Of a DNA stretch of 64,000 nucleotides, positions 1 to 64,000 are shown piece after piece (position 1 is the first letter of the stretch; the number at the start of each line of letters is the position of its first letter). The DNA is taken from sequence record PZ452584.1; one strand, written 5' to 3'. Both the position numbers and the translations under genes were made by a program. The DNA is from a phage. The notes beneath the pieces are model-generated. The model was not told the DNA's origin. It searched no databases and saw only the letters and a program-made list of their open reading frames with translations.

Positions 1-194
1 GAATTACGTAGAAATATCCTGCTTTTGAGAGGTCTTTATAAGTTCCAATCAAGAAATCGTTATTCTCAAGATGTAGTTCTTCAACTAATTCATTAACAAT
101 TGAGTGGTATAAATTTGGTAGAAACTTATATAGCTTTTCTAGAATATCAATTTTGATTGTATATTGAACCGCAGATTGAGAATCAATAATCATA
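1..194 (-). CDS. hypothetical protein, N-terminal fragment (gene runs off window start)
   Basis: ATG near 192-194 with purine-rich RBS upstream on minus strand; frame open to window edge; read from text, approximate. Confidence 0.3.
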
Positions 195-276
195 GACCTT
201 CCCCTTATGTTTCTGTTTGCGATTAGATTCTTTAAACGCTTTCTTCTTATCTTTATGGACAGAAGCTTTATTAAAA

Positions 277-495
277 TTATGTTTTGCGACTAAATTGTTC
301 ATAATGCTGAATTACCTCTCTTAAACATTTGCATGTGAATGAAAACTTTTTAGCTACACCACATTCAAATATATGTTCTCTTAAATCACGTGTATCAGTA
401 TATTCCATCTCAACAATAAAATGCCGTATTAGATTTTTATCTTTATCATTGAGAGAATTAAAATAATCCGACTTTGAATTAATTTCCCTGGCCAA
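277..495 (-). CDS. hypothetical protein (72 aa as listed; start uncertain)
   Basis: ORF track; first codon appears to be TTG, an internal ATG would give 43 aa. Confidence 0.4.
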   Translation of the reverse strand: MAREINSKSDYFNSLNDKDKNLIRHFIVEMEYTDTRDLREHIFECGVAKKFSFTCKCLREVIQHYEQFSRKT

Positions 496-775
496 ATTGA
501 ATCACCTTCAGTTGACGTTTTAGCTCTTTTATCATCTCTTCGTTCATCGCAATATAAAGATCACGTAAAGCAGGTTTTAGCATTCCATTTATTGGGGAAC
601 TAAATGGACATACATAATCTTTTCCTACGAGCTTTTTAGTGAATTCCATGTCACAAAACTGAAATGCAGGTTCATTAGCATAAATTCCCCAATTGGTTGA
701 CATCATTTTATTGGCATATTCCAATGCTTGGATTTGATTAGTAATTCCATCAATTTGAAACTTTTTAATATTCAT
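479..775 (-). CDS. hypothetical protein 98 aa
   Basis: ORF track; ATG start with GAGGA RBS; stop/start overlap with upstream gene. Confidence 0.55.
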   Translation of the reverse strand: MNIKKFQIDGITNQIQALEYANKMMSTNWGIYANEPAFQFCDMEFTKKLVGKDYVCPFSSPINGMLKPALRDLYIAMNEEMIKELKRQLKVIQFGQGN

Positions 776-1236
776 TAGTAAAGGTCCTCAGAGTAAAGTT
801 CTTTTTCACTACCACCGCGTTCAATACGTACTTGTCCAGCGTAAGTTGCAATAATCATTGCTTCTTCACGTGTCCAATAATTACTATATTGGTCAATAAA
901 CCCTTGGTCATCATCACAAACTTGCTGAGTAACTAATTGGGGTTTAACTACATCTAAAACTTCTGCCATATCTTTAGAATAATGACGAGCACCCGGAATA
1001 ATAAGAGTTCGTCCATCTTTTAATTTAAAACGGTTGGCTGCGCAAACAATTCGTCGTTGATACTTTTGGTTTTCATCCCAGTATGCAGACTGCCAGCAAA
1101 TTTCAGGAACTTCTTTCAGAATATCTTCTTCTGTGCATTTATAACCATGTGCTTTAAATTTTTGAACAAGACTTTCTGGAGTCTCACGAGATAAAGGAAC
1201 ATTCAACATTTTTAAACGATTAATAAATGGGTTCAT
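775..1236 (-). CDS. hypothetical protein 153 aa
   Basis: ORF track; ATG overlaps stop of upstream gene; AAGGATGG RBS. Confidence 0.55.
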
Positions 1237-1562
1237 TTAAACCATCCTTTAATACGCTGCCACAAAGTTTTCTGTTGAGCTTTGTTAACACCAATCGAGC
1301 GAATAACTGGTTGAGATTCCTGGAATTCTTTATAATCAGCAAGATAAATTTCGTAAGCTGCATCTGTAAAGGAACTTATCGCTGCCATAAAATTATTGCG
1401 AATACCTACTGGAGCATCTTTACTTTCACGAATAATCATGTATTTACCAGTCTTAATCTTTACGATAGTTCCAAGATAAGCTCCATGGTACCAAATATCC
1501 CAACCCTCTTGAGTAGGTTCTGCACAACGACGAAGTTCATTAACAATTTCTAACTTGTTCAT
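1233..1562 (-). CDS. hypothetical protein 109 aa (motA.1 position)
   Basis: ORF track; ATG with GAGGAA RBS; directly downstream of motA. Confidence 0.6.
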
Positions 1563-1572
1563 TATTTATTCC

Positions 1573-2208
1573 TCACAGTTCAGATGCTACAGTGATTACA
1601 GCTTCAATGTTTTCTGCCGAGCGTTTAATGTCAAGATATACATTACCATTTTTAGCGATTTTACATGACATACCGATATCAGTAAATTTCTGAATATGAT
1701 GTTCCATCATTTTGTATCCAAAAATTCGCATATTTCCATTATTGTTAATTTCAAAATTACGAATTCCGTGAGTGCGTTTTTCTAAAATAGCGAGATAGTT
1801 ACTACGGTAAGTTTCAACTTTTTTAAGAACAAATCCATTTTCATCTAAAAGTTTTAGCATGAGGTCTTTATCTTCTTCCATATCGGAAGTAATCTCGCGA
1901 GCTTTACGAGTTGCTCGTTTTTTCAGCAGTTCCGGAGCATTTTCCTGTGCGTATAAAGTTGCTGCATTTGAAATAATATCCTGAGCTTCACCAGTAATGA
2001 TTAATCCATCACCAGATTTCTCCACCAGGCCTTTTTTAATCAATACCCCAATATTACTATTAACTACTGCATTACCTAAATCTGGATGCACCTCACGAAC
2101 TTCTGCAGCTGTAATGAAATCTTTCTTAGCAATAGTAATTAAAATCGCAGCAGTTTTTTCATTCAGAACATCGTTAGAAGCTTTGATGATGTAAGTTACT
2201 TTAGACAT
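1573..2208 (-). CDS. motA: MotA, activator of middle transcription
   Basis: 211 aa, same length as T4 MotA; sequence recognised; conserved position next to gene 52; own early promoter upstream. Confidence 0.9.
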   Translation of the reverse strand: MSKVTYIIKASNDVLNEKTAAILITIAKKDFITAAEVREVHPDLGNAVVNSNIGVLIKKGLVEKSGDGLIITGEAQDIISNAATLYAQENAPELLKKRATRKAREITSDMEEDKDLMLKLLDENGFVLKKVETYRSNYLAILEKRTHGIRNFEINNNGNMRIFGYKMMEHHIQKFTDIGMSCKIAKNGNVYLDIKRSAENIEAVITVASEL

Positions 2209-2214
2209 TTTCTA

Positions 2215-2300
2215 ATCTCCGTAATTCTGTATCAGTAGTTGATAGTTGTATAGTACCACAGTATGCTTTGGTTGTAAACCGTTTTGTGAAAAAAATTTTG
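2215..2300 (-). repeat. PeSL-like cassette copy 1 (early promoter, conserved leader stem-loop, RBS) upstream of motA
   Basis: Minus strand reads GTTTAC-N18-TACTAT, then CAACTATCAACTACTGATACAG and GGAG before the ATG; same about 75-nt block recurs at six other sites; approximate. Confidence 0.7.
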
Positions 2301-2310
2301 AAATAAAAAA

Positions 2311-2330
2311 GGGAGAGCCTCGGCTCTCCC
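2311..2330 (-). terminator. intrinsic terminator after gene 52 unit
   Basis: GGGAGAGCC...GGCTCTCCC perfect inverted repeat followed on the minus strand by a T-run; approximate. Confidence 0.6.
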
Positions 2331-2335
2331 TAAAA

Positions 2336-2485
2336 TTACTGCATGACTGTGATAACTGTCATGATAACACGTTGAATTCCGAACGCAAGAAGACCTCCTG
2401 CTACGGCTGGAACAACGCCTAAACCCGCCAGTAAAATGCTACCGGATACTAATGCAGCGCTTGTAATACCAATGAATGGACTCAT
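2336..2485 (-). CDS. small hydrophobic protein about 49 aa
   Basis: ATG overlaps gene 52 stop (ATGA); predicted single TM helix; below ORF-track size cutoff; read from text, approximate. Confidence 0.3.
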   Translation of the reverse strand: MSPFIGITSAALVSGSILLAGLGVVPAVAGGLLAFGIQRVIMTVITVMQ

Positions 2486-3810
2486 TTGATTTCCTCTAAA
2501 TCTTTAGTGTATTCTGTAACTACATCAGTAGTTTTCCAATATTCGTTTTCTTCTTTTTTGGCTTTAGCTTCTTCAGCAAGTTTCTTCGCTTCATCGGAAG
2601 TCATATGAAAAATATTCATTCCAACCAGTTTATCAACATAAGAAGAATACATATTGATTTTCGAAAGTTCTTCGGTCAGTTCTTTACGAGTTTTACCCTG
2701 TACAACAATTTCACCTGAAATTACTTTCTTAATGAAATGTGCCTTGGCAAAGGCTAAACGAAAAGCGGACTCAGTTTCTTTAATTTTGTTATCAATTCGT
2801 TTTTGGACATAAGTTTTACGAACTTCAACAAAGTCTTTAATTAAATCAACTACGTTATCGTAAACTTGTAGTTTTCCTTTCTCATTAATAACCGTAATAT
2901 TCTGAGAACGACGCTCAATCAACCCGAAGTCTTTCATAATTTTTGCATGACGTTCTTCTTCATTATCGCTCAAAGAATATTCTTTGCGGAATTTAACTTT
3001 GAATCCAAAACCATGCTCACCACAAGCATCATCCCATGTAATGAAGCCTTTATCTTCAAGTGGGTCTAAGATTTTACTCACATAAGTTTCACGATCATAC
3101 TTATACGGAATCTCAGTGATATTCATTTGAGTTCGTGAAGTAAACTTGTACGTTCCACGAATTTCATATTGCCCATCAATTTCAACGACTTCACCACGAA
3201 ATTCTGGGAATTCTACCTTCGGTTTAGTTACTTTCTTTCCTTGAAGAGCTTGTAATACAGCTTTCTTGACAGAAGAAACACTATGAGGAAGAATGTAAGT
3301 TGCATAACCAGTTGCAATACCGGAAACGCCATTAAGAAGAACAGTAGGAATAATAGGCAAATAGAAAGCAGGCGGAATGTGTTCTTTATCTTGATGTACC
3401 GGAGCATATTCAGTATCTTTATATACGTTATAGAAATTTTTACTTACACGAGCAAAAATATAACGACTTGCTGCTGCTTTTTGGACGGTACGAGAACCAA
3501 AGTTTCCTTGACCATCTAACAGAGGAAAGTTATTATTCCAAGTGTTAGCCATCAAAGCACCTGCGTCTTGCGCAGAGTTTTCACCATGATGATATCCAAG
3601 GTCCGCTACACCACCTGCAATAGAAGCGAGTTTGTGAAACTTATCTTTATTTCCTCGTGCCAAATCAAGAGCTCGAGCAATAACAAATCGTTGAACTGGC
3701 TTAAATCCGTCAATCATATTTGGGATAGCACGATTTTCAACCGTGTACATAGCATAAGCCAATGCTTCATTATCAATGATACTTTTTAAATCGCGATTAT
3801 TCAGTTGCAT
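2482..3810 (-). CDS. 52: DNA topoisomerase II medium subunit (GyrA-like)
   Basis: 442 aa, same length as T4 gp52; sequence recognised. Confidence 0.95.
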   Translation of the reverse strand: MQLNNRDLKSIIDNEALAYAMYTVENRAIPNMIDGFKPVQRFVIARALDLARGNKDKFHKLASIAGGVADLGYHHGENSAQDAGALMANTWNNNFPLLDGQGNFGSRTVQKAAASRYIFARVSKNFYNVYKDTEYAPVHQDKEHIPPAFYLPIIPTVLLNGVSGIATGYATYILPHSVSSVKKAVLQALQGKKVTKPKVEFPEFRGEVVEIDGQYEIRGTYKFTSRTQMNITEIPYKYDRETYVSKILDPLEDKGFITWDDACGEHGFGFKVKFRKEYSLSDNEEERHAKIMKDFGLIERRSQNITVINEKGKLQVYDNVVDLIKDFVEVRKTYVQKRIDNKIKETESAFRLAFAKAHFIKKVISGEIVVQGKTRKELTEELSKINMYSSYVDKLVGMNIFHMTSDEAKKLAEEAKAKKEENEYWKTTDVVTEYTKDLEEIK

Positions 3811-3814
3811 AAAT

Positions 3815-3955
3815 TTACCATACTAGTGAATGTAGTGCCATAATAACATCAGAAATGAAAAGCACGACTTGAATTAATCCGAACATTACTCCATAATATA
3901 GTGCTACCAATAAAGTAGCAAGGGATAATGAATAGCCCAAGATTTTCTTAATCAT
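3815..3955 (-). CDS. small membrane protein about 46 aa (T4 52.1 position)
   Basis: ATG-initiated hydrophobic micro-ORF ending just upstream of gene 52 start; read from text, approximate. Confidence 0.4.
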   Translation of the reverse strand: MIKKILGYSLSLATLLVALYYGVMFGLIQVVLFISDVIMALHSLVW

Positions 3956-4106
3956 TAGTAGATAACAACACAAATGTTAAATATGCACACATACCCTGGG
4001 CTAAAGCTTGTGAAAACACACTGCTAGCATCGATACAGATAGTTAAAACACATGCTACTATCCAACAAATAAATGAAATAACTCCTAATAATTTTGCGAT
4101 ATTCAT
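3948..4106 (-). CDS. Ac-like small membrane protein, 52 aa
   Basis: ORF track trimmed to internal ATG (M11) preceded by GAGGAG; paralog of the adjacent 51-aa ORF (shared ...SVF.QA.AQG... core). Confidence 0.5.
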   Translation of the reverse strand: MNIAKLLGVISFICWIVACVLTICIDASSVFSQALAQGMCAYLTFVLLSTND

Positions 4107-4116
4107 AATATTCTCC

Positions 4117-4272
4117 TCAACTATTTTTAGAACCAATGTACGCGAATAATGATAAAATCGCTAATACGCCCTGAGCTGATGCTTGCAAAAATACTGAAGT
4201 TTCTCCAGTTATTACTGTTCCGATGCATAAAAAGAACCAACAGAAAAAGGCTATACCGTGAACAAATTTCAT
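4117..4272 (-). CDS. ac: Ac-like small membrane protein, 51 aa (acridine-resistance protein position)
   Basis: ATG-initiated 51-aa hydrophobic ORF immediately downstream of stp, the T4 ac position and size; read from text, approximate. Confidence 0.4.
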   Translation of the reverse strand: MKFVHGIAFFCWFFLCIGTVITGETSVFLQASAQGVLAILSLFAYIGSKNS

Positions 4273-4279
4273 ATTTTCC

Positions 4280-4360
4280 TCACTGGCGTCCGAAGACGCC
4301 TTTGGTTTTAAGATTGTTACGATAGAACTGCATCACATGTTCGTTATGGAAATTACTCAT
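4280..4360 (-). CDS. stp: Stp peptide (26 aa), activator of host PrrC anticodon nuclease
   Basis: Translation [26 protein letters not shown] matches T4 Stp as I recall it; ATG overlaps ndd stop (TAATG); below ORF-track size cutoff. Confidence 0.8.
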
Positions 4361-4803
4361 TAATATGCCTGCAAAACAAATTTAAAGTTATCAGCCAACA
4401 TACGGTTCATTTCTTCAAGTGTTTGATACTCAGAATGATGATTACGAGTAAACGCTAAAGCTAACTGACCTTTTCCAAATCCTGTCGTCAGAGGTTTCAT
4501 CTTAGAAGCAGGCAGATAAAATACTGTGTATACCATATTGTTATTTGCAATAGTACGCGCAAGTTGAGACCGGCGTTGACGAATATGACTTAAAACCGCA
4601 CTAAATCCTTGCTTAGAACGCTGATTACCTACATAAAATCGTGCAGATACGCATGAACCATCGAATTCACTTACTAAAAAGTAAAATCCAGGTTTAGACA
4701 AAATGTCTTTATGCGGGGTTCCCAAAAACCATTCACCACCCTTAATTGTACCAATAACAGTTGCGCCTGCATTATTCAGATCAGTAACAGTCATATATTT
4801 CAT
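4360..4803 (-). CDS. ndd: Ndd, nucleoid disruption protein
   Basis: ORF track trimmed to internal ATG (M17, MKYMTVTDL...) with AGGAAA RBS; sequence recognised as T4 Ndd. Confidence 0.85.
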
Positions 4804-4863
4804 TTTAATTTCCTCTAAATTATTTTCTACTCCAAGGCCGCATGAATACACACGGCCGATAAA

Positions 4864-4980
4864 TTAATCGTCGCAGTCGACGCTCAATTCCCAAAACTCT
4901 TCTACGGTATAAGTTTCAGTATCATTTTCAATACAGAAACGTTCATTACTGTTATTTGCTAAAGTAGCGTTAACTGTCAT
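4864..4980 (-). CDS. micro-ORF about 38 aa
   Basis: ATG overlaps stop of upstream micro-ORF (ATGA); read from text, approximate. Confidence 0.25.
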   Translation of the reverse strand: MTVNATLANNSNERFCIENDTETYTVEEFWELSVDCDD

Positions 4981-5078
4981 TTTCTCGCTAGTCTCTTAAG
5001 AGGTGAAATACGAATTAACTGATCACCATTATCTAAACAAAAAATTTCACCAACTTTTACATCTTTAAAAATTTTCAT
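4977..5078 (-). CDS. micro-ORF about 33 aa
   Basis: ATG with GAGGTG RBS; read from text, approximate. Confidence 0.25.
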   Translation of the reverse strand: MKIFKDVKVGEIFCLDNGDQLIRISPLKRLARK

Positions 5079-5086
5079 AATTCACC

Positions 5087-5194
5087 TCAGGGAGTATAAA
5101 ATCCAAATGCAGTTGTTGACCATCCCATCCAATATGGGATATTTGCGCCAATGTAAAATACAAGAATATAAAACCAAATGCTTAGTAAATTCAT
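5087..5194 (-). CDS. hydrophobic micro-ORF about 35 aa
   Basis: ATG overlaps stop of upstream ORF (TAATG); predicted TM peptide; read from text, approximate. Confidence 0.25.
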   Translation of the reverse strand: MNLLSIWFYILVFYIGANIPYWMGWSTTAFGFYTP

Positions 5195-5391
5195 TATTTT
5201 ACACCATTCCAAATTGTTTCAACCACAGATTTCAAACCATTTTGGTGAATATCCATTCCGACAACTGCCATCAAATAAATTCCAACTACAACTGAACCTA
5301 AGGCAAAAATCAGCATGAAAATGAATAAAGCCGGAAAAATATTATCGAAAAACCATTCAATAAATGTAAAAGCACTACGTTTACGCTTCAT
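5194..5391 (-). CDS. small membrane protein 65 aa
   Basis: ORF track trimmed to internal ATG (M8, MKRKRSAF...) with GAGGAAA RBS. Confidence 0.45.
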   Translation of the reverse strand: MKRKRSAFTFIEWFFDNIFPALFIFMLIFALGSVVVGIYLMAVVGMDIHQNGLKSVVETIWNGVK

Positions 5392-5398
5392 ATTTTCC

Positions 5399-5512
5399 TC
5401 ACATAAATCCAAAATAAGCGTTTAATACATCAATCATTAAAACGATTGGGAATATACTCAAAACTATTAGTATTATAACTACATTCCATATAGCTTTAAT
5501 AATCTTTTTCAT
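5399..5512 (-). CDS. small membrane protein 37 aa
   Basis: ORF track trimmed to internal ATG (M46) that follows the PeSL leader and GGAGG RBS; the listed N-terminal extension is read through the leader. Confidence 0.4.
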   Translation of the reverse strand: MKKIIKAIWNVVIILIVLSIFPIVLMIDVLNAYFGFM

Positions 5513-5514
5513 TT

Positions 5515-5590
5515 TCTGTTCCTCCATAGTTGATAGGGTAATAGTACCACGGAGGAACAGTCTTGTAAACCACTTTTTTAAAAATATTCG
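5515..5590 (-). repeat. PeSL-like cassette copy 2
   Basis: GTTTAC-N18-TACTAT plus CCCTATCAACTATGGAGG leader variant; approximate. Confidence 0.65.
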
Positions 5591-5787
5591 TAATAAATGT
5601 GAATACCAATCACTACCGCCGAAACTTGCGCAACCCACCACGCACAAGCAATAAGTACAGAATTCAAAATTTTCATAATAACCTCATTACAAAAGTAAAT
5701 GTTAAACAAATTACTGGAATACTAATTAACCAAATAAAACACCACCATAGTGAACTCATAGTTCAATCTCAACGATTTTCATTTTAC

Positions 5788-5994
5788 TCAATAATCCGCT
5801 AAAAGATCGACGATTGCATCACGAAGACACTTATTCGCAATACGTTTAAGAGCAATTTCAGTTTCTGGAGCATTTTGAATAATCATTGAATTCAATTCAG
5901 CCTCAGCAAACTGAAGTTCTTTAACTAATTCAGCTTTATATTTTCCTTGCCCTTTCTTAGCTTTTGCTCGTTTTAATTCAGCTGTAGTAAACAT
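5788..5994 (-). CDS. hypothetical protein 68 aa
   Basis: ORF track trimmed to internal ATG (M34) following PeSL leader and GGAGAA RBS. Confidence 0.5.
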   Translation of the reverse strand: MFTTAELKRAKAKKGQGKYKAELVKELQFAEAELNSMIIQNAPETEIALKRIANKCLRDAIVDLLADY

Positions 5995-5996
5995 TT

Positions 5997-6080
5997 TATT
6001 CTCCAAATCCGTATCAGTTGATAGTTGTATAGTACCACGGTCCTTGTGGTATGTAAACTGTTTTGTGAAAATTTTTAAAT
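5997..6080 (-). repeat. PeSL-like cassette copy 3
   Basis: GTTTAC-N18-TACTATACAACTATCAACTGATACGGATTTGGAGAATAAAATG; approximate. Confidence 0.7.
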
Positions 6081-6632
6081 GGAAAGATACCATCCGTTGT
6101 AGTTGCTTTTTCTTACAACCTTACGAAGGTCTTCTCTATCACCGATGAACTTCGGAGTGTACTGGATGACACCTGGATGAATTTCTTTAGTGTTGAATAT
6201 AATTATACAGTCAGCGACTTGATGATTCAGAATGGGCCCTAGATTTATTCCAGAGCCATATGGATACTCTCCGCTGCATCCGGTTGTTACCGAAATCCAA
6301 CGCGAGTCAGTTTGATGTGTTTTGACTTCTACACGAAGCCCACAGTATTTTGGATGCGCCAATACATCCCATGCATATGTATATGGGTCATTAACATCCT
6401 CTTGGCCTTTGTTAACATACCCACTCAACCAATCTGCTACCACATACTCGGCATACACAGCAATACGACATCTTTCGATAACTTCTGCCTTATCCTGATT
6501 TGGATTTTGTTTTAAAGAGTATCTTGCAGTATCAGCAATTTTGGCCTTCATTTCACTAGTCAAGTCACTGTTAGATAGGGTAAATAACGGAATCTGAAAT
6601 AGTCTCTGCAAACCCGGATTCGTTTTCTGCAT
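6075..6632 (-). CDS. denB: DenB, endonuclease IV
   Basis: 185 aa, same length as T4 DenB; position between rIIB and ndd. Confidence 0.8.
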   Translation of the reverse strand: MQKTNPGLQRLFQIPLFTLSNSDLTSEMKAKIADTARYSLKQNPNQDKAEVIERCRIAVYAEYVVADWLSGYVNKGQEDVNDPYTYAWDVLAHPKYCGLRVEVKTHQTDSRWISVTTGCSGEYPYGSGINLGPILNHQVADCIIIFNTKEIHPGVIQYTPKFIGDREDLRKVVRKSNYNGWYLSI

Positions 6633-6698
6633 TTAAACTTTCCTTTATGTCGGAATCACTGATATTCATATAATAAATCATAATTTCTCTTAAAACAA

Positions 6699-6714
6699 AA
6701 GGGCCGAAGCCCTT
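6699..6714 (-). other. C(UUCG)G intercistronic RNA hairpin
   Basis: AAGGGC-UUCG-GCCCUU on the minus-strand transcript; same motif near 6927-6942, 34567-34584, 36739-36752, 42920-42937, 44189-44208 and 46296-46311, several overlapping stop codons; approximate. Confidence 0.6.
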
Positions 6715-6717
6715 ATT

Positions 6718-6912
6718 TTATTTGAATTGTGCAATTCTTTTCTCTAGACATTCAGCATAAGATTTCATTGAGATGAATTGTGAAAGCAGCAGTTCTTGCT
6801 CAACTGCACTAACCGTTAGAAACTTTGCGCTTTCTAAAAATTTGCTCAGTGCATTAATTTTGAGCATTAATTGATCGTATTCTTCTTTTACTCGTGCTTG
6901 ATAACCTAACAT
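6718..6912 (-). CDS. hypothetical protein 64 aa
   Basis: ORF track; ATG preceded by GAGGAAA; immediately downstream of rIIB. Confidence 0.55.
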   Translation of the reverse strand: MLGYQARVKEEYDQLMLKINALSKFLESAKFLTVSAVEQELLLSQFISMKSYAECLEKRIAQFK

Positions 6913-6940
6913 AATTTTCCTCAGTTAAGGGCCGAAGCCC

Positions 6941-7879
6941 TTATTTAAATTGTTCAGTAACGTCTTCAACTACTTCGTATTGGCAGGTACGCATTTTAGC
7001 ATCGTTGTAATCAATCGGAATTGATACTACATCACGTGGATGTACTTTAACTTTTACAACTCGGCTGGTTGAACTGCCAAAGTGACGAATATAAGATTTA
7101 GAACACACATGCAGACCACGAGAACAAGTTTGTGTATCATCGTCATTCACACGAGTACGTGGCATTTTAACTACTTTACCCGGACTGTTATCAAAGGTAT
7201 TTGAGTGACAGTCAAAGTAATTGCTGCGAACTACTTTCCAAGCATAGAAGTAACCATCTTCTGTAATTTCAATATCGTTTGCTACTAAGAAATCAAAGAG
7301 TCGAGATACCGCTTTTTGGCTTGGGTTTTCCAACAGATTTTCCAGGAACGGAAAATAAAATTCAAAGTTTTCACCTTTTTCCATCGAATCGAGAATACGA
7401 TCAACCAAACCAGACCGCAATTCAATATTTTGATAGAACAAGCTTCCACCTTCAATTCGAACATCACCGGAAATATATTTTTCAACAGCGCGACGAACAT
7501 TAATTTTTTGTGCCGCTTCTTCTAACTTATCTGCTACGAGCAGATTAAGAATTTCCTGGAAGTTTGAATGAGTATTAGGAGTTGCGTTATAAGTTACACC
7601 ATCGACAGTAATTGAAATGAATTTTTTAGATGCATTCCAAATAATGTCAGATTTAGCAACTGGAGCAATAACTGCATCGCTATTAACTTTAACTGTAATA
7701 TCACCGCTAATAGTAACTTTAGAGTGTTTAGCTTCTTCAGCATTTTTCAAAACACGACGGATTGTGTCAACCGATACACCTTGCCAATCAGCCAATTCCT
7801 GTTGGGTGTAATTACCACTTGAATACAGCTTAACAATTTCAGCTTGTTCGTTTTTGGTCAGGCATTTAATATTGTACAT
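6941..7879 (-). CDS. rIIB: rIIB, rapid-lysis/membrane protein
   Basis: 312 aa, same length as T4 rIIB; sequence recognised; start and stop verified in text. Confidence 0.95.
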   Translation of the reverse strand: MYNIKCLTKNEQAEIVKLYSSGNYTQQELADWQGVSVDTIRRVLKNAEEAKHSKVTISGDITVKVNSDAVIAPVAKSDIIWNASKKFISITVDGVTYNATPNTHSNFQEILNLLVADKLEEAAQKINVRRAVEKYISGDVRIEGGSLFYQNIELRSGLVDRILDSMEKGENFEFYFPFLENLLENPSQKAVSRLFDFLVANDIEITEDGYFYAWKVVRSNYFDCHSNTFDNSPGKVVKMPRTRVNDDDTQTCSRGLHVCSKSYIRHFGSSTSRVVKVKVHPRDVVSIPIDYNDAKMRTCQYEVVEDVTEQFK

Positions 7880-7890
7880 AATTTTCCTTA

Positions 7891-10068
7891 TTAGGCCGCA
7901 AGGGCCTTCATAGTTTTAGCGATTTGGGAAACTTCATCATCACTTAAAGAGTTGCGATAACCGATGAAGTCGGAAACAATACGGAATTTCTTGGTAAACT
8001 CAGCAACCATTTTATCACTATTTTTTGAAGCATTATTTGATAATACATCAAAAAGATTAGTTACTGTCCAGATGTCATGACCGATGGTATCTTTTCCACC
8101 GTTGAAATATACACCCTGTAATGAACTAACCATATTAGCGAGTCGTGTATATTCTTCAGAAACTTCATCTACACTGAAGTACTTCATCATAAAATCTAAC
8201 TCAGGATACTTGATAATTTTATCAATATATCGTTTAGCTGAACTTGAATAACCTACATACTTATCATAATCTACATCATCAAAAGCATCTACATATAAAT
8301 CACGCAGAGTTTCAAAAATACATTGGCACTGACCAAGTTCTTTTACCTTTTTCTGTAAAAGCGGACGAATAACATAAAATTCATTAATGCCAATAAGATT
8401 AGCCATACGAATCAAAATATTCATAGATGGATGACAAAGAGATGTAGTACCATCCATAGAGAAAATATCAGAACGATGCATGTATGCTACATAACCAGTA
8501 ATTTCATCTGCTTCTGATGTGAGCGTAAATAGTTCCTCTTTTTCCCATCGCCCATCTTTAATTTCAAACTTAAATGCTGTAGCAGCTTTAGGACGAGGAG
8601 CTTTACTTTTAACTACCTTTGGAATATAGCTTTTAACTAAAGCTTCGATTTCTGACAAATAATGAATGTTAACTTCATCACTTTCAAACATCGCCATAAT
8701 ATCAGGAAGCAAATCAATCTGCGATTCTACTTCCGGATTAATAAACAGAAGACGCTCATTGTGATGAATATTTAAAGTGTTATTAAATTCACTATCATCT
8801 AACGCATGTGCTAATCCACGGACAATATTAACACGATTTTTAATATTATCAATAACAATATTAATTTTTGTCGTATTAATACCAAACAGACGATAACTTG
8901 ATGCAACGGCTGAAGTTTCATGACTTTGTTTAATGCGTTTCAGTCGAGGGTCAAGATTTACTTCATACACAACTCCTGCATTGCATAACTTACTATCAGG
9001 TTCAAACATACTCTGCATCTTCTTATATGACAGATTTTTAGTCGTGAATTTGACTGAATTACTAATCATATAATCTCGAGCAGAATACCCCATCTTCATC
9101 AATTCACGATATGTATGACGGGGAGATGTAGATTCTTTAAATCGTTTTACATCTTCATTAAATGCTTTCTCACTGAGTTCTTTAACTCGTTCAATAATAT
9201 TTTTACGAGTACGATCATCCAATGAAAGAGCCTCACGAGATGGAGCAATATCAAGTGAACCCATTGGAAACTTAATGTAATTCACTTCATTACGGATGCT
9301 TAGCCAGTTACGGTCTCTAATAACACCGTCGATAGGATAAACAATACCGCCATAGATAGCATATAATCCACCACGATCAGGCCAGTATCTTTCTGGATTT
9401 ACGCCGTAATAATCATCAAAATCCGGAAAATAATCAATTTCGCGGTCAAGACCATTAATGATAGCCAAATCTTTGAACGGTCGCATGATATAAGAAACTT
9501 CATAAGCAAAGTTTCTAAAGTCTTTTTCTTCAACTGGAACTACGATTTCAATACCAGTTTTATCATCTGGACCCATTTCTTTTACGAATGTAGGTTTAAT
9601 CTGCGGACCGTCACCATCCATGTAAGCTACATAACCACGAATTTCGCCTTTATGATATGAAGTAATACTAAATGTATCAGTATAACTAAACGGAGATTTA
9701 GAACCTAAACCAAATCCGCCAATGAAATCGTTAGATTCAGCCTTAGATGAACTGAAGTATGAATTATACAGACCAGGAGAATTATCATCACCCTGAATAT
9801 CAAAATCACTCATACCCGGACCAAAATCTCGGCAAACAAATCGTGGATCTAAACGTCCAGGAACTTGAATGATAAATTTTTCAGGATTTCCATTGAGAGC
9901 ATGGGCATCAATCATGTTGGTAATCAATTCACGGACTACTGCGCGAATTTTGTTTGTATACAAATCAGATGACAGAATTTTAAATACTTTAGGAGATGCT
10001 GTGATGCTAAATGCTTTTGATTTAGAACCATTACCAAGAATTGTTTCTTTTTCAGTGGTGATAATCAT
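7891..10068 (-). CDS. rIIA: rIIA
   Basis: 725 aa, same length as T4 rIIA; sequence recognised. Confidence 0.95.
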
Positions 10069-10078
10069 AATTTCCTCA

Positions 10079-10282
10079 TTAATTCATATTACGCTTAATA
10101 ACTTCAGCAACTTCTAGTAGTTCGTCTTTAGTTGCGGTGTCGGATTGAATTTTATCTCTAATATCTTTAAAGCGGTTTTTAAATTCTTCGGCTTCTCCCA
10201 TATCGAAAAAGCGTTGAATGATTCTATATTCTCGATGAACTGCTTTATCAAAAAGTTCTAAATTTACTTTATATGATTTCAT
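10079..10282 (-). CDS. hypothetical protein 67 aa (rIIA.1 position)
   Basis: ORF track; lies between early promoter and rIIA. Confidence 0.65.
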
Positions 10283-10307
10283 TTCAATATCCTCATTTGC
10301 CCAATTA

Positions 10308-10337
10308 ATTATACCACATCCTTGTGGTAAAGTAAAC
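10308..10337 (-). promoter_or_regulatory. early promoter (GTTTAC -35, TATAAT -10) for rIIA.1/rIIA
   Basis: Minus strand GTTTAC-N17/18-TATAAT overlapping the 3' end of gene 39; approximate. Confidence 0.6.
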
Positions 10338-12157
10338 TACTGGCTCATCCATTCTTTACGAAGGTCAGCATTATCTCCCATGAGCATTTCAAAAAGCTCT
10401 TTCCAGTTCTCAGGAAGTTTAACAACATCATATACTGGGTTTTGAATCATCTCACGATATTCAGATTTTTCCAAAGAGCCAAGTCCTTTAATATAACGGA
10501 TGCTATGTTTAGGTAGAGCATCTTTGGCACTCTCATATTCAGCGACTGTATAAAACCATTCTTGTTTTTTACCGACCTGAGCGATGATTACAGGAGTTTT
10601 GACAAAGCGAATTCGTCCTTGCTCAAACAATTCTGGCCAATTACTAAAAAATCCGAGCAGAGAAGGATAAATGCTTCCTAAACCATCATGGTCAGCATCA
10701 GTCATAATAGCAATATTATGATAATTCAAGTTTTCAGCTTTTTCACCAAGAACTAATCCAGTGATTGCGCAAATATCAAACAATTCTTTGTTTTTAAGCA
10801 TATCGGCATATGACATACCCCAGCTATTAAGAACTTTACCGCGCAATGGATAACCACCATGAAGTTCTTTATCACGAACATCAATAAGATATCCGATAGC
10901 AGAATCACCCTCAGTCAAGAAAAGAGTAGTATCAGCATCTTTACCACAAAGATTCGCTTTAATATGTTTATGAACCTTAGCTTTAGAAGCCTTTTTAGCT
11001 GCTTTAGTTTCTGCTGCTTTTTCTGCCGCCAATTTACGAGCCAAGGCAGCTTCAATAATTGGCATTAAAATTGCTTCATTATTTAGAATAGCACGTGAAA
11101 TCTTTTTAGCATCAAGCTGAATATGACTACGAATTTCACCAAATGGAGAAGTAAGTCGTTCTTTAGTTTGAGAATCAAATCGCATGTTTTTCATATCACG
11201 AACAAACATAACGATAGTCAAACATTCTTTAACGCGTGCTTTAGTTACATCAATTTTGAACTTACGTTTGATTTGTGGAATAAGGTCTTCACAAATATCA
11301 TCCATAACACAATCAATGTGATGGCCACCATTCTTAGTATGAATGTTATTCACATAAGTTAATTGACGAAATCCATCAGGTGAACGACCAACCGCAATAG
11401 AACAATTTTCTTGTTCTTGAACGATAGCATGTTCATCATACTGCCGTGCATATTTCTTAAAATTACCCTGAACCTTTTTACCATTAAAGGTAAATTGAAT
11501 ATCAGGATAAACAACAGCAAGTGTCTGGAGACGATCTAGTGTAATGTCAAGATAAACTTGGGACAGCTCATTAGTTTCAAATGACATAAAATCAGGAATG
11601 AAAGTAACACGGGTTCCTTTCCATTTTCCAGGAATAGTTTCCCAGGATTTATTTTCCATGCCATTTGAACAACGAACTACAATATTATTTTGACCATCGC
11701 CAGTTTCACCGACAAACATCACAGAAAAAATGTTAGTTAAACTAGAACCAACACCATTCATACCACCGGTGACACGTTCTTTATCATCACCAAAGTTACC
11801 ACCCGCTTTTGGAATAGTCCAAGCAGCAACTGGACCAGGAATTTCTTCACCGGTAGGTGTTTTAACCATCGCTTGTGGAATACCACGACCGTTATCTTCA
11901 ACTGTTACTTGATTGTTTTTGATAGTAACATTAATTTTATTTGCGAATTTAAACTTAGTACGAATACCTTCATCTACTGAGTTATCGATAATTTCATCAA
12001 TAAGCTTAACAAGACCAGGTACATACTGAACACTTTCCCATTTACCAAACAGAAAGCGCTCATGCATTTCATTAGCTGAAGAGCCAATGTACATGCCACT
12101 ACGCTTTTTGATATGTTCAATATCGCTCAGAATTTTAATTTCATTCTTAATCATCAC
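10337..12157 (-). CDS. 39: DNA topoisomerase II large subunit, unsplit (GyrB-like ATPase plus Toprim)
   Basis: 606 aa single ORF covering what T4 encodes as gp39 plus gp60; T2/T6-type arrangement. Confidence 0.95.
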   Translation of the reverse strand: MMIKNEIKILSDIEHIKKRSGMYIGSSANEMHERFLFGKWESVQYVPGLVKLIDEIIDNSVDEGIRTKFKFANKINVTIKNNQVTVEDNGRGIPQAMVKTPTGEEIPGPVAAWTIPKAGGNFGDDKERVTGGMNGVGSSLTNIFSVMFVGETGDGQNNIVVRCSNGMENKSWETIPGKWKGTRVTFIPDFMSFETNELSQVYLDITLDRLQTLAVVYPDIQFTFNGKKVQGNFKKYARQYDEHAIVQEQENCSIAVGRSPDGFRQLTYVNNIHTKNGGHHIDCVMDDICEDLIPQIKRKFKIDVTKARVKECLTIVMFVRDMKNMRFDSQTKERLTSPFGEIRSHIQLDAKKISRAILNNEAILMPIIEAALARKLAAEKAAETKAAKKASKAKVHKHIKANLCGKDADTTLFLTEGDSAIGYLIDVRDKELHGGYPLRGKVLNSWGMSYADMLKNKELFDICAITGLVLGEKAENLNYHNIAIMTDADHDGLGSIYPSLLGFFSNWPELFEQGRIRFVKTPVIIAQVGKKQEWFYTVAEYESAKDALPKHSIRYIKGLGSLEKSEYREMIQNPVYDVVKLPENWKELFEMLMGDNADLRKEWMSQ

Positions 12158-12182
12158 TTATCCTCGTTTGGTTTCGGGAATA

Positions 12183-12207
12183 TTATACTCCGGTAATCAT
12201 AAAGCTA
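12183..12207 (-). promoter_or_regulatory. middle (MotA-dependent) promoter candidate for gene 39
   Basis: Minus strand AGCTTTA (near-MotA box) 12 nt upstream of TATAAT; approximate. Confidence 0.45.
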
Positions 12208-12224
12208 AAGGCCCGAAGGCCTTT
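12207..12224 (-). terminator. C(UUCG)G hairpin upstream of gene 39 promoter
   Basis: AAAGGCC-UUCG-GGCCUUU on minus-strand RNA; approximate. Confidence 0.5.
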
Positions 12225-12484
12225 TATTTAAAACGAATAGTTGAATCCTTAAAGAACAGCCCAGAACATACTGTTCCTTCTACTTTCTGCCCAGTAGGTC
12301 CAATAGCACGAAATCCAGTATGCTGGAAATCATTTTCAGAGCAACCGAACCAATTATATCCAGTGATTTCAATATTAGTAAAACCGCTTGAAGACAAAAC
12401 TTTAGTTGCATTATCAGCATCAGTACATCCTACTAAAGACACTACTAATACTAATGCTGCAATAGAACGATTAATATATTTCAT
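12224..12484 (-). CDS. putative lipoprotein 86 aa
   Basis: ORF track; N-terminal signal peptide with lipobox LVGC. Confidence 0.6.
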   Translation of the reverse strand: MKYINRSIAALVLVVSLVGCTDADNATKVLSSSGFTNIEITGYNWFGCSENDFQHTGFRAIGPTGQKVEGTVCSGLFFKDSTIRFK

Positions 12485-12486
12485 AA

Positions 12487-12663
12487 TTACCCTTTAAGCA
12501 AGTCGTAAAATCCGCCATTCACATGCTTAGGAGCGGAAACTAACCGAATAGCAATCCGATGACAATCAGGACATACATCAGTATCCCTTTCAGAAATTTT
12601 CTTGATTTTTTCGTATTCTTTTGCACAGTCTTTGGATTGACATTTATAATCATAAAGAGGCAT
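12487..12663 (-). CDS. FmdB-like zinc-ribbon protein about 58 aa
   Basis: MPLYDYKCQSKDC...CPDC pattern (two CxxC pairs); ATG start, TAATTATG junction with downstream gene; read from text, approximate. Confidence 0.45.
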   Translation of the reverse strand: MPLYDYKCQSKDCAKEYEKIKKISERDTDVCPDCHRIAIRLVSAPKHVNGGFYDLLKG

Positions 12664-12665
12664 AA

Positions 12666-13085
12666 TTATTCCTTAAAGTGAGCTTTCAACATCTGATACA
12701 AGGACCATGCCTGTTCATTATTTTCAATAGTAACTTTCATGACCGGGAATTCTGTGAAATCTTCTATTTGTTCTTGCTCTTCCTGTTCTTGCTCTTCAGC
12801 TGCCTGATATGGATTTTCCACTTCATCAAAGAACCCAGCTTCGTTAGTAGAAAGCCAGATAAAGTTTTCGTCAAGGATATCAGCGCCGGCACAACGTTTG
12901 AGTACACCTGTGGATGTCATAATTTTAGTAGGACGCCCAAGATAATCAGCATCTAAAATTTTAAAAGGTTTCATACCTAAACGCCGTGCGTAGATTCCGT
13001 TATCAGTATGGTCTTTAATAAAATTTTCTTGAGCTTGTTTATTTTTAAATTGATACCATTTATTAACTTCAAATTTAATAGCCAT
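12666..13085 (-). CDS. hypothetical protein 139 aa with acidic EQEQEEQEQ tract (T4 goF position)
   Basis: ORF track; position between cef and gene 39 as for T4 goF (141 aa); identity not verified. Confidence 0.65.
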
Positions 13086-13300
13086 TAATAAATTTCCTTC
13101 CAGTAAGTTGTGCCATCTTCAGTAATTTCACGAAATACACCGTAAATTGGTTGTTTATCACCAACCTTTTCATACACATAAACCGAAGTCAAGTGAGTAA
13201 ACTTAACGGTATGTTCCTTTTGAACTACTACCAAATCTGGATCGAATAATACATCTTCAAATTCGTCATTAGTACAATTCTGAACAATTTTACGTTTCAT
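13085..13300 (-). CDS. cef: Cef-like protein (tRNA processing modifier)
   Basis: 71 aa, same length and position as T4 cef. Confidence 0.65.
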
Positions 13301-13313
13301 TACAATTTCCTCA

Positions 13314-13583
13314 TTAATTGAACAGTGGAGCGATGCGTTTCAGAAGAGCAGCAGCACCTTTGGCAAATTTTACATCATGAAAAACAGTTTCTTCTTCCGT
13401 TACAACACGAGCTTTAATGTTTTCACAATCCCAATTTTTGCGAACAATCTTCAAAAGCTGCAGTAAATCTTTACATTCAGCAATATCGATAACACATCCA
13501 CGAGAATCTTCCATTATCGCACGATAACCGTAAGCCATACCATAATCGTTGAAAGATTGCTCGATGATAATTAAGTTTTCCAT
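13314..13583 (-). CDS. hypothetical protein 89 aa
   Basis: ORF track trimmed to internal ATG (M5) after a degenerate PeSL leader. Confidence 0.55.
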   Translation of the reverse strand: MENLIIIEQSFNDYGMAYGYRAIMEDSRGCVIDIAECKDLLQLLKIVRKNWDCENIKARVVTEEETVFHDVKFAKGAAALLKRIAPLFN

Positions 13584-13585
13584 TT

Positions 13586-13680
13586 TATTCTCCAAGTTGT
13601 TTTCTGTATCAGTAGTTGATATTGATATAGTACCATAATCAACTACTGATGTATATAGTTTTATGAAAAATTTTAAACTT
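13586..13680 (-). repeat. PeSL-like cassette copy 4 (degenerate -35)
   Basis: Conserved leader GGTACTATATCAATATCAACTACTGATACAG and GGAGAATAAAATG present, -35 region diverged; approximate. Confidence 0.5.
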
Positions 13681-14168
13681 TATGCATAGAGAGCATTGCT
13701 ATAGTGTTTAATCCAACTTTCAGGAATGACTTTGTATGTTCCTAAAAATACCACGTTGTACAACTTAACGCCATCTTCTACCCATTGATCGGTAATGTAT
13801 CCACACATAGCGCGAGTATAAACAGCCTTTCCATCATCTTTGATAAATTTAAATTCGCAAGGAGCAATGAACTTAATAGCTTGACCGAGTTTCCACTTAA
13901 AGTCTACACCTACATGCGAAGTATCAATCGTTTCAATTCCTTTAGCGGGAACAGCTTTCAAAAACGCAGATTCAAGAAATTTCGCGCGAACATAACCAAA
14001 CTGAGGTTTAGACTTTCCATCTTTAGGAATGATACGAACTTTTACTTCAGAATCTTCATCTTTAACACCATGTTTAAGCTGAATGCTTACAATTTCAACC
14101 AATTTTCCTGCTGCTTTAGAGCGGGATTTATCAGATACACGAGCTAATTCACCAATATTAATAATCAT
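13680..14168 (-). CDS. motB: MotB-like protein
   Basis: 162 aa, same length and position as T4 MotB; early promoter upstream. Confidence 0.75.
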   Translation of the reverse strand: MIINIGELARVSDKSRSKAAGKLVEIVSIQLKHGVKDEDSEVKVRIIPKDGKSKPQFGYVRAKFLESAFLKAVPAKGIETIDTSHVGVDFKWKLGQAIKFIAPCEFKFIKDDGKAVYTRAMCGYITDQWVEDGVKLYNVVFLGTYKVIPESWIKHYSNALYA

Positions 14169-14212
14169 AGTTATCTCTCACTTGTTAAAAAGATTTTATA
14201 CTCCATAGGACC

Positions 14213-14242
14213 ATTATACTCTGGTCCCAAGAGTTTGTAAAC
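14213..14242 (-). promoter_or_regulatory. early promoter for motB
   Basis: Minus strand GTTTAC-N17-GTATAAT; approximate. Confidence 0.6.
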
Positions 14243-14244
14243 TA

Positions 14245-14784
14245 TTAATTTAAAATAGCTACCACCGCACTACGAGGTACTACGCTAAAATCACCTGCAT
14301 GAACAACGTTCAGAAGTTCAACACCATCTTCAATCCATTGGTCTGTTACCCAACCACAGACCGAAATAAATGGAGTCTTGATAGCTACCGCATGAGTTAG
14401 AAGGTCAGTAGGATCGCATTCTTGAAAGAGGATGAACTCTGCTTCAAAAACTATAGTTTTAATTACTTCATCATTATCTAAACGGCGTACTCGAATCACG
14501 TAAGCTTTATTCTTATCATACCAGTTACTTTTTGAAAAGCTTTTAACCACAAACTCGCCTTCACCAAAAACATTAGTCAATGCTTTATAACCCAAATTTA
14601 GTTCAGTAGTTTTAATTTCAGTTTCAACCAGTTTGTAGGTTTTGCCGATTTCAATAGCGGTAGTCATAGTAGGTTCCTTAATTTCCAGTGGTTTAACAGG
14701 GCATACATAAGTGCTTACAACATCAAAATCAATCAGTTTAGCTACCGGATTTGGTATGTATTCAGGATTATAATTAAATTTCAT
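14245..14784 (-). CDS. MotB paralog 179 aa
   Basis: C-terminal third aligns with the adjacent MotB-like protein (..TDQW[IV]EDGV.L.NVV..G...V[IV]P..). Confidence 0.7.
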   Translation of the reverse strand: MKFNYNPEYIPNPVAKLIDFDVVSTYVCPVKPLEIKEPTMTTAIEIGKTYKLVETEIKTTELNLGYKALTNVFGEGEFVVKSFSKSNWYDKNKAYVIRVRRLDNDEVIKTIVFEAEFILFQECDPTDLLTHAVAIKTPFISVCGWVTDQWIEDGVELLNVVHAGDFSVVPRSAVVAILN

Positions 14785-14786
14785 AA

Positions 14787-15287
14787 TTATCTCATTTCAA
14801 TAAAATCTACGAGTTCAGCATGCGATTTGCGGAACATTACTTGATGCCCACCAATGATAACTTCATCTTCAGGAACTTCGTATACAGCGAGATAAAATCC
14901 TTTAGAAGATAATTCTTCCCGCTCTTCTTGTGTGAACCATCTCATCATATCATATTCGCTAGCGAAAGCAAAATGATAAAGAGCTATAAACCATCCTGGA
15001 ATATGATATTCTACTCCAACATAATCTTTCTTGAACTTAGTATTAATTACTATATTAGCGTTTTTAACTAATAGTTTATCTTCGTGTGGTAAAGGAATTC
15101 TTTTATTATTATCGCTATGATGCATAAAATTAGGTCTGTCATAACCTACGTGTAATAACCACTCTTCGCTCCATGAATCTATTATACTCCTGTACGGCGT
15201 TATTTGAACACAAAGATTTCGACGTATTGTTATAGCATCTTCATAATCAAGAATACTAAACGATGATTCAACACGATAAATTTTCAT
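14787..15287 (-). CDS. hypothetical protein 166 aa
   Basis: ORF track; early promoter immediately upstream. Confidence 0.65.
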   Translation of the reverse strand: MKIYRVESSFSILDYEDAITIRRNLCVQITPYRSIIDSWSEEWLLHVGYDRPNFMHHSDNNKRIPLPHEDKLLVKNANIVINTKFKKDYVGVEYHIPGWFIALYHFAFASEYDMMRWFTQEEREELSSKGFYLAVYEVPEDEVIIGGHQVMFRKSHAELVDFIEMR

Positions 15288-15314
15288 TTTATTATCCTCA
15301 GTAGCTATGGTGTT

Positions 15315-15344
15315 ATAATACCATAACTAACCGAGGAAGTAAAC
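15315..15344 (-). promoter_or_regulatory. early promoter for gene at 14787-15287
   Basis: Minus strand GTTTAC-N18-TATTAT; -10 sits inside a short inverted repeat; approximate. Confidence 0.5.
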
Positions 15345-15350
15345 AACTTT

Positions 15351-16034
15351 TTATCGTTTAGTTGGAAGAGATAGAGGATCGCATTCTTCCTCTGATGGAG
15401 CGTCTTCAAGACCCATAGCATATCGCAAAGCATACTTCATCATCAGGATGTCTTTCGCACAGTCATGAATAGAATCATGTGCAACGAATCCATCTAAAGT
15501 TCCCTTTGGAAGAGGACACGTGGTCATATCACGAACAAGCAGAAGTGCTTCAATTCTGGTACGAATATCACGCTGATTCCAGAATTTACACGGTTCTAAC
15601 TTAAATGTGTCAAGCTCATTCTCAGAAACACCATTAAAACGTTGAATATCACGAATAAGATCGACTAAAATTGGAAAATCAAACGACATTCCACGGCACC
15701 AGCCTTGAGATTTCCAAGGATCGATATTATGTGCATTGATGTAATCATTAAATTTTGCAATACCATCGATAGTGCTTACATCTTCATCTGATGGTGCAAT
15801 ATTTTTTCTAGCTTCAGGTGATTGATTTTTCCACCATTCGATAGTGCTTTTAGTAAAAAGACGATGTCCTTTTTGGCTTTTTAAATCAAATTTGATTTTA
15901 ATGCCACGTGAAACTAATTCATCAAACGTTTCAACGACTTCTGGATTAGGGTCAAAAGCAATTACAGCCAAATCAATAACAGCTGCTTTTTCACCACTTC
16001 CCATTGTTTCAAAATCTATAATAAAATCAAACAT
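15351..16034 (-). CDS. dexA: DexA, exonuclease A (DnaQ-like 3'-5' exonuclease)
   Basis: 227 aa, same length and position as T4 DexA. Confidence 0.85.
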   Translation of the reverse strand: MFDFIIDFETMGSGEKAAVIDLAVIAFDPNPEVVETFDELVSRGIKIKFDLKSQKGHRLFTKSTIEWWKNQSPEARKNIAPSDEDVSTIDGIAKFNDYINAHNIDPWKSQGWCRGMSFDFPILVDLIRDIQRFNGVSENELDTFKLEPCKFWNQRDIRTRIEALLLVRDMTTCPLPKGTLDGFVAHDSIHDCAKDILMMKYALRYAMGLEDAPSEEECDPLSLPTKR

Positions 16035-16276
16035 TAAACTTTCCTCGCTAAATCGCGAATTTGGCCTACAGTATAGTCTTGAATATAAACTTTATTAATA
16101 GGTTCATCAATAAATTTTGCCATAGATTCAATATCTTTTTGCATCTCTTCAAGACTGTATATTATCTTTAAAGCTTTTTCGCGAATAGTAATATTTTCAG
16201 GACCAGAATTTTTCTCAATGACAGCTTTAACATTTGTCATAAGAGATTTAAACTGACACCAACTTAATTCAATCAT
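16034..16276 (-). CDS. hypothetical protein about 80 aa (dexA.1 position)
   Basis: ORF track; listed first codon is GTG, trimmed to internal ATG (M12). Confidence 0.5.
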   Translation of the reverse strand: MIELSWCQFKSLMTNVKAVIEKNSGPENITIREKALKIIYSLEEMQKDIESMAKFIDEPINKVYIQDYTVGQIRDLARKV

Positions 16277-16514
16277 TAATAACCGCCTTATAAAGATGGC
16301 TAATTTCACCTAAAATGTAATCACTGATTGTAACAGTTTTTACTTCACCACAAAAGAATTCTAACGCAATCAAATCTCGTTCAATTTCTTCCAATTGAAG
16401 CATTAACTTGCCTGATTCAGTTTTCACATTTTTGCGATTTTTGCTATAAGCTATTTCATAAATTTCGCTTACTTTATCTTGAAGAAGATAAAACTGATCT
16501 TTAGTTATTTCCAC
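16269..16514 (-). CDS. hypothetical protein about 81 aa (dexA.2 position)
   Basis: ORF track; listed TTG start has no RBS, a GTG five codons in has GAGGAAG six nt upstream; start uncertain. Confidence 0.45.
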   Translation of the reverse strand: MEITKDQFYLLQDKVSEIYEIAYSKNRKNVKTESGKLMLQLEEIERDLIALEFFCGEVKTVTISDYILGEISHLYKAVIND

Positions 16515-16535
16515 GAATAGCTTCCTCAAATTTAA

Positions 16536-17855
16536 TCATACATAAAATACATCATAACGACCACGTGTTACACCAACATAAAGAAGCTGCTGAGCTAGTT
16601 CAACATCTGCATAATGAATACAAGGCGTATAAATGAAAGCACGGTCTACAGACATGCCCTGCGCTTTATGGAATGTTGATGCAGGAAGTGCTTTCACTTT
16701 ACTAAACTGTGATTTAGCATCCCAAAAATCACTCCATGGAGCTTTTCCGCCTTTGTTCCAATTTTTATAAGTTTCTGCCGTTTTACCTAAAAATAAGTTA
16801 AACTTATACAGTTCTTCATCAGATGAAATTATTTTAATCTTTTCACGATAATATTCATCATCACCGTAAGTTTCTACTGTTAAATCCCAATGACGAATTA
16901 GATATTCCCCAGAAACACCACGAGCTTTAACAAAGGTTGATGTATACTTTGCTTCTATAATACGAACTAATTGTCCGTTATTAAAAATAATTTCTGACAC
17001 AGGCTTTCCATCAATTTTATATGTTTTAATTAATGGTTCCTGCATTACAATAATTTCACCGACAATAAAATCTTTATCAGTTTCAAAAATCTTTTTACGA
17101 ATAATGCTATTTAACTTGTCAACAGATTTATTCGTAAATGCCATTACGCGATTTTCAAACAAATCATCTAGAGATTTGACGATTGAAAAATAATTTACCA
17201 TAAAATCGCGTAAAGCGGTATCACCAGTAAATCCACGTACTCCATGCCCGTCAACAACTTTATCATAAATCCACTTACCGTTACGAACGTCAGTAGCTAC
17301 ATCAATAATAGGAGCATTACTGCGTTTAACTTCAGTGAGTTCACACTGATAAAAATCTTTATGTGTAAAGAATGGACTGATATAAGCAGTGTTTTCTCCT
17401 GGGTCAACAGGTCTGATTTGCTTATTATCCCCTATTCCAATTATAGTACACCAAGGTGGAATAGTTGAAAGCAGAATTTTAAATAGCTTTCTATCATACA
17501 TTGACACTTCGTCGCAGATTAATACCCTGCATTTAGCTAAATCTGGTACTTCTTTTTGTTCAAAAAGAACATTTTCTTCATATGTTACCGGGTTAATTTT
17601 AAGAATACTATGAATAGTACTCGCTTCTTTCCCTGATAGTTTTGAAAGAATCTTTTTAGCCGCATGTGTAGGAGCTGCTAAAATAATACCAGTTTCACCC
17701 GTAGATATTAAAGCTTCAATGATGAACTTAGTAAGAGTAGTCTTACCAGTACCAGCAGGTCCATTAATAGTTACATGATGTTTCTTTTCTTTAATAGCCT
17801 TCATAACAATGTTAAAGGCATTTTTCTGGCCTTCGGTCAAATCATCAAATGTCAT
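16536..17855 (-). CDS. dda: Dda DNA helicase (SF1)
   Basis: 439 aa, same length as T4 Dda; Walker A GPAGTGKT. Confidence 0.95.
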   Translation of the reverse strand: MTFDDLTEGQKNAFNIVMKAIKEKKHHVTINGPAGTGKTTLTKFIIEALISTGETGIILAAPTHAAKKILSKLSGKEASTIHSILKINPVTYEENVLFEQKEVPDLAKCRVLICDEVSMYDRKLFKILLSTIPPWCTIIGIGDNKQIRPVDPGENTAYISPFFTHKDFYQCELTEVKRSNAPIIDVATDVRNGKWIYDKVVDGHGVRGFTGDTALRDFMVNYFSIVKSLDDLFENRVMAFTNKSVDKLNSIIRKKIFETDKDFIVGEIIVMQEPLIKTYKIDGKPVSEIIFNNGQLVRIIEAKYTSTFVKARGVSGEYLIRHWDLTVETYGDDEYYREKIKIISSDEELYKFNLFLGKTAETYKNWNKGGKAPWSDFWDAKSQFSKVKALPASTFHKAQGMSVDRAFIYTPCIHYADVELAQQLLYVGVTRGRYDVFYV

Positions 17856-18163
17856 CGGAAAGTCCCTGCAATTGGAATACTAACAATACGACCAGTATCT
17901 AAAATTCGCTGATATAATCTTTGTGTGTCTACGTCAGGCTTAACATGTTTAACTTCTATTTTATTAAACCAAAATTTACGTGGAGTCTCAACTAATCTTG
18001 GAATTCCCTTACCTAAAGCTAGTTGATACTGCTCTTTAAGAGTGGTAAATACTTTATCAGCAATCTTCCATTCAAAAAATACAGCAGGACGATGTTCATC
18101 AAGCGGAACTGGCGCAGTAAATCCGTCTTTGTCTCGGTAAACTATCGCATATACATAAACCAT
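17852..18163 (-). CDS. hypothetical protein 103 aa (dda.1 position)
   Basis: ORF track; start overlaps dda stop. Confidence 0.6.
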   Translation of the reverse strand: MVYVYAIVYRDKDGFTAPVPLDEHRPAVFFEWKIADKVFTTLKEQYQLALGKGIPRLVETPRKFWFNKIEVKHVKPDVDTQRLYQRILDTGRIVSIPIAGTFR

Positions 18164-18164
18164 A

Positions 18165-18911
18165 TTATCCTCGGATAAGTTTAAAAATTGAACAATTTAG
18201 CGGGTATCCTCTTTTCAGTTTAAGTTTATCAATAAAAGACAAATTTTGATACCGCTCTACACCTTGAATAATTTTATCACACATATCATATTGCATTTCT
18301 GCTTCTGACAACTTTTTCACAATTTTCCAATCCGAACCTTTAAGAAGAACGTTCAGTTTAACAACTTCAGCGCCTTCTGCTATGCGAGAACCATCAATAC
18401 GAGCTTTAAGTGCTATAATTCTTAGCTTAATGTCAGAGGTCTGTTTTGATTTAGAAAGCTGAGAAATGTGTTCAATTCGGTTTTCACGTTTTTTCTGTAT
18501 AGCTTTAATTTGATTATAAGTCTTTTTGATTTTAGCCCATTTCTTTTCATCTAAATTTAGTTTATGAACTTTTTTCGCAGATGAACGACCAATTCGCAAA
18601 GCAAATAAATCACGCTTTTCAATCAACTCTTCTAAAGTATAATCAGAACGAAATGTATTATACTTTTTCTTTACTGCAATAACATTCCCTTTAATGTATC
18701 CAACGTTATTATCAAAACGTTCTAATGATAATTTCTCTCCTTCAATACGATTATCAAAAGGTTCTCCCGAGTAAGCGCAAACTTTTTGGTCTAAAATGTT
18801 CTTAATGTAATTGAAGTCTAAGTTAAAATCTTTAGAACGTCTTTTTGCAGATGCCTGAGTGTGCTCTAAACGACGTTTAATTTTACGAATTTGATTATTA
18901 GACAGTTTCAT
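18165..18911 (-). CDS. srd: Srd-like protein, 248 aa
   Basis: Position between dda and modA as in T4; early promoter upstream; identity by synteny only. Confidence 0.55.
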   Translation of the reverse strand: MKLSNNQIRKIKRRLEHTQASAKRRSKDFNLDFNYIKNILDQKVCAYSGEPFDNRIEGEKLSLERFDNNVGYIKGNVIAVKKKYNTFRSDYTLEELIEKRDLFALRIGRSSAKKVHKLNLDEKKWAKIKKTYNQIKAIQKKRENRIEHISQLSKSKQTSDIKLRIIALKARIDGSRIAEGAEVVKLNVLLKGSDWKIVKKLSEAEMQYDMCDKIIQGVERYQNLSFIDKLKLKRGYPLNCSIFKLIRG

Positions 18912-18949
18912 ATTTTTCTCACATCTTACGGACGATTTAATACTTTATT

Positions 18950-18979
18950 ACTATAACATTTTTACCTTAACTTGTAAAC
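18950..18979 (-). promoter_or_regulatory. early promoter for srd
   Basis: Minus strand GTTTAC-N18-TATAGT; approximate. Confidence 0.55.
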
Positions 18980-18991
18980 AACTTTATGTAA

Positions 18992-19016
18992 AAATGCTTT
19001 AAAAATTTCATGGTAT
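18992..19016 (+). promoter_or_regulatory. plus-strand middle-promoter-like element (MotA box plus extended -10)
   Basis: Plus strand aaaATGCTTTAaaaatttcaTGgTATAATg: TGCTTTA box 12 nt upstream of TGnTATAAT; would fire antisense into modA; approximate. Confidence 0.3.
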
Positions 19017-19036
19017 AATGAATCTAAGTCCTTCCA

Positions 19037-19639
19037 TTATAGATTAAATCCTTCAAAATCAAGAGTATAGATAGTGTATGTTGAATACTTTTTGTACTCA
19101 TATCTATCTGCAATTCTAAATACACTTCCAGCTGGTATCATTACTTCTTGTTCATCTGAAACTAATTCCATATTACGATAACGATGACTATCCGGAAACT
19201 TAAAGTTTGGATTGTATTCTTTACAGCGTAGAGCTTTTATAGCATACTCCTGGAAATTGAATACCATAGGAGCTTTGAATTCAAAAATAACTTGTGTGTT
19301 ATACTCTAAACCGGAAGCAAAATGTAGAGCTATATTTTTATCATATGAAGCTGATACGACTTTATCAAATGTAATAATATCAATTCCTTGATTTAACACT
19401 TGCTTAGTCTCGACTGGAACACCTCTCCAAAGAGGTTTATCGTTTGGGACCAAACGAGATTTGATTATTTCATTTAACCAAGAATGATCGTCTGGTTTAT
19501 TAGTAATACAATGAATTAAAAGTTCAATTTCAGATAAATTAAACCCTTCAGAAAGTAATTCTTCACGAATAGAAGCACGCACCGATGCATCCATTGATTT
19601 TATTTTAAAATCTTTTAGTTGTATTACTGAGTATTTCAT
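19037..19639 (-). CDS. modA: ModA ADP-ribosyltransferase
   Basis: 200 aa, same length and position as T4 ModA. Confidence 0.8.
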   Translation of the reverse strand: MKYSVIQLKDFKIKSMDASVRASIREELLSEGFNLSEIELLIHCITNKPDDHSWLNEIIKSRLVPNDKPLWRGVPVETKQVLNQGIDIITFDKVVSASYDKNIALHFASGLEYNTQVIFEFKAPMVFNFQEYAIKALRCKEYNPNFKFPDSHRYRNMELVSDEQEVMIPAGSVFRIADRYEYKKYSTYTIYTLDFEGFNL

Positions 19640-20259
19640 TCAACTACCTCAATATCATAAACTTTAAATGTTCCAAATGAATCGTGTAATTTTTCTTTTG
19701 AAATAGAAGTTATTCTATACTTTCCAATTGGAATCATCCATTCTTGTTCATGCACAATCATCATTAAGTTATCAGTACGCTCTGAATCTAGCCCATCAGT
19801 ATCTTCATACGTGTACTTAAACTCAGTATTAGGAGAAGAAAGTATAATATCGCTGATATGGTCAGAGTAATTAAAAGCTTTATCAGTTTTTAAACGAAGT
19901 ATTGTTTCAGTGAAATATTCAGCATAAGAAAAAGAACATGCTGTGTGCAAACTAGTAGTAAATGAATCTACCCTGTTCGTTGAAAACACTTCTCCAACTT
20001 GTAAATCTTTAATAAGTTCTTTTGTCGATTTTGATATACCACGATATAACTGATAAGGCGATTTAGTTAAATGCTTTTTAATGATTTTATTCAATTGCCG
20101 ATGAAGAGCTTCATTCTTTTTAGCTTCCATACATTGCCAAAGAATTGACTGCTCAAAGTCAGTAAATTTTTCACAGACTTTTTTATACATATCATATTGA
20201 AAATCAACGCTTTCAGCTTTTATAGATAACTGTTCAACATCTGCAGGATTAATAATCAT
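19636..20259 (-). CDS. modB: ModB ADP-ribosyltransferase
   Basis: 207 aa, same length and position as T4 ModB; overlaps modA start. Confidence 0.8.
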   Translation of the reverse strand: MIINPADVEQLSIKAESVDFQYDMYKKVCEKFTDFEQSILWQCMEAKKNEALHRQLNKIIKKHLTKSPYQLYRGISKSTKELIKDLQVGEVFSTNRVDSFTTSLHTACSFSYAEYFTETILRLKTDKAFNYSDHISDIILSSPNTEFKYTYEDTDGLDSERTDNLMMIVHEQEWMIPIGKYRITSISKEKLHDSFGTFKVYDIEVVE

Positions 20260-20284
20260 GATAGCCTCCGTATACTTCAGAAGC

Positions 20285-20315
20285 TATCATATCATCGTTA
20301 GAAAGGAAAGTAAAC
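20285..20315 (-). promoter_or_regulatory. early promoter candidate for modB
   Basis: Minus strand GTTTAC-N17-ATATGAT; approximate. Confidence 0.45.
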
Positions 20316-20326
20316 AACTTTTTGAA

Positions 20327-20509
20327 TTATTTTGCCCAGGGAGCCCAGGGCGGAGGGTCAAGATGGTATGAAGCTAGTTCTTCTAGAAGAGCATCTGGGG
20401 CTTCAATTCCATAATTCTGTAATACTATACGGTATTCTTTCTTATAATCACTAGAATCATTCTGGATATTCGTAGAATGATTATCTTCTAACATCTCAAA
20501 TAAATCCAT
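20327..20509 (-). CDS. hypothetical protein 60 aa
   Basis: ORF track; ATG with AGGAAT RBS. Confidence 0.5.
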   Translation of the reverse strand: MDLFEMLEDNHSTNIQNDSSDYKKEYRIVLQNYGIEAPDALLEELASYHLDPPPWAPWAK

Positions 20510-20517
20510 ATTAATTC

Positions 20518-20988
20518 CTAGCGATAAAAACCAAAGTGACGATTAGCTTCAACAATCTTTCTTTCTTCTTCAGACATTCTCCAGCGTAGTCCAACATCAA
20601 AATGAGCCCAGACCATCCTAACAAATGCATTTATATCTTTAATATCTTCAATAATGAATGTTTTACTTTTGGAAGGCTGACTTGCCAATTTAACTTTATC
20701 GTCTTCAAACATGTCAAAAAGACCATATTCATGAGCTCTTTTATAGCCTTTAATAGTTAAAGCTTCAGAAGAAGAAAACGGTGAATCAGTATTCTGCAAA
20801 ATATCTTCAGTATGCTTTATAATTAGAATAACATTTTCTGGATATTTTCTTTCTTTTATATCTTTAATTAAAAAATCCGGATTTTCTGCTAAAGGAATAA
20901 TTAATGAGCAGTTTTTATCAAGTGTATTTACTGATTTACCTTCTTTAGACATAAATTCTATTGAATAATGTTTTGCTACTTCAATCAT
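20518..20988 (-). CDS. hypothetical protein 156 aa
   Basis: ORF track; ATG start. Confidence 0.6.
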
Positions 20989-21145
20989 GGGATTTCCTTT
21001 TGCCTACTAATGGACCATCAGGAATTTTGTTTTCCTGGATATATTTCTCATTTTCTTCCATCATTTTACTACCTATTTTAAGAAGCAAATCCATTGCTTC
21101 ATTTGCTTTTGCTTTAGCCTCTTCCAATGTTATATCTTTGTTCAT
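20981..21145 (-). CDS. micro-ORF about 54 aa, charged
   Basis: ATG overlaps upstream stop (ATGA) and its stop overlaps the downstream start; read from text, approximate. Confidence 0.3.
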
Positions 21146-21345
21146 GATTTATCACCATAGATGTCTCTCATCAATTTAAGCGCTGAGCGTTCTAATTTCT
21201 TTTCTTTCTCAGCACTAATCATTGATTTCATCCATTCTTCCGATTCGTTCTGCATTTCTTTATTTGCCTGTTCAACCCAACCATCATCAATATACATTGA
21301 GTTTGGTCTACTGAACCATTCAAGAATCTTCTTGAGAGCTTTCAT
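21142..21345 (-). CDS. hypothetical protein 67 aa
   Basis: ORF track; ATG start. Confidence 0.5.
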
Positions 21346-21805
21346 TTATTTTACCTAAAACAATAGTAGGAGCATCGTCAAATTTATGAATTTTTAGCAA
21401 ATTTGGATTTAAATTATTCCATAAAGAGGTAATAAAATATGATAGCGCACTTTCGTCTGTAATTATAAATTTATTTCCTTTATCTATTTTCCAATCATAT
21501 ATTGAATCATATGAATAGAAGGACAATGGTTTATTATTATAATACGCTTCACTAACATCAATATAGTTAGATTTAGTAAATGCTTGAATTGACATAAATG
21601 GAGAATTTTGTACAGTTTCAATAATTCCGATCTTTTTGAGTTTTATTTCAACATCTTCTGGAACTGGCATTGAAATAAAATCTTCTACTAGATACATGTT
21701 ATTGTCATATCTTTTATCAATCATTACTGCTACGGTAATTGGAACATCCTTGACAAACGCCATACTAATACTATTGATAGACATTTCAAACAAAATTGCT
21801 TCCAT
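21320..21805 (-). CDS. hypothetical protein 161 aa
   Basis: ORF track trimmed to internal ATG (M5) preceded by GAGGAAAATT. Confidence 0.6.
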
Positions 21806-21813
21806 AATTTTCC

Positions 21814-22146
21814 TCAATCACAAGATGTAGATGAACAACTAGAATCACAAGAACTTCCGCATGAATCACCTGCCCATATGTGAACAGGGACATTTGTATC
21901 ATATGAAGAATTAGAACTTTTAACTTCGTTAGAAGATGCAGGTACTGACCAGCGCCAAGGATTTTTATAATATTCTTGGGCTTCTTCATAAGTCATAGTG
22001 ACTGCTTCTACTGTTCCATCTCCCATATAAACATATTCAACTACAGTTAAAGGAAGGTAGTCATTTGAAATAGGAACTACACCTTCTCCAGGAGTCGTAG
22101 AGAAAAAATTCGTAAAGAAACTTTTAAACCAATTAAAGATAAACAT
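21814..22146 (-). CDS. hypothetical protein 110 aa with Cys/Ser-rich C-terminus
   Basis: ORF track; ATG start; C-terminal ...[15 protein letters not shown]. Confidence 0.55.
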
Positions 22147-22358
22147 TACAAAAAGCCTCTTTGAAATTCGACTCTTTGAAATCCATCCCAGTCAGTGTAT
22201 CGCATTTCAGCATTGAACTCGACTGAACCATCTGCATGCATCATGAATGAATGCGTGACGATATCACAATCCCAGCTTTTCATACCCCATTTATCAGAGA
22301 TAGCTTTATCAAGAACCTTCTGGAGGTCTTCATTTGGTTTAATCCAACGATTTAACAT
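22146..22358 (-). CDS. hypothetical protein 70 aa
   Basis: ORF track; ATG with AGAGGAG RBS and early promoter upstream. Confidence 0.55.
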   Translation of the reverse strand: MLNRWIKPNEDLQKVLDKAISDKWGMKSWDCDIVTHSFMMHADGSVEFNAEMRYTDWDGFQRVEFQRGFL

Positions 22359-22383
22359 GGTGTTCTCCTCTATAAGATATTTT

Positions 22384-22414
22384 TATTATACCATACTCAT
22401 TTTGGAAAGTAAAC
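22384..22414 (-). promoter_or_regulatory. early promoter for gene at 22146-22358
   Basis: Minus strand GTTTAC-N17-GTATAAT; approximate. Confidence 0.55.
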
Positions 22415-22426
22415 CATAAAATGAAA

Positions 22427-22448
22427 AAGGACTCCCGAAGGAGTCCTT
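22427..22448 (-). terminator. intrinsic terminator after soc
   Basis: AAGGACUCC-UUCG-GGAGUCCUU followed by UUUUCAUUUU on the minus strand; approximate. Confidence 0.65.
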
Positions 22449-22454
22449 GAATTA

Positions 22455-22700
22455 TTAACCACCAGTTACTTTCCACAAATCTTCGTTTGCAGCAATCCAT
22501 TCAGTACGCTGATTTTCTTCATATACAGTAGTATATGCTGCTTTTTCTGAAGGGAACGTCTGGTAATGAGCACCAGAAATTTTGTGAACGTCAGAATAAA
22601 GAGGGAAAGCTACTGAAATTTCCTTTCCTTCAATTTTCTTATTTCCATCTAATTTCTGCTCAAATGTTTTGATATTAACATAACCGCGAGTACTAGCCAT
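22455..22700 (-). CDS. soc: Soc, small outer capsid protein
   Basis: 81-aa ORF (T4 Soc is 80 aa after Met removal); sequence recognised; late promoter TATAAATA upstream, terminator downstream. Confidence 0.9.
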   Translation of the reverse strand: MASTRGYVNIKTFEQKLDGNKKIEGKEISVAFPLYSDVHKISGAHYQTFPSEKAAYTTVYEENQRTEWIAANEDLWKVTGG

Positions 22701-22730
22701 GTAATTCTCCTTTTATTTAAATTACATGAT

Positions 22731-22738
22731 TATTTATA
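22731..22738 (-). promoter_or_regulatory. late promoter TATAAATA upstream of soc
   Basis: Exact T4 late consensus TATAAATA on minus strand about 30 nt upstream of soc ATG; approximate. Confidence 0.7.
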
Positions 22739-22768
22739 ATAAATTCTCGCGGCTTTTAAGACGAGCTG

Positions 22769-23287
22769 TTAATAACCTCGGTCTTGACGAGCGAAATTTT
22801 CAGCATTTTTCAGATAATAAAGTTTAAAGATTTCTTCAGCTGTAAGACCAAGACCCTGGAACATATTCAGAACGAAATGAAGAATATCAATCATTTCAAA
22901 TTTAATTTCTAACTGGTCTTGCGGAGACAAATCAGTAATCAGAGTTTCACGACGTTCACCATGCTGCGACTTCCAAGGTTTCCATACAGCAGATGCATCT
23001 TTTTCGCCATTGCTCATACCACCAAGAGAAGTCAGAAGTTCGCGGAATTCATCATCAATATAATCTTTCTGATTACGCAGCCAATCAACAACTTCACCTG
23101 CAGTAGCCAAATCATCAGGATGACGGTTATATTCAGGTTTATCTTTAGCTAAACGAATCTGTAGAGATTTCTGCATATCAAGCATTACCTGCAGCGGGTC
23201 TTTTTCATCACCGAGAATATCCCAATATTCATTTTGAGCTTTATCAGCGCCTTCAATCAGTTGTGAACATTCATTAAAGTATGCCAT
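22769..23287 (-). CDS. 56: dCTPase/dUTPase gp56 (MazG-like NTP pyrophosphatase)
   Basis: ORF track trimmed to internal ATG (M32, MAYFNEC...), about 172 aa like T4 gp56; the listed N-terminal extension is non-coding read-through. Confidence 0.85.
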   Translation of the reverse strand: MAYFNECSQLIEGADKAQNEYWDILGDEKDPLQVMLDMQKSLQIRLAKDKPEYNRHPDDLATAGEVVDWLRNQKDYIDDEFRELLTSLGGMSNGEKDASAVWKPWKSQHGERRETLITDLSPQDQLEIKFEMIDILHFVLNMFQGLGLTAEEIFKLYYLKNAENFARQDRGY

Positions 23288-23321
23288 TATTTTTCCTTTC
23301 AATTCATGGGTTAGTAGATTA

Positions 23322-23345
23322 ATTATACAATAAATATATAAAGCA
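23322..23345 (-). promoter_or_regulatory. middle (MotA-dependent) promoter candidate for gene 56
   Basis: Minus strand TTGCTTTA (MotA box) 11 nt upstream of TATAAT; approximate. Confidence 0.5.
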
Positions 23346-23358
23346 ATAAGGAGGACAT

Positions 23359-23559
23359 ATGGTACAAAAATTAATGGCACTTGTTAATGCCATAAAAGGT
23401 AATAAAAAACGTATAGCTTTTACTATTTCTGCTATGATAGGAATTTTACTCTGGAATTTTGTTTTATCACCAATTGCTATTGCTCATGGTGTTAATATTC
23501 CAGTAATTACTCTTGATACATTCGTAGATTTAGCATTTGCTTTGGTTGGGTTAATTTAA
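23359..23559 (+). CDS. candidate small membrane protein 66 aa on the opposite strand
   Basis: Only plus-strand ORF not inside a minus-strand gene; ATG preceded by AAGGAGG at optimal spacing; two predicted TM helices; no homolog known to me. Confidence 0.3.
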   Translation: MVQKLMALVNAIKGNKKRIAFTISAMIGILLWNFVLSPIAIAHGVNIPVITLDTFVDLAFALVGLI

Positions 23560-24584
23560 ATCTTAGCATATTTAGATAGCCGCATTTTAGCCATCAACCC
23601 TTGGGCAATATTATTTTTCATATATTCCATAATTTGTTTAGGGGTTGCACCTTCCTTTCTAATCATATCATTAACATCTTTTGATTTCCAGGGAGATTTA
23701 TCCCAAAACATAACCCTTTCTCCTGCATCAACTAATTTAGTCATTCGCTTAATAGTGTCAGGGTGACGAGGTTCATTATCTAAAACCCACACTCGTCTAT
23801 CTTTAAATGGAACAACTTCTAGGTCTAATTGACCACCCGTAATAGCTATACCATTTTCAATAAAAAGTGAATCTATAGGTCCTTCTAGAACATATACATC
23901 GCCATCTTTAACTCGTTCGACTCCATATATTTTTGTTGCCTCAGGATAAGCTTTAATGGTGATATATTTTTGAGGAGCATCTTTCTTTAATGCGCGTCCT
24001 TGAAAAGACTCAGCCTTTCCGTCAGCATTATAAATTGGAATAACAAGACGAGGCTCAGAAATTTCCTTTTTATATGTTCCCGGTACTATGCTATTAACTA
24101 ATTTAGGCCATTCGGTTGTAAACCAAAGATATTTCCATTTATCCTTTGGAATACAACGAGCTTTTACATATTTTATAATTGGATGGTCTTCCGCCAGTTT
24201 ATCTAATCTAACACATGACGGAAGAGATTTAATTATTTTCTTCTCAGGTTGTTTAGGAAGTTCTTTAGGTTTTTCTACTGGACGACTTTTACCTTTTTCT
24301 TTTCTTATTTCAAAGATATACTCACGATATAAATCAGGTTCAAACTCCTTTAAATATATTCCGATTGGTGCATGATAGTTACAGTTATAACAATGAATAT
24401 TTCCTTCATTATTATCACCATAATACCATCCACGCGCTTTATTTTGGTCGGTTTTTGAATCTCCACATACTGGACATCTAAACCGCAATTTAAAAGTTGA
24501 ACTATTATTTACTTGTGTGAATTTAGGTAAATGAGCTAATGCACGATACGCAAACTCATTATCAATCCAAGGTATTGATGACAT
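23556..24584 (-). CDS. 61: DNA primase gp61
   Basis: 342 aa, same length as T4 gp61; N-terminal zinc-binding CPVCGDS...CYNC. Confidence 0.95.
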   Translation of the reverse strand: MSSIPWIDNEFAYRALAHLPKFTQVNNSSTFKLRFRCPVCGDSKTDQNKARGWYYGDNNEGNIHCYNCNYHAPIGIYLKEFEPDLYREYIFEIRKEKGKSRPVEKPKELPKQPEKKIIKSLPSCVRLDKLAEDHPIIKYVKARCIPKDKWKYLWFTTEWPKLVNSIVPGTYKKEISEPRLVIPIYNADGKAESFQGRALKKDAPQKYITIKAYPEATKIYGVERVKDGDVYVLEGPIDSLFIENGIAITGGQLDLEVVPFKDRRVWVLDNEPRHPDTIKRMTKLVDAGERVMFWDKSPWKSKDVNDMIRKEGATPKQIMEYMKNNIAQGLMAKMRLSKYAKI

Positions 24585-24586
24585 TT

Positions 24587-24751
24587 TTACTCTTCTTTTT
24601 CTTTAGATTCCTCTTTTTTCTTTTTAGGAATCTGTTCAGGACCTTTATTTACTACAGCACCTGATGTTGTTCCAGTAGAGATATTTTCAGGATTACCACC
24701 TGAATCTCCAGCAACCATATCTTCTTTGATAAATTCTTTATATGTTTTCAT
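24587..24751 (-). CDS. micro-ORF about 54 aa, Lys/Glu-rich (61.1 position)
   Basis: ATG with GAGG RBS; stop three nt before gene 61 start; read from text, approximate. Confidence 0.35.
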   Translation of the reverse strand: MKTYKEFIKEDMVAGDSGGNPENISTGTTSGAVVNKGPEQIPKKKKEESKEKEE

Positions 24752-24752
24752 A

Positions 24753-25109
24753 TTAACCTCTATTCATAAAAGCATTAAAAATTTGGTCATCAATAGATGG
24801 AATAACAACCTTTTCGGCATCATTTAGCAAATCATTAATTTCATCAGATAGCATAACACATGTACCTTTATTTCCTGTAATTGTTACTGCGCAATTACGA
24901 ACGTTTTCTTTATTAAATTTTAGGTTAATATTTTCGTAATGAAAATCCTTTAATGCTGAATATATTTTTAAAATGAAATTGTCTTTTACTACAATAAACC
25001 CAACCTCACTATTAAAACGCGGTTCATGGAAACTGTAATAAACCTTTTCATCTATAAAATCGTATGAAATTTTTTCCATTTTTAAATATGAAAATTCAGA
25101 ACTATACAT
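24753..25109 (-). CDS. hypothetical protein 118 aa
   Basis: ORF track; ATG with AGAGGT RBS. Confidence 0.6.
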   Translation of the reverse strand: MYSSEFSYLKMEKISYDFIDEKVYYSFHEPRFNSEVGFIVVKDNFILKIYSALKDFHYENINLKFNKENVRNCAVTITGNKGTCVMLSDEINDLLNDAEKVVIPSIDDQIFNAFMNRG

Positions 25110-25121
25110 ATTAACCTCTAA

Positions 25122-25415
25122 TTATTCACCTACCACTTCAGTGATGATATTTTTATTATTAAAGTTTTTATCGCAATACAAAACATAATTATACTGCATT
25201 ACACCACCAGACTTAAGCTGTTTTTGTACTTCAGCTTTCATTTCAGGGCGATCACGCTCAACGATATTCATAATATCTGCTTCAATCTGAGTTTCAACTT
25301 CAGTCTGATCCGCAGTCATAGACCATTCACACAAATCTTTATCATAACCTGCCATAGCAGGCTGAGCAGCACAAGAAGCTAAAGCAAAAATTGCAGCAAA
25401 AACAAATTTTTTCAT
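25122..25415 (-). CDS. sp: Sp (spackle), periplasmic superinfection-exclusion protein
   Basis: 97 aa with N-terminal signal peptide; position between 61 and dmd; sequence recognised. Confidence 0.75.
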   Translation of the reverse strand: MKKFVFAAIFALASCAAQPAMAGYDKDLCEWSMTADQTEVETQIEADIMNIVERDRPEMKAEVQKQLKSGGVMQYNYVLYCDKNFNNKNIITEVVGE

Positions 25416-25443
25416 GATAATCTCCTCAGTAGTTTATGTTTAT

Positions 25444-25473
25444 ATAGTATCTCAATTTCCAACAAAAGTAAAC
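25444..25473 (-). promoter_or_regulatory. early promoter for sp
   Basis: Minus strand GTTTAC-N18-TACTAT then GAGGAG RBS; approximate. Confidence 0.5.
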
Positions 25474-25475
25474 AG

Positions 25476-25733
25476 TTATTTTAAAACTTCTGCATAATCA
25501 CATGTTACAAACTGTTTCTCTAACTTGACGATTTTACGAAAGTATCTTTTGCATTGACGAATCTGTCGCTTCGTAGGGCGCACAGCAAACTTAATAAATT
25601 CCACTCGACCAAATGGAGGACTTTCTTCTGGTGGAATATCTAACACCAATTCCCACGTATCTGCAATAAGTGCTTTGAATTGCGTATTTTTCCTGACGTT
25701 ATACGGAGTAGGTTTAAATAAAACAATATGCAT
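25476..25733 (-). CDS. hypothetical basic protein 85 aa (61.4 position)
   Basis: ORF track; ATG start. Confidence 0.55.
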   Translation of the reverse strand: MHIVLFKPTPYNVRKNTQFKALIADTWELVLDIPPEESPPFGRVEFIKFAVRPTKRQIRQCKRYFRKIVKLEKQFVTCDYAEVLK

Positions 25734-25734
25734 A

Positions 25735-25917
25735 TTATCCTCGGCAATCTACTTCACATACTTGCTTGTCATCAACGAAAGCTTTAACTAATGCTTTATT
25801 AACTTCAGCATATTGAGTAGTAGCCCATTGAACGTCATCTTTCATCATTGTGATTTCTTTAGTAAACATGCTTTCATTCTTAAACCACCCCATAAAAACT
25901 ACCTTTACCAATTCCAT
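25735..25917 (-). CDS. dmd: Dmd, antitoxin against host RnlA/LsoA RNases
   Basis: 60 aa, same length as T4 Dmd; sequence recognised; immediately downstream of gene 41. Confidence 0.85.
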   Translation of the reverse strand: MELVKVVFMGWFKNESMFTKEITMMKDDVQWATTQYAEVNKALVKAFVDDKQVCEVDCRG

Positions 25918-25946
25918 AACAATCTCCTTATTTAACCAACAAGACT

Positions 25947-25976
25947 ACTATACCATAGTCTTGTCAGCTTGTAAAC
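25947..25976 (-). promoter_or_regulatory. early promoter for dmd
   Basis: Minus strand GTTTAC-N17-GTATAGT, spacer palindromic (CAAGACTA...TAGTCTTG); approximate. Confidence 0.55.
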
Positions 25977-27403
25977 TAAAATTTTAATTCATTTGCCAAA
26001 GCATCTAACTGAGCTCGAGTGGATTCATTTCTTTGATAGCGATTCTGTTCAGCTTGAATCTGTTGTGAACCTGCTACTTCACTCACTTCAGTTGGAGTAG
26101 AATCTTGTTCAATTTCTACCCATTTCTGATTTCCTTTTTGAACACCCATCAAAAACTTATTCCACTTATTCTTATCACCATATCGTGATTTGATTTGCTT
26201 AATGAGTTGTTGTTCAGCAGCTGCTAGCTCCTCGGTTTCAATGACCGCAAGCATAAAATCAGCTGTTGCTGGAAGACCAGCAGATTCTGCGATATCACTC
26301 ATGTTAACATCAGAAGAGTCCCAAGCTTGTTTACCGACCTGTGCCGCAGTCCAAAGAACAGTTTCTGTTTCAACAGCCAAAGCACGCAATTCCTCTGCAA
26401 TAGCTTTAACAGTTGTATAACTATTTTCTGAATAAACTCTAATGCGGCAAGATTTACAAATACCTAGATAGTCGACAATAATGATTGTTGGAACAAAATT
26501 CTTTTTGAGCTTCAATTCATTCAAGAGAGACCTGAATGTATTAGCGTCTGCTCCACCAGTAGGATACTGTTTAACGATTAAACGACCGAGAGTAGATTTC
26601 TCACGCCATTTTTCCATTTTTCCTTTATACTCAGCGTAAGAAATATGCCCATCATCAATGTCATCAAGAGAAACATCGAGCATATTAGCGTCAATACGTT
26701 TAGCACAGACTTCTTCTGCCATTTCCATGGAGATATAAAGAACGTTATGTCCGAGCTGTAAATAATCTGCTGCTAATGAACAAAGTCCTAATGATTTACC
26801 AACGTTAACGCCAGCCATTAAAACGTTCAGTGTTCCAGTCTCAGCTCCGCCTTTAGTAATTTTGTTTAGAATTCTGAGTTTAAATGGAACCTTACGAGCT
26901 TTATTCATATAAGATAGCCAACGTGCTTCATAGTCATCCATCCAATCATGGCCAACGTAGCTATCAAATGAAATTGATAATGCTTGGCGCATGATGTCAG
27001 GAATAGCACCTACATCTGGCATTTTCTTATTTCGTTTTTCCGGAGGAAGCTCAGCATTAGTTTGAATTTCGATTATTTTAGAAGTAGCATTAAACATCGC
27101 CCTTTGCTGAACATATTTTTCTGTTTCTTTTACTAACCAACTGTGGTCTTCTGGAGAATCGGCTAGTTTTGAAATAAGTGTTTTTACACCAGAATATTCC
27201 GTTTCAGTAAATGAACTATTTTCTAATGCAACATTTAACGCATTAATAGATGGAACGCTATGATACTCATTAACATGAGATTTAATTAATTTGAACGTAT
27301 TTTTAGCTGGACCACTTTCAAAATATTCTGAATCCATATATGGCCAAACTTTTGAAAAATAAGCTTGATCAAATATGAGATGAGAAAGAATAATTTCTAC
27401 CAC
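25976..27403 (-). CDS. 41: replicative DNA helicase gp41 (DnaB-like)
   Basis: 475 aa, same length as T4 gp41; Walker A GVNVGKS. Confidence 0.95.
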   Translation of the reverse strand: MVEIILSHLIFDQAYFSKVWPYMDSEYFESGPAKNTFKLIKSHVNEYHSVPSINALNVALENSSFTETEYSGVKTLISKLADSPEDHSWLVKETEKYVQQRAMFNATSKIIEIQTNAELPPEKRNKKMPDVGAIPDIMRQALSISFDSYVGHDWMDDYEARWLSYMNKARKVPFKLRILNKITKGGAETGTLNVLMAGVNVGKSLGLCSLAADYLQLGHNVLYISMEMAEEVCAKRIDANMLDVSLDDIDDGHISYAEYKGKMEKWREKSTLGRLIVKQYPTGGADANTFRSLLNELKLKKNFVPTIIIVDYLGICKSCRIRVYSENSYTTVKAIAEELRALAVETETVLWTAAQVGKQAWDSSDVNMSDIAESAGLPATADFMLAVIETEELAAAEQQLIKQIKSRYGDKNKWNKFLMGVQKGNQKWVEIEQDSTPTEVSEVAGSQQIQAEQNRYQRNESTRAQLDALANELKF

Positions 27404-27412
27404 ACTTACTCC

Positions 27413-27757
27413 TTAAAAGAATTTAAACTTTTTCTTTGACCTTTTATTAAATGCATCTTGTAGTTGCATTGTAATACATTTTTCTACATGAGGAGCTAAC
27501 TCAGCTTTTCTTTCTTGGTCAAGAACAGCAAAGTCCATTACAACCTTTCCATTAACCCAATCTAATTTTGTCACATACACAATGTGTGTAGAACCATCTT
27601 CTAGTTTAATGACAATCTCCTGGATAACATTTTCCATAGCGGATTTAATTATCTTAAGAGACTCATTAAAAAGACGTTCTTTTCTTTCTTCTTCCCCCTC
27701 CGAAGAGGGGGATTCATCGATAATTTCTAGATCTAAATCTAAATCATCTTTATTCAT
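27413..27757 (-). CDS. 40: gp40-like protein (head vertex assembly)
   Basis: ORF track trimmed to internal ATG (M7), giving 114 aa; position between uvsX and 41. Confidence 0.65.
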   Translation of the reverse strand: MNKDDLDLDLEIIDESPSSEGEEERKERLFNESLKIIKSAMENVIQEIVIKLEDGSTHIVYVTKLDWVNGKVVMDFAVLDQERKAELAPHVEKCITMQLQDAFNKRSKKKFKFF

Positions 27758-28931
27758 TAAATTCTTCCATATCACTTAGCTGATCTAGGTCAGTTTCTAA
27801 ATCAGCCGCTGATTTACTTTTACTTTCTGGAGATTTAAATTTTTCAACTTTTGAGTTAATTAATTCATCAACTTCCGCTTCAACAATTTCATTACTATCA
27901 ATAGCACCTAACTGATAAGCACGTTTAATAGCATCTCGGAATGGTTGATGCTTAAATAAAGGACCCCAGAATGTAGTGCAGTTAGTATCTTTTGCACGCC
28001 AAGATTTTTCTTCGCGAATCATCTCGCCGGTTTCTTCGTCAAGAAATTCACGAGCATACCAACCATTCTTAGGTTTTACAACAAATCCTAATTCTAGAGC
28101 CATATCTAACAATCCAGAATAAGGATCGATACCACCGTCAAATTTAACATCAATAAAGAATTTACTTTTTTCTTTAACGGTACGAGATTTTTCTACATTT
28201 AGAACAAATTGATACCCCTGAAGATCAGAACCATCTTTAATCTGACGTTTACCGATAATGAATACAGTATCAGCCGAATACATTACGCCTGTACCACCTG
28301 TCATCACGGTTTTACTAAACATTTCAATTGTTTCAATTGTATGGTTAACCGCAACACATGGAATATTTTTAATGCTAAAGTAAGGAGTAACAATACGGAA
28401 TAATGACTTCAGTGATTTAGCACGAGTCATATCTGCCACAGATTTTTCATTCAAGGCATCTTCCGTTTCTTTCTTAGAAGCCATATTACCGATTGAGTCG
28501 ATGAATACAATAACTTTTTCACCGCGCTCAATAGCTTCAAGCTGATTCACCATATCAATTTTCAGCTGTTCAACTGACTGGATTGGCGTATGAATTACTC
28601 GTTCCGGGTCAACTCCCATGGATCGCAAATAAGCTGGAGTAATACCAAATTCACTATCATAGAATAGACAAACCGCGTCAGGATATTTGTTTAAATATGC
28701 CGCAACCATAGTCAAAGACATATTTGATTTAAAGTGTTTAGAAGGACCTGCAAAAATGGTTAAACCAGACTGCATACCGCCATCAATCGCACCAGAAATA
28801 GCGATATTAAGCATTGGGATTTTTGTACGGATTACATCCTTTTCATTAAAGAATTTAGATGTAGTCAGTTCAGCAGTCATTTTAGAAGTGGAAGCTTTAA
28901 TCAAACGGGATTTTAAATCTGCAATAGACAT
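27750..28931 (-). CDS. uvsX: UvsX recombinase (RecA-like)
   Basis: 393 aa; near-identical to T4 UvsX across the length as I recall it. Confidence 0.95.
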   Translation of the reverse strand: MSIADLKSRLIKASTSKMTAELTTSKFFNEKDVIRTKIPMLNIAISGAIDGGMQSGLTIFAGPSKHFKSNMSLTMVAAYLNKYPDAVCLFYDSEFGITPAYLRSMGVDPERVIHTPIQSVEQLKIDMVNQLEAIERGEKVIVFIDSIGNMASKKETEDALNEKSVADMTRAKSLKSLFRIVTPYFSIKNIPCVAVNHTIETIEMFSKTVMTGGTGVMYSADTVFIIGKRQIKDGSDLQGYQFVLNVEKSRTVKEKSKFFIDVKFDGGIDPYSGLLDMALELGFVVKPKNGWYAREFLDEETGEMIREEKSWRAKDTNCTTFWGPLFKHQPFRDAIKRAYQLGAIDSNEIVEAEVDELINSKVEKFKSPESKSKSAADLETDLDQLSDMEEFNE

Positions 28932-29008
28932 TCATTTTTTCCATAGGCATCATTATATTTTCCTCACTGGTTAAAGATAGAGTAATTATAACACAATAAA
29001 TTTAGGCA

Positions 29009-29851
29009 TTAATCAACTGCTATTGGATGAATAGCATTAAACTTATGAAATGCTTCTGATTTTTCTTTACGCGAAACACACATGCGAAGAACCTTTAATG
29101 GCTCGTCTTCTTCACCCAACGATTTTCGTTTTTCAATATTAGAAGTTTTCCAACGAGCTTGCTCTGGAAACTCTCTATTGATTTGCTCAAGCGCTCTATT
29201 ATGTTTAGAATTACTACGAATTGAACTACACCCACCAGGAGCTTGTGCTTTTCCAGATACAACCAGATATTTGAACAAGGCCAAATGCGGATAACCTTGA
29301 TTAATTAAATTGAGAAATGCATACATATCTTCGCACAAATCAATTTTTCCATACCCAATTTGTTCTGTCGTAAGTTTTCCAAGGTCATACCATGTATTCG
29401 TGAATCCATATGAATTTTCACGATAATTACCCCAAGATGAAGTAATTTTAAAAATTGGTAGGCGAGCATGACCGTGATAATACCCGCAATCCATGGCATC
29501 TTCGACGTATTGAATCAATTCATAGAACTGTTCATGAGTCAATTGATTGACTTTATCCACGCAACGACGGTCATCTCTTTTTCGCATTGAACTCATACGA
29601 ATAGTAGTATCATCGTCAATCATCCAGATTCGTTGGCCTGCATACATATCAGTAATTGCTTTACGAGTACCGGCAATTCCGTTTACATCATCAGGAATAG
29701 TTATAATTTTAGCTCTAGACCCATAGGCATCATAATAAGCTTTTTCTTCATGTTCACGCACTACAATATGGGGTTCATAATCAGTCGGAAACATATCAAG
29801 GGCAGAAACTGCCCCGACACGCTGATAACTTGGAATTACGAATTGAATCAT
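29009..29851 (-). CDS. putative glucosyltransferase, DxD (GT-A-like); candidate beta-glucosyl-HMC alpha-glucosyltransferase
   Basis: ORF track trimmed to internal ATG (M3), 280 aa; occupies the T4 beta-gt slot between uvsX and 42 but is not T4 beta-gt; WMIDDD motif. Confidence 0.55.
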   Translation of the reverse strand: MIQFVIPSYQRVGAVSALDMFPTDYEPHIVVREHEEKAYYDAYGSRAKIITIPDDVNGIAGTRKAITDMYAGQRIWMIDDDTTIRMSSMRKRDDRRCVDKVNQLTHEQFYELIQYVEDAMDCGYYHGHARLPIFKITSSWGNYRENSYGFTNTWYDLGKLTTEQIGYGKIDLCEDMYAFLNLINQGYPHLALFKYLVVSGKAQAPGGCSSIRSNSKHNRALEQINREFPEQARWKTSNIEKRKSLGEEDEPLKVLRMCVSRKEKSEAFHKFNAIHPIAVD

Positions 29852-30588
29852 TTCCACTCACCTTTATAGTCTTTTTTCACAATATGAGTTTCGCCAGTAT
29901 TCCACCAATGATCAACCAAGTAAAAATGACGAGAATATACATGAAGACTTCCAACATTCCATATAATAGAACCTGCTTTATACTGACGAGTTGAATCGCC
30001 GACATTCAAATCAGATACTAATTTATCTAATACGTATTTTTGCCATGCATAATCATTACGGAATCCGAAGACCACGTCATTTGAGCGCATGCTTACTACT
30101 GCATTGACTTTCTTATCACGAATCAGGTACTGTACTGTATTAGTACACATGAAATCTGACATACCATCTTTATTGTAGTCAAATTGCATGGATGGACGAG
30201 TATAAATCATGATACCACGTCGAGAATCAGGATTTTGACCAAGTTCAGCTAAACACATATCATACTGGGCATAGTTATCTTCTGACCAAATAGCCCAACC
30301 ATAATTCGAGTTAATTTCGCCTTTAGAAGATGCTACCTGCTGCCAAATCTTTGGTGTTTCGCCTGGAATATCTTTAACAAACAAGCTCTTAGATTTATAC
30401 CATTCAAGTTCACGCTGAATGTATTCATCATTAAGAGCGCCAAAAATAAACGGTTCATCTGCTACAAATGATGCGCCAATAATTTCAATAGTTTTAACAC
30501 CAGTTTTATCAACTACGAAATCTTTTTCTTTTAATGCAAGCCCCAAATGAAGACGGATTTCTTCAACTGTCATAGAGTCACTAATCAT
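29848..30588 (-). CDS. 42: dCMP hydroxymethylase gp42
   Basis: 246 aa, same length as T4 gp42; thymidylate-synthase-like fold. Confidence 0.95.
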   Translation of the reverse strand: MISDSMTVEEIRLHLGLALKEKDFVVDKTGVKTIEIIGASFVADEPFIFGALNDEYIQRELEWYKSKSLFVKDIPGETPKIWQQVASSKGEINSNYGWAIWSEDNYAQYDMCLAELGQNPDSRRGIMIYTRPSMQFDYNKDGMSDFMCTNTVQYLIRDKKVNAVVSMRSNDVVFGFRNDYAWQKYVLDKLVSDLNVGDSTRQYKAGSIIWNVGSLHVYSRHFYLVDHWWNTGETHIVKKDYKGEWK

Positions 30589-30595
30589 TTAAACC

Positions 30596-30745
30596 TCAAT
30601 TGATACATTCATATTTAAATTGTAACAGTAATAAACCCCAACCTAAAATAATAGTTGGAATCATAAGAGGAACCGTTACACTATAGTATATACTTATTAT
30701 AATCATCAAGATTAAAAGCAACACTGTTATAATTTTGCTTTTCAT
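30596..30745 (-). CDS. hydrophobic micro-ORF about 49 aa
   Basis: ATG overlaps imm stop (ATGA); two predicted TM segments; read from text, approximate. Confidence 0.35.
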   Translation of the reverse strand: MKSKIITVLLLILMIIISIYYSVTVPLMIPTIILGWGLLLLQFKYECIN

Positions 30746-30993
30746 TCCTTCTCTCTGATGATAATTACCTGATTTGGCTGTGCAGACTTTTTAGTTTCAC
30801 CCGCAATTGACCAAATAAATGTAATAAACCAACCAATAATTGACCAGTTAAACAGTAAAGATGTGAAAAAGATTCCTACTGTCGATTTTGACCCACGCAT
30901 CAAGGCGATAAACCATGGAAGCATGTATATAATAATAGCCAACACACCTGAAACTAAAACCATAAAAATTGAACCTGCTACTAAAGTTTCCAT
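30742..30993 (-). CDS. imm: Imm, superinfection immunity membrane protein
   Basis: 83 aa, same length and position as T4 Imm; two TM helices. Confidence 0.8.
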   Translation of the reverse strand: METLVAGSIFMVLVSGVLAIIIYMLPWFIALMRGSKSTVGIFFTSLLFNWSIIGWFITFIWSIAGETKKSAQPNQVIIIREKE

Positions 30994-31000
30994 GTTTTCC

Positions 31001-31381
31001 TCACTTAATCAAATTTTTTACACATGAATTATAAGAATTCACTACATACTCCATCGGAGCATTTTTACCAGTACGCCATTGGTAATTATTAGCCCAATTT
31101 GCCCAAAGCTCGGCGCAGTAGTTTTCAATTTTTTCTTCGCGTGTAATTACATCCGAATTACGATATGCTTGAGCAGATTCATCTGGACGAATAGCTTCGT
31201 CAAAATTCGCCTGCATTTGTTCTACTGTTTGCTTTGGAGCTTCTTTATAACACTTGACATTAGGATTATAAAATTTGCTTGAACAGTTTACAATTTTTCC
31301 TACATCAGACTGATTTACTACCGGTCCTTGAGCTACACAACCAGTAAGACCTAATGCAATAACCAAAATAGCGATTTTCAT
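31001..31381 (-). CDS. putative lipoprotein 126 aa
   Basis: ORF track; signal peptide with lipobox LTGC. Confidence 0.65.
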   Translation of the reverse strand: MKIAILVIALGLTGCVAQGPVVNQSDVGKIVNCSSKFYNPNVKCYKEAPKQTVEQMQANFDEAIRPDESAQAYRNSDVITREEKIENYCAELWANWANNYQWRTGKNAPMEYVVNSYNSCVKNLIK

Positions 31382-31391
31382 AATAATTTCC

Positions 31392-31628
31392 TCAAATGCA
31401 AGTAGTAATTACTCCAGTAGTGCTTATGCAGGTATTACCCATTTGCACACCTAAAGATCCATTTGTATTCACATGAAGATTATCATCAATTTTAACTGAT
31501 ATTTTACCATTAGTGTGAATAACGGTGCTAGATTCAATCACAGGTTGAGTATCATTTTCAACACTAACAAATGGAACTGCTGCTAATGCAACTAAACAAA
31601 CTGCTAAGCATCCCATAACAATTTTCAT
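31392..31628 (-). CDS. small secreted protein 78 aa
   Basis: ORF track trimmed to internal ATG (M5) after PeSL leader; N-terminal signal peptide. Confidence 0.55.
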   Translation of the reverse strand: MKIVMGCLAVCLVALAAVPFVSVENDTQPVIESSTVIHTNGKISVKIDDNLHVNTNGSLGVQMGNTCISTTGVITTCI

Positions 31629-31629
31629 T

Positions 31630-31715
31630 TTATTCTCCAAATCTGTATCAGTAGTTGATAGTTGTATAGTACCATGGAAGAACAGTCTTGTAAACAGTTT
31701 TGTGAAAATTTTTTA
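31630..31715 (-). repeat. PeSL-like cassette copy 5
   Basis: GTTTAC-N18-TACTATACAACTATCAACTACTGATACAGATTTGGAGAATAAAATG; approximate. Confidence 0.7.
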
Positions 31716-31781
31716 GGGAATTCTAAAGGTCCAGAATCATCTGTTTTTCATAAGTATAGATTTATATTACTTGTATGAAAA

Positions 31782-31799
31782 AGGGACCCGGAGGTCCCT
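31782..31799 (-). terminator. intrinsic terminator after gene 43
   Basis: AGGGACC-UCCG-GGUCCCU followed by UUUUUCAUAC on the minus strand; approximate. Confidence 0.6.
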
Positions 31800-31811
31800 A
31801 GATTTATTCTA

Positions 31812-34508
31812 TCAGCCAAACAGGAAGTCTAACGAAGCTTTTTCTTCATAGTCCATACCAGCCGATTCACACATGCCTGCAAGCGGTTTAACAAACGATT
31901 TTTGGAACAAAGTTGAGTAGTCAATCCAAGACAGTACGTCAGAACGAATTTCTTTTGGAAGTTCTGTACCCGATGGCCAAGCAATGCACTTGTCACCAAA
32001 TGGATTTCCTTCACGCAATGGAAGAACCATTACTTTATTTCCATCCAAAATTGGAGCTACACCCAGACCACTAACAGCTCGACGATAAGTTAGCACACCA
32101 CGAATATGGAACGGGCATTTAAATCCTGGCCAACCTTTATCATCATATTTCGCTATATCGTTCGCAGTTTTTACTTCAGCAATAACTTTATAGTCAAGTT
32201 GACGATATTCTTTCTCGAAGTTCTTGTAATATTCTTGGACAGACTCTTCACCTTCCTGAAGAATACGACGAATACTTTCTTCAAGAGCTTCTTGGACCGC
32301 TTTAGGCGTTGAACTCTGCTGAGTTTCCATACCCATGATTTTTAGATGCGGTTCAGCAAATCGCTTATCTTCCATATCATAAACGTTCAGAGCATAACGC
32401 TTTTTCGCTTTCCAAAATCCACCAACGCCCTTTGAACCAAGTGGAGGGCAAGAAATAGCTTCACGGTCCATATGCATCAGATGCTCGCGGTTATTCATAT
32501 AATCACATAACTCACGATATGCAACATCAATCATAGGTTCCATCTTTTTCTTACCGAACTGATTCATGAATTCAACTAAATCGTTCTGCTCTTTGAATCG
32601 GTCAAGACCAACTTTTTCAATAACTTTATCTACACAAACATATACCGAATCAGTATCACCTGCTGCGATGAAATCTTCGCCATTAGTTCCGCATACTTTA
32701 TTCAGATACTCATTAATTTTACGAGCAATCCACTGAATACCAACTTGACCAAAAATTGTGATAGCAGTAGCATTTCGCAAATCATAGTAACGGAAATGAA
32801 TATTACCAAGAGCACCATAAAGACTGTTAATAAGAATTTTACGGTTCAGCTGATTTGTGTTAGCAAGTGTAGCTGCTTTTTCACATTCTTCGATCAGACT
32901 ATTAAGAACAGATTCAGTATAATTCGATAGTTCATTTAAGAAATCATCACTGAACTTGACATATCGTTCAACTTCAGGTTTAGTTGAACAAGATCCTGCG
33001 CCTTTCATAATAATCTTTTTAATAGCTTCGGCATTCATTTCTTCAGCGAACATTTTCTTTTTCCAATCTTTACGCTGGAAAAATACTTTAGCGATTTCCT
33101 TTGGAATGATACCTTCTTGATGCTTATCGTACATCCATCCATTCGGAGAACAAGAATATTCATCACTCGGTTTAGGAGCTGTTCCTGCGATATATTCATG
33201 AATTGGATGAACTTTAAACTGACCACGAATAGTCTCAGGACTAATGTTAACCTGACGAATAATGCTCGGATACAGAGACGTCAAGTCAAAACTCATAATA
33301 TATCGACGAGCAATTGGTTTAGGTTCAAACACAAATGCACCCGGAAAACTCTGTTTAACATGCGAACCTTGTTGAGGAATAACTTTATGTTCACCTTTCA
33401 ATGAGTTAAAAATAATAGCATCCCAGGTTTTAATAGGACTCATTACACCAGAAAAAGGCATTTTAGCGTAATAAGACATACTTAAAACTAGATCGATAAA
33501 CCCGCGAATTTTATCAATTGCTTGAACTGATTCTACGTCAATGATGTTATAACTAATGTATCGTTGATGATTAGTCTCACGAAGTTTATTAATAGGACCG
33601 TCGTATGGTAATTTACCTTTTTTGGTTTCGTGTTGAGCAACTGATTCCAATGAGAATGATGGTAAATTAGTAAATGCAAATTTCTTGTACAAATCTAAAT
33701 AATCAAGAATAGATACGCCATCAATAGAATAAATTTCTTTGCTACCGTACATATTTTGGATAAGTTTAGATTTTACTCGACCGATTGGAGAGAAGCGTTT
33801 CATACTACGTTCACCGAGAACCATTTTAACGCGATTCATGATATATGGAACGTCAAATCCCTCAATATTCCAACCAGTAAAAATAGCAGGTCGTTTCTGT
33901 TCCCAAAGATTAATATATTCCATGAGCATATCACGCTCATTATCGAATGGCATATAAATTACTCGGTCAAGAATTTCTTGAGGAACTTCATCACCACCTT
34001 CACAGTCAAGCTTAGCAGCTAACTTTGCATCCCATTTTGATACTGAACCATACATTGAATTCAAAAGGTCGAAAACATAAAAACGATCATCAATTGAATC
34101 GTAATGAGTGATAGCATCAATTTCATATTCAGCTTTCATTGGGTCCGGAAATTTATCACCAGTAACCTCAATGTCACAGTTAGCTACACGAACAAATTTT
34201 CGGTCATAAACAATTTCTGAACCATACGTATCACTGATATAAGCGAGTTTAAAATCGTTCATACCGAGAGCTTCGAGACCGATGTCTTCCATTCGCTTCA
34301 TCCAATCTCGAGCATCTTTCATTGATGGAAATTTTTGAGGAGCGCAATTTTTACCATAGATGTCTTTGTATTTTGACTCTTCCTTACAATGCCTAAACAT
34401 AGTCGGAAGATATTCTACTTCACGAGTACGTTCCTTTCCGTTTTCATCAATATAACGTTCAACAATGTTATTTCCGACTGTTTCAATAGAGATATAAAAT
34501 TCTTTCAT
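31812..34508 (-). CDS. 43: DNA polymerase gp43 (family B)
   Basis: 898 aa, same length as T4 gp43; sequence recognised; translational operator hairpin upstream. Confidence 0.97.
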   Translation of the reverse strand: MKEFYISIETVGNNIVERYIDENGKERTREVEYLPTMFRHCKEESKYKDIYGKNCAPQKFPSMKDARDWMKRMEDIGLEALGMNDFKLAYISDTYGSEIVYDRKFVRVANCDIEVTGDKFPDPMKAEYEIDAITHYDSIDDRFYVFDLLNSMYGSVSKWDAKLAAKLDCEGGDEVPQEILDRVIYMPFDNERDMLMEYINLWEQKRPAIFTGWNIEGFDVPYIMNRVKMVLGERSMKRFSPIGRVKSKLIQNMYGSKEIYSIDGVSILDYLDLYKKFAFTNLPSFSLESVAQHETKKGKLPYDGPINKLRETNHQRYISYNIIDVESVQAIDKIRGFIDLVLSMSYYAKMPFSGVMSPIKTWDAIIFNSLKGEHKVIPQQGSHVKQSFPGAFVFEPKPIARRYIMSFDLTSLYPSIIRQVNISPETIRGQFKVHPIHEYIAGTAPKPSDEYSCSPNGWMYDKHQEGIIPKEIAKVFFQRKDWKKKMFAEEMNAEAIKKIIMKGAGSCSTKPEVERYVKFSDDFLNELSNYTESVLNSLIEECEKAATLANTNQLNRKILINSLYGALGNIHFRYYDLRNATAITIFGQVGIQWIARKINEYLNKVCGTNGEDFIAAGDTDSVYVCVDKVIEKVGLDRFKEQNDLVEFMNQFGKKKMEPMIDVAYRELCDYMNNREHLMHMDREAISCPPLGSKGVGGFWKAKKRYALNVYDMEDKRFAEPHLKIMGMETQQSSTPKAVQEALEESIRRILQEGEESVQEYYKNFEKEYRQLDYKVIAEVKTANDIAKYDDKGWPGFKCPFHIRGVLTYRRAVSGLGVAPILDGNKVMVLPLREGNPFGDKCIAWPSGTELPKEIRSDVLSWIDYSTLFQKSFVKPLAGMCESAGMDYEEKASLDFLFG

Positions 34509-34511
34509 AGA

Positions 34512-34546
34512 TATTCCTTAGTTTATAGCCCGAGTTATTAGGCTCT
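34512..34546 (-). promoter_or_regulatory. gene 43 translational operator hairpin
   Basis: Minus strand GAGCCUAAUAACUCGGGCUAUAAACUAAGGAAUAUCUAUG: hairpin with loop AAUAACUC next to the gp43 RBS, matching the classical T4 operator as I recall it; approximate. Confidence 0.6.
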
Positions 34547-34586
34547 TGATATATTATACTCCAAATAAGGGGCCGAAGCCCCTTGC

Positions 34587-34808
34587 TTAAATTAGTACTA
34601 TTTGTCGGTGAAAAATTGTCATTCCATCTGCATTAATTGACTTAACGACTGCGGTAAAGTGTTTTTGTTCTGGATGAATTAATTTTTGAAATTCTACCTG
34701 AAATTTTAGTTGGAGGTTTTCTGGTAAATCAAAAAGTGTTTCTGTTGCAGAAAGATTATATTTTTCTTTAAGAGACGCCATGTATTCTTGTGGAGTTATA
34801 GCAGTCAT
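34587..34808 (-). CDS. hypothetical protein about 73 aa between regA and 43
   Basis: ORF track trimmed to internal ATG (M15) to avoid a 41-nt overlap with regA; start uncertain. Confidence 0.45.
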   Translation of the reverse strand: MTAITPQEYMASLKEKYNLSATETLFDLPENLQLKFQVEFQKLIHPEQKHFTAVVKSINADGMTIFHRQIVLI

Positions 34809-34809
34809 A

Positions 34810-35178
34810 TTAATTACCAATCGTATATTTAGGAACGAGTTTCCATTCATGTTTTTGTTTAAAAGAAATAACTCGGAAGTTATTAGTTAAATCTTTCATA
34901 AAAGTTCTTTGACCGGGAACGATTTCAATCAGTCCCCAATCTTCTAACAGCCATGCAATCGAATCACGACGAACTTCATCTTCTTCTGTCATTTCAACTT
35001 GACGGCCATCCATACGAAGCATTTCTTTAAAATGAACGATATAGTATAGTCCTTTTTTCTGAAGAATATGACAGGACTGATACAGAACTTTATCTTTATT
35101 ATTAGCAATTCCCATACGAGTCAAAGTTTCTTTTACTTTCAGAAAATCTTCAGGTTTTTTAAGAGTAATTTCAATCAT
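34810..35178 (-). CDS. regA: RegA translational repressor
   Basis: 122 aa, same length and position as T4 RegA. Confidence 0.9.
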   Translation of the reverse strand: MIEITLKKPEDFLKVKETLTRMGIANNKDKVLYQSCHILQKKGLYYIVHFKEMLRMDGRQVEMTEEDEVRRDSIAWLLEDWGLIEIVPGQRTFMKDLTNNFRVISFKQKHEWKLVPKYTIGN

Positions 35179-35179
35179 T

Positions 35180-35743
35180 TTACCATTCCAATGCTAGTTT
35201 TTTGAGTTGTTTCTGTTCTTTTACGTTCTTAGTCACTTCTTTCAAAAAATCATCCGTGACTAATCCTTTAAGTTCTTTTAATACTAAAGGTAGTTTTCCA
35301 TTTTTAGTAAGAATTGATTTATAGTTAATTGCATCATTTGTGTTAACTTGATACCGCTTAGCAAGTAACTTAATAATCAATACTTCGGTGGAATCTTCAA
35401 CTAGTTTTGCCCATTTACCATATCTTTTACCACGAGGAACAGCAGCCATCAGATAATTAAAATGGGCTTCATCGCTTAAGCCTGATCCAATTAAATTCAT
35501 AGCATATACAGCTGGCATGCACTCTGGAAATTGTGATAATGCATTTTCAACCATGAATTTTGAATAATCTTTTTGAGCAATAGAGCATTTAGTTTTATTA
35601 TTAATAGCTCCAATTATTTCAAAAAATTCATTTTCAGCTTTTTCTTTAAAAGAATCAGCAGCGGATTGGACAGCTGTCCAATCTTTTGAATACCAAGCAA
35701 CTTGATGCTCGTTTAATTGAATATCATCTTCAAATAAGCTCAT
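35180..35743 (-). CDS. 62: clamp loader small subunit gp62
   Basis: 187 aa, same length and position as T4 gp62. Confidence 0.9.
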
Positions 35744-35744
35744 A

Positions 35745-36704
35745 TCACTTCCACTGCATTTCGCATGCTAATTGAATGAAAAGATAAGCTAAATGTAATT
35801 CAGTATTAGCTGCAATACCATGATACTGATTATTTTCGCCGACAATTTCGTACATACGAATAATACTCTGTGGAGTTACACGTGAATAGATTTCTTCGGC
35901 AAGTTTACCCACGAACCACGAATAATCGGCTGCATATTTTGGTGCTAAAGCTCTGAGTTGTTTAACATCTTTATTTTTGAGAGACTCAAGAACATCATCA
36001 ATAGCACCACGATCGTTAGTAACCAGTGATAAAATACCAGCATCCAAAACACCTTTAGATGAATAACTATCGAGCTCGCCAATAGTTTTACGAAAATCAG
36101 GAAAATTCTTTTTAACCAAAGCTGCTACAACTTTCATATCAGCTATAGCAATACCTTCATGTTTACAGATTTCAGTCAATCGACGAATCATCTGCTTCAT
36201 CATTTCAATTTTATCTTCATCGGTCGGTTGACCGAACGTAATAACTCGGCAGCGTGACTGAAGTGGTTTAATAATACCATCAATATTGTTAGCAGTAATA
36301 ATAATACTACAGTTTGAACTATAAGCTTCCATAAAGGAACGAAGATGTCGCTGAGATTCTGCTAAACCTGAACGGTCAAATTCATCAATAACGATTACTT
36401 TTTGACGACCATCAAATGAAGCGGCGCTGGCAAAATTAGTCAAAGGACCACGAACGAAATCAATTTTACAGTCTGATCCATTTACAAACATCATATCAGC
36501 ATTTACATCATGACACAATGCTTTTGCTACAGTTGTTTTACCTGTTCCTGGAGAAGGAGAATGAAGAATAATATGTGGAATCTTACCTTTACTTGTAATA
36601 GATTTAAAGGTTTCTTTATCAAAGGCGGGAAGAATACATTCATCGATAGTAGATGGACGATATTTCTGTTCAAGAATGTGTTCTTTTTCATTTACGGTAA
36701 TCAT
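35745..36704 (-). CDS. 44: clamp loader ATPase gp44 (RFC-like AAA+)
   Basis: ORF track trimmed to internal ATG (M6, MITVNEKEH...), 319 aa as T4 gp44; GAGGAAATT RBS; Walker A SPGTGKT. Confidence 0.95.
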
Positions 36705-36755
36705 AATTTCCTCATTCAAGTTTTAGTGTAAATTATAAAGGGCCGAAGCCCTCTA

Positions 36756-37442
36756 TTAAAAATCGTGGGTAGAATCAGCTTCAAGAGCTACTACATAATT
36801 CGCATGTTCACCTTCAAATTTAGCAGCACCTTGTTTACCTTTTGCCCAGAGCAGAAGTTTATAATTTCCTGGTTGCATTTTCATATTTGCCATATTGATA
36901 ATGAAATTAAATGTATTTTCACCATCATAATCACCAAGAGTCAAAGAATATTTAACACGGGTCAGAGCAGAATCTTCTACTTTATTAAAACCGTTAATTA
37001 CGATTTTACCTTCTTTTACTGTGATAGCAATTGTATCAATTTGCAGACCACGAGATACACGCAACAGTTGTTGAAGGTCTTCAGCTTTAATTTCAGTAAC
37101 AACAGATGCTACCGGGAATGGAATTGGTTTATTAGGAGCAACTACTGTACTCGGATCGGCTGCTGGCCAAAAAATTGTTGAGCGGGCATCAGCAATTTTA
37201 ATATTTCCATCTTCTGACTGGGAAATTTCTGCATCATCATTAACTAGAGACAGAATACCGAGAAAACCGTTCAAATCGTAAATTGCTACATCAAAATCAA
37301 TAACGTCAGAAATATTCGCTTCCGCATAAGTTGTACCATTAACTGCGCGAGTCATAATAAATTGACCGGATTTAAGCATAATACCAGAGTTAATAGTAGC
37401 GAAATTTTTCAGCAGAGCAGTAGTATCTTTAGACAGTTTCAT
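36756..37442 (-). CDS. 45: sliding clamp gp45
   Basis: 228 aa, same length as T4 gp45. Confidence 0.95.
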   Translation of the reverse strand: MKLSKDTTALLKNFATINSGIMLKSGQFIMTRAVNGTTYAEANISDVIDFDVAIYDLNGFLGILSLVNDDAEISQSEDGNIKIADARSTIFWPAADPSTVVAPNKPIPFPVASVVTEIKAEDLQQLLRVSRGLQIDTIAITVKEGKIVINGFNKVEDSALTRVKYSLTLGDYDGENTFNFIINMANMKMQPGNYKLLLWAKGKQGAAKFEGEHANYVVALEADSTHDF

Positions 37443-37497
37443 GTAATTTCCTTCAATTCAAATGAGATTTAATTTTATAACTAATTTAATAAAGCAA

Positions 37498-37887
37498 TTA
37501 ACGATTAAAATCAGCCGCAATTGTTTCCGCAACAATTTGAGCAGCAACAATTAGACGTTCATCTGCATTACCGCAATAATCATCTTCAAGGCGTTCACCA
37601 CATGAAGTCATAATAAATTTAGCACCAGCATTTAAAGATTCTGTCGTATGTTTGCGCATTAGTTCAATCCATTTATCACTCACTTCGCGATCGATAGCTT
37701 CATAATACGCATGACGAGCAGGTGCAGATTTAATTTTGTTCTGAATAACTTCCATTGCGTTATCAGAAAGAGACAAAACCCATGCTCGACGAATTTTATT
37801 TTGGTTTTGTGGATTTGATTCAGAACGCACGTGTTTTGGCTGAATATCTTTTACATCAACAGTATAATTCACAGTAATTTTAGTCAT
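37498..37887 (-). CDS. rpbA: RpbA, RNA polymerase-binding protein
   Basis: 129 aa, same length and position as T4 RpbA. Confidence 0.75.
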
Positions 37888-37896
37888 AATACACCT

Positions 37897-38085
37897 TTAG
37901 TCATAATAATCAGTAACAGTCCAAGCTTCATTTCTATTGGACATTATTTTTGTATATTCTGCTTTAAATGCATTCCTAAGCATAGATTCAGTAACTATAT
38001 GCTCTTCATTAGAAAAATTATTTCTCAGAATATATCGTTTTATTTCAGGAATAGTTAATAGATGCTGTCCAGTTGAATATTCCAT
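37897..38085 (-). CDS. hypothetical protein 62 aa (45.2 position)
   Basis: ORF track; ATG with GGAGGAAAAAC RBS; MotA-box middle promoter upstream. Confidence 0.5.
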   Translation of the reverse strand: MEYSTGQHLLTIPEIKRYILRNNFSNEEHIVTESMLRNAFKAEYTKIMSNRNEAWTVTDYYD

Positions 38086-38102
38086 GTTTTTCCTCCATAG
38101 AG

Positions 38103-38126
38103 ATTATACTCTAATAAATTAAAGCA
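38103..38126 (-). promoter_or_regulatory. middle (MotA-dependent) promoter candidate upstream of 45.2/rpbA/45
   Basis: Minus strand ATGCTTTA (MotA box) 11 nt upstream of TATAAT; approximate. Confidence 0.5.
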
Positions 38127-38140
38127 TAATCTCTTATAAA

Positions 38141-39823
38141 TTAAACCATTACAGTAAATCGACCAACTTTCTTCATTTGAAGATGCTGACCATATTCTTG
38201 CGGGTCATGGTCTTTATGCGAAATTATAAAAACATTAGTGTTTTTCATTGAATTTATAATATTAGCTACACCTTTAATACCTTCGGCATCAAATGACCCG
38301 TCAAACACTTCATCAAGAATTAATGTACTAATACTAACACCAGATACGATAGAAGCAATATCACGCCAAGTAAATAAAAGAGCAATATCAATTCGTGCCT
38401 TTTCACCTTCACTAAATGAAGCATAACTAAAATCTTCACGACCACGGGATTTAATTGTCTCATTAAATTCTTCATCTAATGTAAACACATAATCCGCTTC
38501 CATTATTTTAAGATAATGGTTAATCTGCTTATTAAATAATGGAATGTACTTTTTAATAATAGCACCTTTAATACCAGAATCTTTGAGCATATCAGTCAAA
38601 ATTCCTCGGTGGTATTTTTCCATTACTAAATTAGTTTTTGTCTTAACAATTTTATCAAGTTCTTCTTGAAGCAGTGCTATTTCATCAGCATGGTCAATAA
38701 ACTCAGAAGATGCTTTTTCTATAGCTGCTTTAACTTTTTTAGCTTTATCTACCGTCGTGATTAGAGATTGCTTTTTATTGCGAATATCATTTGCCAACGA
38801 CTGCTGGGTTTTAATATTATCTCGGTATTCATCAACAAGAACTTTTAAATTATCACGATGTGTTGAAAGCTGTTCAAACGAATGCGTACATTCAGAAACT
38901 TTATCTTTAATTTTAGAAACAACTTTATCACCGGAACTTAATTGTGACAGACAGGTTGGACATAATCCGCCTTCGTGATACATATTAATGACTTTATTAT
39001 ACGAGTCAATTTTTGATTTAATTAAAACTGCTTCTTGACCGATTTTATTAAATGCATCAGTCGGGTCTTCATCCAAAACAATATTAACTAATCTTTCATT
39101 AGCTTCTTCTATTTCCGATTTTAGCGTTCTAGCTTCTTTTGCCAAATCATCATACATATTTTGCAGACGAGTAAGATTGTCACCCGTTAATTTTTTCTGG
39201 CGTTCAACGTTATCATTATATATTTTAATTTGTTGGATAATACTATCTTTTTTAACATCAAGCACTTGGTTTTGTGAATTTAATTCACGTATTAGTGCTT
39301 TATTAAGCTTATCCATTTCAGCTAATGTTCCTACCTCAAGCAGGTCTTCCACAAGCTTTCTTCGTGCAGGGGTCGACAAACCCATGAAAGGGGTATACCC
39401 TGCTGTACCAAGGACAACAATCTGCTTGAAACTGGCATATGACATTCCGATAAGCTGTTCAAATTCTGCTTGGAAATCTTTACTGCTGGCAGATTCATTA
39501 AGACGTGTACCGTTAACGGTGATTTCGAAAACGTTTGGTTTTTGTCCTCTTTTGATATAGTACTTTTTCTCATCATATTCCATCCACAGTTCAACTAAAA
39601 GTTCTTTCTTATTTGTGCTGTTTATTAATTGACCTTTCTTTACATCACGAAATGGCTTGCCAAAAAGCCCAAATGTGATGGCTTCTAACATAGTAGACTT
39701 ACCACCGCCATTTCGTCCAGTAATAAGAGTTTTTTGAACCTTATCTAATTGAATGTCAACTCCATTTTGACCAACTGACATTATATTTTTATATTTTACT
39801 CTATTAAGTTTAAATGATTTCAT
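38141..39823 (-). CDS. 46: recombination endonuclease subunit gp46 (Rad50/SbcC-like ATPase)
   Basis: 560 aa, same length as T4 gp46; Walker A GRNGGGKST. Confidence 0.95.
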   Translation of the reverse strand: MKSFKLNRVKYKNIMSVGQNGVDIQLDKVQKTLITGRNGGGKSTMLEAITFGLFGKPFRDVKKGQLINSTNKKELLVELWMEYDEKKYYIKRGQKPNVFEITVNGTRLNESASSKDFQAEFEQLIGMSYASFKQIVVLGTAGYTPFMGLSTPARRKLVEDLLEVGTLAEMDKLNKALIRELNSQNQVLDVKKDSIIQQIKIYNDNVERQKKLTGDNLTRLQNMYDDLAKEARTLKSEIEEANERLVNIVLDEDPTDAFNKIGQEAVLIKSKIDSYNKVINMYHEGGLCPTCLSQLSSGDKVVSKIKDKVSECTHSFEQLSTHRDNLKVLVDEYRDNIKTQQSLANDIRNKKQSLITTVDKAKKVKAAIEKASSEFIDHADEIALLQEELDKIVKTKTNLVMEKYHRGILTDMLKDSGIKGAIIKKYIPLFNKQINHYLKIMEADYVFTLDEEFNETIKSRGREDFSYASFSEGEKARIDIALLFTWRDIASIVSGVSISTLILDEVFDGSFDAEGIKGVANIINSMKNTNVFIISHKDHDPQEYGQHLQMKKVGRFTVMV

Positions 39824-39838
39824 TTTGTATCCAATTGT

Positions 39839-40693
39839 TCACAATGAAGAAAATTCTTTAACTAAAGCCTGTAATGAAGCCTCTATTGGATATCCATTCT
39901 TAACTAACATTTTCCTAAACATCACATGTTTAGGACGATTATATGATATCCACAATTCATACAATTTATCTTTATTATCCCAATGATAGCCTTTTCGTCG
40001 AGATGCTATATGAGCTTTTCTAATCTCCGGATTTTTCCAACTAGCAGCTACTGAATTTGATATAGCTATTTTATATTCAGGTTTTGATAAAGCAGCACGA
40101 ACAGCCTTTTGGTGTTTAATTTTATTTTCTTCGTTATTAAACCATTCCCTTGAAGCCATTGAAATTTTTTGTTTTGTTTTAAAATTATTTAATCTTTCTT
40201 TGTTATCTTTCCTATTTTTTGCTACTGAAAAATATTTTAATGCCCTTTCTCTAGCAGCATTTCTATTTTGCGGATTTGAATAATATTGTTGAAGCCTTTT
40301 TGATATTGTGTCACTTACATCTTGTTTTATAAAACTATATTCAGCAGCTATTAAATCAACTTCGGCTAAAGATAAATTTTTATATGTTTTTCCTGACATC
40401 ATTCTATTTAAAGCATTTAGCATTTTTCCATTTTTACCTTTTGCTAATAAGAAATGTGCTTTAAAATGATTAAAATGACTTAAATTAACTAAATTCCATG
40501 TAGATTTTAAATATTCAGGAAATATTGATTTAGGAAGCACGTGATGTGCTTCCGTTTTACCTGGAGTTTTAACAGTTGAATTCATAGAAATAAAATTAAT
40601 GTAAGACTTGGCGTCTTCTTCACTCAACGCTAATTTTTCAACTAATTCCTTTATTAAAAATTCATCATTAATGTCAAGTTTAAAATTCTTCAC
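39839..40693 (-). CDS. putative HNH homing endonuclease (Mob-like) 284 aa
   Basis: HH...N...H pattern (EAHHVLPKSIFPEY...NLVNLSHFNHFKAH) plus repeated basic DNA-binding modules; paralog of the ORF at 48376-49215; inserted between 46 and 47. Confidence 0.7.
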   Translation of the reverse strand: MKNFKLDINDEFLIKELVEKLALSEEDAKSYINFISMNSTVKTPGKTEAHHVLPKSIFPEYLKSTWNLVNLSHFNHFKAHFLLAKGKNGKMLNALNRMMSGKTYKNLSLAEVDLIAAEYSFIKQDVSDTISKRLQQYYSNPQNRNAARERALKYFSVAKNRKDNKERLNNFKTKQKISMASREWFNNEENKIKHQKAVRAALSKPEYKIAISNSVAASWKNPEIRKAHIASRRKGYHWDNKDKLYELWISYNRPKHVMFRKMLVKNGYPIEASLQALVKEFSSL

Positions 40694-40905
40694 AAAAGAT
40701 TCCTTTTAATGTATCTTTTAGACCATTCTATCATATCATCATAATCTAAAAAGTATTCATCAAATTCAGCCATGCAAACAACGCCTTGTGCTGCTTTTGA
40801 TGTGATATAAATTATTCCAACATATCTAGAATCTTCTTCGGTATAATCAATGTTTGCTATGAATTCATCATTGATGTCAAATGTCGAAAACTTCACAGTA
40901 TGCAT
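40690..40905 (-). CDS. hypothetical protein about 71 aa
   Basis: ORF track trimmed to internal ATG (M17) to reduce overlap with upstream ORF; start uncertain. Confidence 0.4.
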   Translation of the reverse strand: MHTVKFSTFDINDEFIANIDYTEEDSRYVGIIYITSKAAQGVVCMAEFDEYFLDYDDMIEWSKRYIKRNLL

Positions 40906-41140
40906 CCTTAATACAAGATACAGCCATATCTCGTAATGATTTAGGTGTGTCATTATCTAAAATGTTGAAGTTAAAAGATACAGCCCAGTCAGTGCAGACC
41001 GTAACCTTTTTAATACAATTATCTTCAACCTCTAGCGGTTCAAACCAATATTCAATAATTTCTTTATGCCCAATATCATCTTTTACTTCGCATTCAAAAT
41101 GCTGACTCATCATAACATTTTTAAATTCATCAAAAGTCAT
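40877..41140 (-). CDS. hypothetical protein 87 aa
   Basis: ORF track; ATG overlaps gene 47 stop (ATGA). Confidence 0.45.
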   Translation of the reverse strand: MTFDEFKNVMMSQHFECEVKDDIGHKEIIEYWFEPLEVEDNCIKKVTVCTDWAVSFNFNILDNDTPKSLRDMAVSCIKDAYCEVFDI

Positions 41141-42156
41141 TGTGTTGCCTCTACATATAACTGATTTGCATATTGAATAAGTGCTTCACGGTCAGAATCA
41201 GTGATGTCTGGAATTGCATTAATGTATTCTTCCATCAACGTCTGAAGAGATTGAACTTCAACTTCTTCACTGTCATCTGACTCGACAGAGTTATCAATCT
41301 TTGACACAACTCGTAATGAATGCACAACTTTTTCTAGTTCAGATTCGAACTTCGTCAGATTTTTGTCTACTTCAGTTACTATAACACGTACTGATAGATT
41401 TGTAAAATCTTTATAGTCAATTTTTCCTTTAAATGGATAATGAATTCTACGATGCCAGGTAGTATTGTTTGGAATAAATTCCATTCGTTCTGTTTCTGTA
41501 TCAAACATCCAGAACCCGCGAGGGTCATTCTCGTCACCTGCAGTTAGTGTCCATGGTGTCCCAATATATCTGACGTTAGCAGCCTCAGAGATAGTATGGA
41601 AGTGACCAGACCACACCTCTTTATAAGTCTTAAGGAAATCAGGTTCAAGACCATGAGATTTCATTCCTTTATAAAAATAAAATCCATTCAGTTCCCAGTG
41701 ACCAACACAAAAAGAAGCAGAAGAAGTTTTTATGTGCTCGAGAATTTCACCAGTATTTTCTTCACACATCCAAGGAATTAAATCAATTAAACATCCGTCA
41801 AAATCTACTGTAGTAGGCTTATCATATACTTTAACATTAGGATATTTAGCCAAAAGCTCAGTAGAGGCATTTGGATGCATTACATTTTTGTAGTGGAGAT
41901 CGTGATTTCCTACAATAGTATGTAATGTGATTCCAGCGTCATCAAGCATTTGAACTATTTCACGGGCAAACTCCATAGTTTTATGTGTGATTGCTTTTCG
42001 CACATCAAAAATATCACCATATTGAATCCATACAGTAATTCCATTTTTCTTAGAATATTCTATCGCTTGCTTAATTCCATCAATTTGAATACCGCGAATC
42101 CACTCATCATCAGCTTTAACGCCTAAATGCCAATCACCCGAGTTTAGTATTTTCAT
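41137..42156 (-). CDS. 47: recombination exonuclease gp47 (Mre11/SbcD-like phosphoesterase)
   Basis: 339 aa, same length as T4 gp47; metallophosphatase motifs DWHLG, GDIFD, GNHD. Confidence 0.95.
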   Translation of the reverse strand: MKILNSGDWHLGVKADDEWIRGIQIDGIKQAIEYSKKNGITVWIQYGDIFDVRKAITHKTMEFAREIVQMLDDAGITLHTIVGNHDLHYKNVMHPNASTELLAKYPNVKVYDKPTTVDFDGCLIDLIPWMCEENTGEILEHIKTSSASFCVGHWELNGFYFYKGMKSHGLEPDFLKTYKEVWSGHFHTISEAANVRYIGTPWTLTAGDENDPRGFWMFDTETERMEFIPNNTTWHRRIHYPFKGKIDYKDFTNLSVRVIVTEVDKNLTKFESELEKVVHSLRVVSKIDNSVESDDSEEVEVQSLQTLMEEYINAIPDITDSDREALIQYANQLYVEATQ

Positions 42157-42766
42157 GGTGTCTTTTCCATCCTAATTTAGCTGCTTTTGAAACTAGTTCT
42201 TTAATTTTTCCTTTTGTCCATTCAGGACCAGGAGGTTCATGACATAACATTTGCTTAACTCCGTTATTATACCATTTTTTACCTTTATTATGTGATGAAG
42301 CTTTAAATTTATTTGACCTTCCTTTTACATAACCTTCTGGAATATAAGGCAAAAAGGCAGATTTTCCTGTTAATGGATCATGTGAATGTATATTTCCTTT
42401 ACAATTATGAGAACCATATAATGGATGATTTTGTCCTTTATTATCTCTTCCAAATGAACCTTTTGGAGCAGCATATGACATATTAAAGAATAATGGATTT
42501 TTAACTGCATCATGCAATCGTTGATAATATAACTCGCATTTAATAGCTTCTTCACGCGTATCAAATTCAGCTAAAATGCATGAATCAAATAAGTGAGGAT
42601 TATCTGAAAGCTCTTTATTATAAATTTTCTTATACTTTTTAGATAAAACTGAACCATGATATCCAGCTAAATGCCTATCTAAAGACGTAGATCCAATATA
42701 AAAAGGAGGAAGTTTATCTCCACTATATATATTGTTAAATAAGTTATATATTTTTTCATATATCAA
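42134..42766 (-). CDS. GIY-YIG-like homing endonuclease (Seg-like), possibly degenerate
   Basis: N-terminal NIY-x8-YIG with downstream R and E, then N.P.YG linker motif typical of free-standing phage endonucleases; no in-frame ATG before the catalytic motif (TTG start listed). Confidence 0.5.
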   Translation of the reverse strand: MIYEKIYNLFNNIYSGDKLPPFYIGSTSLDRHLAGYHGSVLSKKYKKIYNKELSDNPHLFDSCILAEFDTREEAIKCELYYQRLHDAVKNPLFFNMSYAAPKGSFGRDNKGQNHPLYGSHNCKGNIHSHDPLTGKSAFLPYIPEGYVKGRSNKFKASSHNKGKKWYNNGVKQMLCHEPPGPEWTKGKIKELVSKAAKLGWKRHHENTKLG

Positions 42767-42896
42767 GAACCGTCATTGAAATGCAAAATAAAATTATTGA
42801 AATAAACCCATCTGGTGTGCTAAAGAACCCAATCCAACATGCTTTAGTGAATAGATAAAATGCAAGAAAAAGTATCACATATCCAAGAAATATCAT
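42756..42896 (-). CDS. hydrophobic micro-ORF about 46 aa
   Basis: ATG with GGAG RBS; stop overlaps the TTG start region of the GIY-YIG-like ORF; read from text, approximate. Confidence 0.3.
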   Translation of the reverse strand: MIFLGYVILFLAFYLFTKACWIGFFSTPDGFISIILFCISMTVLDI

Positions 42897-42935
42897 TATA
42901 TCAAACTCCGTATAAAGCTAAAGGGCCGAAGCCCT

Positions 42936-44138
42936 TTATTTTGTAATAATGTCAAACTGTTCTTTAAAGCAGAAGCTTGAATCTTGATGCTGATACAAAA
43001 ATTCATAAGCTTTTTCACGTTCACGGTCATAAAGAGCTCGGTCAGATGACAGTTCTTTAATACGTTCAAATGTTGATTCCATGTCATTTTCATCAAACCA
43101 AACGATACCGCTATCATGTGAAATTAACGGAGTATTATCAACACGGAATTTTAAATTTTCGCCAGTAGATTTCCAAAATACCGGAATTGTTCCACATGCA
43201 CCAAGCTCGAGATGAGTATATTCTAAAGAACGTTGTAGATATTTTTTATCCAACTTACTCAACTGATAACCAAAACCGGATTTACTCATACGTTCAAGCA
43301 TTTCGCTATTTACATAACGGTCAAGAATTTGCGTTGGTAAATTAGGAGCAATTTTAATTTGGTCTACTTGATGAAGACGATAATACTCGTATGGAATTCC
43401 TTTTTCTTTAATAGGAATGAACGCTGGAGAACGTTCCAGACCTTCCATAATAGTACTTAGTCCTGCAGGTTTAAGATGTTTTTCGTGAAAATCAAACATC
43501 TGATAAAAACCTTTCCATGTAGTCGTACGACCAATCCAACGGTTGATATTCATGTTAATTTCAGAAACATCTTTCCAGTAGGTTGATCGAACCTTCGCAA
43601 TATCCATAGGAGGCTGAAAGTTGTATACGGTCGGTGCTTCTTCAATGTCATCAAACAGAGAAACTGTTTCAGGATACCATTCTTTCATCAGAACTTTATT
43701 AAAATCGCCATTATCAGAATGACTAAAAATAACATCAGCTCGACGAACAGTTTCTTCTAATCCCAAATTTCGACGCAAAGAAAGAGAAGAATGGTCATGC
43801 TGATAAACTACAACACGAACCGAAGGTTTAATGTTATCAATAATTTTTTTATAGTTATTAATAGTGTCTTCTTCAACTGAAGTAGCAGGAACTGAATTGA
43901 TAATTAGAATATCACAATCATTTACCAGCTTAAGTGTTTTATCGTATTCTTTTGCCAATAAAACCGGAATTGAAAATGATTTATAATCATGTGCACAGTT
44001 ACGAGTAAATGATTTATCTTTAGCATAAACCAAAGTTACTTCATGACCATTTTTAATAAACCAATCACGTTGCTCAAGAGAAAATTTAGTTACACCACAA
44101 CCTTCAAGACCTCGAGCCATAAAAATACATACTTTCAT
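42936..44138 (-). CDS. agt: alpha-glucosyltransferase
   Basis: 400 aa, same length as T4 alpha-gt; N-terminus recognised. Confidence 0.9.
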   Translation of the reverse strand: MKVCIFMARGLEGCGVTKFSLEQRDWFIKNGHEVTLVYAKDKSFTRNCAHDYKSFSIPVLLAKEYDKTLKLVNDCDILIINSVPATSVEEDTINNYKKIIDNIKPSVRVVVYQHDHSSLSLRRNLGLEETVRRADVIFSHSDNGDFNKVLMKEWYPETVSLFDDIEEAPTVYNFQPPMDIAKVRSTYWKDVSEINMNINRWIGRTTTWKGFYQMFDFHEKHLKPAGLSTIMEGLERSPAFIPIKEKGIPYEYYRLHQVDQIKIAPNLPTQILDRYVNSEMLERMSKSGFGYQLSKLDKKYLQRSLEYTHLELGACGTIPVFWKSTGENLKFRVDNTPLISHDSGIVWFDENDMESTFERIKELSSDRALYDREREKAYEFLYQHQDSSFCFKEQFDIITK

Positions 44139-44204
44139 TTAATATCCTCTTTGTTTTGGTTTATTTTACCAAAAATTTATAAAGCAATATAGGAGCCGAA
44201 GCTC

Positions 44205-44396
44205 CTATCCGCATAATACACCATACAAAGGCTCATTAGAGCTTCTAAATTTTATGCGCTTATATGTTATAGTTCCTTCTGCTTTAGCTTTATCATGAGA
44301 CTCTTTAAAGCGTCTCATCATTTCCTCTTTAGAGGAACGAATTTTATTATAATCTATTTCAGAAGTCTGGTGTTCATCTTTCACAGTTGCCACCAT
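44205..44396 (-). CDS. hypothetical protein 63 aa
   Basis: ORF track; ATG start. Confidence 0.45.
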   Translation of the reverse strand: MVATVKDEHQTSEIDYNKIRSSKEEMMRRFKESHDKAKAEGTITYKRIKFRSSNEPLYGVLCG

Positions 44397-44584
44397 TTTT
44401 TGACTTGATAAGAATCAACCCACACTTTCATATTAGGGTCTGCTCTTACAATAGGAGGATTAACTTCTTTAATTGAACTATCATGGTATTCTTTTTCAGA
44501 AATTTTCACACAAAGATGACCATTCAAAGATTCAGTAAATCCTGCATTAATTTTAAGACGCTTGAATTTTACGTGTGTAAGCAT
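44381..44584 (-). CDS. hypothetical protein about 67 aa
   Basis: ORF track trimmed to second codon ATG (listed first codon TTG). Confidence 0.4.
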   Translation of the reverse strand: MLTHVKFKRLKINAGFTESLNGHLCVKISEKEYHDSSIKEVNPPIVRADPNMKVWVDSYQVKKWWQL

Positions 44585-44870
44585 CAATCATATCCTCAAT
44601 TTGCGATCTAGTAGTCTTCCAAAGAATACTAATGAGTTCATCGTTATATGGCTGTTTTAGAATATCCCGACTTTTCTTGATAGCATATTCGTATTGAGCA
44701 AAATTATTATTTTCAGCTGCGATCTGAGCGTGCTTATAAAGACGATTCAGTTCGCGTTTGTTTTTAGACAATAACTTGTTTGCTTTTCTTTCTGCTTCAA
44801 GACGGTTCTTTTCTTCAATAGAAGAAATAAGCTTTTCCACTTCATCATTAATTTCGGGTTTATCAGTCAT
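44553..44870 (-). CDS. hypothetical protein 105 aa
   Basis: ORF track. Confidence 0.5.
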   Translation of the reverse strand: MTDKPEINDEVEKLISSIEEKNRLEAERKANKLLSKNKRELNRLYKHAQIAAENNNFAQYEYAIKKSRDILKQPYNDELISILWKTTRSQIEDMIDAYTRKIQAS

Positions 44871-44871
44871 A

Positions 44872-45090
44872 TTATTTCTCTAATATAAAATAAAAATCAT
44901 CATCTGTTAAATGATACCGATAGTTTAATTCTACACCATTAGATTTAAAAGCGGTATCATACGGATTTTCTGGATCAATATCAATGTCAAGAGCTAAAAC
45001 TTCCCTGAGATACATTTTAAGTAAATAGGGAATAGCTTCAACTTCAGGTATTTCTTCCAAGAATCCGGAGAGGTTAATCGTTAGCCTCAT
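44872..45090 (-). CDS. hypothetical protein 72 aa
   Basis: ORF track; immediately downstream of gene 55. Confidence 0.5.
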
Positions 45091-45631
45091 ATAAAAAATC
45101 CAAACTAGGAGAATCGTCTACAACACTTTTCTTTTCAGCCCCCGGTGTTCTATAGGTTGATTCTTCGTAATGCGTCATTTTATCGTAGATGTCTTGAATA
45201 AAAGTTTCATCTACTAACGCAACCATATCGTCGTCACGGCTGTCATAGACATTGTGAACGAAGTAACTATATTTCTTTGCAACTTCCTTACGTTCTTTTT
45301 TAATACGTTGGACGAATGCATTAAAACAAGCTTGAGTTATATACGCATGTGGGTTTTTATATTTCGTTTCATCAAAATTATGAAGCCCCTTAATAGAAGC
45401 TTCTATACCATCTGCAATCATTTCTTGTTTCCAAGACTGGGTGTATCCTGAAAAGTTGAAACGTTTAGATAAGCCTTCTGCAATAAGCATAATGGCTAAT
45501 CCAATAGTATCATTCTGACGAACTACTTTATTTGGGTCTTTATTATTTGCTAATTCTGTTTTCCAATCAATAATAGCTTGTAAAAGCTCTTTATTGTTTA
45601 CGTAATTATATTTAGGCTTAGTTTCTGACAT
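45074..45631 (-). CDS. 55: late sigma factor gp55
   Basis: ORF track trimmed to internal ATG (M3, [10 protein letters not shown]...), 185 aa as T4 gp55; AAGAGGTGAAA RBS. Confidence 0.9.
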
Positions 45632-45713
45632 TTTCACCTCTTAGCTCAATTCATAGATCTATTATATCATAATATTTGAAGATCTATCTTAAAGCACAGA
45701 GGATGAATCAATT

Positions 45714-45929
45714 TCAAGCATTCATCAGCTTAGCTGCTCCAAGAGCTGCATCTAGTGAATCAAATTGGTCAACATATTCAATCAATTCGCCGTAATTAGC
45801 ATATAACCACCATTGGCTAAATTCATACTCAAGGATGAATCCGTTTCCTTCAATTTGAGTTAAACCAATGCCATTTGTATTTACTTCATATCCAGCAAGA
45901 CGCAAATCGTTAATAAGAGCTTCGTTCAT
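45714..45929 (-). CDS. hypothetical protein 71 aa
   Basis: ORF track; ATG start. Confidence 0.5.
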   Translation of the reverse strand: MNEALINDLRLAGYEVNTNGIGLTQIEGNGFILEYEFSQWWLYANYGELIEYVDQFDSLDAALGAAKLMNA

Positions 45930-45931
45930 AA

Positions 45932-46258
45932 TTATACCTTAGTAATTTTCAGGTCTGCAAATTTTTTCTTGCGTTGATTTTTCATGCGACGAATAGTTTT
46001 ATCGGAAATTTCATGCTTTTGATAAGCTTTAGATTCTACACCAAAAGCTTTAACATCAAATTCTGACAAGATATATTGAACCAACAATTCACGGACAGTA
46101 TTGCGTCCAATCTTCTGATCATTCTGTTTCATCGTCTGATGAAGCTCTTTTTCCCATTTATCCAAAATTTGAGGAGTTACAATATCGCCTTTTTCTAGCA
46201 AAGAAACTACTTTATCATATGCGTAAGAATTAATGACGTTTTTAATTTGAATAGTCAT
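45932..46258 (-). CDS. hypothetical protein 108 aa
   Basis: ORF track; ATG start. Confidence 0.55.
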   Translation of the reverse strand: MTIQIKNVINSYAYDKVVSLLEKGDIVTPQILDKWEKELHQTMKQNDQKIGRNTVRELLVQYILSEFDVKAFGVESKAYQKHEISDKTIRRMKNQRKKKFADLKITKV

Positions 46259-46309
46259 ACATTATCCTCAATTACGTTAAAATTTTATTATCCAAAAGGG
46301 CCGAAGCCC

Positions 46310-46510
46310 TTAGCTAAACTTTTTGGCACCCTTCCAGCCTTCGTACATCATTGCGACTGACAATGACAAAGCTCCTTCGCATGCTGCATACTTATTATTC
46401 CAGAACCAATTTAGAAAAACTTCATCCTCAATACCATTGTGTTTCATGTTCTGGAAAAATTTGGCGCGTTCTTCAGCAATTCGCTGCGATAATTTAGATT
46501 CAGGATTCAT
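46310..46510 (-). CDS. hypothetical protein 66 aa
   Basis: ORF track; ATG start. Confidence 0.5.
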   Translation of the reverse strand: MNPESKLSQRIAEERAKFFQNMKHNGIEDEVFLNWFWNNKYAACEGALSLSVAMMYEGWKGAKKFS

Positions 46511-46642
46511 TTAAATTTTCCAGTTACCGTTTTCATCAATAAATTTAATCCAGTCATTTACTGACCACTTAGTTGTATCGCCTTTTGGGGCAGAATTTAA
46601 AGTGTAGAACCCTTGCTTAAAAAGCCAGCGTTTGATATTCAT
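46511..46642 (-). CDS. hypothetical protein about 43 aa
   Basis: ORF track trimmed to internal ATG (M29) preceded by GAGGAAAAT; the listed extension overlaps the upstream gene by 77 nt. Confidence 0.4.
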   Translation of the reverse strand: MNIKRWLFKQGFYTLNSAPKGDTTKWSVNDWIKFIDENGNWKI

Positions 46643-46649
46643 ATTTTCC

Positions 46650-46943
46650 TCAGCTGTAACGATAACACTCGTTTGATTTACGTTTAGCAACTCGTTGAGA
46701 AGTATTATAATCAAAATCATCATCAATGTAAACTGATTTTTTCAACTTTCTTACTTCACCGCGTAATTGACGATTTAACTCATCTTTAACTTCTGAATCA
46801 ATACCTTTCATTCTACGCCATTTATCTGAGCGAAAAATGTTTTTAACCATATCTTTATGACTTACACCATCAGGAGCTTTACGCTTTCCGAAATAGTCAT
46901 AATCACGCACTTTTAAGTCTTTACGACGATACGTTTTACCCAT
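46650..46943 (-). CDS. hypothetical basic protein about 97 aa
   Basis: ORF track trimmed to internal ATG (M16); listed first codon is GTG. Confidence 0.5.
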   Translation of the reverse strand: MGKTYRRKDLKVRDYDYFGKRKAPDGVSHKDMVKNIFRSDKWRRMKGIDSEVKDELNRQLRGEVRKLKKSVYIDDDFDYNTSQRVAKRKSNECYRYS

Positions 46944-47118
46944 GGAGTTTAATTTCCTTAGCAACTGAACTAAATACAGCACGGTCACAAATCATCTGTT
47001 TATGTAACTTAAGTATAAGATAATAAACTTCAAAACCGTTTACATAAGTAACACGAACAACATTACCATTAATAAAATAATATTGTCCCTTTTTAATTTC
47101 TTTATCAACCACAACCAT
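46936..47118 (-). CDS. hypothetical protein 60 aa
   Basis: ORF track; ATG start; early promoter upstream. Confidence 0.5.
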   Translation of the reverse strand: MVVVDKEIKKGQYYFINGNVVRVTYVNGFEVYYLILKLHKQMICDRAVFSSVAKEIKLHG

Positions 47119-47148
47119 ATCAAATCCTCAAAGGCAATTCATGTGTTA

Positions 47149-47178
47149 ATAATACCACAGTTTGAACTTCTTGTAAAC
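47149..47178 (-). promoter_or_regulatory. early promoter for gene at 46936-47118
   Basis: Minus strand GTTTAC-N17-GTATTAT; approximate. Confidence 0.5.
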
Positions 47179-47239
47179 AACTTTGTGAAAATTATTTTAG
47201 GGAATGATAAGAAGGGAACGATAGCTTAGAATGGTAATA

Positions 47240-47262
47240 TACAGAATGCGAGAAAGAAAGGC
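47240..47262 (-). terminator. hairpin terminator candidate after nrdH
   Basis: GGCCC-AGA-GGGCC stem-loop then U-rich tract on the minus strand; approximate. Confidence 0.45.
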
Positions 47263-47276
47263 CCAGAGGGCCCGTC

Positions 47277-47585
47277 TTAATCTTCTATGATATCTCTATC
47301 ATATCCAAGTGAAATGAGAGTTTCTTTGAAGTGTTTAATGTTCTTTTGTCTAGAATCATTAATGAAAATGACCGGATAACGAATGTTAAGAGATGTGAAT
47401 CCAGCGCGTTTAGCAAGAGATACAATCAGCGGACGATCATACTCAATCTTACCGTTATTTGTAAGAACTTTATAGAAAGTAAAAGGAGCATTGAGCTCCT
47501 TTAGAAGTTTTGTAACTGATTGACATCCAGGACAACGACCTACTTCATCTGGAATTCCATAGACTTCAATCTTATTTTGTTTCAC
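47277..47585 (-). CDS. nrdH: NrdH glutaredoxin-like protein
   Basis: 102 aa thioredoxin-fold with CPGC active site; apparent GTG start six nt after AAGGA; position next to nrdG. Confidence 0.8.
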   Translation of the reverse strand: MKQNKIEVYGIPDEVGRCPGCQSVTKLLKELNAPFTFYKVLTNNGKIEYDRPLIVSLAKRAGFTSLNIRYPVIFINDSRQKNIKHFKETLISLGYDRDIIED

Positions 47586-47587
47586 AA

Positions 47588-47800
47588 CTATTCCTTACTA
47601 AGAGCAGCATTCAGCTTGTTAGTAATTTTATCCAGACGCTCATTGAACTCACTAGAAGATAAGCCCTTTTCTGGAGAAATCAAACTAATTACGAAAAATA
47701 TAACAATAAAAGGAATAAGGAAAATAGCTCCAACTGCCATGAACAAAAAGAATGTTACAGTTGTAAGAAAATCAGCTAAACCTTTACGAAATTTATACAT
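47588..47800 (-). CDS. small membrane protein 70 aa
   Basis: ORF track; ATG with AAGGGTAAAAT RBS; central hydrophobic helix. Confidence 0.55.
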   Translation of the reverse strand: MYKFRKGLADFLTTVTFFLFMAVGAIFLIPFIVIFFVISLISPEKGLSSSEFNERLDKITNKLNAALSKE

Positions 47801-47915
47801 ATTTTACCCTTAATTGATTAACCAAGCATTGATAAGCACTAAACTATATTGCGAATAAAATTCTGGACCAAAATGAAAAATCATATCATTTATAGTATCC
47901 ATAATGTAATTCAAT

Positions 47916-48386
47916 TTAATCATGTTTCCACACCCCATCGGTATTTGACCAAAGTCGCTGATTATCTGATCCTCGCCACAGCTTTTTGGTCGGAAGATTT
48001 TTCTCATACTTCCCATCAATAATAACATCAACATATTTAAGCATTTCTAGTTGTTTAATATCTTCAAACTTATATCCTGTCCACAACCAAATGCTTTTAT
48101 TGGGATAAAGATTTTTTACTGTTTGAACAATGCAATGAATAACATCTCGATTGTCAGGATAAAGAGGGTCACCTCCGGTTATAGTTAATCCTTCTATATA
48201 ATCATTATTCAAACATTCAATTAATTGTTCTAGTGTTTCACCAGTGAATGGAATACCATTTCTAGCATTCCATGTTGATTTATTATAACACCCTTCGCAT
48301 TTATGCAAACAACCTGTAACGAAAAGAACTGTCCTGCATCCAGGACCATTAACAAAGCAGCACGGGTATATTCTGTCATAATTCAT
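47916..48386 (-). CDS. nrdG: NrdG, anaerobic ribonucleotide reductase activase (radical SAM)
   Basis: 156 aa, same length as T4 NrdG; Cys cluster C..GC......GC.KCEGC. Confidence 0.9.
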   Translation of the reverse strand: MNYDRIYPCCFVNGPGCRTVLFVTGCLHKCEGCYNKSTWNARNGIPFTGETLEQLIECLNNDYIEGLTITGGDPLYPDNRDVIHCIVQTVKNLYPNKSIWLWTGYKFEDIKQLEMLKYVDVIIDGKYEKNLPTKKLWRGSDNQRLWSNTDGVWKHD

Positions 48387-49215
48387 TTATATATTTCCAA
48401 TTATAGCCTTCAACACTTTTACGTTCGCCATTTAAACATTTTAAAATATTTCCTTTGCTAGAAATATTAAAATATTTTGCTGCGTCTGGTATATAATTAA
48501 ATGTTTTTAAAAGAACACCATCTTTATATGCGCCAAATAAATTAAGAGTATATTTTTCTCGAAGACGCTGATGTTTCCTTTTCATAACCTCAGGATTTGC
48601 ATACGCCAACTTCAATGAATTTCTGTGTTTTTCTTTTACTTCAGGTTTTTGCATTGCTAACTTAGTTAGCCTGGAAATTTTATTTCTAACTTCGTCAGTT
48701 TTCATTGCATTTGACAAATTTAATAAAGTTTTATTTCTAACTTCAGGTTTTTGCATTGCTAACTTAGTTAGTTCTCTATGTCTTTTTCTAAAATCGTCAT
48801 CCTTCCATATATTTTTCGATAATTTTGACATAGAGCGGTGAAATAATTCCTTTTCACTGGAATACAATTTAAAAATTTCATCCAATTCATCCGCATTAAA
48901 TCTATCGGTATTCGAGTTTATCATTCTATGAAAGGCATAACACATTTTACTATTGCTTGTTTTAGCTAAATAGTAATGAGCTAACGCATGGTCATAATAT
49001 GACAAATTAACAATATTCCATTTATCTGTTTTATATTCAGGAAATATAGATTTGGGAAGCACGTGATGTGCTTCCGTTTTTCCTTTTATTTTAGGATTAT
49101 TATAATTTTTTGTTATCAAATCAACATATGACAATAGTAAATCATTATTTTCTTCAAATATTAAAGCTAATTTATCATTCACAAAATCGCAAGGATAAAA
49201 TCTATCATAATTCAT
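48376..49215 (-). CDS. putative HNH homing endonuclease (MobD-like) 279 aa
   Basis: KTEAHHVLPKSIFPEY...NIVNLSYYDHALAH HNH-like motif plus repeated KLAMQKPEV modules; first 9-10 residues mirror the nrdG N-terminus; sits between nrdD and nrdG. Confidence 0.75.
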   Translation of the reverse strand: MNYDRFYPCDFVNDKLALIFEENNDLLLSYVDLITKNYNNPKIKGKTEAHHVLPKSIFPEYKTDKWNIVNLSYYDHALAHYYLAKTSNSKMCYAFHRMINSNTDRFNADELDEIFKLYSSEKELFHRSMSKLSKNIWKDDDFRKRHRELTKLAMQKPEVRNKTLLNLSNAMKTDEVRNKISRLTKLAMQKPEVKEKHRNSLKLAYANPEVMKRKHQRLREKYTLNLFGAYKDGVLLKTFNYIPDAAKYFNISSKGNILKCLNGERKSVEGYNWKYINEL

Positions 49216-51029
49216 TGGTGTTTAACCCTATGCATGATTTCTTTATTTTTACCGAGATTAAATCCGCGTTCGTTCGGGTTTCCAAGATATCCGCATGTTC
49301 TTCTTATTGTATTCATCTTTTTAGGATCAGTTTCTCCACAAATAGAACAAACAAATCCGTTTTCAGTAGGAGTCATTTCATGGGTACTTCCACATGTAAA
49401 ACATTTATCTACTGGCATATTAACACCAAAATAATCTAAATGTTGTGCAGCATAATCCCATACGGCCTCAAGGCCTTTTAGGTTATTTTTCATATCAGGA
49501 AGTTCAACATAAGAAATGTGACCACCTGTCGCAATGAAATGATATGGTGCTTCACGAGAAATTTTTTCAAACGGAGTAATATTTTCTTCTACTGAAACGT
49601 GGAAACTGTTAGTGTACCATCCTTTATCAGTAACATCCTTTACACTTCCATATTTTTCGGTATCGAGTTTACAGAAGCGATAACAAAGGTTTTCAGCAGG
49701 AGTAGAATACAAACTAAAAGCAAATCCGGTTCTTTCAGTCCACTGTTTAAGATGGGCATTCATTTTAGTTAAAATTTCTTGTCCAATATCACGACCGGCA
49801 AGAATATTCAATTCGTGAATACCAATGTATCCTAGAGACACTGAACTTCTACCGTTTTTAAATAACTCAATTATGTCGTCATCAGGTTTAAGACGAACCC
49901 CGAATGCACCTTCTTGGTAAAGAATAGGAGCAACAGTAGCTTTAACTCCTTTTAAGGAACTAATTCTACACATCAAGGCTTCAAAACATAAATCCATTCG
50001 TTCATTGAACAATTCGATAAATTTCTGTTCATTGAACTGTGTTCCAATATAAGAATCTAACGCAATACGAGGAAGATTCAGTGTTACAACACCGAGATTA
50101 TTACGTCCATCAAGAATTTCATTGCCAGTCGAATCTTTCCATACGCTCAAGAAACTACGACAACCCATTGGAGAAACAGGAATAGATGAGCCGGTGATAG
50201 CTTTATTGTTCTTAGCTGAAATAATATCAGGATACATTCTTTTGCTTGCGCACTCTAGAGCAAGCTGTTTAATATCATAGTTCGGATCGTCTTTATAAAG
50301 ATTAACACCTTCTTCAACGAACATAACAAGCTTAGGGAAAATAGGAGTTATCCCATCACGACCGAGACCTTTAATACGATTTTTCAGAATTGCTTTCTGA
50401 ATCATTCGTTCAGTCCAGTCAGTTCCTGTACCAAATGTAATTGTTACAAAAGGTGTTTGTCCGTTTGAACTAAAGAGAGTATTTACTTCATATTCATAAG
50501 CTTGGAATGCATCGTATACGTCTTTTTCTGTTTTAGATTGGGCATAATTCAGTGCATCGGCGATTTGCCATTTTTCTGCGTCCTCGATATGTTTTGCATA
50601 GGTGCGTTTAACATAAGGAGAAAGTACTTTATCTACATTCGCAAAAGTCGTTCCGCCGTATTGGTGAGAAGCAACCTGTGCGGTAATTTGTGCCATAATT
50701 GCAGTAGCAACGCCAATTGATTTAGGAGTTTCAATCTGCGCATTACCAAGCTTAAATCCGTTCTCAAGCATTCCTTTTAAATCTACTAAACAGCAATTAG
50801 TAAATGGAAGAGCAGGGGAATAATCAATATCATGAAAATGAATAATTCCGCTTTCATGCGCTTTCATAATAAAAGACGGGACCATATTTTTGGCAATGTG
50901 TTTAGACACAATACCAGCCATAAGGTCCCGTTGAGTTGGAAAAACACGAGAATCTTTGTTAGCATTCTCGTTTAAAAGGTCTTTATTAGTTTTATGAATC
51001 AATCCTTCAATTTCTTTTTCAATTGTCAT
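49212..51029 (-). CDS. nrdD: NrdD, anaerobic ribonucleotide reductase (glycyl radical enzyme)
   Basis: 605 aa uninterrupted; C-terminal glycyl radical motif RRTCGYLG; same length as spliced T4 NrdD. Confidence 0.97.
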   Translation of the reverse strand: MTIEKEIEGLIHKTNKDLLNENANKDSRVFPTQRDLMAGIVSKHIAKNMVPSFIMKAHESGIIHFHDIDYSPALPFTNCCLVDLKGMLENGFKLGNAQIETPKSIGVATAIMAQITAQVASHQYGGTTFANVDKVLSPYVKRTYAKHIEDAEKWQIADALNYAQSKTEKDVYDAFQAYEYEVNTLFSSNGQTPFVTITFGTGTDWTERMIQKAILKNRIKGLGRDGITPIFPKLVMFVEEGVNLYKDDPNYDIKQLALECASKRMYPDIISAKNNKAITGSSIPVSPMGCRSFLSVWKDSTGNEILDGRNNLGVVTLNLPRIALDSYIGTQFNEQKFIELFNERMDLCFEALMCRISSLKGVKATVAPILYQEGAFGVRLKPDDDIIELFKNGRSSVSLGYIGIHELNILAGRDIGQEILTKMNAHLKQWTERTGFAFSLYSTPAENLCYRFCKLDTEKYGSVKDVTDKGWYTNSFHVSVEENITPFEKISREAPYHFIATGGHISYVELPDMKNNLKGLEAVWDYAAQHLDYFGVNMPVDKCFTCGSTHEMTPTENGFVCSICGETDPKKMNTIRRTCGYLGNPNERGFNLGKNKEIMHRVKHQ

Positions 51030-51499
51030 TTTAAACTCTTTCTAAGCTGCTTCTTAAATGAAGCTATTAATTGTGTTTTGGTGTCAGATTCATTATATTC
51101 AAATCCTCTTTGAAGCATCTCGGCCATCATTTCCTCTTTTCCTAAACGAGAAAATTCCTTTGATTTATCTCCAACAAAGTTAGGGTGAATATTATTTTGG
51201 GTGTAATCGGATTTTAAATAAGTAAGTAAATTTTCTAACCATTCAAGATAATCAACACCTTGTCCCTTTAAGCCAGAACGATTAAATTTATGCTTCATTT
51301 GACCTTCTGCGGCATTGCAGAGATTACAAAGCAATCCACGCACCTTTCCTGCTTTTGGTCCATTTAATTCATGGTCATGGTCGAGGTGATTAGCTTGAAC
51401 GTCAGGATTTAGTTCTCGTTGGCAAATTAAGCATTTACCGTTTTGTGCATCATAAAATTTCTGTTTTTCTTCTTTATATAATTTGCCAGTCAATAACAT
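51026..51499 (-). CDS. 49: endonuclease VII (Holliday junction resolvase) gp49
   Basis: 157 aa; sequence recognised as T4 endo VII; zinc-binding CLIC...H-N-H region. Confidence 0.95.
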   Translation of the reverse strand: MLLTGKLYKEEKQKFYDAQNGKCLICQRELNPDVQANHLDHDHELNGPKAGKVRGLLCNLCNAAEGQMKHKFNRSGLKGQGVDYLEWLENLLTYLKSDYTQNNIHPNFVGDKSKEFSRLGKEEMMAEMLQRGFEYNESDTKTQLIASFKKQLRKSLK

Positions 51500-51540
51500 A
51501 ATAAACCCTTACCTTAAATAGATAAGGGTATTTATTATTT

Positions 51541-52026
51541 TCAAGTATTGTAAAACATTTGATTCAATCGCTTATATTGCCGAATCTTTTGGTCAGAAAA
51601 AGAAATTTGAGTTTCAAGCCATTCAATATATTCTGCCGCAGCTTGCATCAAATTTCCTTCATAACCATCGTTATTTTCTTGTGCAGCTAATTTAGCTAAT
51701 GCATATGAAATACGTTCACCTTGAAAATCGGCTTTAGGCTTCTGAACAACTTGATTAGTTCGCTCTACAACTTCTTCAATTTCGCCATTTTCGACTGATT
51801 CAGTATTCCACAAGCACCAATACGTAATTGGCTTATCGTAGATGTTAATAATCTTTCCATCAGAAAGTTCAATTTCAATAATTCCAGTATCAGGCTCTAT
51901 ATCATCTTCACATTCTTTTGCAAGTTCACGAACTTTAAAGACAGTACCTGCACTAAGTTCCGGCCAGTAATTACATAGCCCTGTATCAGCACGATTAATT
52001 CTAAACCACTTATCTACTGTAATCAT
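51541..52026 (-). CDS. pin: Pin-like protein (inhibitor of host Lon protease), 161 aa
   Basis: ORF track trimmed to internal ATG (M7) with GGAG RBS; size and position downstream of gene 49 match T4 pin; identity by synteny. Confidence 0.55.
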   Translation of the reverse strand: MITVDKWFRINRADTGLCNYWPELSAGTVFKVRELAKECEDDIEPDTGIIEIELSDGKIINIYDKPITYWCLWNTESVENGEIEEVVERTNQVVQKPKADFQGERISYALAKLAAQENNDGYEGNLMQAAAEYIEWLETQISFSDQKIRQYKRLNQMFYNT

Positions 52027-52148
52027 GTCCCATCTCCATATCAATTAAGTCATTTATCGTTGGTTCATTATATACTGTTTCTTCATCAGTGTAAACCGGT
52101 TCTTCCGGCTCTGGCTCTACAGTTTCCCATCTAACCGCCCACCAGGGT

Positions 52149-52319
52149 TTAACCCCGAAGCTTATTAAGTTCTTCATAATCAATCCAGGATTCTAATCCT
52201 GATGGCAAATCAGATTCAATTTCCCAAAGAAGTTCTTCAATTTTCTGAAGACGATCTAATTCTTCAGCTGGAATAGTAACCATTGATGGAGTTCTTGATA
52301 CACTAATATCGTAAATCAT
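52149..52319 (-). CDS. hypothetical acidic protein about 56 aa
   Basis: ORF track trimmed to internal ATG (M9); listed first codon TTG. Confidence 0.45.
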   Translation of the reverse strand: MIYDISVSRTPSMVTIPAEELDRLQKIEELLWEIESDLPSGLESWIDYEELNKLRG

Positions 52320-52321
52320 AT

Positions 52322-52537
52322 TTACCCCAGCTTGACCATGCAATCACCGTATTTCCACTTAGAAATAGACTTTTCGCCATTAGAATAATAAACTTCAAGT
52401 TTAGCACGGTTATTTTTAATTTGAATAACCTTGGCTGTCATCAAAGTTCCATACCCATAGTAAACTGCAACTTCATCACCTACATATACCGCGCTTCCGC
52501 GGTAATCGTGAATATAGTCAGTTCCTTCGAGCATCAT
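52322..52537 (-). CDS. hypothetical protein 71 aa
   Basis: ORF track; ATG overlaps nrdC stop (ATGA). Confidence 0.5.
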   Translation of the reverse strand: MMLEGTDYIHDYRGSAVYVGDEVAVYYGYGTLMTAKVIQIKNNRAKLEVYYSNGEKSISKWKYGDCMVKLG

Positions 52538-52797
52538 TTAAAATATTCCCGCAATTGGTCAAAGCCGCCAATATGACTTCCATCAGGAGCAAATACCTGA
52601 GGCATTGTCAAGCCGATTTGAGTATCACGACCTAGTTTAGTCAGAAGCTCAGCGATTTTCTCATCATCAAAAACACCTTTTTCCGGCATAATGTTGATAA
52701 ATTCAAACGGCTGTTTCTTCACGGTCAAAAGACGTTTTGCATTATCGCAATACACACATTTATGGATGTTGCTATCATAACCATATACTTTAAACAT
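52534..52797 (-). CDS. nrdC: NrdC thioredoxin/glutaredoxin
   Basis: 87 aa; sequence recognised as T4 thioredoxin; CVYC active site. Confidence 0.9.
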   Translation of the reverse strand: MFKVYGYDSNIHKCVYCDNAKRLLTVKKQPFEFINIMPEKGVFDDEKIAELLTKLGRDTQIGLTMPQVFAPDGSHIGGFDQLREYFK

Positions 52798-52798
52798 A

Positions 52799-53041
52799 TT
52801 ATTCCTTAATTCCTAGTACTTGTTTAAAAGTCTCGTCGTAATCAAGACTTTGGCCCGTTTGTTCTTTATGTTTGTATATAATATCACTTACTTCTGATAG
52901 CATATTTTTATATGAACGAGTTAAAGCAGATTTAAGCACGCTGTATCTATCAGGAAATTTACCGTGTTCATTATAATAAGCTATTGCTAATTCACGGACT
53001 GCCTTTTCGGCAGTCTCCATATATTCTTTACGCTTTGTCAT
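52799..53041 (-). CDS. hypothetical protein about 80 aa
   Basis: ORF track trimmed to internal ATG (M6); listed first codon TTG. Confidence 0.5.
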
Positions 53042-53345
53042 TTTCTTCTCGGTCAAATCGGTGTTTACAATGGCGACATTTATAACGAAGATTATTAGTC
53101 TGCCAATGGACTAATTGCACCTGTTCAGTTCCACATTCAGGGCAATTAGGAACGTTTTTAGAAGCTCTTTCACGTCGCTCAACCATAACCATAATAGCGT
53201 CCCAGGCTGGCGGTTTAAAATCTAAATCGTCACAACCATGAATCTTTCCACGCATTTCCAAATCGTCTTCTTCACCAGCCATAATAATTTTAATTAGACT
53301 AGAATTACTTGAAGCTGCAATATCTTCTAATAAACGCTTTTTCAT
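53028..53345 (-). CDS. zinc-ribbon protein 105 aa
   Basis: ORF track; C-terminal CPECG...CRHC four-Cys ribbon. Confidence 0.55.
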
Positions 53346-54268
53346 TTCAATACCTCAATAGCATTACGTAAACCATTTGCTTTGGCGGTTAAAGTCTTAA
53401 GAACTTTAGTATGCTCTTCAATCTGTTTTTCAACTTCAATCAAACGGGCACTGAGATATTCGCGTTCTTCTTTCATATTATCATTCCCATGATTGGGCTT
53501 TGGCGTAGGTTTAAATTTATTAGGGTCCTTTAACTTAATAACAACTTTAGTTTCAAACAGTGAAAGACCATAATTCGTATTATCATCAAAGGATTCAACT
53601 ACGTCCATTTTAGACAATAACGTATGAAGATTATAAGTCAAAGAACGAATCGTTTTATTATGTTTATTAGCTTCACATGGTTTCATATATGGAAGATTTT
53701 TATATATTTCATGCGGAGCACAAACAATAATTGACAATTCAAATGGTCCATTCTGTGATGATGGAATGAATTTAGCCGTAACCCAATCTTTTACATTTAC
53801 ATTAATAGTACGATCATCGCCATGACAAAACAGTCTACGAGAATGCTTAAAAAGCATATTCACATTATTATTAAATTCGTGTGAAAACTCACTGGCAAAT
53901 TTTTCTTTACTATTTTTAGAAAACCATTCTTCTAAATAAGTTCTTTTCACGTCATTAATAATATTAAATGTAACAACATTATCATTTGATACATTAGTCT
54001 CAATGTAGCTTGGATACATAAATTTTTTAACATTATTAACAGCTATCACAGAAGATAGTAATCGGGAACGTTTGAACCACTCGAGCAAAGAACCAAGAGA
54101 ATGTGAATACGCATTTTGTGTATCTTTACAAATATGGTTTTCCCATCCAATATAGTCTAAAAAATCACGAAGAATATTATTGATTACTGCTCTGTGTCCT
54201 ATCTGATAATTACGATGTTTAGTAATAAGACTGTCAAAATAATCAATATAATGTTTACGAGTTTTCAT
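53342..54268 (-). CDS. coiled-coil protein, tandem paralog family member 1 (308 aa)
   Basis: ORF track; starts MKTRK; C-terminal about 45 aa predicted coiled coil; shares architecture with the next three genes. Confidence 0.7.
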   Translation of the reverse strand: MKTRKHYIDYFDSLITKHRNYQIGHRAVINNILRDFLDYIGWENHICKDTQNAYSHSLGSLLEWFKRSRLLSSVIAVNNVKKFMYPSYIETNVSNDNVVTFNIINDVKRTYLEEWFSKNSKEKFASEFSHEFNNNVNMLFKHSRRLFCHGDDRTINVNVKDWVTAKFIPSSQNGPFELSIIVCAPHEIYKNLPYMKPCEANKHNKTIRSLTYNLHTLLSKMDVVESFDDNTNYGLSLFETKVVIKLKDPNKFKPTPKPNHGNDNMKEEREYLSARLIEVEKQIEEHTKVLKTLTAKANGLRNAIEVLK

Positions 54269-54320
54269 GTTCTTCTCACTTGGTTAATGATTTATACTCC
54301 GAGCCATCCTTGGCTTTAAA

Positions 54321-55322
54321 TTACTTAATTAACTGTAAAGCTTGTTCCAAACTATCAAGACGATTAACAGATTCTTCCCAAATCCTTTTAGCCTGCTCAT
54401 ATTCTTTCTGCGCTTTATTAGAAATTTCTAGAGCTTCTTTATAAGCTTTTTCTAATGCAATAACTTCTGGACGAATTTCTACCGGTTCAGGTGAATCATC
54501 AAGATTATCCATTAGTTCCTCAAGGGTAGTTTCTTCTTTAGGAGTATTCACAATTTCATCACATTTTTGTTGGTAAATTTCTTTATCAGTAGGTGAGTAC
54601 GCGCACTTTACTTCACGAAGACTAATTACAATTTTATATCCTTCCCAGCCGCATATATTCTTAAAAGGATATGTATGAATATTTTCTACTGTTTCCATAC
54701 AAAGTAATGCGGTCTCTAATTGACGAGTTATAGTGCTAGCAATTGAGAAAAATTTATTAATGTTCTTTTGGTTAGTTTCTGGTGTAAAAAATCCATAATT
54801 CACAAAAATAGATACTTTATTTTTATCAAGTTCATATTCTTTTATGATAATCATATCAGAAGCCAAAGGATGAATTTGACGATAATCGCCATAACATAAT
54901 TTAGAAGCTGATTTTAGAATCTGTCCTTTGAAAAGTCTGAAATTACTAATCCAACGACGAGTAAAAATATTCTCAGGGTCTTCTTTATTATTAAGATGAT
55001 AAGAATTAACATCACCGAACCAATTATATCCTACTACATCTTTGGTTCGTTTAATTTCTTTCCCAAAATTACCAAGAATATCCCGATTAACCAAATATGA
55101 AAGAAGACGAGACTCTTTAAAGGTTTTCTTGATAACATCTTTATCTACACGGCTAGAAATTTTACGAATTTCATGAATAAATTTAGTAGAAGAAACAATA
55201 CTTGCATCAACACTATTGAGCCATTGATTGATAATAGAAAGAACGATATTTTGACCAAACATCGGTATAGCTTTATCATCAATAACGCTATTGAATGATT
55301 TGATATATTCGTTACGAGTCAT
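54321..55322 (-). CDS. coiled-coil protein, tandem paralog family member 2 (about 333 aa)
   Basis: ORF track trimmed to internal ATG (M18, MTRNEY...) with GAGGAG RBS and early promoter upstream; C-terminal coiled coil. Confidence 0.7.
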   Translation of the reverse strand: MTRNEYIKSFNSVIDDKAIPMFGQNIVLSIINQWLNSVDASIVSSTKFIHEIRKISSRVDKDVIKKTFKESRLLSYLVNRDILGNFGKEIKRTKDVVGYNWFGDVNSYHLNNKEDPENIFTRRWISNFRLFKGQILKSASKLCYGDYRQIHPLASDMIIIKEYELDKNKVSIFVNYGFFTPETNQKNINKFFSIASTITRQLETALLCMETVENIHTYPFKNICGWEGYKIVISLREVKCAYSPTDKEIYQQKCDEIVNTPKEETTLEELMDNLDDSPEPVEIRPEVIALEKAYKEALEISNKAQKEYEQAKRIWEESVNRLDSLEQALQLIK

Positions 55323-55351
55323 ATTAATCTCCTCAGTAGAAAGTAAGAACA

Positions 55352-55380
55352 TTATACCACATCCTTGTGGCAAAGTAAAC
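55352..55380 (-). promoter_or_regulatory. early promoter for coiled-coil paralog 2
   Basis: Minus strand GTTTAC-N17-GTATAAT with palindromic spacer CCACAAGGATGTGG; approximate. Confidence 0.55.
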
Positions 55381-56399
55381 TAGTTCAGTGCATTTAGTGC
55401 ATTGTTCAGTTTAGAACGTTGCTTTGTCAGATTTTGAACCCTTGACTGAGCTTGTTCTAACACCTTTTCAGCTTCTAGCACTTCATTGGTCGCTTTAACG
55501 AGTTCATCATCTACTGCCTTAAGAGACTTCTCAATCGCGTCAGCGTGCCATTTTTCTACAGGTTTAAAATTTGAATTTTCAGTAGGAAGAAAACTCACTT
55601 TATTAAGTTTACATGCATCTATATTGCTTGAGCTATACATCCAAAATTTAGGATCGTTTGATAAGTAATTGGATAAATTTAAGTTATCTTGCACTTCCTG
55701 CTTTTTCTCTTGCGGGACTTCGTCCTTTCTCAAAAAATCGTATTTAAATGAAACGATCATATCAAGTTCATATGATGTTGTATCTAACTTAAATCGTTCA
55801 AAACGAGGTAAAATCTTAGATTGAACAGCAGCAACAACATCCATATACTTAAATGCTTCTGTCAATTGTGATTTAAGGCATTCACAAATTGAAAGAGAAT
55901 TTTTTGTATTAGGTTTAAAGCTAATTCGTGCAGTTCTATTATTTTCTTTTAACGGTCTTACTTCCATCTGAAGAGTATAACCATCAAATTTCAGGTTCTT
56001 TAAGTTAATATCAGAGCCTTTTAATCGACTAGCAGTAGACAAAATTTGCTTTAATTGTCTACGGAACAGAGCAATAAATCTCCATTCAATACGATAATGA
56101 TTTGGATTGAAAAATCCAGATGATAAATCGACCTTACTTTGACCAACGCCTTGAACAAATAGAGGATTTTTATAATCAATAGTTTTACAGAAATCGGTGA
56201 GCTGCTCACGAGCAGTTATTTGTGTAATATACCCCGCTTTACTAAAATGACGTAACCATTCACTGTTGTTCATATATTTAAAGTGAATATCACGATTAAC
56301 TTTATCAGGGTCTAAATTATTTTGGCACAAAAATGTCATAACATCACGAGTATAGCTGGCATTACGAACCATATCTTCAATTTGAGAACGAGTTTTCAT
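55380..56399 (-). CDS. coiled-coil protein, tandem paralog family member 3 (339 aa)
   Basis: ORF track; starts MKTRSQ; C-terminal coiled coil ...LEAEKVLEQAQSRVQNLTKQRSKLNNALNALN. Confidence 0.7.
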   Translation of the reverse strand: MKTRSQIEDMVRNASYTRDVMTFLCQNNLDPDKVNRDIHFKYMNNSEWLRHFSKAGYITQITAREQLTDFCKTIDYKNPLFVQGVGQSKVDLSSGFFNPNHYRIEWRFIALFRRQLKQILSTASRLKGSDINLKNLKFDGYTLQMEVRPLKENNRTARISFKPNTKNSLSICECLKSQLTEAFKYMDVVAAVQSKILPRFERFKLDTTSYELDMIVSFKYDFLRKDEVPQEKKQEVQDNLNLSNYLSNDPKFWMYSSSNIDACKLNKVSFLPTENSNFKPVEKWHADAIEKSLKAVDDELVKATNEVLEAEKVLEQAQSRVQNLTKQRSKLNNALNALN

Positions 56400-56407
56400 G
56401 GTGTTCC

Positions 56408-57322
56408 TTAAGATTTAAGTAAATCAACAATTTTAATTAACTTTTCACGCTCAGATTTAGCTTTACTACTCAATCCAGATAGTCTGAAAATTTCATCATC
56501 ATATTGTTGAATAGAAATATTCAGCTCTTCAATTTGCTTATTAAAATAATCAATTTGTTCAGAATGTTTTTCGTTACTACGAACTGGTACAGGTTTTGTA
56601 GGCAATTTAGTTGAACTGAATTCATCCGGGTGATAAATTAAAATACAACTTGAACCAATAGGGCATTTTGCACCAGATGAATATTCTAATGTTCCGGCTT
56701 CTTTTAAAACTTCAAAAGCTAAACAGAGATGATGCCCCATATTAACATAATCTGTAGAGTGAGCTCTGACGTAATAATCATCTCCACGAGTGCTAAATTT
56801 AAAGCATTTAAGGTCTTCTGTATTATTAGTTTTAAAAATCATTTGTTTATCTAGACCTTTAGCCAATCGAGCACCTAATGCTAATAATCGTCGTTGATTT
56901 TCCCACAAATCCGCAATCATTTGATCGAATGATAATTTTGGCATTAGTCGACCATAAAGGTCATATCCTTTATTATAATTACGAAGGATTTCACTCGCGT
57001 TAATACGAGACAATGCTCCAATTTTATTAAGGGCTTTCATAATGCGATTAGATAAACTCATTCCAGATCCGTTTGTTCGCTGTAAATGTTTTTCTAATCC
57101 AAATCCAATATCAACTTTAAACTTATCTAAAATTTCGGCGTGAACATCTCTGTCAATAACATTCAAATCCAAAGTTGTGTTAAATCTATGAAAAAATTTA
57201 TCTGGCTCTCCACGACGAAATACAGTCCATTCATTCATCATTTTTTTATTAACTAAAGATTTAATTACTGCATTGACATTATTAATTACTACTGACATAT
57301 TTTCCTCACTCAATTTTACCAA
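56408..57322 (-). CDS. coiled-coil protein, tandem paralog family member 4 (about 300 aa)
   Basis: ORF track; C-terminal coiled coil; start may be internal (M9). Confidence 0.65.
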   Translation of the reverse strand: MVKLSEENMSVVINNVNAVIKSLVNKKMMNEWTVFRRGEPDKFFHRFNTTLDLNVIDRDVHAEILDKFKVDIGFGLEKHLQRTNGSGMSLSNRIMKALNKIGALSRINASEILRNYNKGYDLYGRLMPKLSFDQMIADLWENQRRLLALGARLAKGLDKQMIFKTNNTEDLKCFKFSTRGDDYYVRAHSTDYVNMGHHLCLAFEVLKEAGTLEYSSGAKCPIGSSCILIYHPDEFSSTKLPTKPVPVRSNEKHSEQIDYFNKQIEELNISIQQYDDEIFRLSGLSSKAKSEREKLIKIVDLLKS

Positions 57323-57707
57323 TTACGCGGAATAAGATTGAACAGACTATATAAGTACCACATATAGATTGAACTAATGCCATTCCAAAGAACCAAACAA
57401 TATTATCAAACCATGTCTGTTTTACGTCGAAAGGACGTAAACTTACAGTAATATTATCACCTTTTTCTATTGAAGAATACATCTCTGGGGAAATATATTC
57501 ACTAAATCTATAACCGTCTTTGAGTTCATATACAGCAATAAACGATAAACTAGACCCCTTTCCTTGAGTTCCTGTAAGGGTATTAACTACAGTAACATCA
57601 TAATCTTTATAATGCATATAATCATTAATTGCGTAATAACCATATGCAATTACTATACATAAACAACATATCAATAAATTCAATCTTTTAATTATCAACT
57701 GTTTCAT
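57306..57707 (-). CDS. membrane protein 133 aa
   Basis: ORF track; N- and C-terminal hydrophobic helices. Confidence 0.55.
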   Translation of the reverse strand: MKQLIIKRLNLLICCLCIVIAYGYYAINDYMHYKDYDVTVVNTLTGTQGKGSSLSFIAVYELKDGYRFSEYISPEMYSSIEKGDNITVSLRPFDVKQTWFDNIVWFFGMALVQSICGTYIVCSILFRVIGKIE

Positions 57708-57762
57708 AATAATCTCAATTAAAAGGGCTTAGAACCATTATACCATCCTTGGTATAAAGCGG

Positions 57763-58290
57763 TTATGCGAGTACCGTCTTTAACCGTTCTTCAAACTTCC
57801 GAAGAGTGTTCTGGCGTTCAGCTCTTTGCTTTTTGTAAGTTTCAATACGCTCTGAAATGAGAGTGTATCGTTCATTTACTGATTCTTTCATAAAATCAGG
57901 AATTTCACGAGAAGCTTTAATCTCGTCAAATTTATCAATAACAGCTTGCTCTTCAGCAATTAAGTTATCATACATCAAAATATCTTTCTTGATGAACTCA
58001 ATATCTTCTTGAGTTACACGAGATAATTTAGATGCTTTATCCTTTTTGTACTGTTCGTTAGTATCACGAGACCAGTGTAATGTACGATTTTTATTCGTAT
58101 TTTTGTAAATTTCTACAATACCAATCTCATCGATAATAACGATCCAATTCCAACGGGATTTATAAATTTGTCCTCCATCAACCGTGATTTCACCTCCGAT
58201 TGAGATGTCATTAAAGAACTTGCTTTGTGCTTCAGATTTAAATTTACCATCGTTGTAATTTACCAGGTTGAAAATATCTTTAGCATTCAT
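57763..58290 (-). CDS. hypothetical protein about 175 aa
   Basis: ORF track trimmed to internal ATG (M21) following PeSL leader and GGAGGAACAG RBS. Confidence 0.6.
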   Translation of the reverse strand: MNAKDIFNLVNYNDGKFKSEAQSKFFNDISIGGEITVDGGQIYKSRWNWIVIIDEIGIVEIYKNTNKNRTLHWSRDTNEQYKKDKASKLSRVTQEDIEFIKKDILMYDNLIAEEQAVIDKFDEIKASREIPDFMKESVNERYTLISERIETYKKQRAERQNTLRKFEERLKTVLA

Positions 58291-58291
58291 T

Positions 58292-58370
58292 TTCTGTTCC
58301 TCCGTAGTTGATAGTTGTATAGTACCACAGAGGAACGGTCTTGTAAACAACTAAAAGAAACTTCTTTCAC
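58292..58370 (-). repeat. PeSL-like cassette copy 6
   Basis: GTTTAC-N18-TACTATACAACTATCAACTACGGAGGAACAGAAAATG; approximate. Confidence 0.7.
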
Positions 58371-58665
58371 AATTTTTTCCACTGAACCAAGCGCTCACTG
58401 CTTTCTTAGTCTCAGGAGCAGTATTATCCATAAACCATTCAAAGGCAGCCTTTTTATGATTCTGGAGGGCTTCTCGGGCTTTAATCTGCTCACGGTCTAT
58501 TAACACTAACATATGAGCCTTTCTTGTCACCAGGGGCTTCTTATGATTTTTTGAATATTCCCAATCATTTGTCCATCGCATCGTTGTTGCGAATTGAAGT
58601 ACAGCTTCTTTAATCTTAGTTTCGTAAATTTCACGAGCCTTTGAGTATAACATCATTACCTCCAT
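58351..58665 (-). CDS. hypothetical protein 104 aa
   Basis: ORF track; start among ATG GAG GTA ATG ATG uncertain. Confidence 0.5.
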   Translation of the reverse strand: MEVMMLYSKAREIYETKIKEAVLQFATTMRWTNDWEYSKNHKKPLVTRKAHMLVLIDREQIKAREALQNHKKAAFEWFMDNTAPETKKAVSAWFSGKNCERSFF

Positions 58666-58755
58666 TTACCAGTTTAATTCTAGTCATCTTTTTAATGGCA
58701 GTCCATATAATCTATTTCTGAACTGCCTTTTTGTCTTAGAAGTCCTCTTATGAAT

Positions 58756-59724
58756 TTATTTCAGAAGAGTAACCTCAGCGATTTCTTCCCAGCCGTTTTT
58801 GTCGGTCATAATAAAGTCAGCAAGATAAAGAGCAGTACGCAGTGAAACATTGCGTAAACGATTAACATTGACTTTCATCCATGATAATGCTTTATAAGTT
58901 TCTTCATCAGAAAGACCACGCTTTTGCATCATGTCGGTTGAAAGAATAACATCTTCAACCCTGACCATAATTTCTTCATTAGTGTGAACACCCAAATCCA
59001 AATAAACTGAGCGGGACACTAATGCTTGTAAATGTGGAGCAAGTTTAGTACCACGGTCTAATTCGCGGTCAATGTCAACGTTTGTGATAAAAACAATCGT
59101 TCCTTTAAATTCAAACTCACGCTCAATGCCTTTTTCTTCTAAGTAAGAAGATGCAGTGCTCCAGCAGACTTTACGGGTCTCTCCAGTGTCCAGAGCGGCT
59201 TTTAGAAGATTAAGAATATCCATATCAGAGAAAACATCCACATCATCAATCAAAAGGACAGAATTCTCTTCACGATTATTCCAAAGCTGCTCATAAAGAC
59301 CGATACCGGAGATTTTACCGTTAATGCTTTTATATTCAATGTATCCATTATCATTTGCTTTATTTAAAGCTTTATCTAAAGAATACGTTTTACCAATACC
59401 CGCCGCACCAGAGATAATTAATGAACGAATGTTTCCGTTAATAATACCATTCGTCATCATTCCCATAACATTAAATCTTTTATTAATGCGGGTTTTCATA
59501 TCTTCATATGATTCTTTAACTTCTTCAACTTTTACACCATCATATGAAATGTCTGATTTGTAAACCCAAACACCGCGACGTTTACCGTCAATTTCAACAA
59601 AAACTTTACCATCTCCTTGTGCATCTACCGGAGCATTATCTGGGAACCATTCACCTAAGAGCTCAAAAGTTCCAGAGATTTCTTTACCAAAGTAGATACC
59701 CTTATTGATAGTTACAGTTTTCAT
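58756..59724 (-). CDS. P-loop NTPase (Walker A/B) 322 aa
   Basis: ORF track trimmed to internal ATG (M5) after PeSL leader; Walker A GAAGIGKT, Walker B-like VLLIDDVD; own promoter, terminator hairpin upstream. Confidence 0.7.
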   Translation of the reverse strand: MKTVTINKGIYFGKEISGTFELLGEWFPDNAPVDAQGDGKVFVEIDGKRRGVWVYKSDISYDGVKVEEVKESYEDMKTRINKRFNVMGMMTNGIINGNIRSLIISGAAGIGKTYSLDKALNKANDNGYIEYKSINGKISGIGLYEQLWNNREENSVLLIDDVDVFSDMDILNLLKAALDTGETRKVCWSTASSYLEEKGIEREFEFKGTIVFITNVDIDRELDRGTKLAPHLQALVSRSVYLDLGVHTNEEIMVRVEDVILSTDMMQKRGLSDEETYKALSWMKVNVNRLRNVSLRTALYLADFIMTDKNGWEEIAEVTLLK

Positions 59725-59725
59725 T

Positions 59726-59810
59726 TTATTCTCCAAATCCGTATCAGTTGATAGTTGTATAGTACCATAAAGCTTTATGCTTGTAAACAGTTTTGTGAAA
59801 AAATTTTTGA
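59726..59810 (-). repeat. PeSL-like cassette copy 7
   Basis: GTTTAC-N18-TACTATACAACTATCAACTGATACGGATTTGGAGAATAAAATG, preceded by a terminator hairpin; approximate. Confidence 0.7.
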
Positions 59811-59816
59811 AATAAA

Positions 59817-59840
59817 AAGGGGGACCTCTAGGGCCCCCTT
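59817..59840 (-). terminator. intrinsic terminator between the 59848 gene and the ATPase cassette
   Basis: GGGGGCCC...GGUCCCCC hairpin followed by UUUUUAUUUC on the minus strand; approximate. Confidence 0.6.
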
Positions 59841-59847
59841 TATGCTT

Positions 59848-60333
59848 TTATTCCATTTCTATTATATGCATGTTCTTTTTGCTATCAAAATATATGTTTT
59901 TAACTGTTAACTCCGAATTAATTGGCAATAAAAACTCTCTTTCATAATCTACCATACAAAGGTTATCATAAAGCTTGTTAAGCTTATCATCGTCAGTTTG
60001 GCCAGATTCTTCAATTGCGATTAAATTTTCTAAAATGTCAATCATAGCAGTCGAATAGTCAAAAACGTTTGCATTTTTTAACACTACTAAAACATTAGTC
60101 ATATAGCGTTCTGCAGCAAACGTTTCAGCTATATGAGACTCACTGCTAAAGGAAGTTATTCTTTTAAATTTGATTCTCCTATTAACTTCAAACTTATAAG
60201 ATAGTACTTCCTCTATTGTAAGTCCTCTAAAAAGCACGTCTTTAATCTCAAGTTTGTCTTTAATGTAATCATTAACACGCTTATGATTAAAATCATTAAT
60301 TTTGTTGCCAAGGCATTTCATTAAAATATGCAT
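59848..60333 (-). CDS. hypothetical protein about 161 aa
   Basis: ORF track trimmed to internal ATG (M11); listed first codon TTG; own early promoter after a terminator hairpin. Confidence 0.55.
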   Translation of the reverse strand: MHILMKCLGNKINDFNHKRVNDYIKDKLEIKDVLFRGLTIEEVLSYKFEVNRRIKFKRITSFSSESHIAETFAAERYMTNVLVVLKNANVFDYSTAMIDILENLIAIEESGQTDDDKLNKLYDNLCMVDYEREFLLPINSELTVKNIYFDSKKNMHIIEME

Positions 60334-60381
60334 TGTGTTTCTCTTCAATTTTTTAAAGAACAATTAATTAACTACAAATAT

Positions 60382-60411
60382 ATTATAATATGCTTTATGA
60401 TAGAAGTAAAC
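60382..60411 (-). promoter_or_regulatory. early promoter for gene at 59848-60333
   Basis: Minus strand GTTTAC-N17-TTATAAT immediately after the terminator hairpin that follows the nucleotidyltransferase gene; approximate. Confidence 0.5.
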
Positions 60412-60440
60412 AACTTTGTGAAAAATTTTTGAAATAAAAA

Positions 60441-60458
60441 GGGAGCCCGAAGGCTCCC
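60441..60458 (-). terminator. intrinsic terminator after the nucleotidyltransferase gene
   Basis: GGGAGCC-UUCG-GGCUCCC followed by UUUUUAUUUC on the minus strand; approximate. Confidence 0.65.
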
Positions 60459-60460
60459 TA

Positions 60461-61474
60461 TCATTTATAATAACTTCGGTGGTTTTCAAGATACACCTTC
60501 TCAAGGAAGTCATCCCAGAAACCCATGTCTACTTTTTGCTGCATACCGTTCTTAGAAGCTTCAGTAGATGCTGCTTCTACTTGATCGACCACATCTTCCA
60601 AAAACTCTTGAACTGTTTTAAATGGATGCTTACCCAACTTCACGTCGAGAATAAATGGAGCATCTTGGAGTGGATAAACCAAGTCACCAGTTTTGTAAAT
60701 TTCCAATAGTTGGAGTCCACCACGACAAGCATGACTCAGAGCTTTCCAGTCAATACCTTCATTGGCTTCGGCCTTACGAGCACGTTCACCGTATTCAGCA
60801 TCAAGTTTATTCAAAGACTGCTTAAGCTCAATAAGAGAAAGCGTTGTCTGATATTTACGACCCAACACAGTGTAGAACGTTTGTGGGCCTGTTTTCTCAT
60901 GATTATGGAACACCCATTCACAGAATTCGTTTTCTGGAAGACGATGCTTAATATCTTCAACTTTAGTACGACGCTGCTTAATGGAACCGTCTTCTTGGTA
61001 ATCAACCCATTGCTCAGGGATTTGATTAACTACTTTCAATACATCGCGTAATGCAGCCAAACGAGAACCCTTGACACCGTATTTAGAAGCTTGCTTGCGA
61101 ACATATCCTAAATAAGATTTCATGTTAGTCGTATAAAAACGAGAACGGTTGTCTTGAATAAACTTCCACACATCAGGCAAATCAGATTTAACCACTAATT
61201 CAGGTGGAGTGTGAAGCATATCCAATGCTACAGTTTCACCATCTGCTGCTAATTTAAAGAAATACTTAAGACTATACAATTCGTGGTCAATATCATCTTT
61301 AGTGTTTTTAGATGATGTGTTGTTGGTGTTTTTACTCATGTGCTCTTTGACATTTCCGATAAGAATATCGCGAGCAGGAGGAACAAAAATTTCTTTAAAA
61401 TCTACATCAGATTCTGGGGTAGAAGTTCCATAAAGATGACTACCAAAATAGCTTTTCATTACTGTTTTCATCAT
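60461..61474 (-). CDS. Pol-beta-superfamily nucleotidyltransferase domain protein 337 aa
   Basis: N-terminal GS-x11-DVD motif (FGSHLYGTSTPESDVDF) with a downstream hDh carboxylate (VALDML), the minimal nucleotidyltransferase signature; C-terminal 200 aa unassigned. Confidence 0.7.
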   Translation of the reverse strand: MMKTVMKSYFGSHLYGTSTPESDVDFKEIFVPPARDILIGNVKEHMSKNTNNTSSKNTKDDIDHELYSLKYFFKLAADGETVALDMLHTPPELVVKSDLPDVWKFIQDNRSRFYTTNMKSYLGYVRKQASKYGVKGSRLAALRDVLKVVNQIPEQWVDYQEDGSIKQRRTKVEDIKHRLPENEFCEWVFHNHEKTGPQTFYTVLGRKYQTTLSLIELKQSLNKLDAEYGERARKAEANEGIDWKALSHACRGGLQLLEIYKTGDLVYPLQDAPFILDVKLGKHPFKTVQEFLEDVVDQVEAASTEASKNGMQQKVDMGFWDDFLEKVYLENHRSYYK

Positions 61475-61592
61475 TCAGCCTTATATTCAATAACAGGACA
61501 TACTTTAGCTTTACGGGCTTTTAAAAATTCGACGATAATAGATTTCTTGGGTTGAATAGGAGGTAAACCTTTATACGCCCTATCAATATTTT

Positions 61593-61931
61593 CTACATGT
61601 AAAGCATAATCCTTTTCCATTTATAATCTTTATATTTTTCATGCAGTTGTGCAGGAATAACAAATGAACCGATAATAAGTAAAACAAGCAAAATGGCAAG
61701 TATAAATGCTGATGGAATAAGAGTCCATAAACTACCAAAAATAAGCCATTTCTGTATGATTTCTGCACAGATGATAGTTAGCCCTACGAGTATAGCACAT
61801 CCGAAAAAAGAAACGAAAAATGTAGGAATAACAATAGACCAAAAATATGCACATAGTGTCTTAGGTCGTTGCCATTCATCGTTAAACAATTTGAATAATT
61901 TATAGTGCCAAGAGTTTTCATTAATAATCAT
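61593..61931 (-). CDS. polytopic membrane protein 112 aa
   Basis: ORF track; about three predicted TM helices. Confidence 0.55.
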   Translation of the reverse strand: MIINENSWHYKLFKLFNDEWQRPKTLCAYFWSIVIPTFFVSFFGCAILVGLTIICAEIIQKWLIFGSLWTLIPSAFILAILLVLLIIGSFVIPAQLHEKYKDYKWKRIMLYM

Positions 61932-61933
61932 AA

Positions 61934-62455
61934 TTATCCTTTCATTGAAGGCGTAACGGTTGTTAAATATTTAATCATAGCTTCAGCTTCTGATTTTGAT
62001 AATGAAATTTCTCCATTGTTTTGACGAATAGAAATAAAATCCGGATGACGGTCACCACCAGCTTTTAAAACACACATATAAGTATCAACTTCGCCTTCAA
62101 TATTTGAAATGATTGAAGCAGTTCCACATGAATGCGGTTTTTGATAAATCAACACAGCTTTTCTTCCGCCATTTGACTGCTCATAGGCTTTTAATACATC
62201 AAGCAAATCAGTTCTTTTATCAATAGCTAAAATGTTATTTTCATCTTCAATGTTAAATCCTTCGGATACTTCATAAAGCGTTACCCATAAATCACCAATG
62301 TCAATAACAGCATTTACTTTTCCACGGCTTTCAAGAGTATGACAAATTTTCTTGATTTCGTCATAACTCATTTTAATAATATCATCTCCTTGACTAAGAA
62401 AGATGTCATTTTTAAATTCAACACGAATTAAACCGCTTCCACTTGAAATAAACAT
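61934..62455 (-). CDS. hypothetical protein 173 aa (paralog pair member)
   Basis: ORF track; shares GFNIE core and C-terminal ...YL.[ST]V.P[ST]M... with the next gene. Confidence 0.55.
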   Translation of the reverse strand: MFISSGSGLIRVEFKNDIFLSQGDDIIKMSYDEIKKICHTLESRGKVNAVIDIGDLWVTLYEVSEGFNIEDENNILAIDKRTDLLDVLKAYEQSNGGRKAVLIYQKPHSCGTASIISNIEGEVDTYMCVLKAGGDRHPDFISIRQNNGEISLSKSEAEAMIKYLTTVTPSMKG

Positions 62456-62461
62456 ATTTCC

Positions 62462-62995
62462 TCACTTTGAAATCATAGTTGGAATAACAGAATCAAGATA
62501 AGTCTTTAGTGCAATAGCTTCGTCTTTGGTAAATGTGACAATATGTGCTCGAAAATCATCAATTTGACGAATAGTTAAGACATCTCCATCTTCATAACAT
62601 TTTGATACGTTTAAAACAGTTTCATCATTCTGATTGCAAGCGTTAGTAATAATAGCATTGCAATTTTTAAACCATTTTAAACTATGTTTTCTTTCATTAG
62701 AATAATAAAAATATTTAATCTTATCTATAAAACTGTCCCAATGGATAACTGATAAGCATATTGACTCGCTTTCAATATTAAATCCTGGGCATGAAGAATA
62801 AAAATGAATTTTATGCTCATCATTAATGCTTACAATTTTATCAGTATAAGGATATTCAATTTGGGTTAAATGAATAATTTCACTAGGTGTAAAATACAGC
62901 ATATCGTCTTCTTGCGTCAAACGATACATATTATTTACTTTTTCTATAGCCAATTCGCCAAAAAGCGGACTAACTTCTAATACTAATCGTTTCAT
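62462..62995 (-). CDS. hypothetical protein about 177 aa (paralog pair member)
   Basis: ORF track trimmed to internal ATG (M8). Confidence 0.55.
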   Translation of the reverse strand: MKRLVLEVSPLFGELAIEKVNNMYRLTQEDDMLYFTPSEIIHLTQIEYPYTDKIVSINDEHKIHFYSSCPGFNIESESICLSVIHWDSFIDKIKYFYYSNERKHSLKWFKNCNAIITNACNQNDETVLNVSKCYEDGDVLTIRQIDDFRAHIVTFTKDEAIALKTYLDSVIPTMISK

Positions 62996-62996
62996 A

Positions 62997-63263
62997 TTAA
63001 TCCTTTTTAATGGCATGAATTTGTTCTAAAATTTTAGAGTATTCCTTTATATCAGATTTACGTACAATCGATACACTATAAGGCATACTATCGGTGTCTT
63101 TTATAAAGCGTTCCAAATGACACTCTAACAAAATTTCTGGATTATAAATCGTGTACATCAAATTACCTGTTGCTCCACGATATTGACAGATTTCTACTGA
63201 TTGAGCATCATTCCACAATTTTGTTAAGACTAAATCACCTACTTCTAATTTAGGAAAGCCCAT
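62997..63263 (-). CDS. hypothetical protein about 88 aa
   Basis: ORF track trimmed to internal ATG (M5); listed first codon TTG. Confidence 0.5.
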   Translation of the reverse strand: MGFPKLEVGDLVLTKLWNDAQSVEICQYRGATGNLMYTIYNPEILLECHLERFIKDTDSMPYSVSIVRKSDIKEYSKILEQIHAIKKD

Positions 63264-63264
63264 G

Positions 63265-63450
63265 TTATTCACCAATTAAAGTTTCAATATAAGAATCAAG
63301 ATTTACTTTAGCTTCTTCCATAAGAGTTTTGTATTTAATCTTGTTAGCATGTCCGGAGAAAGCTGATTCATCAATAACTGTTGCTGTATGAACAGCTTTG
63401 CTATATGTTTCAATTAATTCTCTTAATTTAAAAGCCTGCTCACTTGTCAT
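63265..63450 (-). CDS. hypothetical protein 61 aa
   Basis: ORF track; ATG start. Confidence 0.45.
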   Translation of the reverse strand: MTSEQAFKLRELIETYSKAVHTATVIDESAFSGHANKIKYKTLMEEAKVNLDSYIETLIGE

Positions 63451-63574
63451 TACATACTCCTCTGAATCATATCAATAATATTGTTCACCAGATTATAAGT
63501 AAACATTGGGTAATTATATTGAATCATCACATACACAACAAACAAAACTTTCATTCTCTTCTCCTTGGCAGTTG

Positions 63575-63612
63575 ACAAGATTACTATACCATAACCTTGC
63601 CAACTTGTAAAC
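63575..63612 (-). promoter_or_regulatory. early promoter candidate
   Basis: Minus strand GTTTAC-N17-GTATAGT followed by AAGGAGAAGAGA RBS and a 34-codon micro-ORF; approximate. Confidence 0.45.
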
Positions 63613-63777
63613 CATTAAATGACGTTTTCAATAAAATTCTGGAGTTTTGTGTGAGCATCAACCATGATTTTCATTTCTTCCTTTGCGAAAGCTATGCCTC
63701 TTTCCCGAGAAGAACACTCATAGTCAGAAACTGCATTAGCATATTCTTCAATTAGCTTCATTAAAAACATCTGCTTT

Positions 63778-63972
63778 TCAGTTTTCATTATTCCACCTAA
63801 TCATTTCAAGATATTGAACTAACTTAGCTTTGGATTTATCCAAATCCTTTTTAGCTGCTTCTATACCGTCGTATGAATATCCTTCACAATGCTCAACTGC
63901 TAATTGATATGAATCTATTTCAATATCACGTGCTAATTTAATGATTTTTTCAAACTGTTCGCGTGTTAGCAT
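63778..63972 (-). CDS. hypothetical protein 64 aa
   Basis: ORF track; ATG start. Confidence 0.45.
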   Translation of the reverse strand: MLTREQFEKIIKLARDIEIDSYQLAVEHCEGYSYDGIEAAKKDLDKSKAKLVQYLEMIRWNNEN

Positions 63973-64000
63973 ACTTAAACTCTCGTATTATGATCGATAA

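Follow-up and report, generated by a model that had tools for sequence, protein, structure and literature searches.

Repeated early promoter cassettes in the early region of a T4-like phage and their relation to described PeSLs

Early promoters and PeSLs of T4-type phages

T4 early promoters belong to the class 'UP/-35/TGn/-10' (Hinton 2010 review, PMC2988021). Units named PeSLs (promoter-early stem-loops), reported for phi1/RB49 (Arbiol 2010) and for PST/T4 and nt-1/KVP40 (Comeau 2014), join an AT-rich region, an early promoter, a stem-loop, a Shine-Dalgarno (SD) sequence and an ATG; the PST/T4 consensus is TTTACW-N17-TAYWAT (Comeau 2014, PMC4122927). Arbiol 2010 compared them to integron cassettes, morons and Botstein linkers. 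Two further T4 systems are relevant here: (i) RegB, whose optimal cleavage site with S1 is GGAGAAUAAAA (Durand et al. 2006, PMC1702504), which cuts motA mRNA, a good substrate, in its SD (PMC2988021) and cleaves the nrdC.8 SD moderately (PMC1702504); and (ii) genes e, soc, 49 and I-TevI, in which ribosome-binding-site hairpins are combined with an internal promoter (Uzan and Miller 2010, PMC3014915).

We analyzed a 64,000-nt stretch of phage DNA (PZ452584.1), referred to as the window. Judged by its sequence, the source is a T4/T2-like Tequatrovirus coliphage and the window its early region, with genes on the minus strand; many Tequatrovirus genomes match it at 95-96% identity, and regB lies outside it. 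A sequence-only reading had identified seven repeated blocks in the window and assigned them to the PeSL-type early-promoter cassettes of Arbiol 2010. The assignment is upheld; Comeau 2014 catalogues such cassettes for the T4/PST pair. The finding is correct in outline and not new: the repeats are well-known strong early promoters with ribosome-binding leaders, already described as PeSLs prone to recombination, and the whole picture agrees with T4 early promoters as well as with the PeSLs in Arbiol 2010 and Comeau 2014.

Seven promoter-leader cassettes and their T4 counterparts

All seven repeats (c1-c7, Table 1) were found at the positions first reported, far beyond chance, and all lie on the minus strand, a detail the initial description had not given. 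Five of the seven contain an exact copy of a 22-nt core, TGGTACTATACAACTATCAACT, which has three mismatches in c4 and four in c2; a shuffled-sequence control gave no matches to it. In an independent dispersed-repeat search of the window this family was the largest, with eight copies of 69 nt; besides c1-c7 it includes the promoter at 47178. The description 'almost identical' was too strong: alignment from UP element to ATG (~100 nt) gives 59-87% pairwise identity. The most similar pairs are c3/c7 (85% over 85 nt, with leaders 100% identical) and c2/c6 (88% over 67 nt).

Table 1. Features of the cassettes and adjoining modules (positions in the window; T4 positions in T4 numbering).
Feature	Position	Strand	T4 counterpart	Details
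c1, motA early promoter cassette	2206-2330	-	motA, 163652	downstream protein MotA; start codon ATG 2208; SD GGAGAUUAGAA
c1 promoter	2250-2279	-		UP element present; -35 GTTTAC 2274-2279; TGG and -10 TACTAT 2250-2255; predicted start A 2243
c1 intrinsic terminator	2311-2330	-		GGGAGAGCC-GA-GGCTCTCCC plus T6
c2, ahead of 37-aa ndd.4-like ORF (5399-5512)	5510-5600	-	ndd.4, 166786	start codon 5512; -35 5565-5570; -10 5541-5546; predicted start 5534; SD GGAGGAACAG
c2 hairpin, 15 bp	5516-5560	-		spacer/TGG CUGUUCCUCCGUGGU pairs with leader/SD ACUAUGGAGGAACAG
c3, ahead of 68-aa ORF (5788-5994)	5992-6088	-	ndd.6 side, 167065	start codon 5994; SD GGAGAAUAAAA
c3 cargo region	5756-5994	-		ORF 5788-5994, cassette remnant GAGTAAAATG 5780-5789, 8-codon mini-ORF 5756-5782
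c4, ahead of 89-aa ORF (13314-13583)	13581-13686	-	upstream of cef, 6609	start codon 13583; -35 ATATAC; SD GGAGAAUAAAA
c4 hairpin, 13 bp	13608-13650	-		spacer AUCAGUAGUUGAU pairs with leader AUCAACUACUGAU around -10 box
c5, downstream of gene 43, ahead of 78-aa ORF (31392-31628)	31626-31725	-	imm.1, 27059	start codon 31628; SD GGAGAAUAAAA
c6, nrdC.8 cassette	58288-58378	-	nrdC.8, 53922	start codon 58290
c6 hairpin, 13 bp	58296-58336	-		spacer pairs with SD
c7, nrdC.10 cassette	59722-59838	-	nrdC.10, 55363	start codon 59724; terminator, UP element, promoter, leader as in c3; SD GGAGAAUAAAA
c7 intrinsic terminator	59820-59838	-		
Cassette-flanked inserted module	59839-60459	-		terminator 60440-60459
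Module early promoter	60382-60411	-		GTTTAC 60406-60411; TATAAT 60382-60387
161-aa ModA/ModB-like ADP-ribosyltransferase ORF	59848-60333	-		
MENKM-extended ORFs	13314-13595, 31392-31640, 58756-59736			

Each cassette has the same anatomy of UP element, GTTTAC, TGn, TACTAT, short leader and SD. The promoter motif proposed for them, GTTTAC-N18-TACTAT, is exact in six of seven, c4 differing at -35; one further exact occurrence, at 25444-25473, is followed by another leader. The ribosome-binding end was described correctly in part, being GGAGAATAAAATG in c3, c4, c5 and c7, GGAGGAACAGAAAATG in c2 and c6, and GGAGATTAGAAAATG in c1. Common to all seven are the TACTAT variant of the -10 box and the initial transcribed sequence ACAACTATCAACT, within a conserved leader segment ACAACTATCAACT(ACT)GATAC, while the remaining early promoters of the window carry TATAAT or TATAGT and other leaders. 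We considered the seven as a special mobile family and rejected this: they are one sequence subfamily of the ~20 early promoters in the window, and each of the seven is orthologous to a T4 promoter.

In T4 the core recurs at each of the seven syntenic positions and at a minimum of four further sites beyond the window. Compared with T4 early promoters (PMC2988021), the cassettes have the same UP element, -35, TGn and -10 with extra consensus, stand at the same genome positions and are identical or nearly so in sequence; nothing essential differs. By analogy with T4, they would be active promoters with corresponding start sites. In a T4 transcriptome paper, the region downstream of an early promoter begins at map unit 27,044, which is the A seven nt past TACTAT in the cassette of imm.1.

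Cleavage by RegB would likewise be expected here by analogy with T4. The optimal site GGAGAAUAAAA occurs exactly four times in the window, every time at the 3' end of a cassette (c3, c4, c5 and c7), and the T4 counterparts of c1 (motA) and c6 (nrdC.8) are experimentally tested substrates (PMC1702504). In contrast, c2 and c6 (GGAGGAACAGA) break the A-rich rule at positions 7-8.

Hairpins in and around the cassettes

The sequence-only reading had taken a leader inverted repeat, TATCAACTACTGATA, as the stem-loop of the cassette. The repeat is exact in c1, c4, c5 and several T4 copies, and its location, about +1 to +15, is one where a dimeric DNA-binding protein could have its operator, as an alternative to an RNA hairpin. 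However, c3 and c7 have only the shortened form TATCAACTGATA, in which an ACT deletion leaves 2 nt of the N5 loop of TATCA-N5-TGATA, and c2 and c6 are without the 3' half of the repeat. The predicted transcription start falls inside it and removes the first base of the stem, and it folds no better than shuffled sequence (z +0.25 to +1.1 in c1, c3, c5 and c7). Homologous copies count as a single occurrence, and the chance of a 5+5 inverted repeat per 30-nt leader is ~0.1 by our estimate. We therefore rejected it as the PeSL stem-loop; the operator or stem-loop reading is disfavoured, and we regard it as very unlikely that this repeat is a functional element defining the cassette.

The real stem-loops are of two kinds: intrinsic terminators directly upstream (c1 and c7), and hairpins spanning the -10 box (c2, c4 and c6). 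The c2 hairpin, whose loop holds the -10 box and the start site, has a folding energy of -23.6 kcal/mol (z -5.4), and none of 200 shuffles was equally stable. Across nine variants, 95.6% of cells were paired and internal substitutions were all wobble-preserving, with no double compensatory change seen. The c4 hairpin (-20.2 kcal/mol, z -4.6) leaves the SD free and has an inverted copy on the plus strand at 13637-13651; the c6 hairpin reaches -19.4 kcal/mol (z -3.9). In c3 there is a weak, non-significant 6-bp hairpin within the spacer only, and no hairpin was found by folding in c5. Values of z below -3.4 occurred in 8 of the ~19 early promoters of the window, versus 1.6% of random 65-nt segments. 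In the part of T4 analyzed, 15 of 35 candidate early promoters had z below -3, and 14 of these 15 hairpins span the -10 box. The same folding scan recovered the gene 49 hairpin (site 51555) as a positive control.

In PST/T4 PeSLs the stem-loops lie just upstream of the promoter, whereas here upstream terminators occur in only two of seven cassettes and -10-spanning hairpins, a phi1/RB49 position, in three of seven. The c2 and c6 hairpins resemble those of T4 e, soc, 49 and I-TevI in having the 5' arm upstream of the start site and the SD in the 3' arm. Read-through RNA alone would fold and bury the ribosome-binding site, leaving RNA from the internal promoter open. The internal promoter is late in those T4 genes and early in c2 and c6; by this analogy, the c2 and c6 hairpins would separate neighboring early units rather than delay expression.

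Gene gain and loss at the cassettes

Modular shuffling had been proposed for these blocks, and the cassettes do stand at real gene gain/loss junctions, with insertions at c3 and c5. The 68-aa ORF behind c3 is missing from T4, where an intact cassette directly adjoins the counterpart of the 8-codon mini-ORF with nothing between; the mini-ORF overlaps the ndd.6-like start, and the cargo ORF was found in 118 phage records, T2 among them. The c4 ORF is truncated in T4 by a deletion that begins just inside this gene (its middle part was found in 261 records). The c5 ORF, found in 319 records, is inserted before imm.1 (31001-31381) with a junction repeat ATGAAAAT. Upstream of c7, the ADP-ribosyltransferase-like module is present in 44 records only and is flanked by a ~50 bp direct repeat (60392-60441 and 59773-59822) consisting of terminator T-run, UP element and -35. 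It is 94.5% identical in Gelderlandvirus STML-198, versus 68-76% for the flanking genes; the similarity extends from close to the -35 hexamer as far as the c7 terminator/cassette. These comparisons indicate that the module was exchanged between genera. The claim that cassette genes are recent cargo thus applies to c3, c4, c5 and this module, and fails for motA and nrdC.8/nrdC.10, which were found in ~500 of ~500 relatives; ndd.4 occurs in T4 as well as in each of the five Tequatrovirus contigs from IMG/VR that were examined.

The comparison with T4 and ~500 relatives supports cassette-mediated shuffling. As in PeSLs, the repeated unit is intergenic, is associated with indels and replacements, including at the ndd.4-ndd.6 locus illustrated in Comeau 2014, and leaves hybrid and 'half' cassettes at junctions. 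We asked how far constraint alone could account for these patterns, with likeness arising from the demands of sigma-70 promoters and RegB/S1 sites and indels merely sharing gene boundaries. The best-conserved stretches are known functional elements, the spacer is variable, and the leaders of more distantly related genera are homogeneous around a motif of their own (CATACCAAAC or CTACACCAACA), as expected of a motif shaped by shared function. T4 and the window have all seven positions in common; since the motA, ndd.4, nrdC.8 and nrdC.10 cassettes hold position, much of the similarity could be functional constraint and not mobility. Differences from T4 adjoin a cassette in 4 of 20 cases (P=0.008 versus random placement), a modest enrichment once indels are confined to gene boundaries (P ~0.2, estimate). 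Against constraint alone, cassette sequence is repeated at the junctions of c3, c5 and c7, precisely the pattern expected of homologous crossover. The single T4 nrdC.10 cassette is a hybrid built from the two that flank the module here: its terminator is that of the 60411 cassette (window numbering), and its spacer, -10 box and leader are those of c7. Moreover, c7 is a mosaic of a c1 UP element and a c3 leader, c5 combines a c2/c6 spacer with a c3/c7 leader, and in Gelderlandvirus a Tequatrovirus-type leader fragment without its -35 adjoins the transferred module. We consider constraint alone unlikely. Even less credible, to the point of being nearly negligible, is that an autonomous mobile element has its ends or target sites in these blocks (as for a MITE-like transposon or a homing endonuclease). 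In its favor, the repeats are dispersed and adjoin variable genes, and many differences between the window and T4 involve homing endonucleases: at least 7 of the 20 are endonuclease or intron events, which have another mechanism. However, all copies share the orientation of the genes, and c1-c7 have no terminal inverted repeats, target-site duplications, or adjacent transposase or endonuclease gene; the endonuclease-linked differences (mobA, segF, segA, mobB, mobC, I-TevII, mobD) lie elsewhere.

The seven blocks are very probably one subfamily of T4-type immediate-early promoter/leader units that are also crossover points, as in the PeSL model. The A/T-rich UP element, GTTTAC(A), 18-bp gap, TGG (extended -10) and TACTAT would attract the host sigma-70 RNA polymerase in its unmodified form as soon as infection begins, and the predicted transcription start is the A seven nt past TACTAT. 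The leader would be 22-37 nt long and end in a GGAG SD; at the optimal site in four copies, the endoribonuclease RegB and ribosomal protein S1 would cut, so that translation stops after a short burst. Insulation would come from the terminators of c1 and c7, and in c2, c4 and c6 from the hairpin that the promoter's own spacer and leader form, predicted only in RNA coming from upstream promoters. Near-identical stretches among the copies span ~20-85 bp, and in T4 less than 50 bp of homology suffices for recombination, so the cassettes may act as crossover points at which genes are inserted, lost or swapped. Like integron gene cassettes, phage morons and Botstein linkers, they would be self-expressed single-gene modules at conserved linker sequences; unlike integron cassettes, they have no dedicated integrase or attC site, and exchange presumably uses the general T4 recombination system.

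The suspected read-through artefact of the ORF finder was also seen: mechanical ORFs begin at a TTG inside TTGGAGAATAAAATG, giving MENKM, or further upstream.

Seven early-promoter cassettes and their T4 counterparts

The first 20 kb of the window matched 991 phage records by megablast, the best being Escherichia and Shigella Tequatroviruses at 95-96% identity, and the nrdC region is 97.3% identical to that of phage T2. Nearly all genes of the window lie on the minus strand and are arranged as in the T4 early region: motA, 52, ndd, denB, rIIB, rIIA, fused 39/60, motB, dda, modA/B, 61, 41, uvsX, 42, imm, 43, 45, 46, 47, 55, nrdD, 49, and nrdC to mobD. A search for related loci with DenB as query returned eight; the GenBank phage collection is much richer.

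A sequence-only reading had described an almost identical block ahead of seven unrelated genes. All seven blocks (cassettes c1 to c7) are present on the minus strand, and in a repeat search they form the largest dispersed repeat family of the window. Five copies carry their 22-nt core, TGGTACTATACAACTATCAACT, without a mismatch; c4 has three mismatches and c2 four, and shuffled sequence contained no match. The copies are less alike than that reading held: from UP element to ATG they agree at only 59-87%, and they fall into subfamilies c3/c7, c2/c6 and c1/c4/c5. Likewise, the inverted repeat TATCAACTACTGATA is exact in three copies but not in the other four. The warning about false N-terminal extensions from mechanical ORF calling was sound: MENKM is added by ORF callers that start at the in-frame TTG of TTGGAGAATAAAATG, and annotation should use the ATGs 7-9 nt downstream of the GGAG motif. 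Of the matches listed when IMG/VR was scanned with GGTACTATNNNNNTATCAACT, some three quarters were chance matches in unrelated contigs and at least about 30 were true cassettes. No Rfam family was found in the window at the gathering threshold.

Features of the window. For cassettes, the position is that of the start codon, transcription starts are predicted by homology, and T4 positions are those of the core at syntenic sites.
Feature	Window position	Strand	Predicted start	Core in T4	Remark
c1, upstream of motA	2208	-	2243	163652	T4 motA
c2, upstream of ndd.4-like gene	5512	-	5534	166786	T4 ndd.4
c3, upstream of 68-aa ORF	5994	-	6022	167065	T4 ndd.6 side
c4, upstream of 89-aa ORF	13583	-	13620	6609	T4 cef upstream
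c5, upstream of 78-aa ORF	31628	-	31659	27059	T4 imm.1
c6, upstream of nrdC.8	58290	-	58312	53922	T4 nrdC.8
c7, upstream of nrdC.10	59724	-	59752	55363	T4 nrdC.10
ADP-ribosyltransferase (ART)-like ORF	59848-60333	-			161 aa; also 2501-2986 in both L133 and L134 (loci of phages Moon and STML-198)
Mini-ORF	5756-5782	-			8 codons
Other strong -10-spanning hairpins (position of -35)	63612, 25976, 15344, 14242, 20315	-			z -3.4 to -5.7
Second repeat family	6699-6724, 6927-6952, 12199-12229, 34565-34596, 36735-36766, 42921-42946, 46296-46321				sequence repeat
174-nt repeat	40398-40571, 48920-49093				73% identity
Inserted ORF with 174-nt repeat	39839-40693	-			284 aa
Inserted ORF with 174-nt repeat	48376-49215	-			279 aa
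Third inserted ORF	42134-42766	-
ORF in place of T4 gene 61.2	24753-25109	-
Differences from T4 unrelated to cassettes	10337-12157, 22738-23348, 29009-29857, 50491-50494

The cassettes have the elements of an early promoter: GTTTAC(A/T) at -35, a 17-bp spacer by the sigma-70 count (18 nt if counted from GTTTAC), a TGn extended -10 and a TAnnnT -10 box. The proposed GTTTAC-N18-TACTAT is exact in six of the seven copies, but c4 and its T4 orthologue both have ATATAC at -35. Five cassettes (c1, c3, c4, c5, c7) have an A/T-rich UP element of the AAAAATTTTTCACAAAAC type at -40 to -60; that of c2 is weaker, and that of c6 is divergent. With an A/T-rich UP element, GTTTAC, TGG and TACTAT, the cassettes resemble the T4 early class, which is defined by UP, -35, TGn and -10 elements with extra consensus (Hinton 2010, PMC2988021). 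They also fit TTTACW-N17-TAYWAT, the consensus of the promoter-early stem-loops (PeSLs) of the PST/T4 pair (Comeau 2014, PMC4122927). As in PeSLs, a repeated intergenic unit, composed of an AT-rich region and an early promoter, ends in the Shine-Dalgarno sequence and ATG of the downstream gene.

About 20 early-promoter-like units occur in the window, and the seven cassettes are the subset with TACTAT and ACAACTATCAACT. The conserved stretch between promoter and RegB site is ACAACTATCAACT(ACT)GATAC, and more distant T4-like genera have at that place a different, internally uniform motif, CATACCAAAC or CTACACCAACA. We note that early promoters in three IMG/VR contigs of other T4-like genera (L130-L132) and at 2150-2250 of L133 and L134 keep GTTTAC-N18-TAYTAT, with CATACCAAAC or CTACACCAACA replacing CTATCAACT; the initial transcribed motif of T4-like early promoters is uniform within one genome and diverged between genera.

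T4 carries the core at all seven syntenic positions, and more copies lie beyond the span of the window, at e.8, trna.4, denV and rI.-1. The T4 GenBank records NC_000866 and AF158101 contain no annotated promoter features, so orthology to T4 promoters was established by sequence. No genome-wide T4 start-site map was found in the literature available to us. In a T4 transcriptome paper, a region supplied by an early promoter begins at map unit 27,044, and T4 27,044 is an A seven nt downstream of TACTAT in the imm.1 cassette.

The 3' end of each cassette is a RegB/S1-type site. The optimal T4 RegB/S1 target is the 11-mer GGAGAAUAAAA, with consensus GGAGRAYARAA (Durand 2006, PMC1702504), and this optimum is exact in c3, c4, c5 and c7; GGAGAATAAAATG occurs exactly four times in the window, each time as the end of one of these cassettes. 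The site of c1, GGAGAUUAGAA, has one departure, and that of c2 and c6, GGAGGAACAGA, has two. In T4, motA is a good RegB substrate and nrdC.8 a moderate one (Durand 2006, PMC1702504), and motA mRNA is cut within its Shine-Dalgarno sequence (Hinton 2010, PMC2988021). The regB gene lies outside the window. Two known and strongly constrained elements thus explain much of the conserved block, namely a maximal sigma-70 promoter and a ribosome-binding site of the RegB-sensitive kind. The cassettes mark genes predicted to be immediate-early and RegB-limited.

Stem-loops of the early promoters

The stem-loop named in the earlier reading, a TATCA/TGATA mini-hairpin in the leader, is unsupported, because c1, c3, c5 and c7 fold from -35 to start codon no better than shuffled sequence (z +0.25 to +1.1). 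These z-scores, together with its non-conservation, are the grounds for rejecting it as the functional stem-loop. Other stem-loops are present in c1, c2, c4, c6 and c7. The folds of c2, c4 and c6 reach -23.6, -20.2 and -19.4 kcal/mol (z -5.4, -4.6 and -3.9), and none of 200 shuffles was equally stable. The spacer of the promoter forms the 5' arm of this hairpin and the leader the 3' arm, with the -10 box and the start site in the loop. The 3' arm in c2 and c6 is the Shine-Dalgarno sequence, with CUGUUCCUCC pairing with GGAGGAACAG; in c4 the Shine-Dalgarno sequence is outside the stem. Instead of this hairpin, c1 and c7 have a G+C-rich intrinsic terminator directly upstream, while c3 has a spacer hairpin of 6 bp only (z +0.5) and c5 none.

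The hairpins extend beyond the seven cassettes. A z below -3.4 is seen at eight of the window's early promoters, which number about 19, compared with 1.6% of 250 random 65-nt segments. In the part of T4 that we folded (160-168.9 kb and 0-100 kb), 15 of 35 candidates have z < -3, and the hairpin spans the -10 box in 14 of these 15; hairpin-bearing T4 promoters include those of motB, motB.2, dmd, regB, denV, ipI and ipII. The -10-spanning design is general among T4-type early promoters, at roughly 40%. Hairpin arms differ between paralogues, as with UCUCCUGU/ACAGGAGA at denV-type cassettes. Across nine c2/c6 variants, 95.6% of cells pair and all three internal substitutions preserve pairing by wobble; no double compensatory change was found among these nine orthologous variants. 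Since covariation gave single wobble-preserving changes only, most of the case for structural selection comes from independent hairpins that differ in sequence between paralogous promoters. We also observed that the promoters at 10337 and 55380 (minus strand) agree at 97% over 32 nt, both having a CCACAAGGATGTGG hairpin within the spacer, that those at 25976 and 63612 are 87% identical over 38 nt, and that in Moon and STML-198 spacer GGTATGA pairs with leader TCATACC.

In two PeSL papers, Arbiol 2010 and Comeau 2014 (PMC4122927), the stem-loops are described only as terminators or attenuators. The -10-spanning hairpins are ruled out as intrinsic terminators, as no U-run follows their 3' arms. 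Closer analogues are the known ribosome-binding-site hairpins of T4 e, soc, 49 and I-TevI (Uzan and Miller 2010, PMC3014915), of which the gene 49 hairpin was recovered by our hairpin scan as a positive control. By geometry c2 and c6 match these, with the Shine-Dalgarno sequence in the 3' arm and the start in the loop, whereas c4, with its Shine-Dalgarno sequence outside the stem, differs. The internal promoter is late in the analogues but of the early class in the window cassettes. With the predicted start within the loop, RNA from the c2 or c6 promoter itself would be without the 5' arm.

We tentatively propose, with somewhat less than even confidence, that the spacer/leader hairpin of T4-type early promoters is a designed insulator against read-through RNA. 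The 5' arm is the spacer between -35 and -10 of the promoter, and the 3' arm the leader, often the ribosome-binding/RegB site of the driven gene. RNA reading in from an upstream promoter would fold, hiding the ribosome-binding site, and such untranslated RNA would be exposed to Rho-dependent termination; RNA from the cassette's own promoter would be open, translatable and RegB-cleavable. Each promoter-gene unit could in this way become context-independent, making shuffling within and between genera possible. If true, the design would be to early promoters what the hairpins of e, soc, 49 and I-TevI are to late promoters.

Probable gene exchange at the cassettes

A collinear comparison with T4 gave 20 differences of at least 50 bp, at least seven of which are homing-endonuclease or intron differences. 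Four of the 20 adjoin a cassette of the seven; against random placement this has P=0.008, and the association weakens when differences may fall only at gene boundaries. The cassettes themselves have no inverted ends, target duplications or adjacent nuclease gene, and the reading as a transposon or homing target was rejected on these grounds. As described for PeSLs, breakpoints between related phages fall in or at the cassettes: repeats mark the junctions at c3, c5 and c7, a T4 deletion adjoins c4, and an inter-genus module is bounded by cassette parts. The 68-aa ORF at c3 lies between GGAGAATAAAATG and a remnant, GAGTAAAATG, that in T4 is the end of an intact cassette. At c5, the 78-aa ORF is inserted ahead of imm.1 with ATGAAAAT at both ends; at c4, a 200-bp deletion in T4 begins nine nt past the start codon. 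The 620-bp module at c7 consists of a terminator, a TATAAT early promoter and the 161-aa ORF, with a direct repeat on either side that is about 50 bp long and comprises the terminator T-run, UP element and -35. T4's only nrdC.10 cassette corresponds to the upstream copy in its terminator and to c7 in its spacer, -10 and leader, which is the product expected of a crossover inside CCCTTTTTATTTCAAAAATTTTTCACAAA. The cassettes are mosaics as well: in c7 the UP element is that of c1 (93%) and the leader that of c3 (100%), and c5 combines the c2 spacer (89%) with the c3/c7 leader (90%). Some IMG/VR Tequatroviruses have an extra gene between a c1-type cassette and motA. We note that a T4 cassette start codon opens a mini-ORF, MKIVEIEL, rather than ndd.6; in the window, the stop of this mini-ORF overlaps the ATG of the ndd.6-like gene (ATGA), which suggests translational coupling of the two.

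The suggestion that cassettes precede recently acquired cargo is only partly borne out, because record counts vary for some ORFs and are near-universal for motA and nrdC.8-10. It applies to three of the seven cassettes and to the neighbour of a fourth, but not to the core gene motA and the nrdC genes. With about 500 close relatives as the baseline, 506 records contain motA and about 500 contain nrdC.8-10; the ORFs at c4, c5 and c3 are in 261, 319 and 118, and the ART module is in 44. T4 has the ndd.4 gene, as do all five IMG/VR Tequatrovirus contigs that were examined.

The 161-aa ORF is a predicted third Mod-like ADP-ribosyltransferase paralogue: it shares 28-30% identity with ModA and ModB, and its R, S-x-S and E-x-E motifs are retained. 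It is absent from T4 and found in 44 phage records only, T2 among them, and also in Salmonella phage STML-198 (Gelderlandvirus) and Citrobacter phage Moon (Moonvirus). STML-198 is 94.5% identical to window 59832-60428, with flanking homologues of nrdC.10 at 76% and nrdC.11 at 68%; overall, the module is about 95% identical in Gelderlandvirus and Moonvirus phages, and neighbouring genes only 68-76%. The similarity in STML-198 runs from about the -35 hexamer to the terminator/UP element, and a Tequatrovirus-type c7 leader fragment without its -35 lies there ahead of a small extra gene. These identities point to a recent move of the module between genera. Lying between two cassettes, it is a clean example in the window of cassette-flanked exchange.

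All components are previously described: T4 early promoters, the RegB/S1 site and PeSLs, the last both in phi1/RB49 (Arbiol 2010) and in T4/PST. Exchange at the ndd.4-ndd.6 locus is known for the T4/PST PeSLs (Comeau 2014, PMC4122927), and the window shares this locus. Earlier PeSL-like elements at internal-protein loci, with T4 early promoters and AT-rich stem-loops, are noted in Arbiol 2010. The sequence-only reading thus recognised a known system correctly, although it named the wrong stem-loop and over-generalised the cargo. Two points go incrementally beyond the papers cited here: the spread of -10-spanning, often ribosome-binding-site-burying hairpins, and the apparent clean transfer of a Mod-like gene between genera. 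Current understanding is unchanged, and published models are illustrated in one further genome. For phage evolution and engineering, the cassettes may serve as natural self-insulated expression units and natural crossover points.

Other differences from T4

Several differences from T4 have no relation to the cassettes. Genes 39 and 60 form one fused ORF of 606 aa, the mobA insertion and bypass segment being absent; segF and dam are missing; a 282-aa TAGT-family glycosyltransferase stands in place of beta-gt and segA; and nrdD is without intron and I-TevII. The two ORFs that share the 174-nt repeat are absent from these sites in T4, and one has a weak I-HmuI NUMOD-like match; the third inserted ORF has a weak GIY-YIG match. 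All three are probably homing endonucleases, at sites other than those of T4 mobB/mobC/segA. The C-terminal part of the ORF in place of gene 61.2 has a Pfam match to Anti-DarT factor A (AdfA; E=2.4e-8). In the second dispersed repeat family, AAGGGCCGAAGCCCTT is on the plus strand and the transcribed strand reads GGGCUUCGGCCC with a UUCG tetraloop. These repeats look like intrinsic terminators and are reminiscent of GGGC/GCCC motifs for which Arbiol 2010 cites a link, made by Mosig, with T4 deletions.

Follow-up and report, generated by a model that had tools for sequence, protein, structure and literature searches.

T4 Stp, a 26-residue peptide, was tested by Penner et al. in 1995, and that work is summarised together with studies of the Kaufmann laboratory in PMC3014915. 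The peptide lifts restriction by the type IC enzymes EcoprrI and EcoR124I but not by the type IA enzymes EcoKI and EcoBI, leaves modification untouched, and loses function through missense mutations located in its N-proximal 18 residues (PMC3014915). As an inhibitor of EcoprrI, Stp unmasks upon binding the latent anticodon nuclease PrrC, the physical 'release' of PrrC being part of the model (PMC3014915, PMC12707154). Activation of latent PrrC requires GTP hydrolysis, dTTP as a co-activator and DNA with unmodified EcoprrI sites, and the cut tRNA is repaired in T4 by Pnk and RNA ligase 1 (PMC3014915). The function of the T4-identical peptide is also covered in PMC12409349, and a recent review describes the mode of Stp inhibition as unknown, 'perhaps through physical interaction' (PMC12707154). 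For the phage, the primary benefit of Stp is anti-restriction; PrrC activation is the counter-measure of the host. In the T4 RefSeq record, stp occupies 165505..165585 between ndd and ac and has the product name 'activator of host PrrC lysyl-tRNA endonuclease'; the gene is classed as delayed early in T4 (PMC3014915).

To this description we compared a locus within a 64,000-nucleotide stretch of phage DNA (record PZ452584.1; hereafter, the window). The gene lies on the minus strand at 4280..4360 and comprises 26 codons plus a stop (ATG at 4360, TGA 4282..4280), and reads ATG AGT AAT TTC CAT AAC GAA CAT GTG ATG CAG TTC TAT CGT AAC AAT CTT AAA ACC AAA GGC GTC TTC GGA CGC CAG TGA. An earlier note, made from the letters alone, had placed a 26-codon gene at precisely these coordinates, stop included, and had named its product as T4 Stp. 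The peptide is indeed identical to T4 Stp (NP_049878.1; translation of T4 165505..165585) at 26 of 26 residues, leaving no trace of the mismatch that the note had named as speaking against the assignment, and a tblastn search of the window with T4 Stp returned the locus with an E value of 6e-16. In an alignment of the window with T4 and RB55, the DNA differed from T4 at two positions, both synonymous (His8 CAC>CAT, Thr19 ACT>ACC). The peptide matched the Pfam profile PF08133 (anticodon nuclease activator; 75.3 bits, with the cutoff at 25; E 2e-21) over residues 1-26 of the 26-position profile, as well as phrog_6763 ('activator of host PrrC lysyl-tRNA endonuclease'; E 4e-21).

Since the same 3 kb contain 45 open reading frames of at least 20 amino acids, a short frame is by itself no evidence; the encoded content is. 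That content is far beyond chance, given the identity with T4, the PF08133 match and a degenerate core pattern that matches just once in all 64 kb, a further copy of stp being absent. We consider the feature to be stp of a T4-like (Tequatrovirus) phage, an ordinary and previously known gene in its canonical position, with a probability of roughly 95%. Its absence from the first reading-frame track, correctly reported in the earlier note, stems from the 60-aa cutoff of that track, below which the gene falls; the frame is listed once the limit is lowered to 20 aa. The epithet 'unlisted' therefore describes an artefact and no discovery, stp being annotated in the T4 RefSeq.

The surroundings of the gene are those of a T4-like genome. 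BLAST showed the window to be collinear with T4 at ~95-97% identity, from T4 position 161398 to the end of that record and on from its position 1; T4 and RB55 both have its gene order and its ndd-stp-ac junction. The closest public match to 1.1 kb around stp came from Shigella phage Sf22 (98.0%), which makes the window a Tequatrovirus that is identical to no record at the stp locus. A partial arn stands at the window start. Directly upstream of stp and in the same direction lies ndd (nucleoid disruption protein; 4360..4803, minus strand; PF06591, E 4e-87; 92.7% identity to T4 Ndd), with T4 Ndd mapping to 4363-4803 at the same identity. The genes modA (19040-19639), modB (19639-20259) and dmd (25738-25917) share 97-98% protein identity with their T4 counterparts, so that the context of dmd, modA/modB and ndd drawn in the earlier note is present throughout, at 93-98% protein identity.

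On its other side, stp is followed by two Ac-like genes, as likewise anticipated. Directly downstream is an extra Ac-like paralogue of 51 aa (4117..4272, minus strand; phrog_2501, E 5e-26; 42% identity to T4 Ac), and beyond it the orthologue of the acridine resistance gene ac (3948..4106, minus strand; phrog_2501; 96% protein identity to T4 Ac). Window positions 4120-4267 do not align to T4, and the paralogue is thus an insertion relative to that phage. Other Tequatrovirus records also list 'acridine resistance (x2)'.

Further departures from T4 were noted elsewhere in the window. A single 606-aa frame at 10337-12157 (minus strand) stands where T4 has gene 39, mobA, 60.1 and gene 60, so that this phage has an unsplit topoisomerase II large subunit and is without the translational-bypass element of gene 60; T4 positions 2807-3910 are replaced by ~50 bases in the window. 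In place of T4 b-gt and segA stands a 282-aa TAGT-family glycosyltransferase (29009-29857, minus strand; PF20691, 39 bits). Noted along with it was window 22700-23400: a tblastn search with T4 Dam returned nothing, the T4 DNA of segF (15611-16269) and dam (16826-17724) aligned nowhere in the window, and DNA identity to T4 in the gene 56 region is only 76.6%. Besides modA and modB, a third match to ModB-like ADP-ribosyltransferases was seen at 59920-60327 (minus strand; 28% identity to T4 ModB), presumably alt.

The start of stp overlaps the end of ndd in a TAATG junction (4358..4362, minus strand), as the earlier note had read it: base 4360 is at once the last of the ndd TAA (4362..4360) and the first of the stp ATG (4360..4358). 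Both the minus-strand read (...GCA TAT TAA TG AGT...) and the reading-frame ends, with ndd closing at 4360 including its stop, bear this out, and the junction is the same in T4, RB55 and other T4-like contigs. The Shine-Dalgarno sequence of stp is weak, consisting of an AGG 7 nt upstream of the ATG. Taken with the overlap, this lone AGG suggests that stp translation is coupled to that of ndd by termination and reinitiation. As to transcription, we looked for a promoter that serves stp alone and rejected the idea: sigma-70-like matches near the gene were at background (14 found, 10.6 expected from background frequency), and no MotA box matched on the minus (coding) strand between stp and 8009. 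A T4-early-like TTTACA-17-TACTAT pattern matches at 5569-5541 and 6057-6029, in the group of small genes that lies upstream of ndd. Having found no promoter specific to stp, we treat the gene as putatively co-transcribed with ndd and these small genes.

Relatives of the peptide exist beyond the T-even phages. A tblastn search with Stp also matched siphoviruses of ~41-51 kb, and the three that we inspected had intact ATG frames, none of which was annotated as a gene in its GenBank record. Intact Stp-family frames of this kind encode 25-27 aa and belong to Kagunavirus and Drexlerviridae (loci L005, 2501-2578; L006, 1975-2052; L007, 2501-2581; and L016-L064); examples are the 25-residue peptide of Kagunavirus phage G AB-2017, the peptide MSSHHNEHVMQLYRHNLKSLGRLGK of Nouzillyvirus XT34 and the 26-residue peptide of Henuseptimavirus AS5. 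IMG/VR supplied dozens more siphoviral loci, mostly with AAGGAG ribosome-binding sites. All six siphoviral variants tested passed the PF08133 cutoff, at 34-67 bits; with both Pfam and PHROG profiles recognising the siphoviral sequences, this is an annotation gap and no new family. Across 12 representative variants, M1, S2, N6, E7, H8, M10, R14 and K18 are invariant and H5 and Q11 nearly so, and the conserved core coincides with the 18 N-terminal residues to which T4 genetics points. We found no PDB entry with the Stp sequence. An amphipathic-helix signature was discarded (maximal helical hydrophobic moment 0.54, residues 8-18), 26% of shuffles matching the core; that the conserved E7, Q11, R14 and K18 would share one face if Stp were helical is suggestive only.

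Among one genome each for 185,579 bacterial and archaeal species, no Stp relative was confirmed, and the plasmids yielded a single match, on a 44 kb 'plasmid' whose size and type of peptide lead us to regard it as a phage. With no confirmed copy in a bacterial genome or on a conjugative plasmid, the family looks confined to virulent phages. Among enterobacterial phages of this lifestyle, its intact frames of 25-27 aa occur in Straboviridae, Kagunavirus and Drexlerviridae, three groups without relation to one another. There is about an even chance, in our estimate, that stp of the window is one member of a much wider family of micro-genes that annotation pipelines systematically miss. In the paper library searched, no text on Stp and Drexlerviridae or on homologues of Stp described such a distribution, although the breadth of the family may be known informally. 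This breadth and the under-annotation of the family beyond T-even phages are the sole material here that is modestly new.

Two observations made along the way concern individual loci. Two T-even-like contigs of ~170.5 kb (L021 and L022) carry two Stp-like stretches ~295 bp apart, at positions 2703 and 2998; the first is a divergent intact 26-aa frame, and the second, where the ATG that one would expect is missing, may be a pseudogene or else extended at its N terminus. In one Drexlerviridae subgroup, a 178-aa 'polynucleotide kinase' is encoded 0.5-2.4 kb downstream of the Stp-like frame (L007, 3310-3846, and 14 other loci). This protein matches the phosphatase domain only (Pfam HAD_PNKP), and within the 5 kb examined beside the Drexlerviridae Stp-like frames there was neither a full Pnk nor an RNA ligase. 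A link of the HAD_PNKP protein to the repair of anticodon-nuclease damage is possible.

At its 3' end, stp of the window is predicted to fold into a GGCGUC-UUCG-GACGCC tetraloop hairpin (4285..4300, minus strand; codons 20-26; -10 kcal/mol for the hairpin alone), immediately followed on its 3' side by GAGG, the Shine-Dalgarno sequence of the next gene (4281..4278, minus strand). The hairpin and the GAGGAAAATATG that follows it are the same in the window, T4 and RB55. All Straboviridae copies that we examined retain the hairpin, a G-U variant and a variant with a UUUG loop among them. Tuerk et al. (1988) are said to have described C(UUCG)G hairpins as a feature of T4. Siphoviral copies are without the hairpin, including those that still encode GVFG, which marks it as a T-even-specific overlay on the coding sequence. 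We accordingly dismissed the hairpin as the cause of the C-terminal GVFG conservation, Kagunavirus keeping GVFG with other codons and no hairpin. Nor did the ndd-stp-ac junction qualify as globally structured RNA: its stability equals that of shuffles (z = -0.11), and the local UUCG hairpin alone stands out. On the plus strand, the stem followed by TTTGGTTTTA scores as intrinsic-terminator-like; we give this score little weight because the T-run is the complement of Lys-Thr-Lys codons and is lost in more divergent T-evens.

We then considered how the peptide and its codons vary. The Stp peptide matched 799 phage records by tblastn, at least 423 of them at 100% identity, while the DNA surrounding stp is only 90-95% identical in most T4-like records. 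In a scan of IMG/VR that returned 57 loci, every locus with a complete 5' end had an intact frame of 25-27 codons. Substitutions were counted after Nei and Gojobori over 24 codons, with the window copy as the reference. Eight distinct T4-like DNA variants with the T4-type peptide (seven from IMG/VR, plus T4) differed from the window by synonymous changes only, and a further T4-like variant (L012) had three synonymous changes and one non-synonymous change (Leu17 to Phe). Kagunavirus copies showed 9-12 synonymous and 0-1 non-synonymous differences from the window (pS 0.74-0.99, pN 0-0.02), and copies from unrelated siphoviruses kept 24 or 25 of 25 residues with synonymous sites near saturation. 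These counts show strong purifying selection on the Stp peptide.

Such selection excludes a frame that is incidental to an RNA element, and it bears directly on the first of three other readings of the locus. According to that reading, the frame would be an untranslated by-product, with the RNA conserved in its place, be it as the UUCG hairpin with the downstream Shine-Dalgarno sequence or as the ndd 3' end. A stable hairpin over codons 20-26 in all Straboviridae copies, and an ATG preceded by nothing stronger than AGG, would be expected of such an element. Yet the differences from T4 and from other phages sit at synonymous sites, Kagunavirus and Drexlerviridae keep the peptide with no hairpin, behind a different upstream gene and strong AAGGAG sites, and missense mutants of T4 stp have a phenotype (PMC3014915), all of which renders an RNA by-product very improbable. 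Still further from the evidence is a decayed or non-functional copy, to which we assign the lowest likelihood of all: nothing in the window favours it, the nearest precedent being the tandem ATG-less stretch in the two ~170.5 kb T-even-like contigs, whereas the gene has its ATG, a full-length frame and a stop, is present once in the window and encodes a peptide 100% identical to the functional one of T4, an identity that already refutes this reading.

More room is left for a peptide that is made but whose main selected role is other than, or additional to, the block of type IC enzymes, for instance an action on another host complex; this idea is compatible with our preferred explanation, and we consider it unlikely. 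T-even DNA is hydroxymethylated and glucosylated and hence already poorly restricted by type I enzymes, the peptide is near-invariant over its full length, including residues 19-25 outside the mutationally defined region, and the mechanism of inhibition is unknown in the literature (PMC12707154). On the other hand, type IC inhibition and PrrC activation are the sole demonstrated activities (PMC3014915), and siphoviruses have family members too, for which anti-restriction would be the obvious benefit if, as we assume, their DNA is unmodified.

We return to a translated stp with the function of its T4 counterpart, a reading that nothing in the sequence contradicts. Every biochemical step that follows draws on the 100% identity of the window peptide to the tested T4 peptide, which extends across the N-proximal 18 residues where the loss-of-function mutations map. 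A leftward early operon would carry stp, ndd and the small genes that precede ndd, and translation would probably be by termination and reinitiation at TAATG, aided by the weak AGG. The 26-residue product is expected to bind the type IC restriction-modification complex of the host (EcoprrI, EcoR124I), blocking restriction and sparing modification. In type IC hosts that carry prrC, binding would unmask the latent PrrC anticodon nuclease. The predicted PrrC cut in tRNA-Lys lies 5' to the wobble base, and polynucleotide kinase and RNA ligase 1, both encoded outside the window, would be the phage's answer to it. The earlier note's statement that Stp 'releases' PrrC from EcoprrI is accordingly right as to the link with PrrC; physical release is a model, and an undemonstrated step (PMC3014915, PMC12707154). 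If the proposed sequence of events applies, the presence of Stp predicts a requirement for pnk and RNA ligase 1 for growth on prr+ hosts.

Within the window, stp matters solely as a correct annotation, namely of a type IC anti-restriction peptide and PrrC trigger. Its wider relevance lies in how rarely it is recorded. We took an evenly spaced sample of 28 public phage records encoding the 100%-identical peptide, and only about 2 of the 28 named the gene explicitly, as stp or as 'type IC restriction inhibitor'; in most, ndd alone was given under the match. Common gene callers apply a minimum of 90 nt, and stp, at 81 nt, falls below it. Stp thereby illustrates how functional phage genes under the length limits of gene callers go unannotated, and, rarely annotated as it is, anti-defence screens that rely on deposited annotation will miss the family. 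Should the siphoviral copies inhibit type IC enzymes, Stp would be a general anti-restriction device of coliphages with the 18-residue N-terminal core as its interaction surface, and not only T-evens but also T1-like and Kagunavirus phages should set off PrrC-type guards.

Compared with T4 Stp (PF08133 Nuclease_act; PHROG 6763), the gene in the window shares the 26-residue peptide, the position between ndd and ac, the TAATG overlap, the UUCG hairpin and the GAGG; it differs in its two synonymous changes and in the extra Ac-like gene downstream, which T4 does not have. The Kagunavirus and Drexlerviridae frames (for example KY295895, OR767160 and OR753409) have in common with it an ATG frame of 25-27 aa and the core MS[NS]xHNEH[VI]MQx[YH]Rxx[LI]K. 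Unlike it, they are without the hairpin, have strong AAGGAG sites and other neighbours, with no ndd among them, and are mostly unannotated, with a function that is putative; in Drexlerviridae, the C-terminal 7-9 residues are unrelated as well.

Beyond the family, the logic of Stp is shared with T7 Ocr/PARIS and with Ronin and the anti-restriction proteins that it senses, where a phage inhibitor of type I restriction triggers a back-up abortive-infection effector. Reviews treat Stp/PrrC, Ocr/PARIS and Ronin alike as systems that guard restriction, and the PARIS effector is also a tRNA-Lys nuclease (PMC12409349; bioRxiv 10.1101/2023.04.06.535777). The parts themselves differ. Ocr is a larger, DNA-mimicking protein with no sequence relation to Stp, whereas Stp has 26 residues and acts specifically on type IC enzymes; and PrrC, in contrast to PARIS and Ronin, is physically embedded in the restriction-modification complex that it guards.

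Follow-up and report, generated by a model that had tools for sequence, protein, structure and literature searches.

Structures and activity have been published for the type II topoisomerases of phages T6 and T4, with PDB entry 8ylu originating from that work, and the enzyme has two subunits in the T2/T6 type and three in the T4 type (PMC11461880). In T4, an insertion with a ribosomal bypass divides the large subunit between genes 39 and 60; the initial annotation of the DNA studied here had described this arrangement, and the T4 record agrees with it. In the approximately 1.1 kb concerned (T4 2794/2807-3910), a 43-aa tail is encoded for gp39 and a unique 30-aa head for gp60; they also contain mobA, a coding gap of 50 nt (T4 2803-2852) and, in diverged form, a copy of the topoisomerase segment that was replaced. 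The unsplit gene has been described as the ancestral or "parental" state; its segment at this place includes the nick and homing site of the MobA endonuclease, and the published breaks of the clade 1 MobA insertions lie at amino acids 466-473 and at D490/G491 plus 9 nt (Manning & Atkins, bioRxiv 10.1101/2022.08.31.505936). The T4 sequences themselves vary in this region. Compared with T4T and most other T4 isolates, the reference T4 (NC_000866, 2790-3920) has 11 additional nt in the mobA region, at 98.7% identity. Its mobA is a pseudogene, annotated as the fragments 60.1 and a 37-aa mobA, consistent with a published note that mobA of laboratory T4 was pseudogenised, whereas mobA of T4T is intact and encodes 272 aa.

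We analysed a stretch of phage DNA of 64,000 nt (record PZ452584.1), which we refer to as the window. Here the large subunit is encoded by one continuous gene, and rIIA.1 and rIIA were found directly downstream of it on the same strand, as the initial annotation had described. The locus comprises the following features:

12155..12223, minus strand: leader between genes 39.1 and 39 with a GC-rich hairpin (GGCCTTCGGGCC), a TATAAT box and a GAGG Shine-Dalgarno sequence; identical to T4 by sequence comparison
10337..12154, minus strand: gene 39, uninterrupted topoisomerase II large subunit (ORF, alignments, Pfam, PDB 8ylu)
10283..10336, minus strand: spacer of 54 nt separating gene 39 from rIIA.1; its T4 counterpart, the gene 60-rIIA.1 spacer, is colinear
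10079..10282, minus strand: rIIA.1, 67 aa (Pfam T4_RIIA1, E = 1.4e-33)
7891..10068, minus strand: rIIA, 725 aa (ORF; 97% DNA identity to T4 rIIA; annotations of the matching records)

The longest ORF at this locus runs from 12157 to 10337 on the minus strand and has 606 codons if counted from a GTG (12155-12157), which lies in frame and one codon upstream of the ATG at 12154. This GTG had been included in the length of 606 aa given for the gene before; the single continuous gene stands, but its length needs correction. The annotated gene 39 start in T4, T2, T6 and RB32 is the counterpart of the ATG at 12154, a GAGG Shine-Dalgarno sequence precedes this ATG by 7 nt, and the 90 nt around it show no difference to T4 and two mismatched bases to T2, both located well upstream of the Shine-Dalgarno sequence. 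Because the ATG is the start used in the relatives, the upstream sequence is conserved and the GAGG is in place, the predicted product most likely has 605 aa, read from the ATG at 12154 to a TAG stop codon (10337-10339) in a gene of 1818 nt. A simple terminator scan made no call for the hairpin in the leader (12155..12223). Upstream of the leader, in the region 12224-12663 of the minus strand, gene 39.1 encodes 86 aa here as well as in RB32, T2 and T6 (annotated with 65 aa in T4) and is directly followed by 39.2, which encodes a zinc-ribbon protein of 58 aa.

Blastn showed colinearity with T4 on both sides of the place where T4 is split: window 7880-10685 corresponds to T4 1-2806 and window 10737-13375 to T4 3911-6557, while megablast puts the first break at window 10672 (T4 2793). 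The approximately 1.1 kb of T4 are represented in the window by 51-64 nt of plain coding sequence. At the junction and in its vicinity, the following elements could be located:

10673..10736, minus strand: parental coding segment in place of the T4 MobA element, codons about 474-495 (ENLNYHNIAIMTDADHDG LGS), delimited by the megablast/blastn breakpoints 10672/10685 and 10737 versus T4 2793/2806 and 3911
10679..10684, minus strand: adjacent codons for Gly491 (GGT, 10684-10682) and Leu492 (TTA, 10681-10679), read from the sequence
10691..10699, minus strand: Toprim DxD motif D486-A487-D488, from the translation; on the gp60 side of the T4 split
10910-10912, minus strand: Toprim glutamate E415 (LTEGDSA), from the translation; on the gp39 side of the T4 split

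Thus, two codons that directly follow each other here are separated in T4 by the 50-nt coding gap, which lies between the Gly46 take-off codon (GGA) and Leu47 of gene 60. The topoisomerase-derived parts, the flanking genes and the spacers match T4 closely, whereas the gp39 tail, mobA, the gp60 head and the coding gap are all missing from the window. The two breaks, after A473 and a few nucleotides past G491, agree with the clade 1 positions of Manning & Atkins, and we see no substantive difference to the "parental" Topo2L genomes of that clade, such as RB14, in which the gene is unsplit and the MobA site intact.

On the protein level, residues 1-473 of the gene 39 product aligned locally to T4 gp39 1-473 without gaps and with seven substitutions. 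Residues 472-605 aligned to T4 gp60 27-160, with clear identity from about gp60 residue 31 onwards, and gp60 residues 47-160 are reproduced without any change. The C-terminal region equivalent to gp60 is therefore present, and the earlier statement that one ORF covers both the ATPase and the Toprim regions is borne out. Compared with T2, T6 and RB32, the protein carries 2, 1 and 1 substitutions, respectively, at a DNA identity of ~97%. As 1-2 residue changes are set against ~3% base changes, nearly all of them synonymous, the sequence comparison indicates that gene 39 is under strong purifying selection. Residue 173 is T here and D in T2, RB32 and T4. The likeness to the gene 39 ("60plus39") of T2, T6 and RB32 extends from the length of 605 aa and the uninterrupted Toprim domain to the leader, rIIA.1 and rIIA downstream and the gp52 partner.

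In Pfam searches, the gene 39 product matched HATPase_c (E = 1.9e-9), DNA_gyraseB (E = 1.5e-13) and TOPRIM_C with scores above the curated cut-offs; the Toprim match itself was weak and below the cut-off (19.8 bits vs 23.1). The best structural match was the T6 topoisomerase II (PDB 8ylu), identical over the full length in 604 of 605 residues; the sole mismatch, H526, is also the lone mismatch to the T6 protein. Solved structures of GyrB, ParE and Top2 align along essentially the entire protein, the matches to the N-terminal half including their ATPase domains, whereas their Toprim regions align to residues about 405-603. That the predicted protein contains the ATPase, transducer and Toprim regions is confirmed by these alignments to type IIA topoisomerase structures along its full length. 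E415 and D486-x-D488 share one reading frame here, i.e., the Toprim domain is continuous; since the T4 split falls between E415 and the DxD motif, the T4 insertion cuts this domain. The partner subunit is encoded in the same window:

2482..3810, minus strand: gene 52, partner subunit of 442 aa with a GyrA/ParC-like DNA breakage-reunion domain (Pfam DNA_topoisoIV, E = 1.8e-76)

The sequence features of a type IIA topoisomerase B-type subunit are hence found: the GHKL ATPase and, after it, the transducer (DNA_gyraseB), an uninterrupted Toprim domain that includes the glutamate and the DxD motif, a C-terminal tail, and gp52 as the A-type partner in the same genome. Because the window contains a single gp39 gene together with the gp52 gene, the predicted enzyme is of the two-subunit T2/T6 type. 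Its gp39 would unite the GHKL ATPase, the transducer, the Toprim domain and the C-terminal tail in a single chain and would pair with gp52 to form (gp39)2(gp52)2, as shown for T6. From the near-identity to the characterised T6 protein we infer both this assembly and an ATP-dependent DNA relaxation activity.

Traces of the MobA element were sought across the whole window. The 56-nt sequence of T4 from take-off to landing site, including the 50-nt bypass, had 0 matches in the 64 kb when up to 3 mismatches were allowed, and blastn-short with the T4T insert returned only chance matches of 13-17 nt. Using tblastn, the C-terminal extension of gp39 found no match anywhere in the window, the N-terminal extension of gp60 matched only through its 20 topoisomerase-homologous residues, and no MobA ortholog was found with the intact T4T MobA as query. 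No Rfam family matched the window at gathering thresholds. At the locus, there is neither a split ORF with element-derived extensions as in the MobA/gene 60 cassette nor an HNH gene of the MobA type between topoisomerase halves, as no insert is present, nor a 50-nt gap after the glycine with GGA take-off and landing codons, stop codon and stem-loop. Breakpoints, bypass search and tblastn all agree in this respect, and the absence of the bypass and of a mobA-type insertion, proposed from the first reading of the sequence, is well founded. The interval between gene 39 and rIIA, which had been suggested as the place for remnants of the bypass, was misplaced for this purpose, since the T4 bypass sits inside gene 60; the 54-nt spacer at 10283-10336 has no extra sequence compared with the T4 60-rIIA.1 spacer and holds a sigma-70-like promoter match (TTTACT-17-TATAAT) and the Shine-Dalgarno sequence of rIIA.1.

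We are almost certain that this is the ordinary "parental" gene 39 of a Tequatrovirus, coding for a GyrB-like subunit in one polypeptide, at a locus in which the MobA element was never fixed; none of the results speaks against this. Gene 39 would be translated conventionally, without recoding, and is to be annotated without a ribosomal bypass or join. A single ORF would also be seen if the element had once been present and was then lost, the ORF being re-created, a "hit-and-run" course of the kind suggested for one clade of Aeromonas phages (Manning & Atkins, bioRxiv 10.1101/2022.08.31.505936). Such a history is compatible with the free recombination among Tequatroviruses and with the mosaic make-up of the window when compared with T2, T4 and T6. 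However, the published hit-and-run ORFs keep element-derived C- and N-terminal extensions, of which tblastn detected none here, the protein having 605 aa like those of T2 and T6, and the 64-nt segment is the parental one, T2-like except for one base, and not the diverged homologous copy of T4. With no remnants of the extensions and a parental segment, we rejected a loss of this kind as very improbable; a variant of it, clean replacement via recombination with an uninvaded relative, would leave no signal.

The "parental" reading of gene 39 also fits the distribution of the unsplit state among the relatives. A 171-nt probe across the junction matched 495 records of a phage collection. In 452 of these, the junction was uninterrupted, and in the remaining 43 only one side was matched; using the T4 cassette as the query recovered 43 records as well. 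Accordingly, about 91% of the sequenced close relatives are without the MobA/bypass cassette. The uninterrupted set includes T2, T6, RB14, RB27 and RB32 as well as many Tequatroviruses of Escherichia, Shigella, Yersinia and Salmonella. A mis-assembled or misannotated continuous ORF in a genome that is really split as in T4, for which we found no supporting point, is less probable still and was rejected, as the reading frame is kept across the junction, the conserved Toprim motif is encoded there and the junction is continuous in 452 independent phage records including the five named phages. The unsplit gene 39 as such is already known; it is textbook biology of the T-even phages and annotated across hundreds of genomes. 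The use of the present sequence lies in the correct annotation and in one more "parental" sequence for comparing MobA homing and the origin of the gene 60 bypass.

From the unsplit gene, the initial annotation had placed the phage with T2/T6-like genomes. T2 and T6 do have the unsplit gene (1818 nt in both records), but because this is the state of the majority and the parental one, it is not sufficient on its own to assign the phage to their group. The placement nevertheless agrees with other gene-content markers in the window. Over window positions 7880-57000, the coverage was 94% versus T2 or T6 and 84% versus T4, with an identity of ~95.8% in each case. Lacking from the window are T4 segF, dam, segA, b-gt, mobB and the nrdD intron with I-TevII. 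The dam region (919 nt in T4) corresponds to 40 nt at 23308-23347 and segF (696 nt) to 67 nt at 22739-22805, and tblastn found no Dam or SegF homolog anywhere in the window. At 44127-44153, 27 nt are found for the 864 nt of T4 with mobB, and the group I intron of nrdD with I-TevII is absent, with 2 nt for 1035 nt in T4. The 1.9 kb with segA and b-gt of T4 are replaced at 28920-29865 by a T2/T6-type glucosyltransferase gene (29009-29857, minus strand), whose product of 282 aa belongs to the TAGT family of glycosyltransferases and shares 99% identity with its T2 and T6 counterparts in this position; the sequence suggests that hydroxymethylcytosine glucosylation follows the T2/T6 pattern. Furthermore, the HNH gene that T6 has after gene 46 is present with 99.6% identity. 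One feature runs against the T2/T6 pattern: T2, T6 and RB32 have an extra ORF of 318-372 bp between 39.1 and 39.2, which is missing in the window as it is in T4. The best 25-kb match to the window in the phage collection was only ~95% identical. By its gene content in the window, the phage is T2/T6-like and a mosaic Tequatrovirus of its own. Among the neighbours of these sites, gene 56, adjoining the dam/segF gap, is only 79% identical to T4, and nrdD (49212-51029, minus strand) is a single uninterrupted ORF of 605 aa.

In T4 and a minority of its relatives, a MobA homing-endonuclease element has replaced about 64 nt of the parental gene by about 1.1 kb. This insert splits the Toprim domain, adds tails to both halves and puts the 50-nt bypass just after Gly491. 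The 64-nt target segment of our phage equals that of T2 except for one synonymous base, the first position of the Leu492 codon, which is TTA here and CTA in T2. T4 also has TTA at the equivalent codon, and the difference falls exactly at the T4 bypass insertion point. For T2, nicking and invasion by MobA have been demonstrated (Bonocora et al. 2011, cited after Manning & Atkins, bioRxiv 10.1101/2022.08.31.505936). Since the target is that of T2 but for one synonymous base, and since T2 is invaded, the phage would most likely be a recipient for MobA homing when it infects a cell together with a phage possessing an intact mobA. We keep this statement conditional because of the TTA difference at the bypass point and the reported importance of the bypass region in MobA recognition. 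Provided that MobA reads this base, the TTA allele of Leu492 might be a natural homing-site variant, partially resistant or partially sensitive; we regard this as rather unlikely, but if true, the allele could help to map MobA recognition and to see why the bypass protects.

The only MobA-like matches in the window were two distant HNH paralogs (39839-40693 and 48376-49215), each about 29% identical to MobA. The first, an ORF of 284 aa on the minus strand, is situated between genes 46 and 46.1, where the window has 861 nt inserted compared with T4. It is a paralog of MobA/MobB/MobC, 99.6% identical to the T6 ORF at the same position, had no match in the Pfam search, and probably encodes a free-standing HNH homing endonuclease. 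The second, an ORF of 279 aa on the minus strand between nrdG and nrdD, lies at the place of T4 mobC. It showed weak NUMOD/I-HmuI-like matches and 36% identity to the T6 HNH ORF just mentioned; a different mob-type endonuclease thus seems to occupy the mobC slot. A further ORF of 210 aa (42134-42766, minus strand) belongs to 596 nt that are inserted between gene 47 and a-gt here and missing from T4. As it matched GIY-YIG weakly (E = 7.7e-4, short of the cut-off), it may encode a seg-type homing endonuclease. The adjacent a-gt is present and 91% identical to that of T4. Finally, two stretches of the motB region, 13376-13575 and 14358-14811, have no megablast match to T4 and constitute a local mosaic of accessory early genes; at 14245-14784, an ORF of 179 aa takes the place of T4 motB.1 and resembles the RB32ORF010c-type gene in position and length.

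Follow-up and report, generated by a model that had tools for sequence, protein, structure and literature searches.

Organization of the uvsX-gene 42 region

The stretch of DNA analyzed here, in the following called the window, comprises 64,000 nucleotides (sequence record PZ452584.1) of a genome of about 167 kb, and all statements on the absence of genes refer to these 64 kb. It is an AT-rich early region (about 34% GC) of a T-even phage. The genes considered are located on the minus strand, with the exception of the small ORF dam.1. Over 25 kb, the best matches were vB_EcoM_Lutter and PhiZZ23, with about 97% identity. Therefore, the phage can be regarded as a typical mosaic member of Tequatrovirus that does not duplicate any deposited genome exactly. 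The part that extends from uvsX to gene 42 shows 98.6% DNA identity to Escherichia phage AR1.

The downstream boundary of this part is formed by uvsX (27750..28931), which codes for the recombinase and matches the Pfam families T4_UVSX_C and RecA. On the other side, gene 42 (29848..30588) encodes the dCMP hydroxymethylase, a member of the thymidylate synthase family which makes the hydroxymethyl-dCMP precursor. Its protein differs from the AR1 counterpart by one residue. Between both genes lies an ORF of 280 aa (29009..29851, minus strand), here named ba-gt, which starts with an ATG at 29851 and ends with a TAA at 29011-29009. Mechanical ORF detection places the start at a GTG at position 29857, two codons before the ATG. 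We prefer the ATG, since it overlaps the stop codon of gene 42 (ATGA) and is the annotated start in AR1 and T2. The ATGA overlap suggests that gene 42 and ba-gt are translated together. A scan for promoters and terminators around ba-gt gave no more sites than were found in shuffled sequence.

In T4, the interval between uvsX and gene 42 contains the homing endonuclease gene segA and the beta-gt gene, coding for a protein of 351 aa. An earlier note on this DNA had claimed a transferase of non-T4 type in the beta-gt slot, and the 280-aa ORF was found there at exactly the expected position. segA is absent from the window. A second glucosyltransferase gene, alpha-gt, is located at 42936..44138 on the minus strand. 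Its product is a DNA alpha-glucosyltransferase of GT-B fold, which makes alpha-glucosyl-hmC, the acceptor of the ba-gt product. Along its whole length, the protein matches the T4 alpha-gt structure (PDB 1XV5, E=5e-257), so that the description as T4-like in the same note is confirmed. It is 99% identical to the proteins of T2, AR1 and NR1 and 91% identical to that of T6. The context of ba-gt is thus the gene order uvsX, ba-gt, gene 42, with alpha-gt and the dCMP hydroxymethylase supplying the acceptor.

Two further ORFs were observed on the minus strand close to alpha-gt. The first, of about 210 aa (42134-42766), is situated between gene 47 and alpha-gt and is an addition with no equivalent in AR1, T2 or T6. 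PHROG 10820, which comprises homing/HNH endonucleases, is matched with E=5e-91, and a weak GIY-YIG match lies below the Pfam cut-off. This ORF probably represents the insertion of a mobile homing endonuclease. The other one, an ORF of 284 aa (39839-40693), is located between genes 46 and 46.1. It matches PHROG 655, likewise a homing endonuclease family (E=8e-45), but no Pfam family. T6 has a hypothetical ORF of this size in the corresponding place (T6ORF054), and AR1 has none.

Family identity of the 280-aa protein

For classification of the 280-aa protein, profile searches and comparisons with known phage proteins were combined. PHROG 842, annotated as beta-glucosyl-HMC-alpha-glucosyltransferase, matches with E=6e-89. 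The Pfam family PF20691 (TAGT, "TET-associated glycosyltransferase") matches with 39.1 bits (cut-off 27.5), and the match extends over residues 3-207 of the protein and positions 2-205 of the 205 profile positions. The protein is 100% identical to that of AR1 and 99% identical to those of T2, T6 (two records each) and NR1. From the T6 protein it differs by two residues (Y40N, D55G), from the T2 protein by three (R11H, H106R, P251S; the same in two independent T2 records). No similarity to the T4 beta-gt was detected: a BLASTP comparison with the 351-aa protein gave E=0.28 at best, over 10 residues, and tblastn revealed no T4 beta-gt homologue in the 64-kb window (best E=1.5).

Based on these results it is very likely that the ORF encodes the T2/T6-type beta-glucosyl-HMC-alpha-glucosyltransferase (glucosyl-DNA beta-glucosyltransferase; TAGT), in a phage that, like T6, does not carry the T4/T2 dam gene. 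No feature of the sequence speaks against this assignment. The T2/T6 pattern assumed in the earlier note is thereby borne out by the homology search which the note had proposed. The same holds for its description of the protein as an unrelated transferase of DxD type, as a DDD motif is present and the predicted fold, described below, is GT-A/GT2-like.

The closest relatives are the ba-gt proteins of T6, T2, AR1, NR1 and QOTSP, which agree with it in length, show 99-100% protein identity and are likewise encoded between uvsX and gene 42. These five phages also share the partner genes alpha-gt, gene 42 and gene 56 with the window. The alpha-gt of the window is the allele of T2, AR1 and NR1 (99%) and not that of T6 (91%). 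The T4 beta-gt (GT63, PF09198) occupies the same genomic slot and, with UDP-glucose as donor, likewise attaches glucose to modified phage DNA in beta linkage. In contrast to ba-gt, it is a GT-B enzyme with hmC as acceptor, while ba-gt encodes a GT-A protein with alpha-glucosyl-hmC as acceptor, and the two have no sequence similarity.

Conserved residues and predicted structure

For identification of conserved positions, we used an alignment of 122 TAGT sequences, which reaches down to about 17-20% identity. R11, D80, D175, G186 and G207 are invariant in this alignment, and I6, P7, R63, D79, D81, L180, G206 and R212 are conserved in at least 90% of the sequences. All of these residues are retained in the protein of the window. 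Two motifs stand out, IPSYQR at residues 6-11 and DDD at residues 79-81, the latter following a hydrophobic strand.

A structural model was calculated with AlphaFold2. The prediction from the single sequence was unusable (pLDDT 39) and was replaced by a model based on the 122 homologues, which reached a pLDDT of 95.1 and a pTM of 0.92. A sequence search of the PDB gave no solved relative (the best match, with E=1.5, was irrelevant). Using Foldseek, the top PDB matches to the model were all GT-A/GT2 enzymes, namely AvpGT, WrtF, the K4 chondroitin polymerase (K4CP), TarP and TarS. They were found with a probability of 1.00, TM-scores of 0.44-0.53 (query-normalised) and 10-15% sequence identity. 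These bacterial enzymes share the GT-A fold, the N-terminal nucleotide-binding strand motif and an acidic motif of DxD type with the phage protein. They differ by the low identity, by a TM-score of about 0.5 and by their acceptors, which are teichoic acids, glycans or small molecules and not DNA. The model, which is confident, has a GT-A/GT2-like fold with the conserved residues D79-D80-D81. The TAGT of T6 was also modelled as a GT-A fold and placed as sister to the GT2 family (PMC13216743).

Predicted DNA modification pathway

The window itself shows the identity and intactness of the genes, the fold with its conserved motifs, the synteny and the lack of dam and beta-gt, while the chemistry and the ratios of the modified bases are taken from published work on near-identical phages. 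Gene 42, alpha-gt and ba-gt are intact, gene 56 is present and the T4 beta-gt is missing. With this set of genes, the modification would proceed as follows. The gene 42 product would make hydroxymethyl-dCMP and the gene 56 product would remove dCTP, which leads to 5-hmC in the phage DNA. The alpha-gt would then move glucose from UDP-glucose onto hmC in alpha linkage. Finally, the ba-gt protein, a GT-A enzyme with the DDD motif, would attach another glucose to alpha-glucosyl-hmC through a beta-1,6 linkage and thereby form gentiobiosyl-hmC. Without the T4 beta-gt, no beta-monoglucosyl-hmC would be expected, and about a quarter to a third of the hmC would be left unglucosylated. The mechanism of the ba-gt protein is probably inverting, since glucose is alpha-linked in the UDP-glucose donor and would be beta-linked in the product, and since the fold resembles that of GT2 enzymes.

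The chemistry is described for several relatives. TAGT of T2 and T6 glucosylates hmC which is already alpha-glucosylated and yields gentiobiosyl-hmC (PMC13216743). In the Durham phages NR1 and QOTSP, LC-MS revealed about one third 5-hmdC, about two thirds alpha-gentiobiosyl-mdC, a low amount of alpha-glc-mdC and no beta-glc-mdC (PMC13390438). Gentiobiosyl-hmC was also measured in T6, and the position of TAGT was described as syntenic with the T4 beta-GT (PMC13390438). A T6 phage with deleted ba-gt contains only alpha-glucosyl-hmC and shows greater sensitivity to the Brig1 glycosylase (PMC11078745). At the ba-gt locus, NR1 and QOTSP rank with the phages that match the window best (98.3% DNA identity), and the NR1 proteins encoded by ba-gt and alpha-gt are 99% identical to those of the window. 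By analogy, the DNA of the window phage is expected to be T6/NR1-like, with about two thirds gentiobiosyl-hmC, about one third hmC and little alpha-monoglucosyl-hmC.

It is conceivable that the TAGT protein described here differs in specificity from the T2/T6 enzyme, either by using another sugar or by acting directly on hmC, or that it is inactive. The family is large and diverse, as an exhaustive profile search revealed 2169 representative clusters at E<=0.001. Solitary TAGT genes, accompanied by neither alpha-GT nor beta-GT, occur in 288 of 753 phage genomes (PMC13216743), which means that specificity is not uniform within the family. A single substitution can have an effect as well, as may be the case for R11H in T2. 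Against this, the protein is the same as that of AR1, lies only two to three residues away from the genetically and biochemically defined enzymes of T6 and T2, and keeps every invariant TAGT residue. Moreover, the near-identical phages NR1 and QOTSP make gentiobiosyl-hmC. A different or lost activity is therefore extremely improbable, and the T2/T6-type activity is the reading we follow.

ba-gt alleles of T2 and T6

The share of gentiobiosyl groups is 5% in T2 and 72% in T6, though the enzymes of the two phages are 99% identical. Consequently, the ratio of mono- to di-glucosylated hmC is not readable from the sequence. The T2 gene (L004:10283-11125; L011:2286-3128) carries R11H in both independent records, at the arginine that is invariant among the 122 aligned sequences. 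In the window, as in AR1 and NR1, the IPSYxR motif still has its Arg11. NR1 combines a T2-like alpha-gt allele with H106R and yet contains about two thirds gentiobiosyl-hmC (level from PMC13390438). Neither this alpha-gt allele nor H106R therefore explains the low value of T2. From the sequence comparison, one tentative possibility, which we consider less likely than not, is given by the remaining substitutions: the ba-gt allele may set the mono-/di-glucosyl fraction, with R11H (or P251S) being hypomorphic in T2 and the window phage being T6-like. If true, this would explain the long-known difference in gentiobiosyl content between T2 and T6.

The two public T6 records each show a different lesion in ba-gt. 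In MH550421 (L003:8138-8980), a TAG is found at codon 10 and the gene is annotated from Met20. In AP018814 (L010:7135-7974), one Asp of the DDD motif is lost in frame. These lesions are either mutations of laboratory stocks or sequencing errors. The gene of the window has neither the TAG at codon 10 nor the deletion in DDD.

The dam locus between genes 56 and 61

In T4 and T2, the gene for the Dam methylase, a GATC N6-adenine methyltransferase, is located between genes 56 and 61. The gene order in T4 is 56, dam (780 nt), 61, and in T2 it is 56, dam, one extra ORF, dam.1, 61. In the window, gene 56 (22769..23287, minus strand), coding for a dCTPase/dUTPase of 172 aa from an ATG at 23287, and gene 61 (23556..24584, minus strand), coding for the DNA primase, are separated by an interval of 268 nt (23288..23555). 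Retained in this interval are the promoter region of gene 56 and dam.1. In a three-way alignment, conservation with T4 extends for about 265 nt downstream of gene 61, then the T4 dam promoter and gene are missing, and the sequence of the window resumes at the gene 56 promoter. According to the alignment, the dam cassette is cleanly absent. The same junction without dam is present in T6 (two records), AR1 and NR1. Compared with T4 and T2, only the locus (gene 56, dam.1, gene 61) is conserved.

Most of the gap between genes 56 and 61 is filled by dam.1 (23359..23559), a conserved hydrophobic ORF of 66 aa on the plus strand, which is named after the T6 record. It is convergent with gene 61, overlaps the gene 61 stop codon and matches PHROG 2024 (E=8e-31). 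The ORF is annotated in T6, T2, AR1 and NR1, and T4 shares the conserved DNA on which it lies. The earlier note had described this region as about 270 nt long and without space for dam. Length and absence of dam were correct, but the gap is not empty. The likeness to T2 and T6 drawn there also applies to dam only in the case of T6, as T2 carries the gene.

A search for dam across the window gave no credible match by any of three approaches. In tblastn with T4 Dam, the best match (E=0.022) covered 47 aa on a non-coding strand. The DNA pattern coding for DPPY had no match in the window. The motif (D/N/S)PP(Y/F/W/H) occurs in no long ORF of the 64 kb. Its only occurrences were in a frame of 17 codons and in a roughly 90-aa ORF (25476-25748), which is too short to encode a methyltransferase. 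Since the T4/T2 dam gene is missing, as in T6, the sequence predicts that the phage would encode no GATC adenine methylase of its own. In contrast to T2 and T4, T6 is not known to induce a DNA adenine methylase. We found no usable explicit statement in the literature that T6 DNA lacks m6A.

A methylase of the dam family might be encoded outside the 64-kb window, in which case the phage would not be Dam-negative. There is a precedent in the Tequatrovirus T4_ev240, where a different Dam-like gene is located between nrdA and nrdB (L006:3992-4783), a region which lies outside the window. Its product of 263 aa contains the motifs FCGG and DPPY and shows 33% identity to T4 Dam, with 70% of the query aligned. 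In AR1, however, whose ba-gt protein is identical to that of the window, nrdA is directly followed by nrdB, and the complete genome contains neither an annotated methyltransferase nor a DPPY-coding pattern. This screen used annotation tables and the DPPY-coding pattern (with T4, T2 and T4_ev240 as positive controls) and is weaker than a profile search. The record counts point in the same direction. T4 Dam has matches at E<=1e-5 in 940 phage records, including 215 of Escherichia and 19 of Shigella phages, whereas the stretch from uvsX to gene 42 is matched by 423 Escherichia and 67 Shigella records. Most of such phages are therefore without any Dam homologue. We consider a methylase gene elsewhere in the genome highly unlikely and regard the phage as T6-like with respect to dam.

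GATC is the most depleted 4-nt palindrome of the window, with 62 sites observed and 204 expected from a Markov model (ratio 0.30). An explanation of this depletion by the loss of dam was rejected, as the density is similar (about 1.0-1.2 sites/kb) in those regions of T4 and T2 in which dam is located.

Distribution of the layout and significance for phage defence

The arrangement uvsX, ba-gt, gene 42 is widespread. At a threshold of at least 80%, the stretch was found in 475 phage records, which belong with few exceptions to Tequatrovirus phages of Escherichia, Shigella or Yersinia. The contiguous junction of genes 56 and 61 without dam was found at a coverage of at least 80% in 323 phage records, and a Dam of T4 type with at least 90% identity in about 180. 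The pairing of alpha-GT and beta-GT was described in only 6 of 753 phage genomes encoding glucosyltransferases (PMC13216743). The pairing of alpha-GT with TAGT is the norm and the majority layout in Tequatrovirus, and T4 is the outlier. The distinct modification state predicted by the earlier note is accordingly distinct relative to T4 only; within the genus it is the commonest state.

The ba-gt gene itself is no new find: public annotations name it, genetic data support its function, and the predicted modification state was measured in near-identical phages. Knowledge of the gene dates back to the T2/T6 era, and its assignment in the window is a routine annotation of a described system. Its importance results from the sugar pattern of hmC, which decides which host defences can attack a T-even phage. 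The defences affected by these sugars are McrBC, GmrSD/BrxU, the Brig1 glycosylase, type II restriction enzymes and CRISPR-Cas. Assignment to the T6 type, with gentiobiosyl-hmC, no beta-glucosyl-hmC and no phage Dam, is useful for the choice of therapeutic phages and for the prediction of host range.
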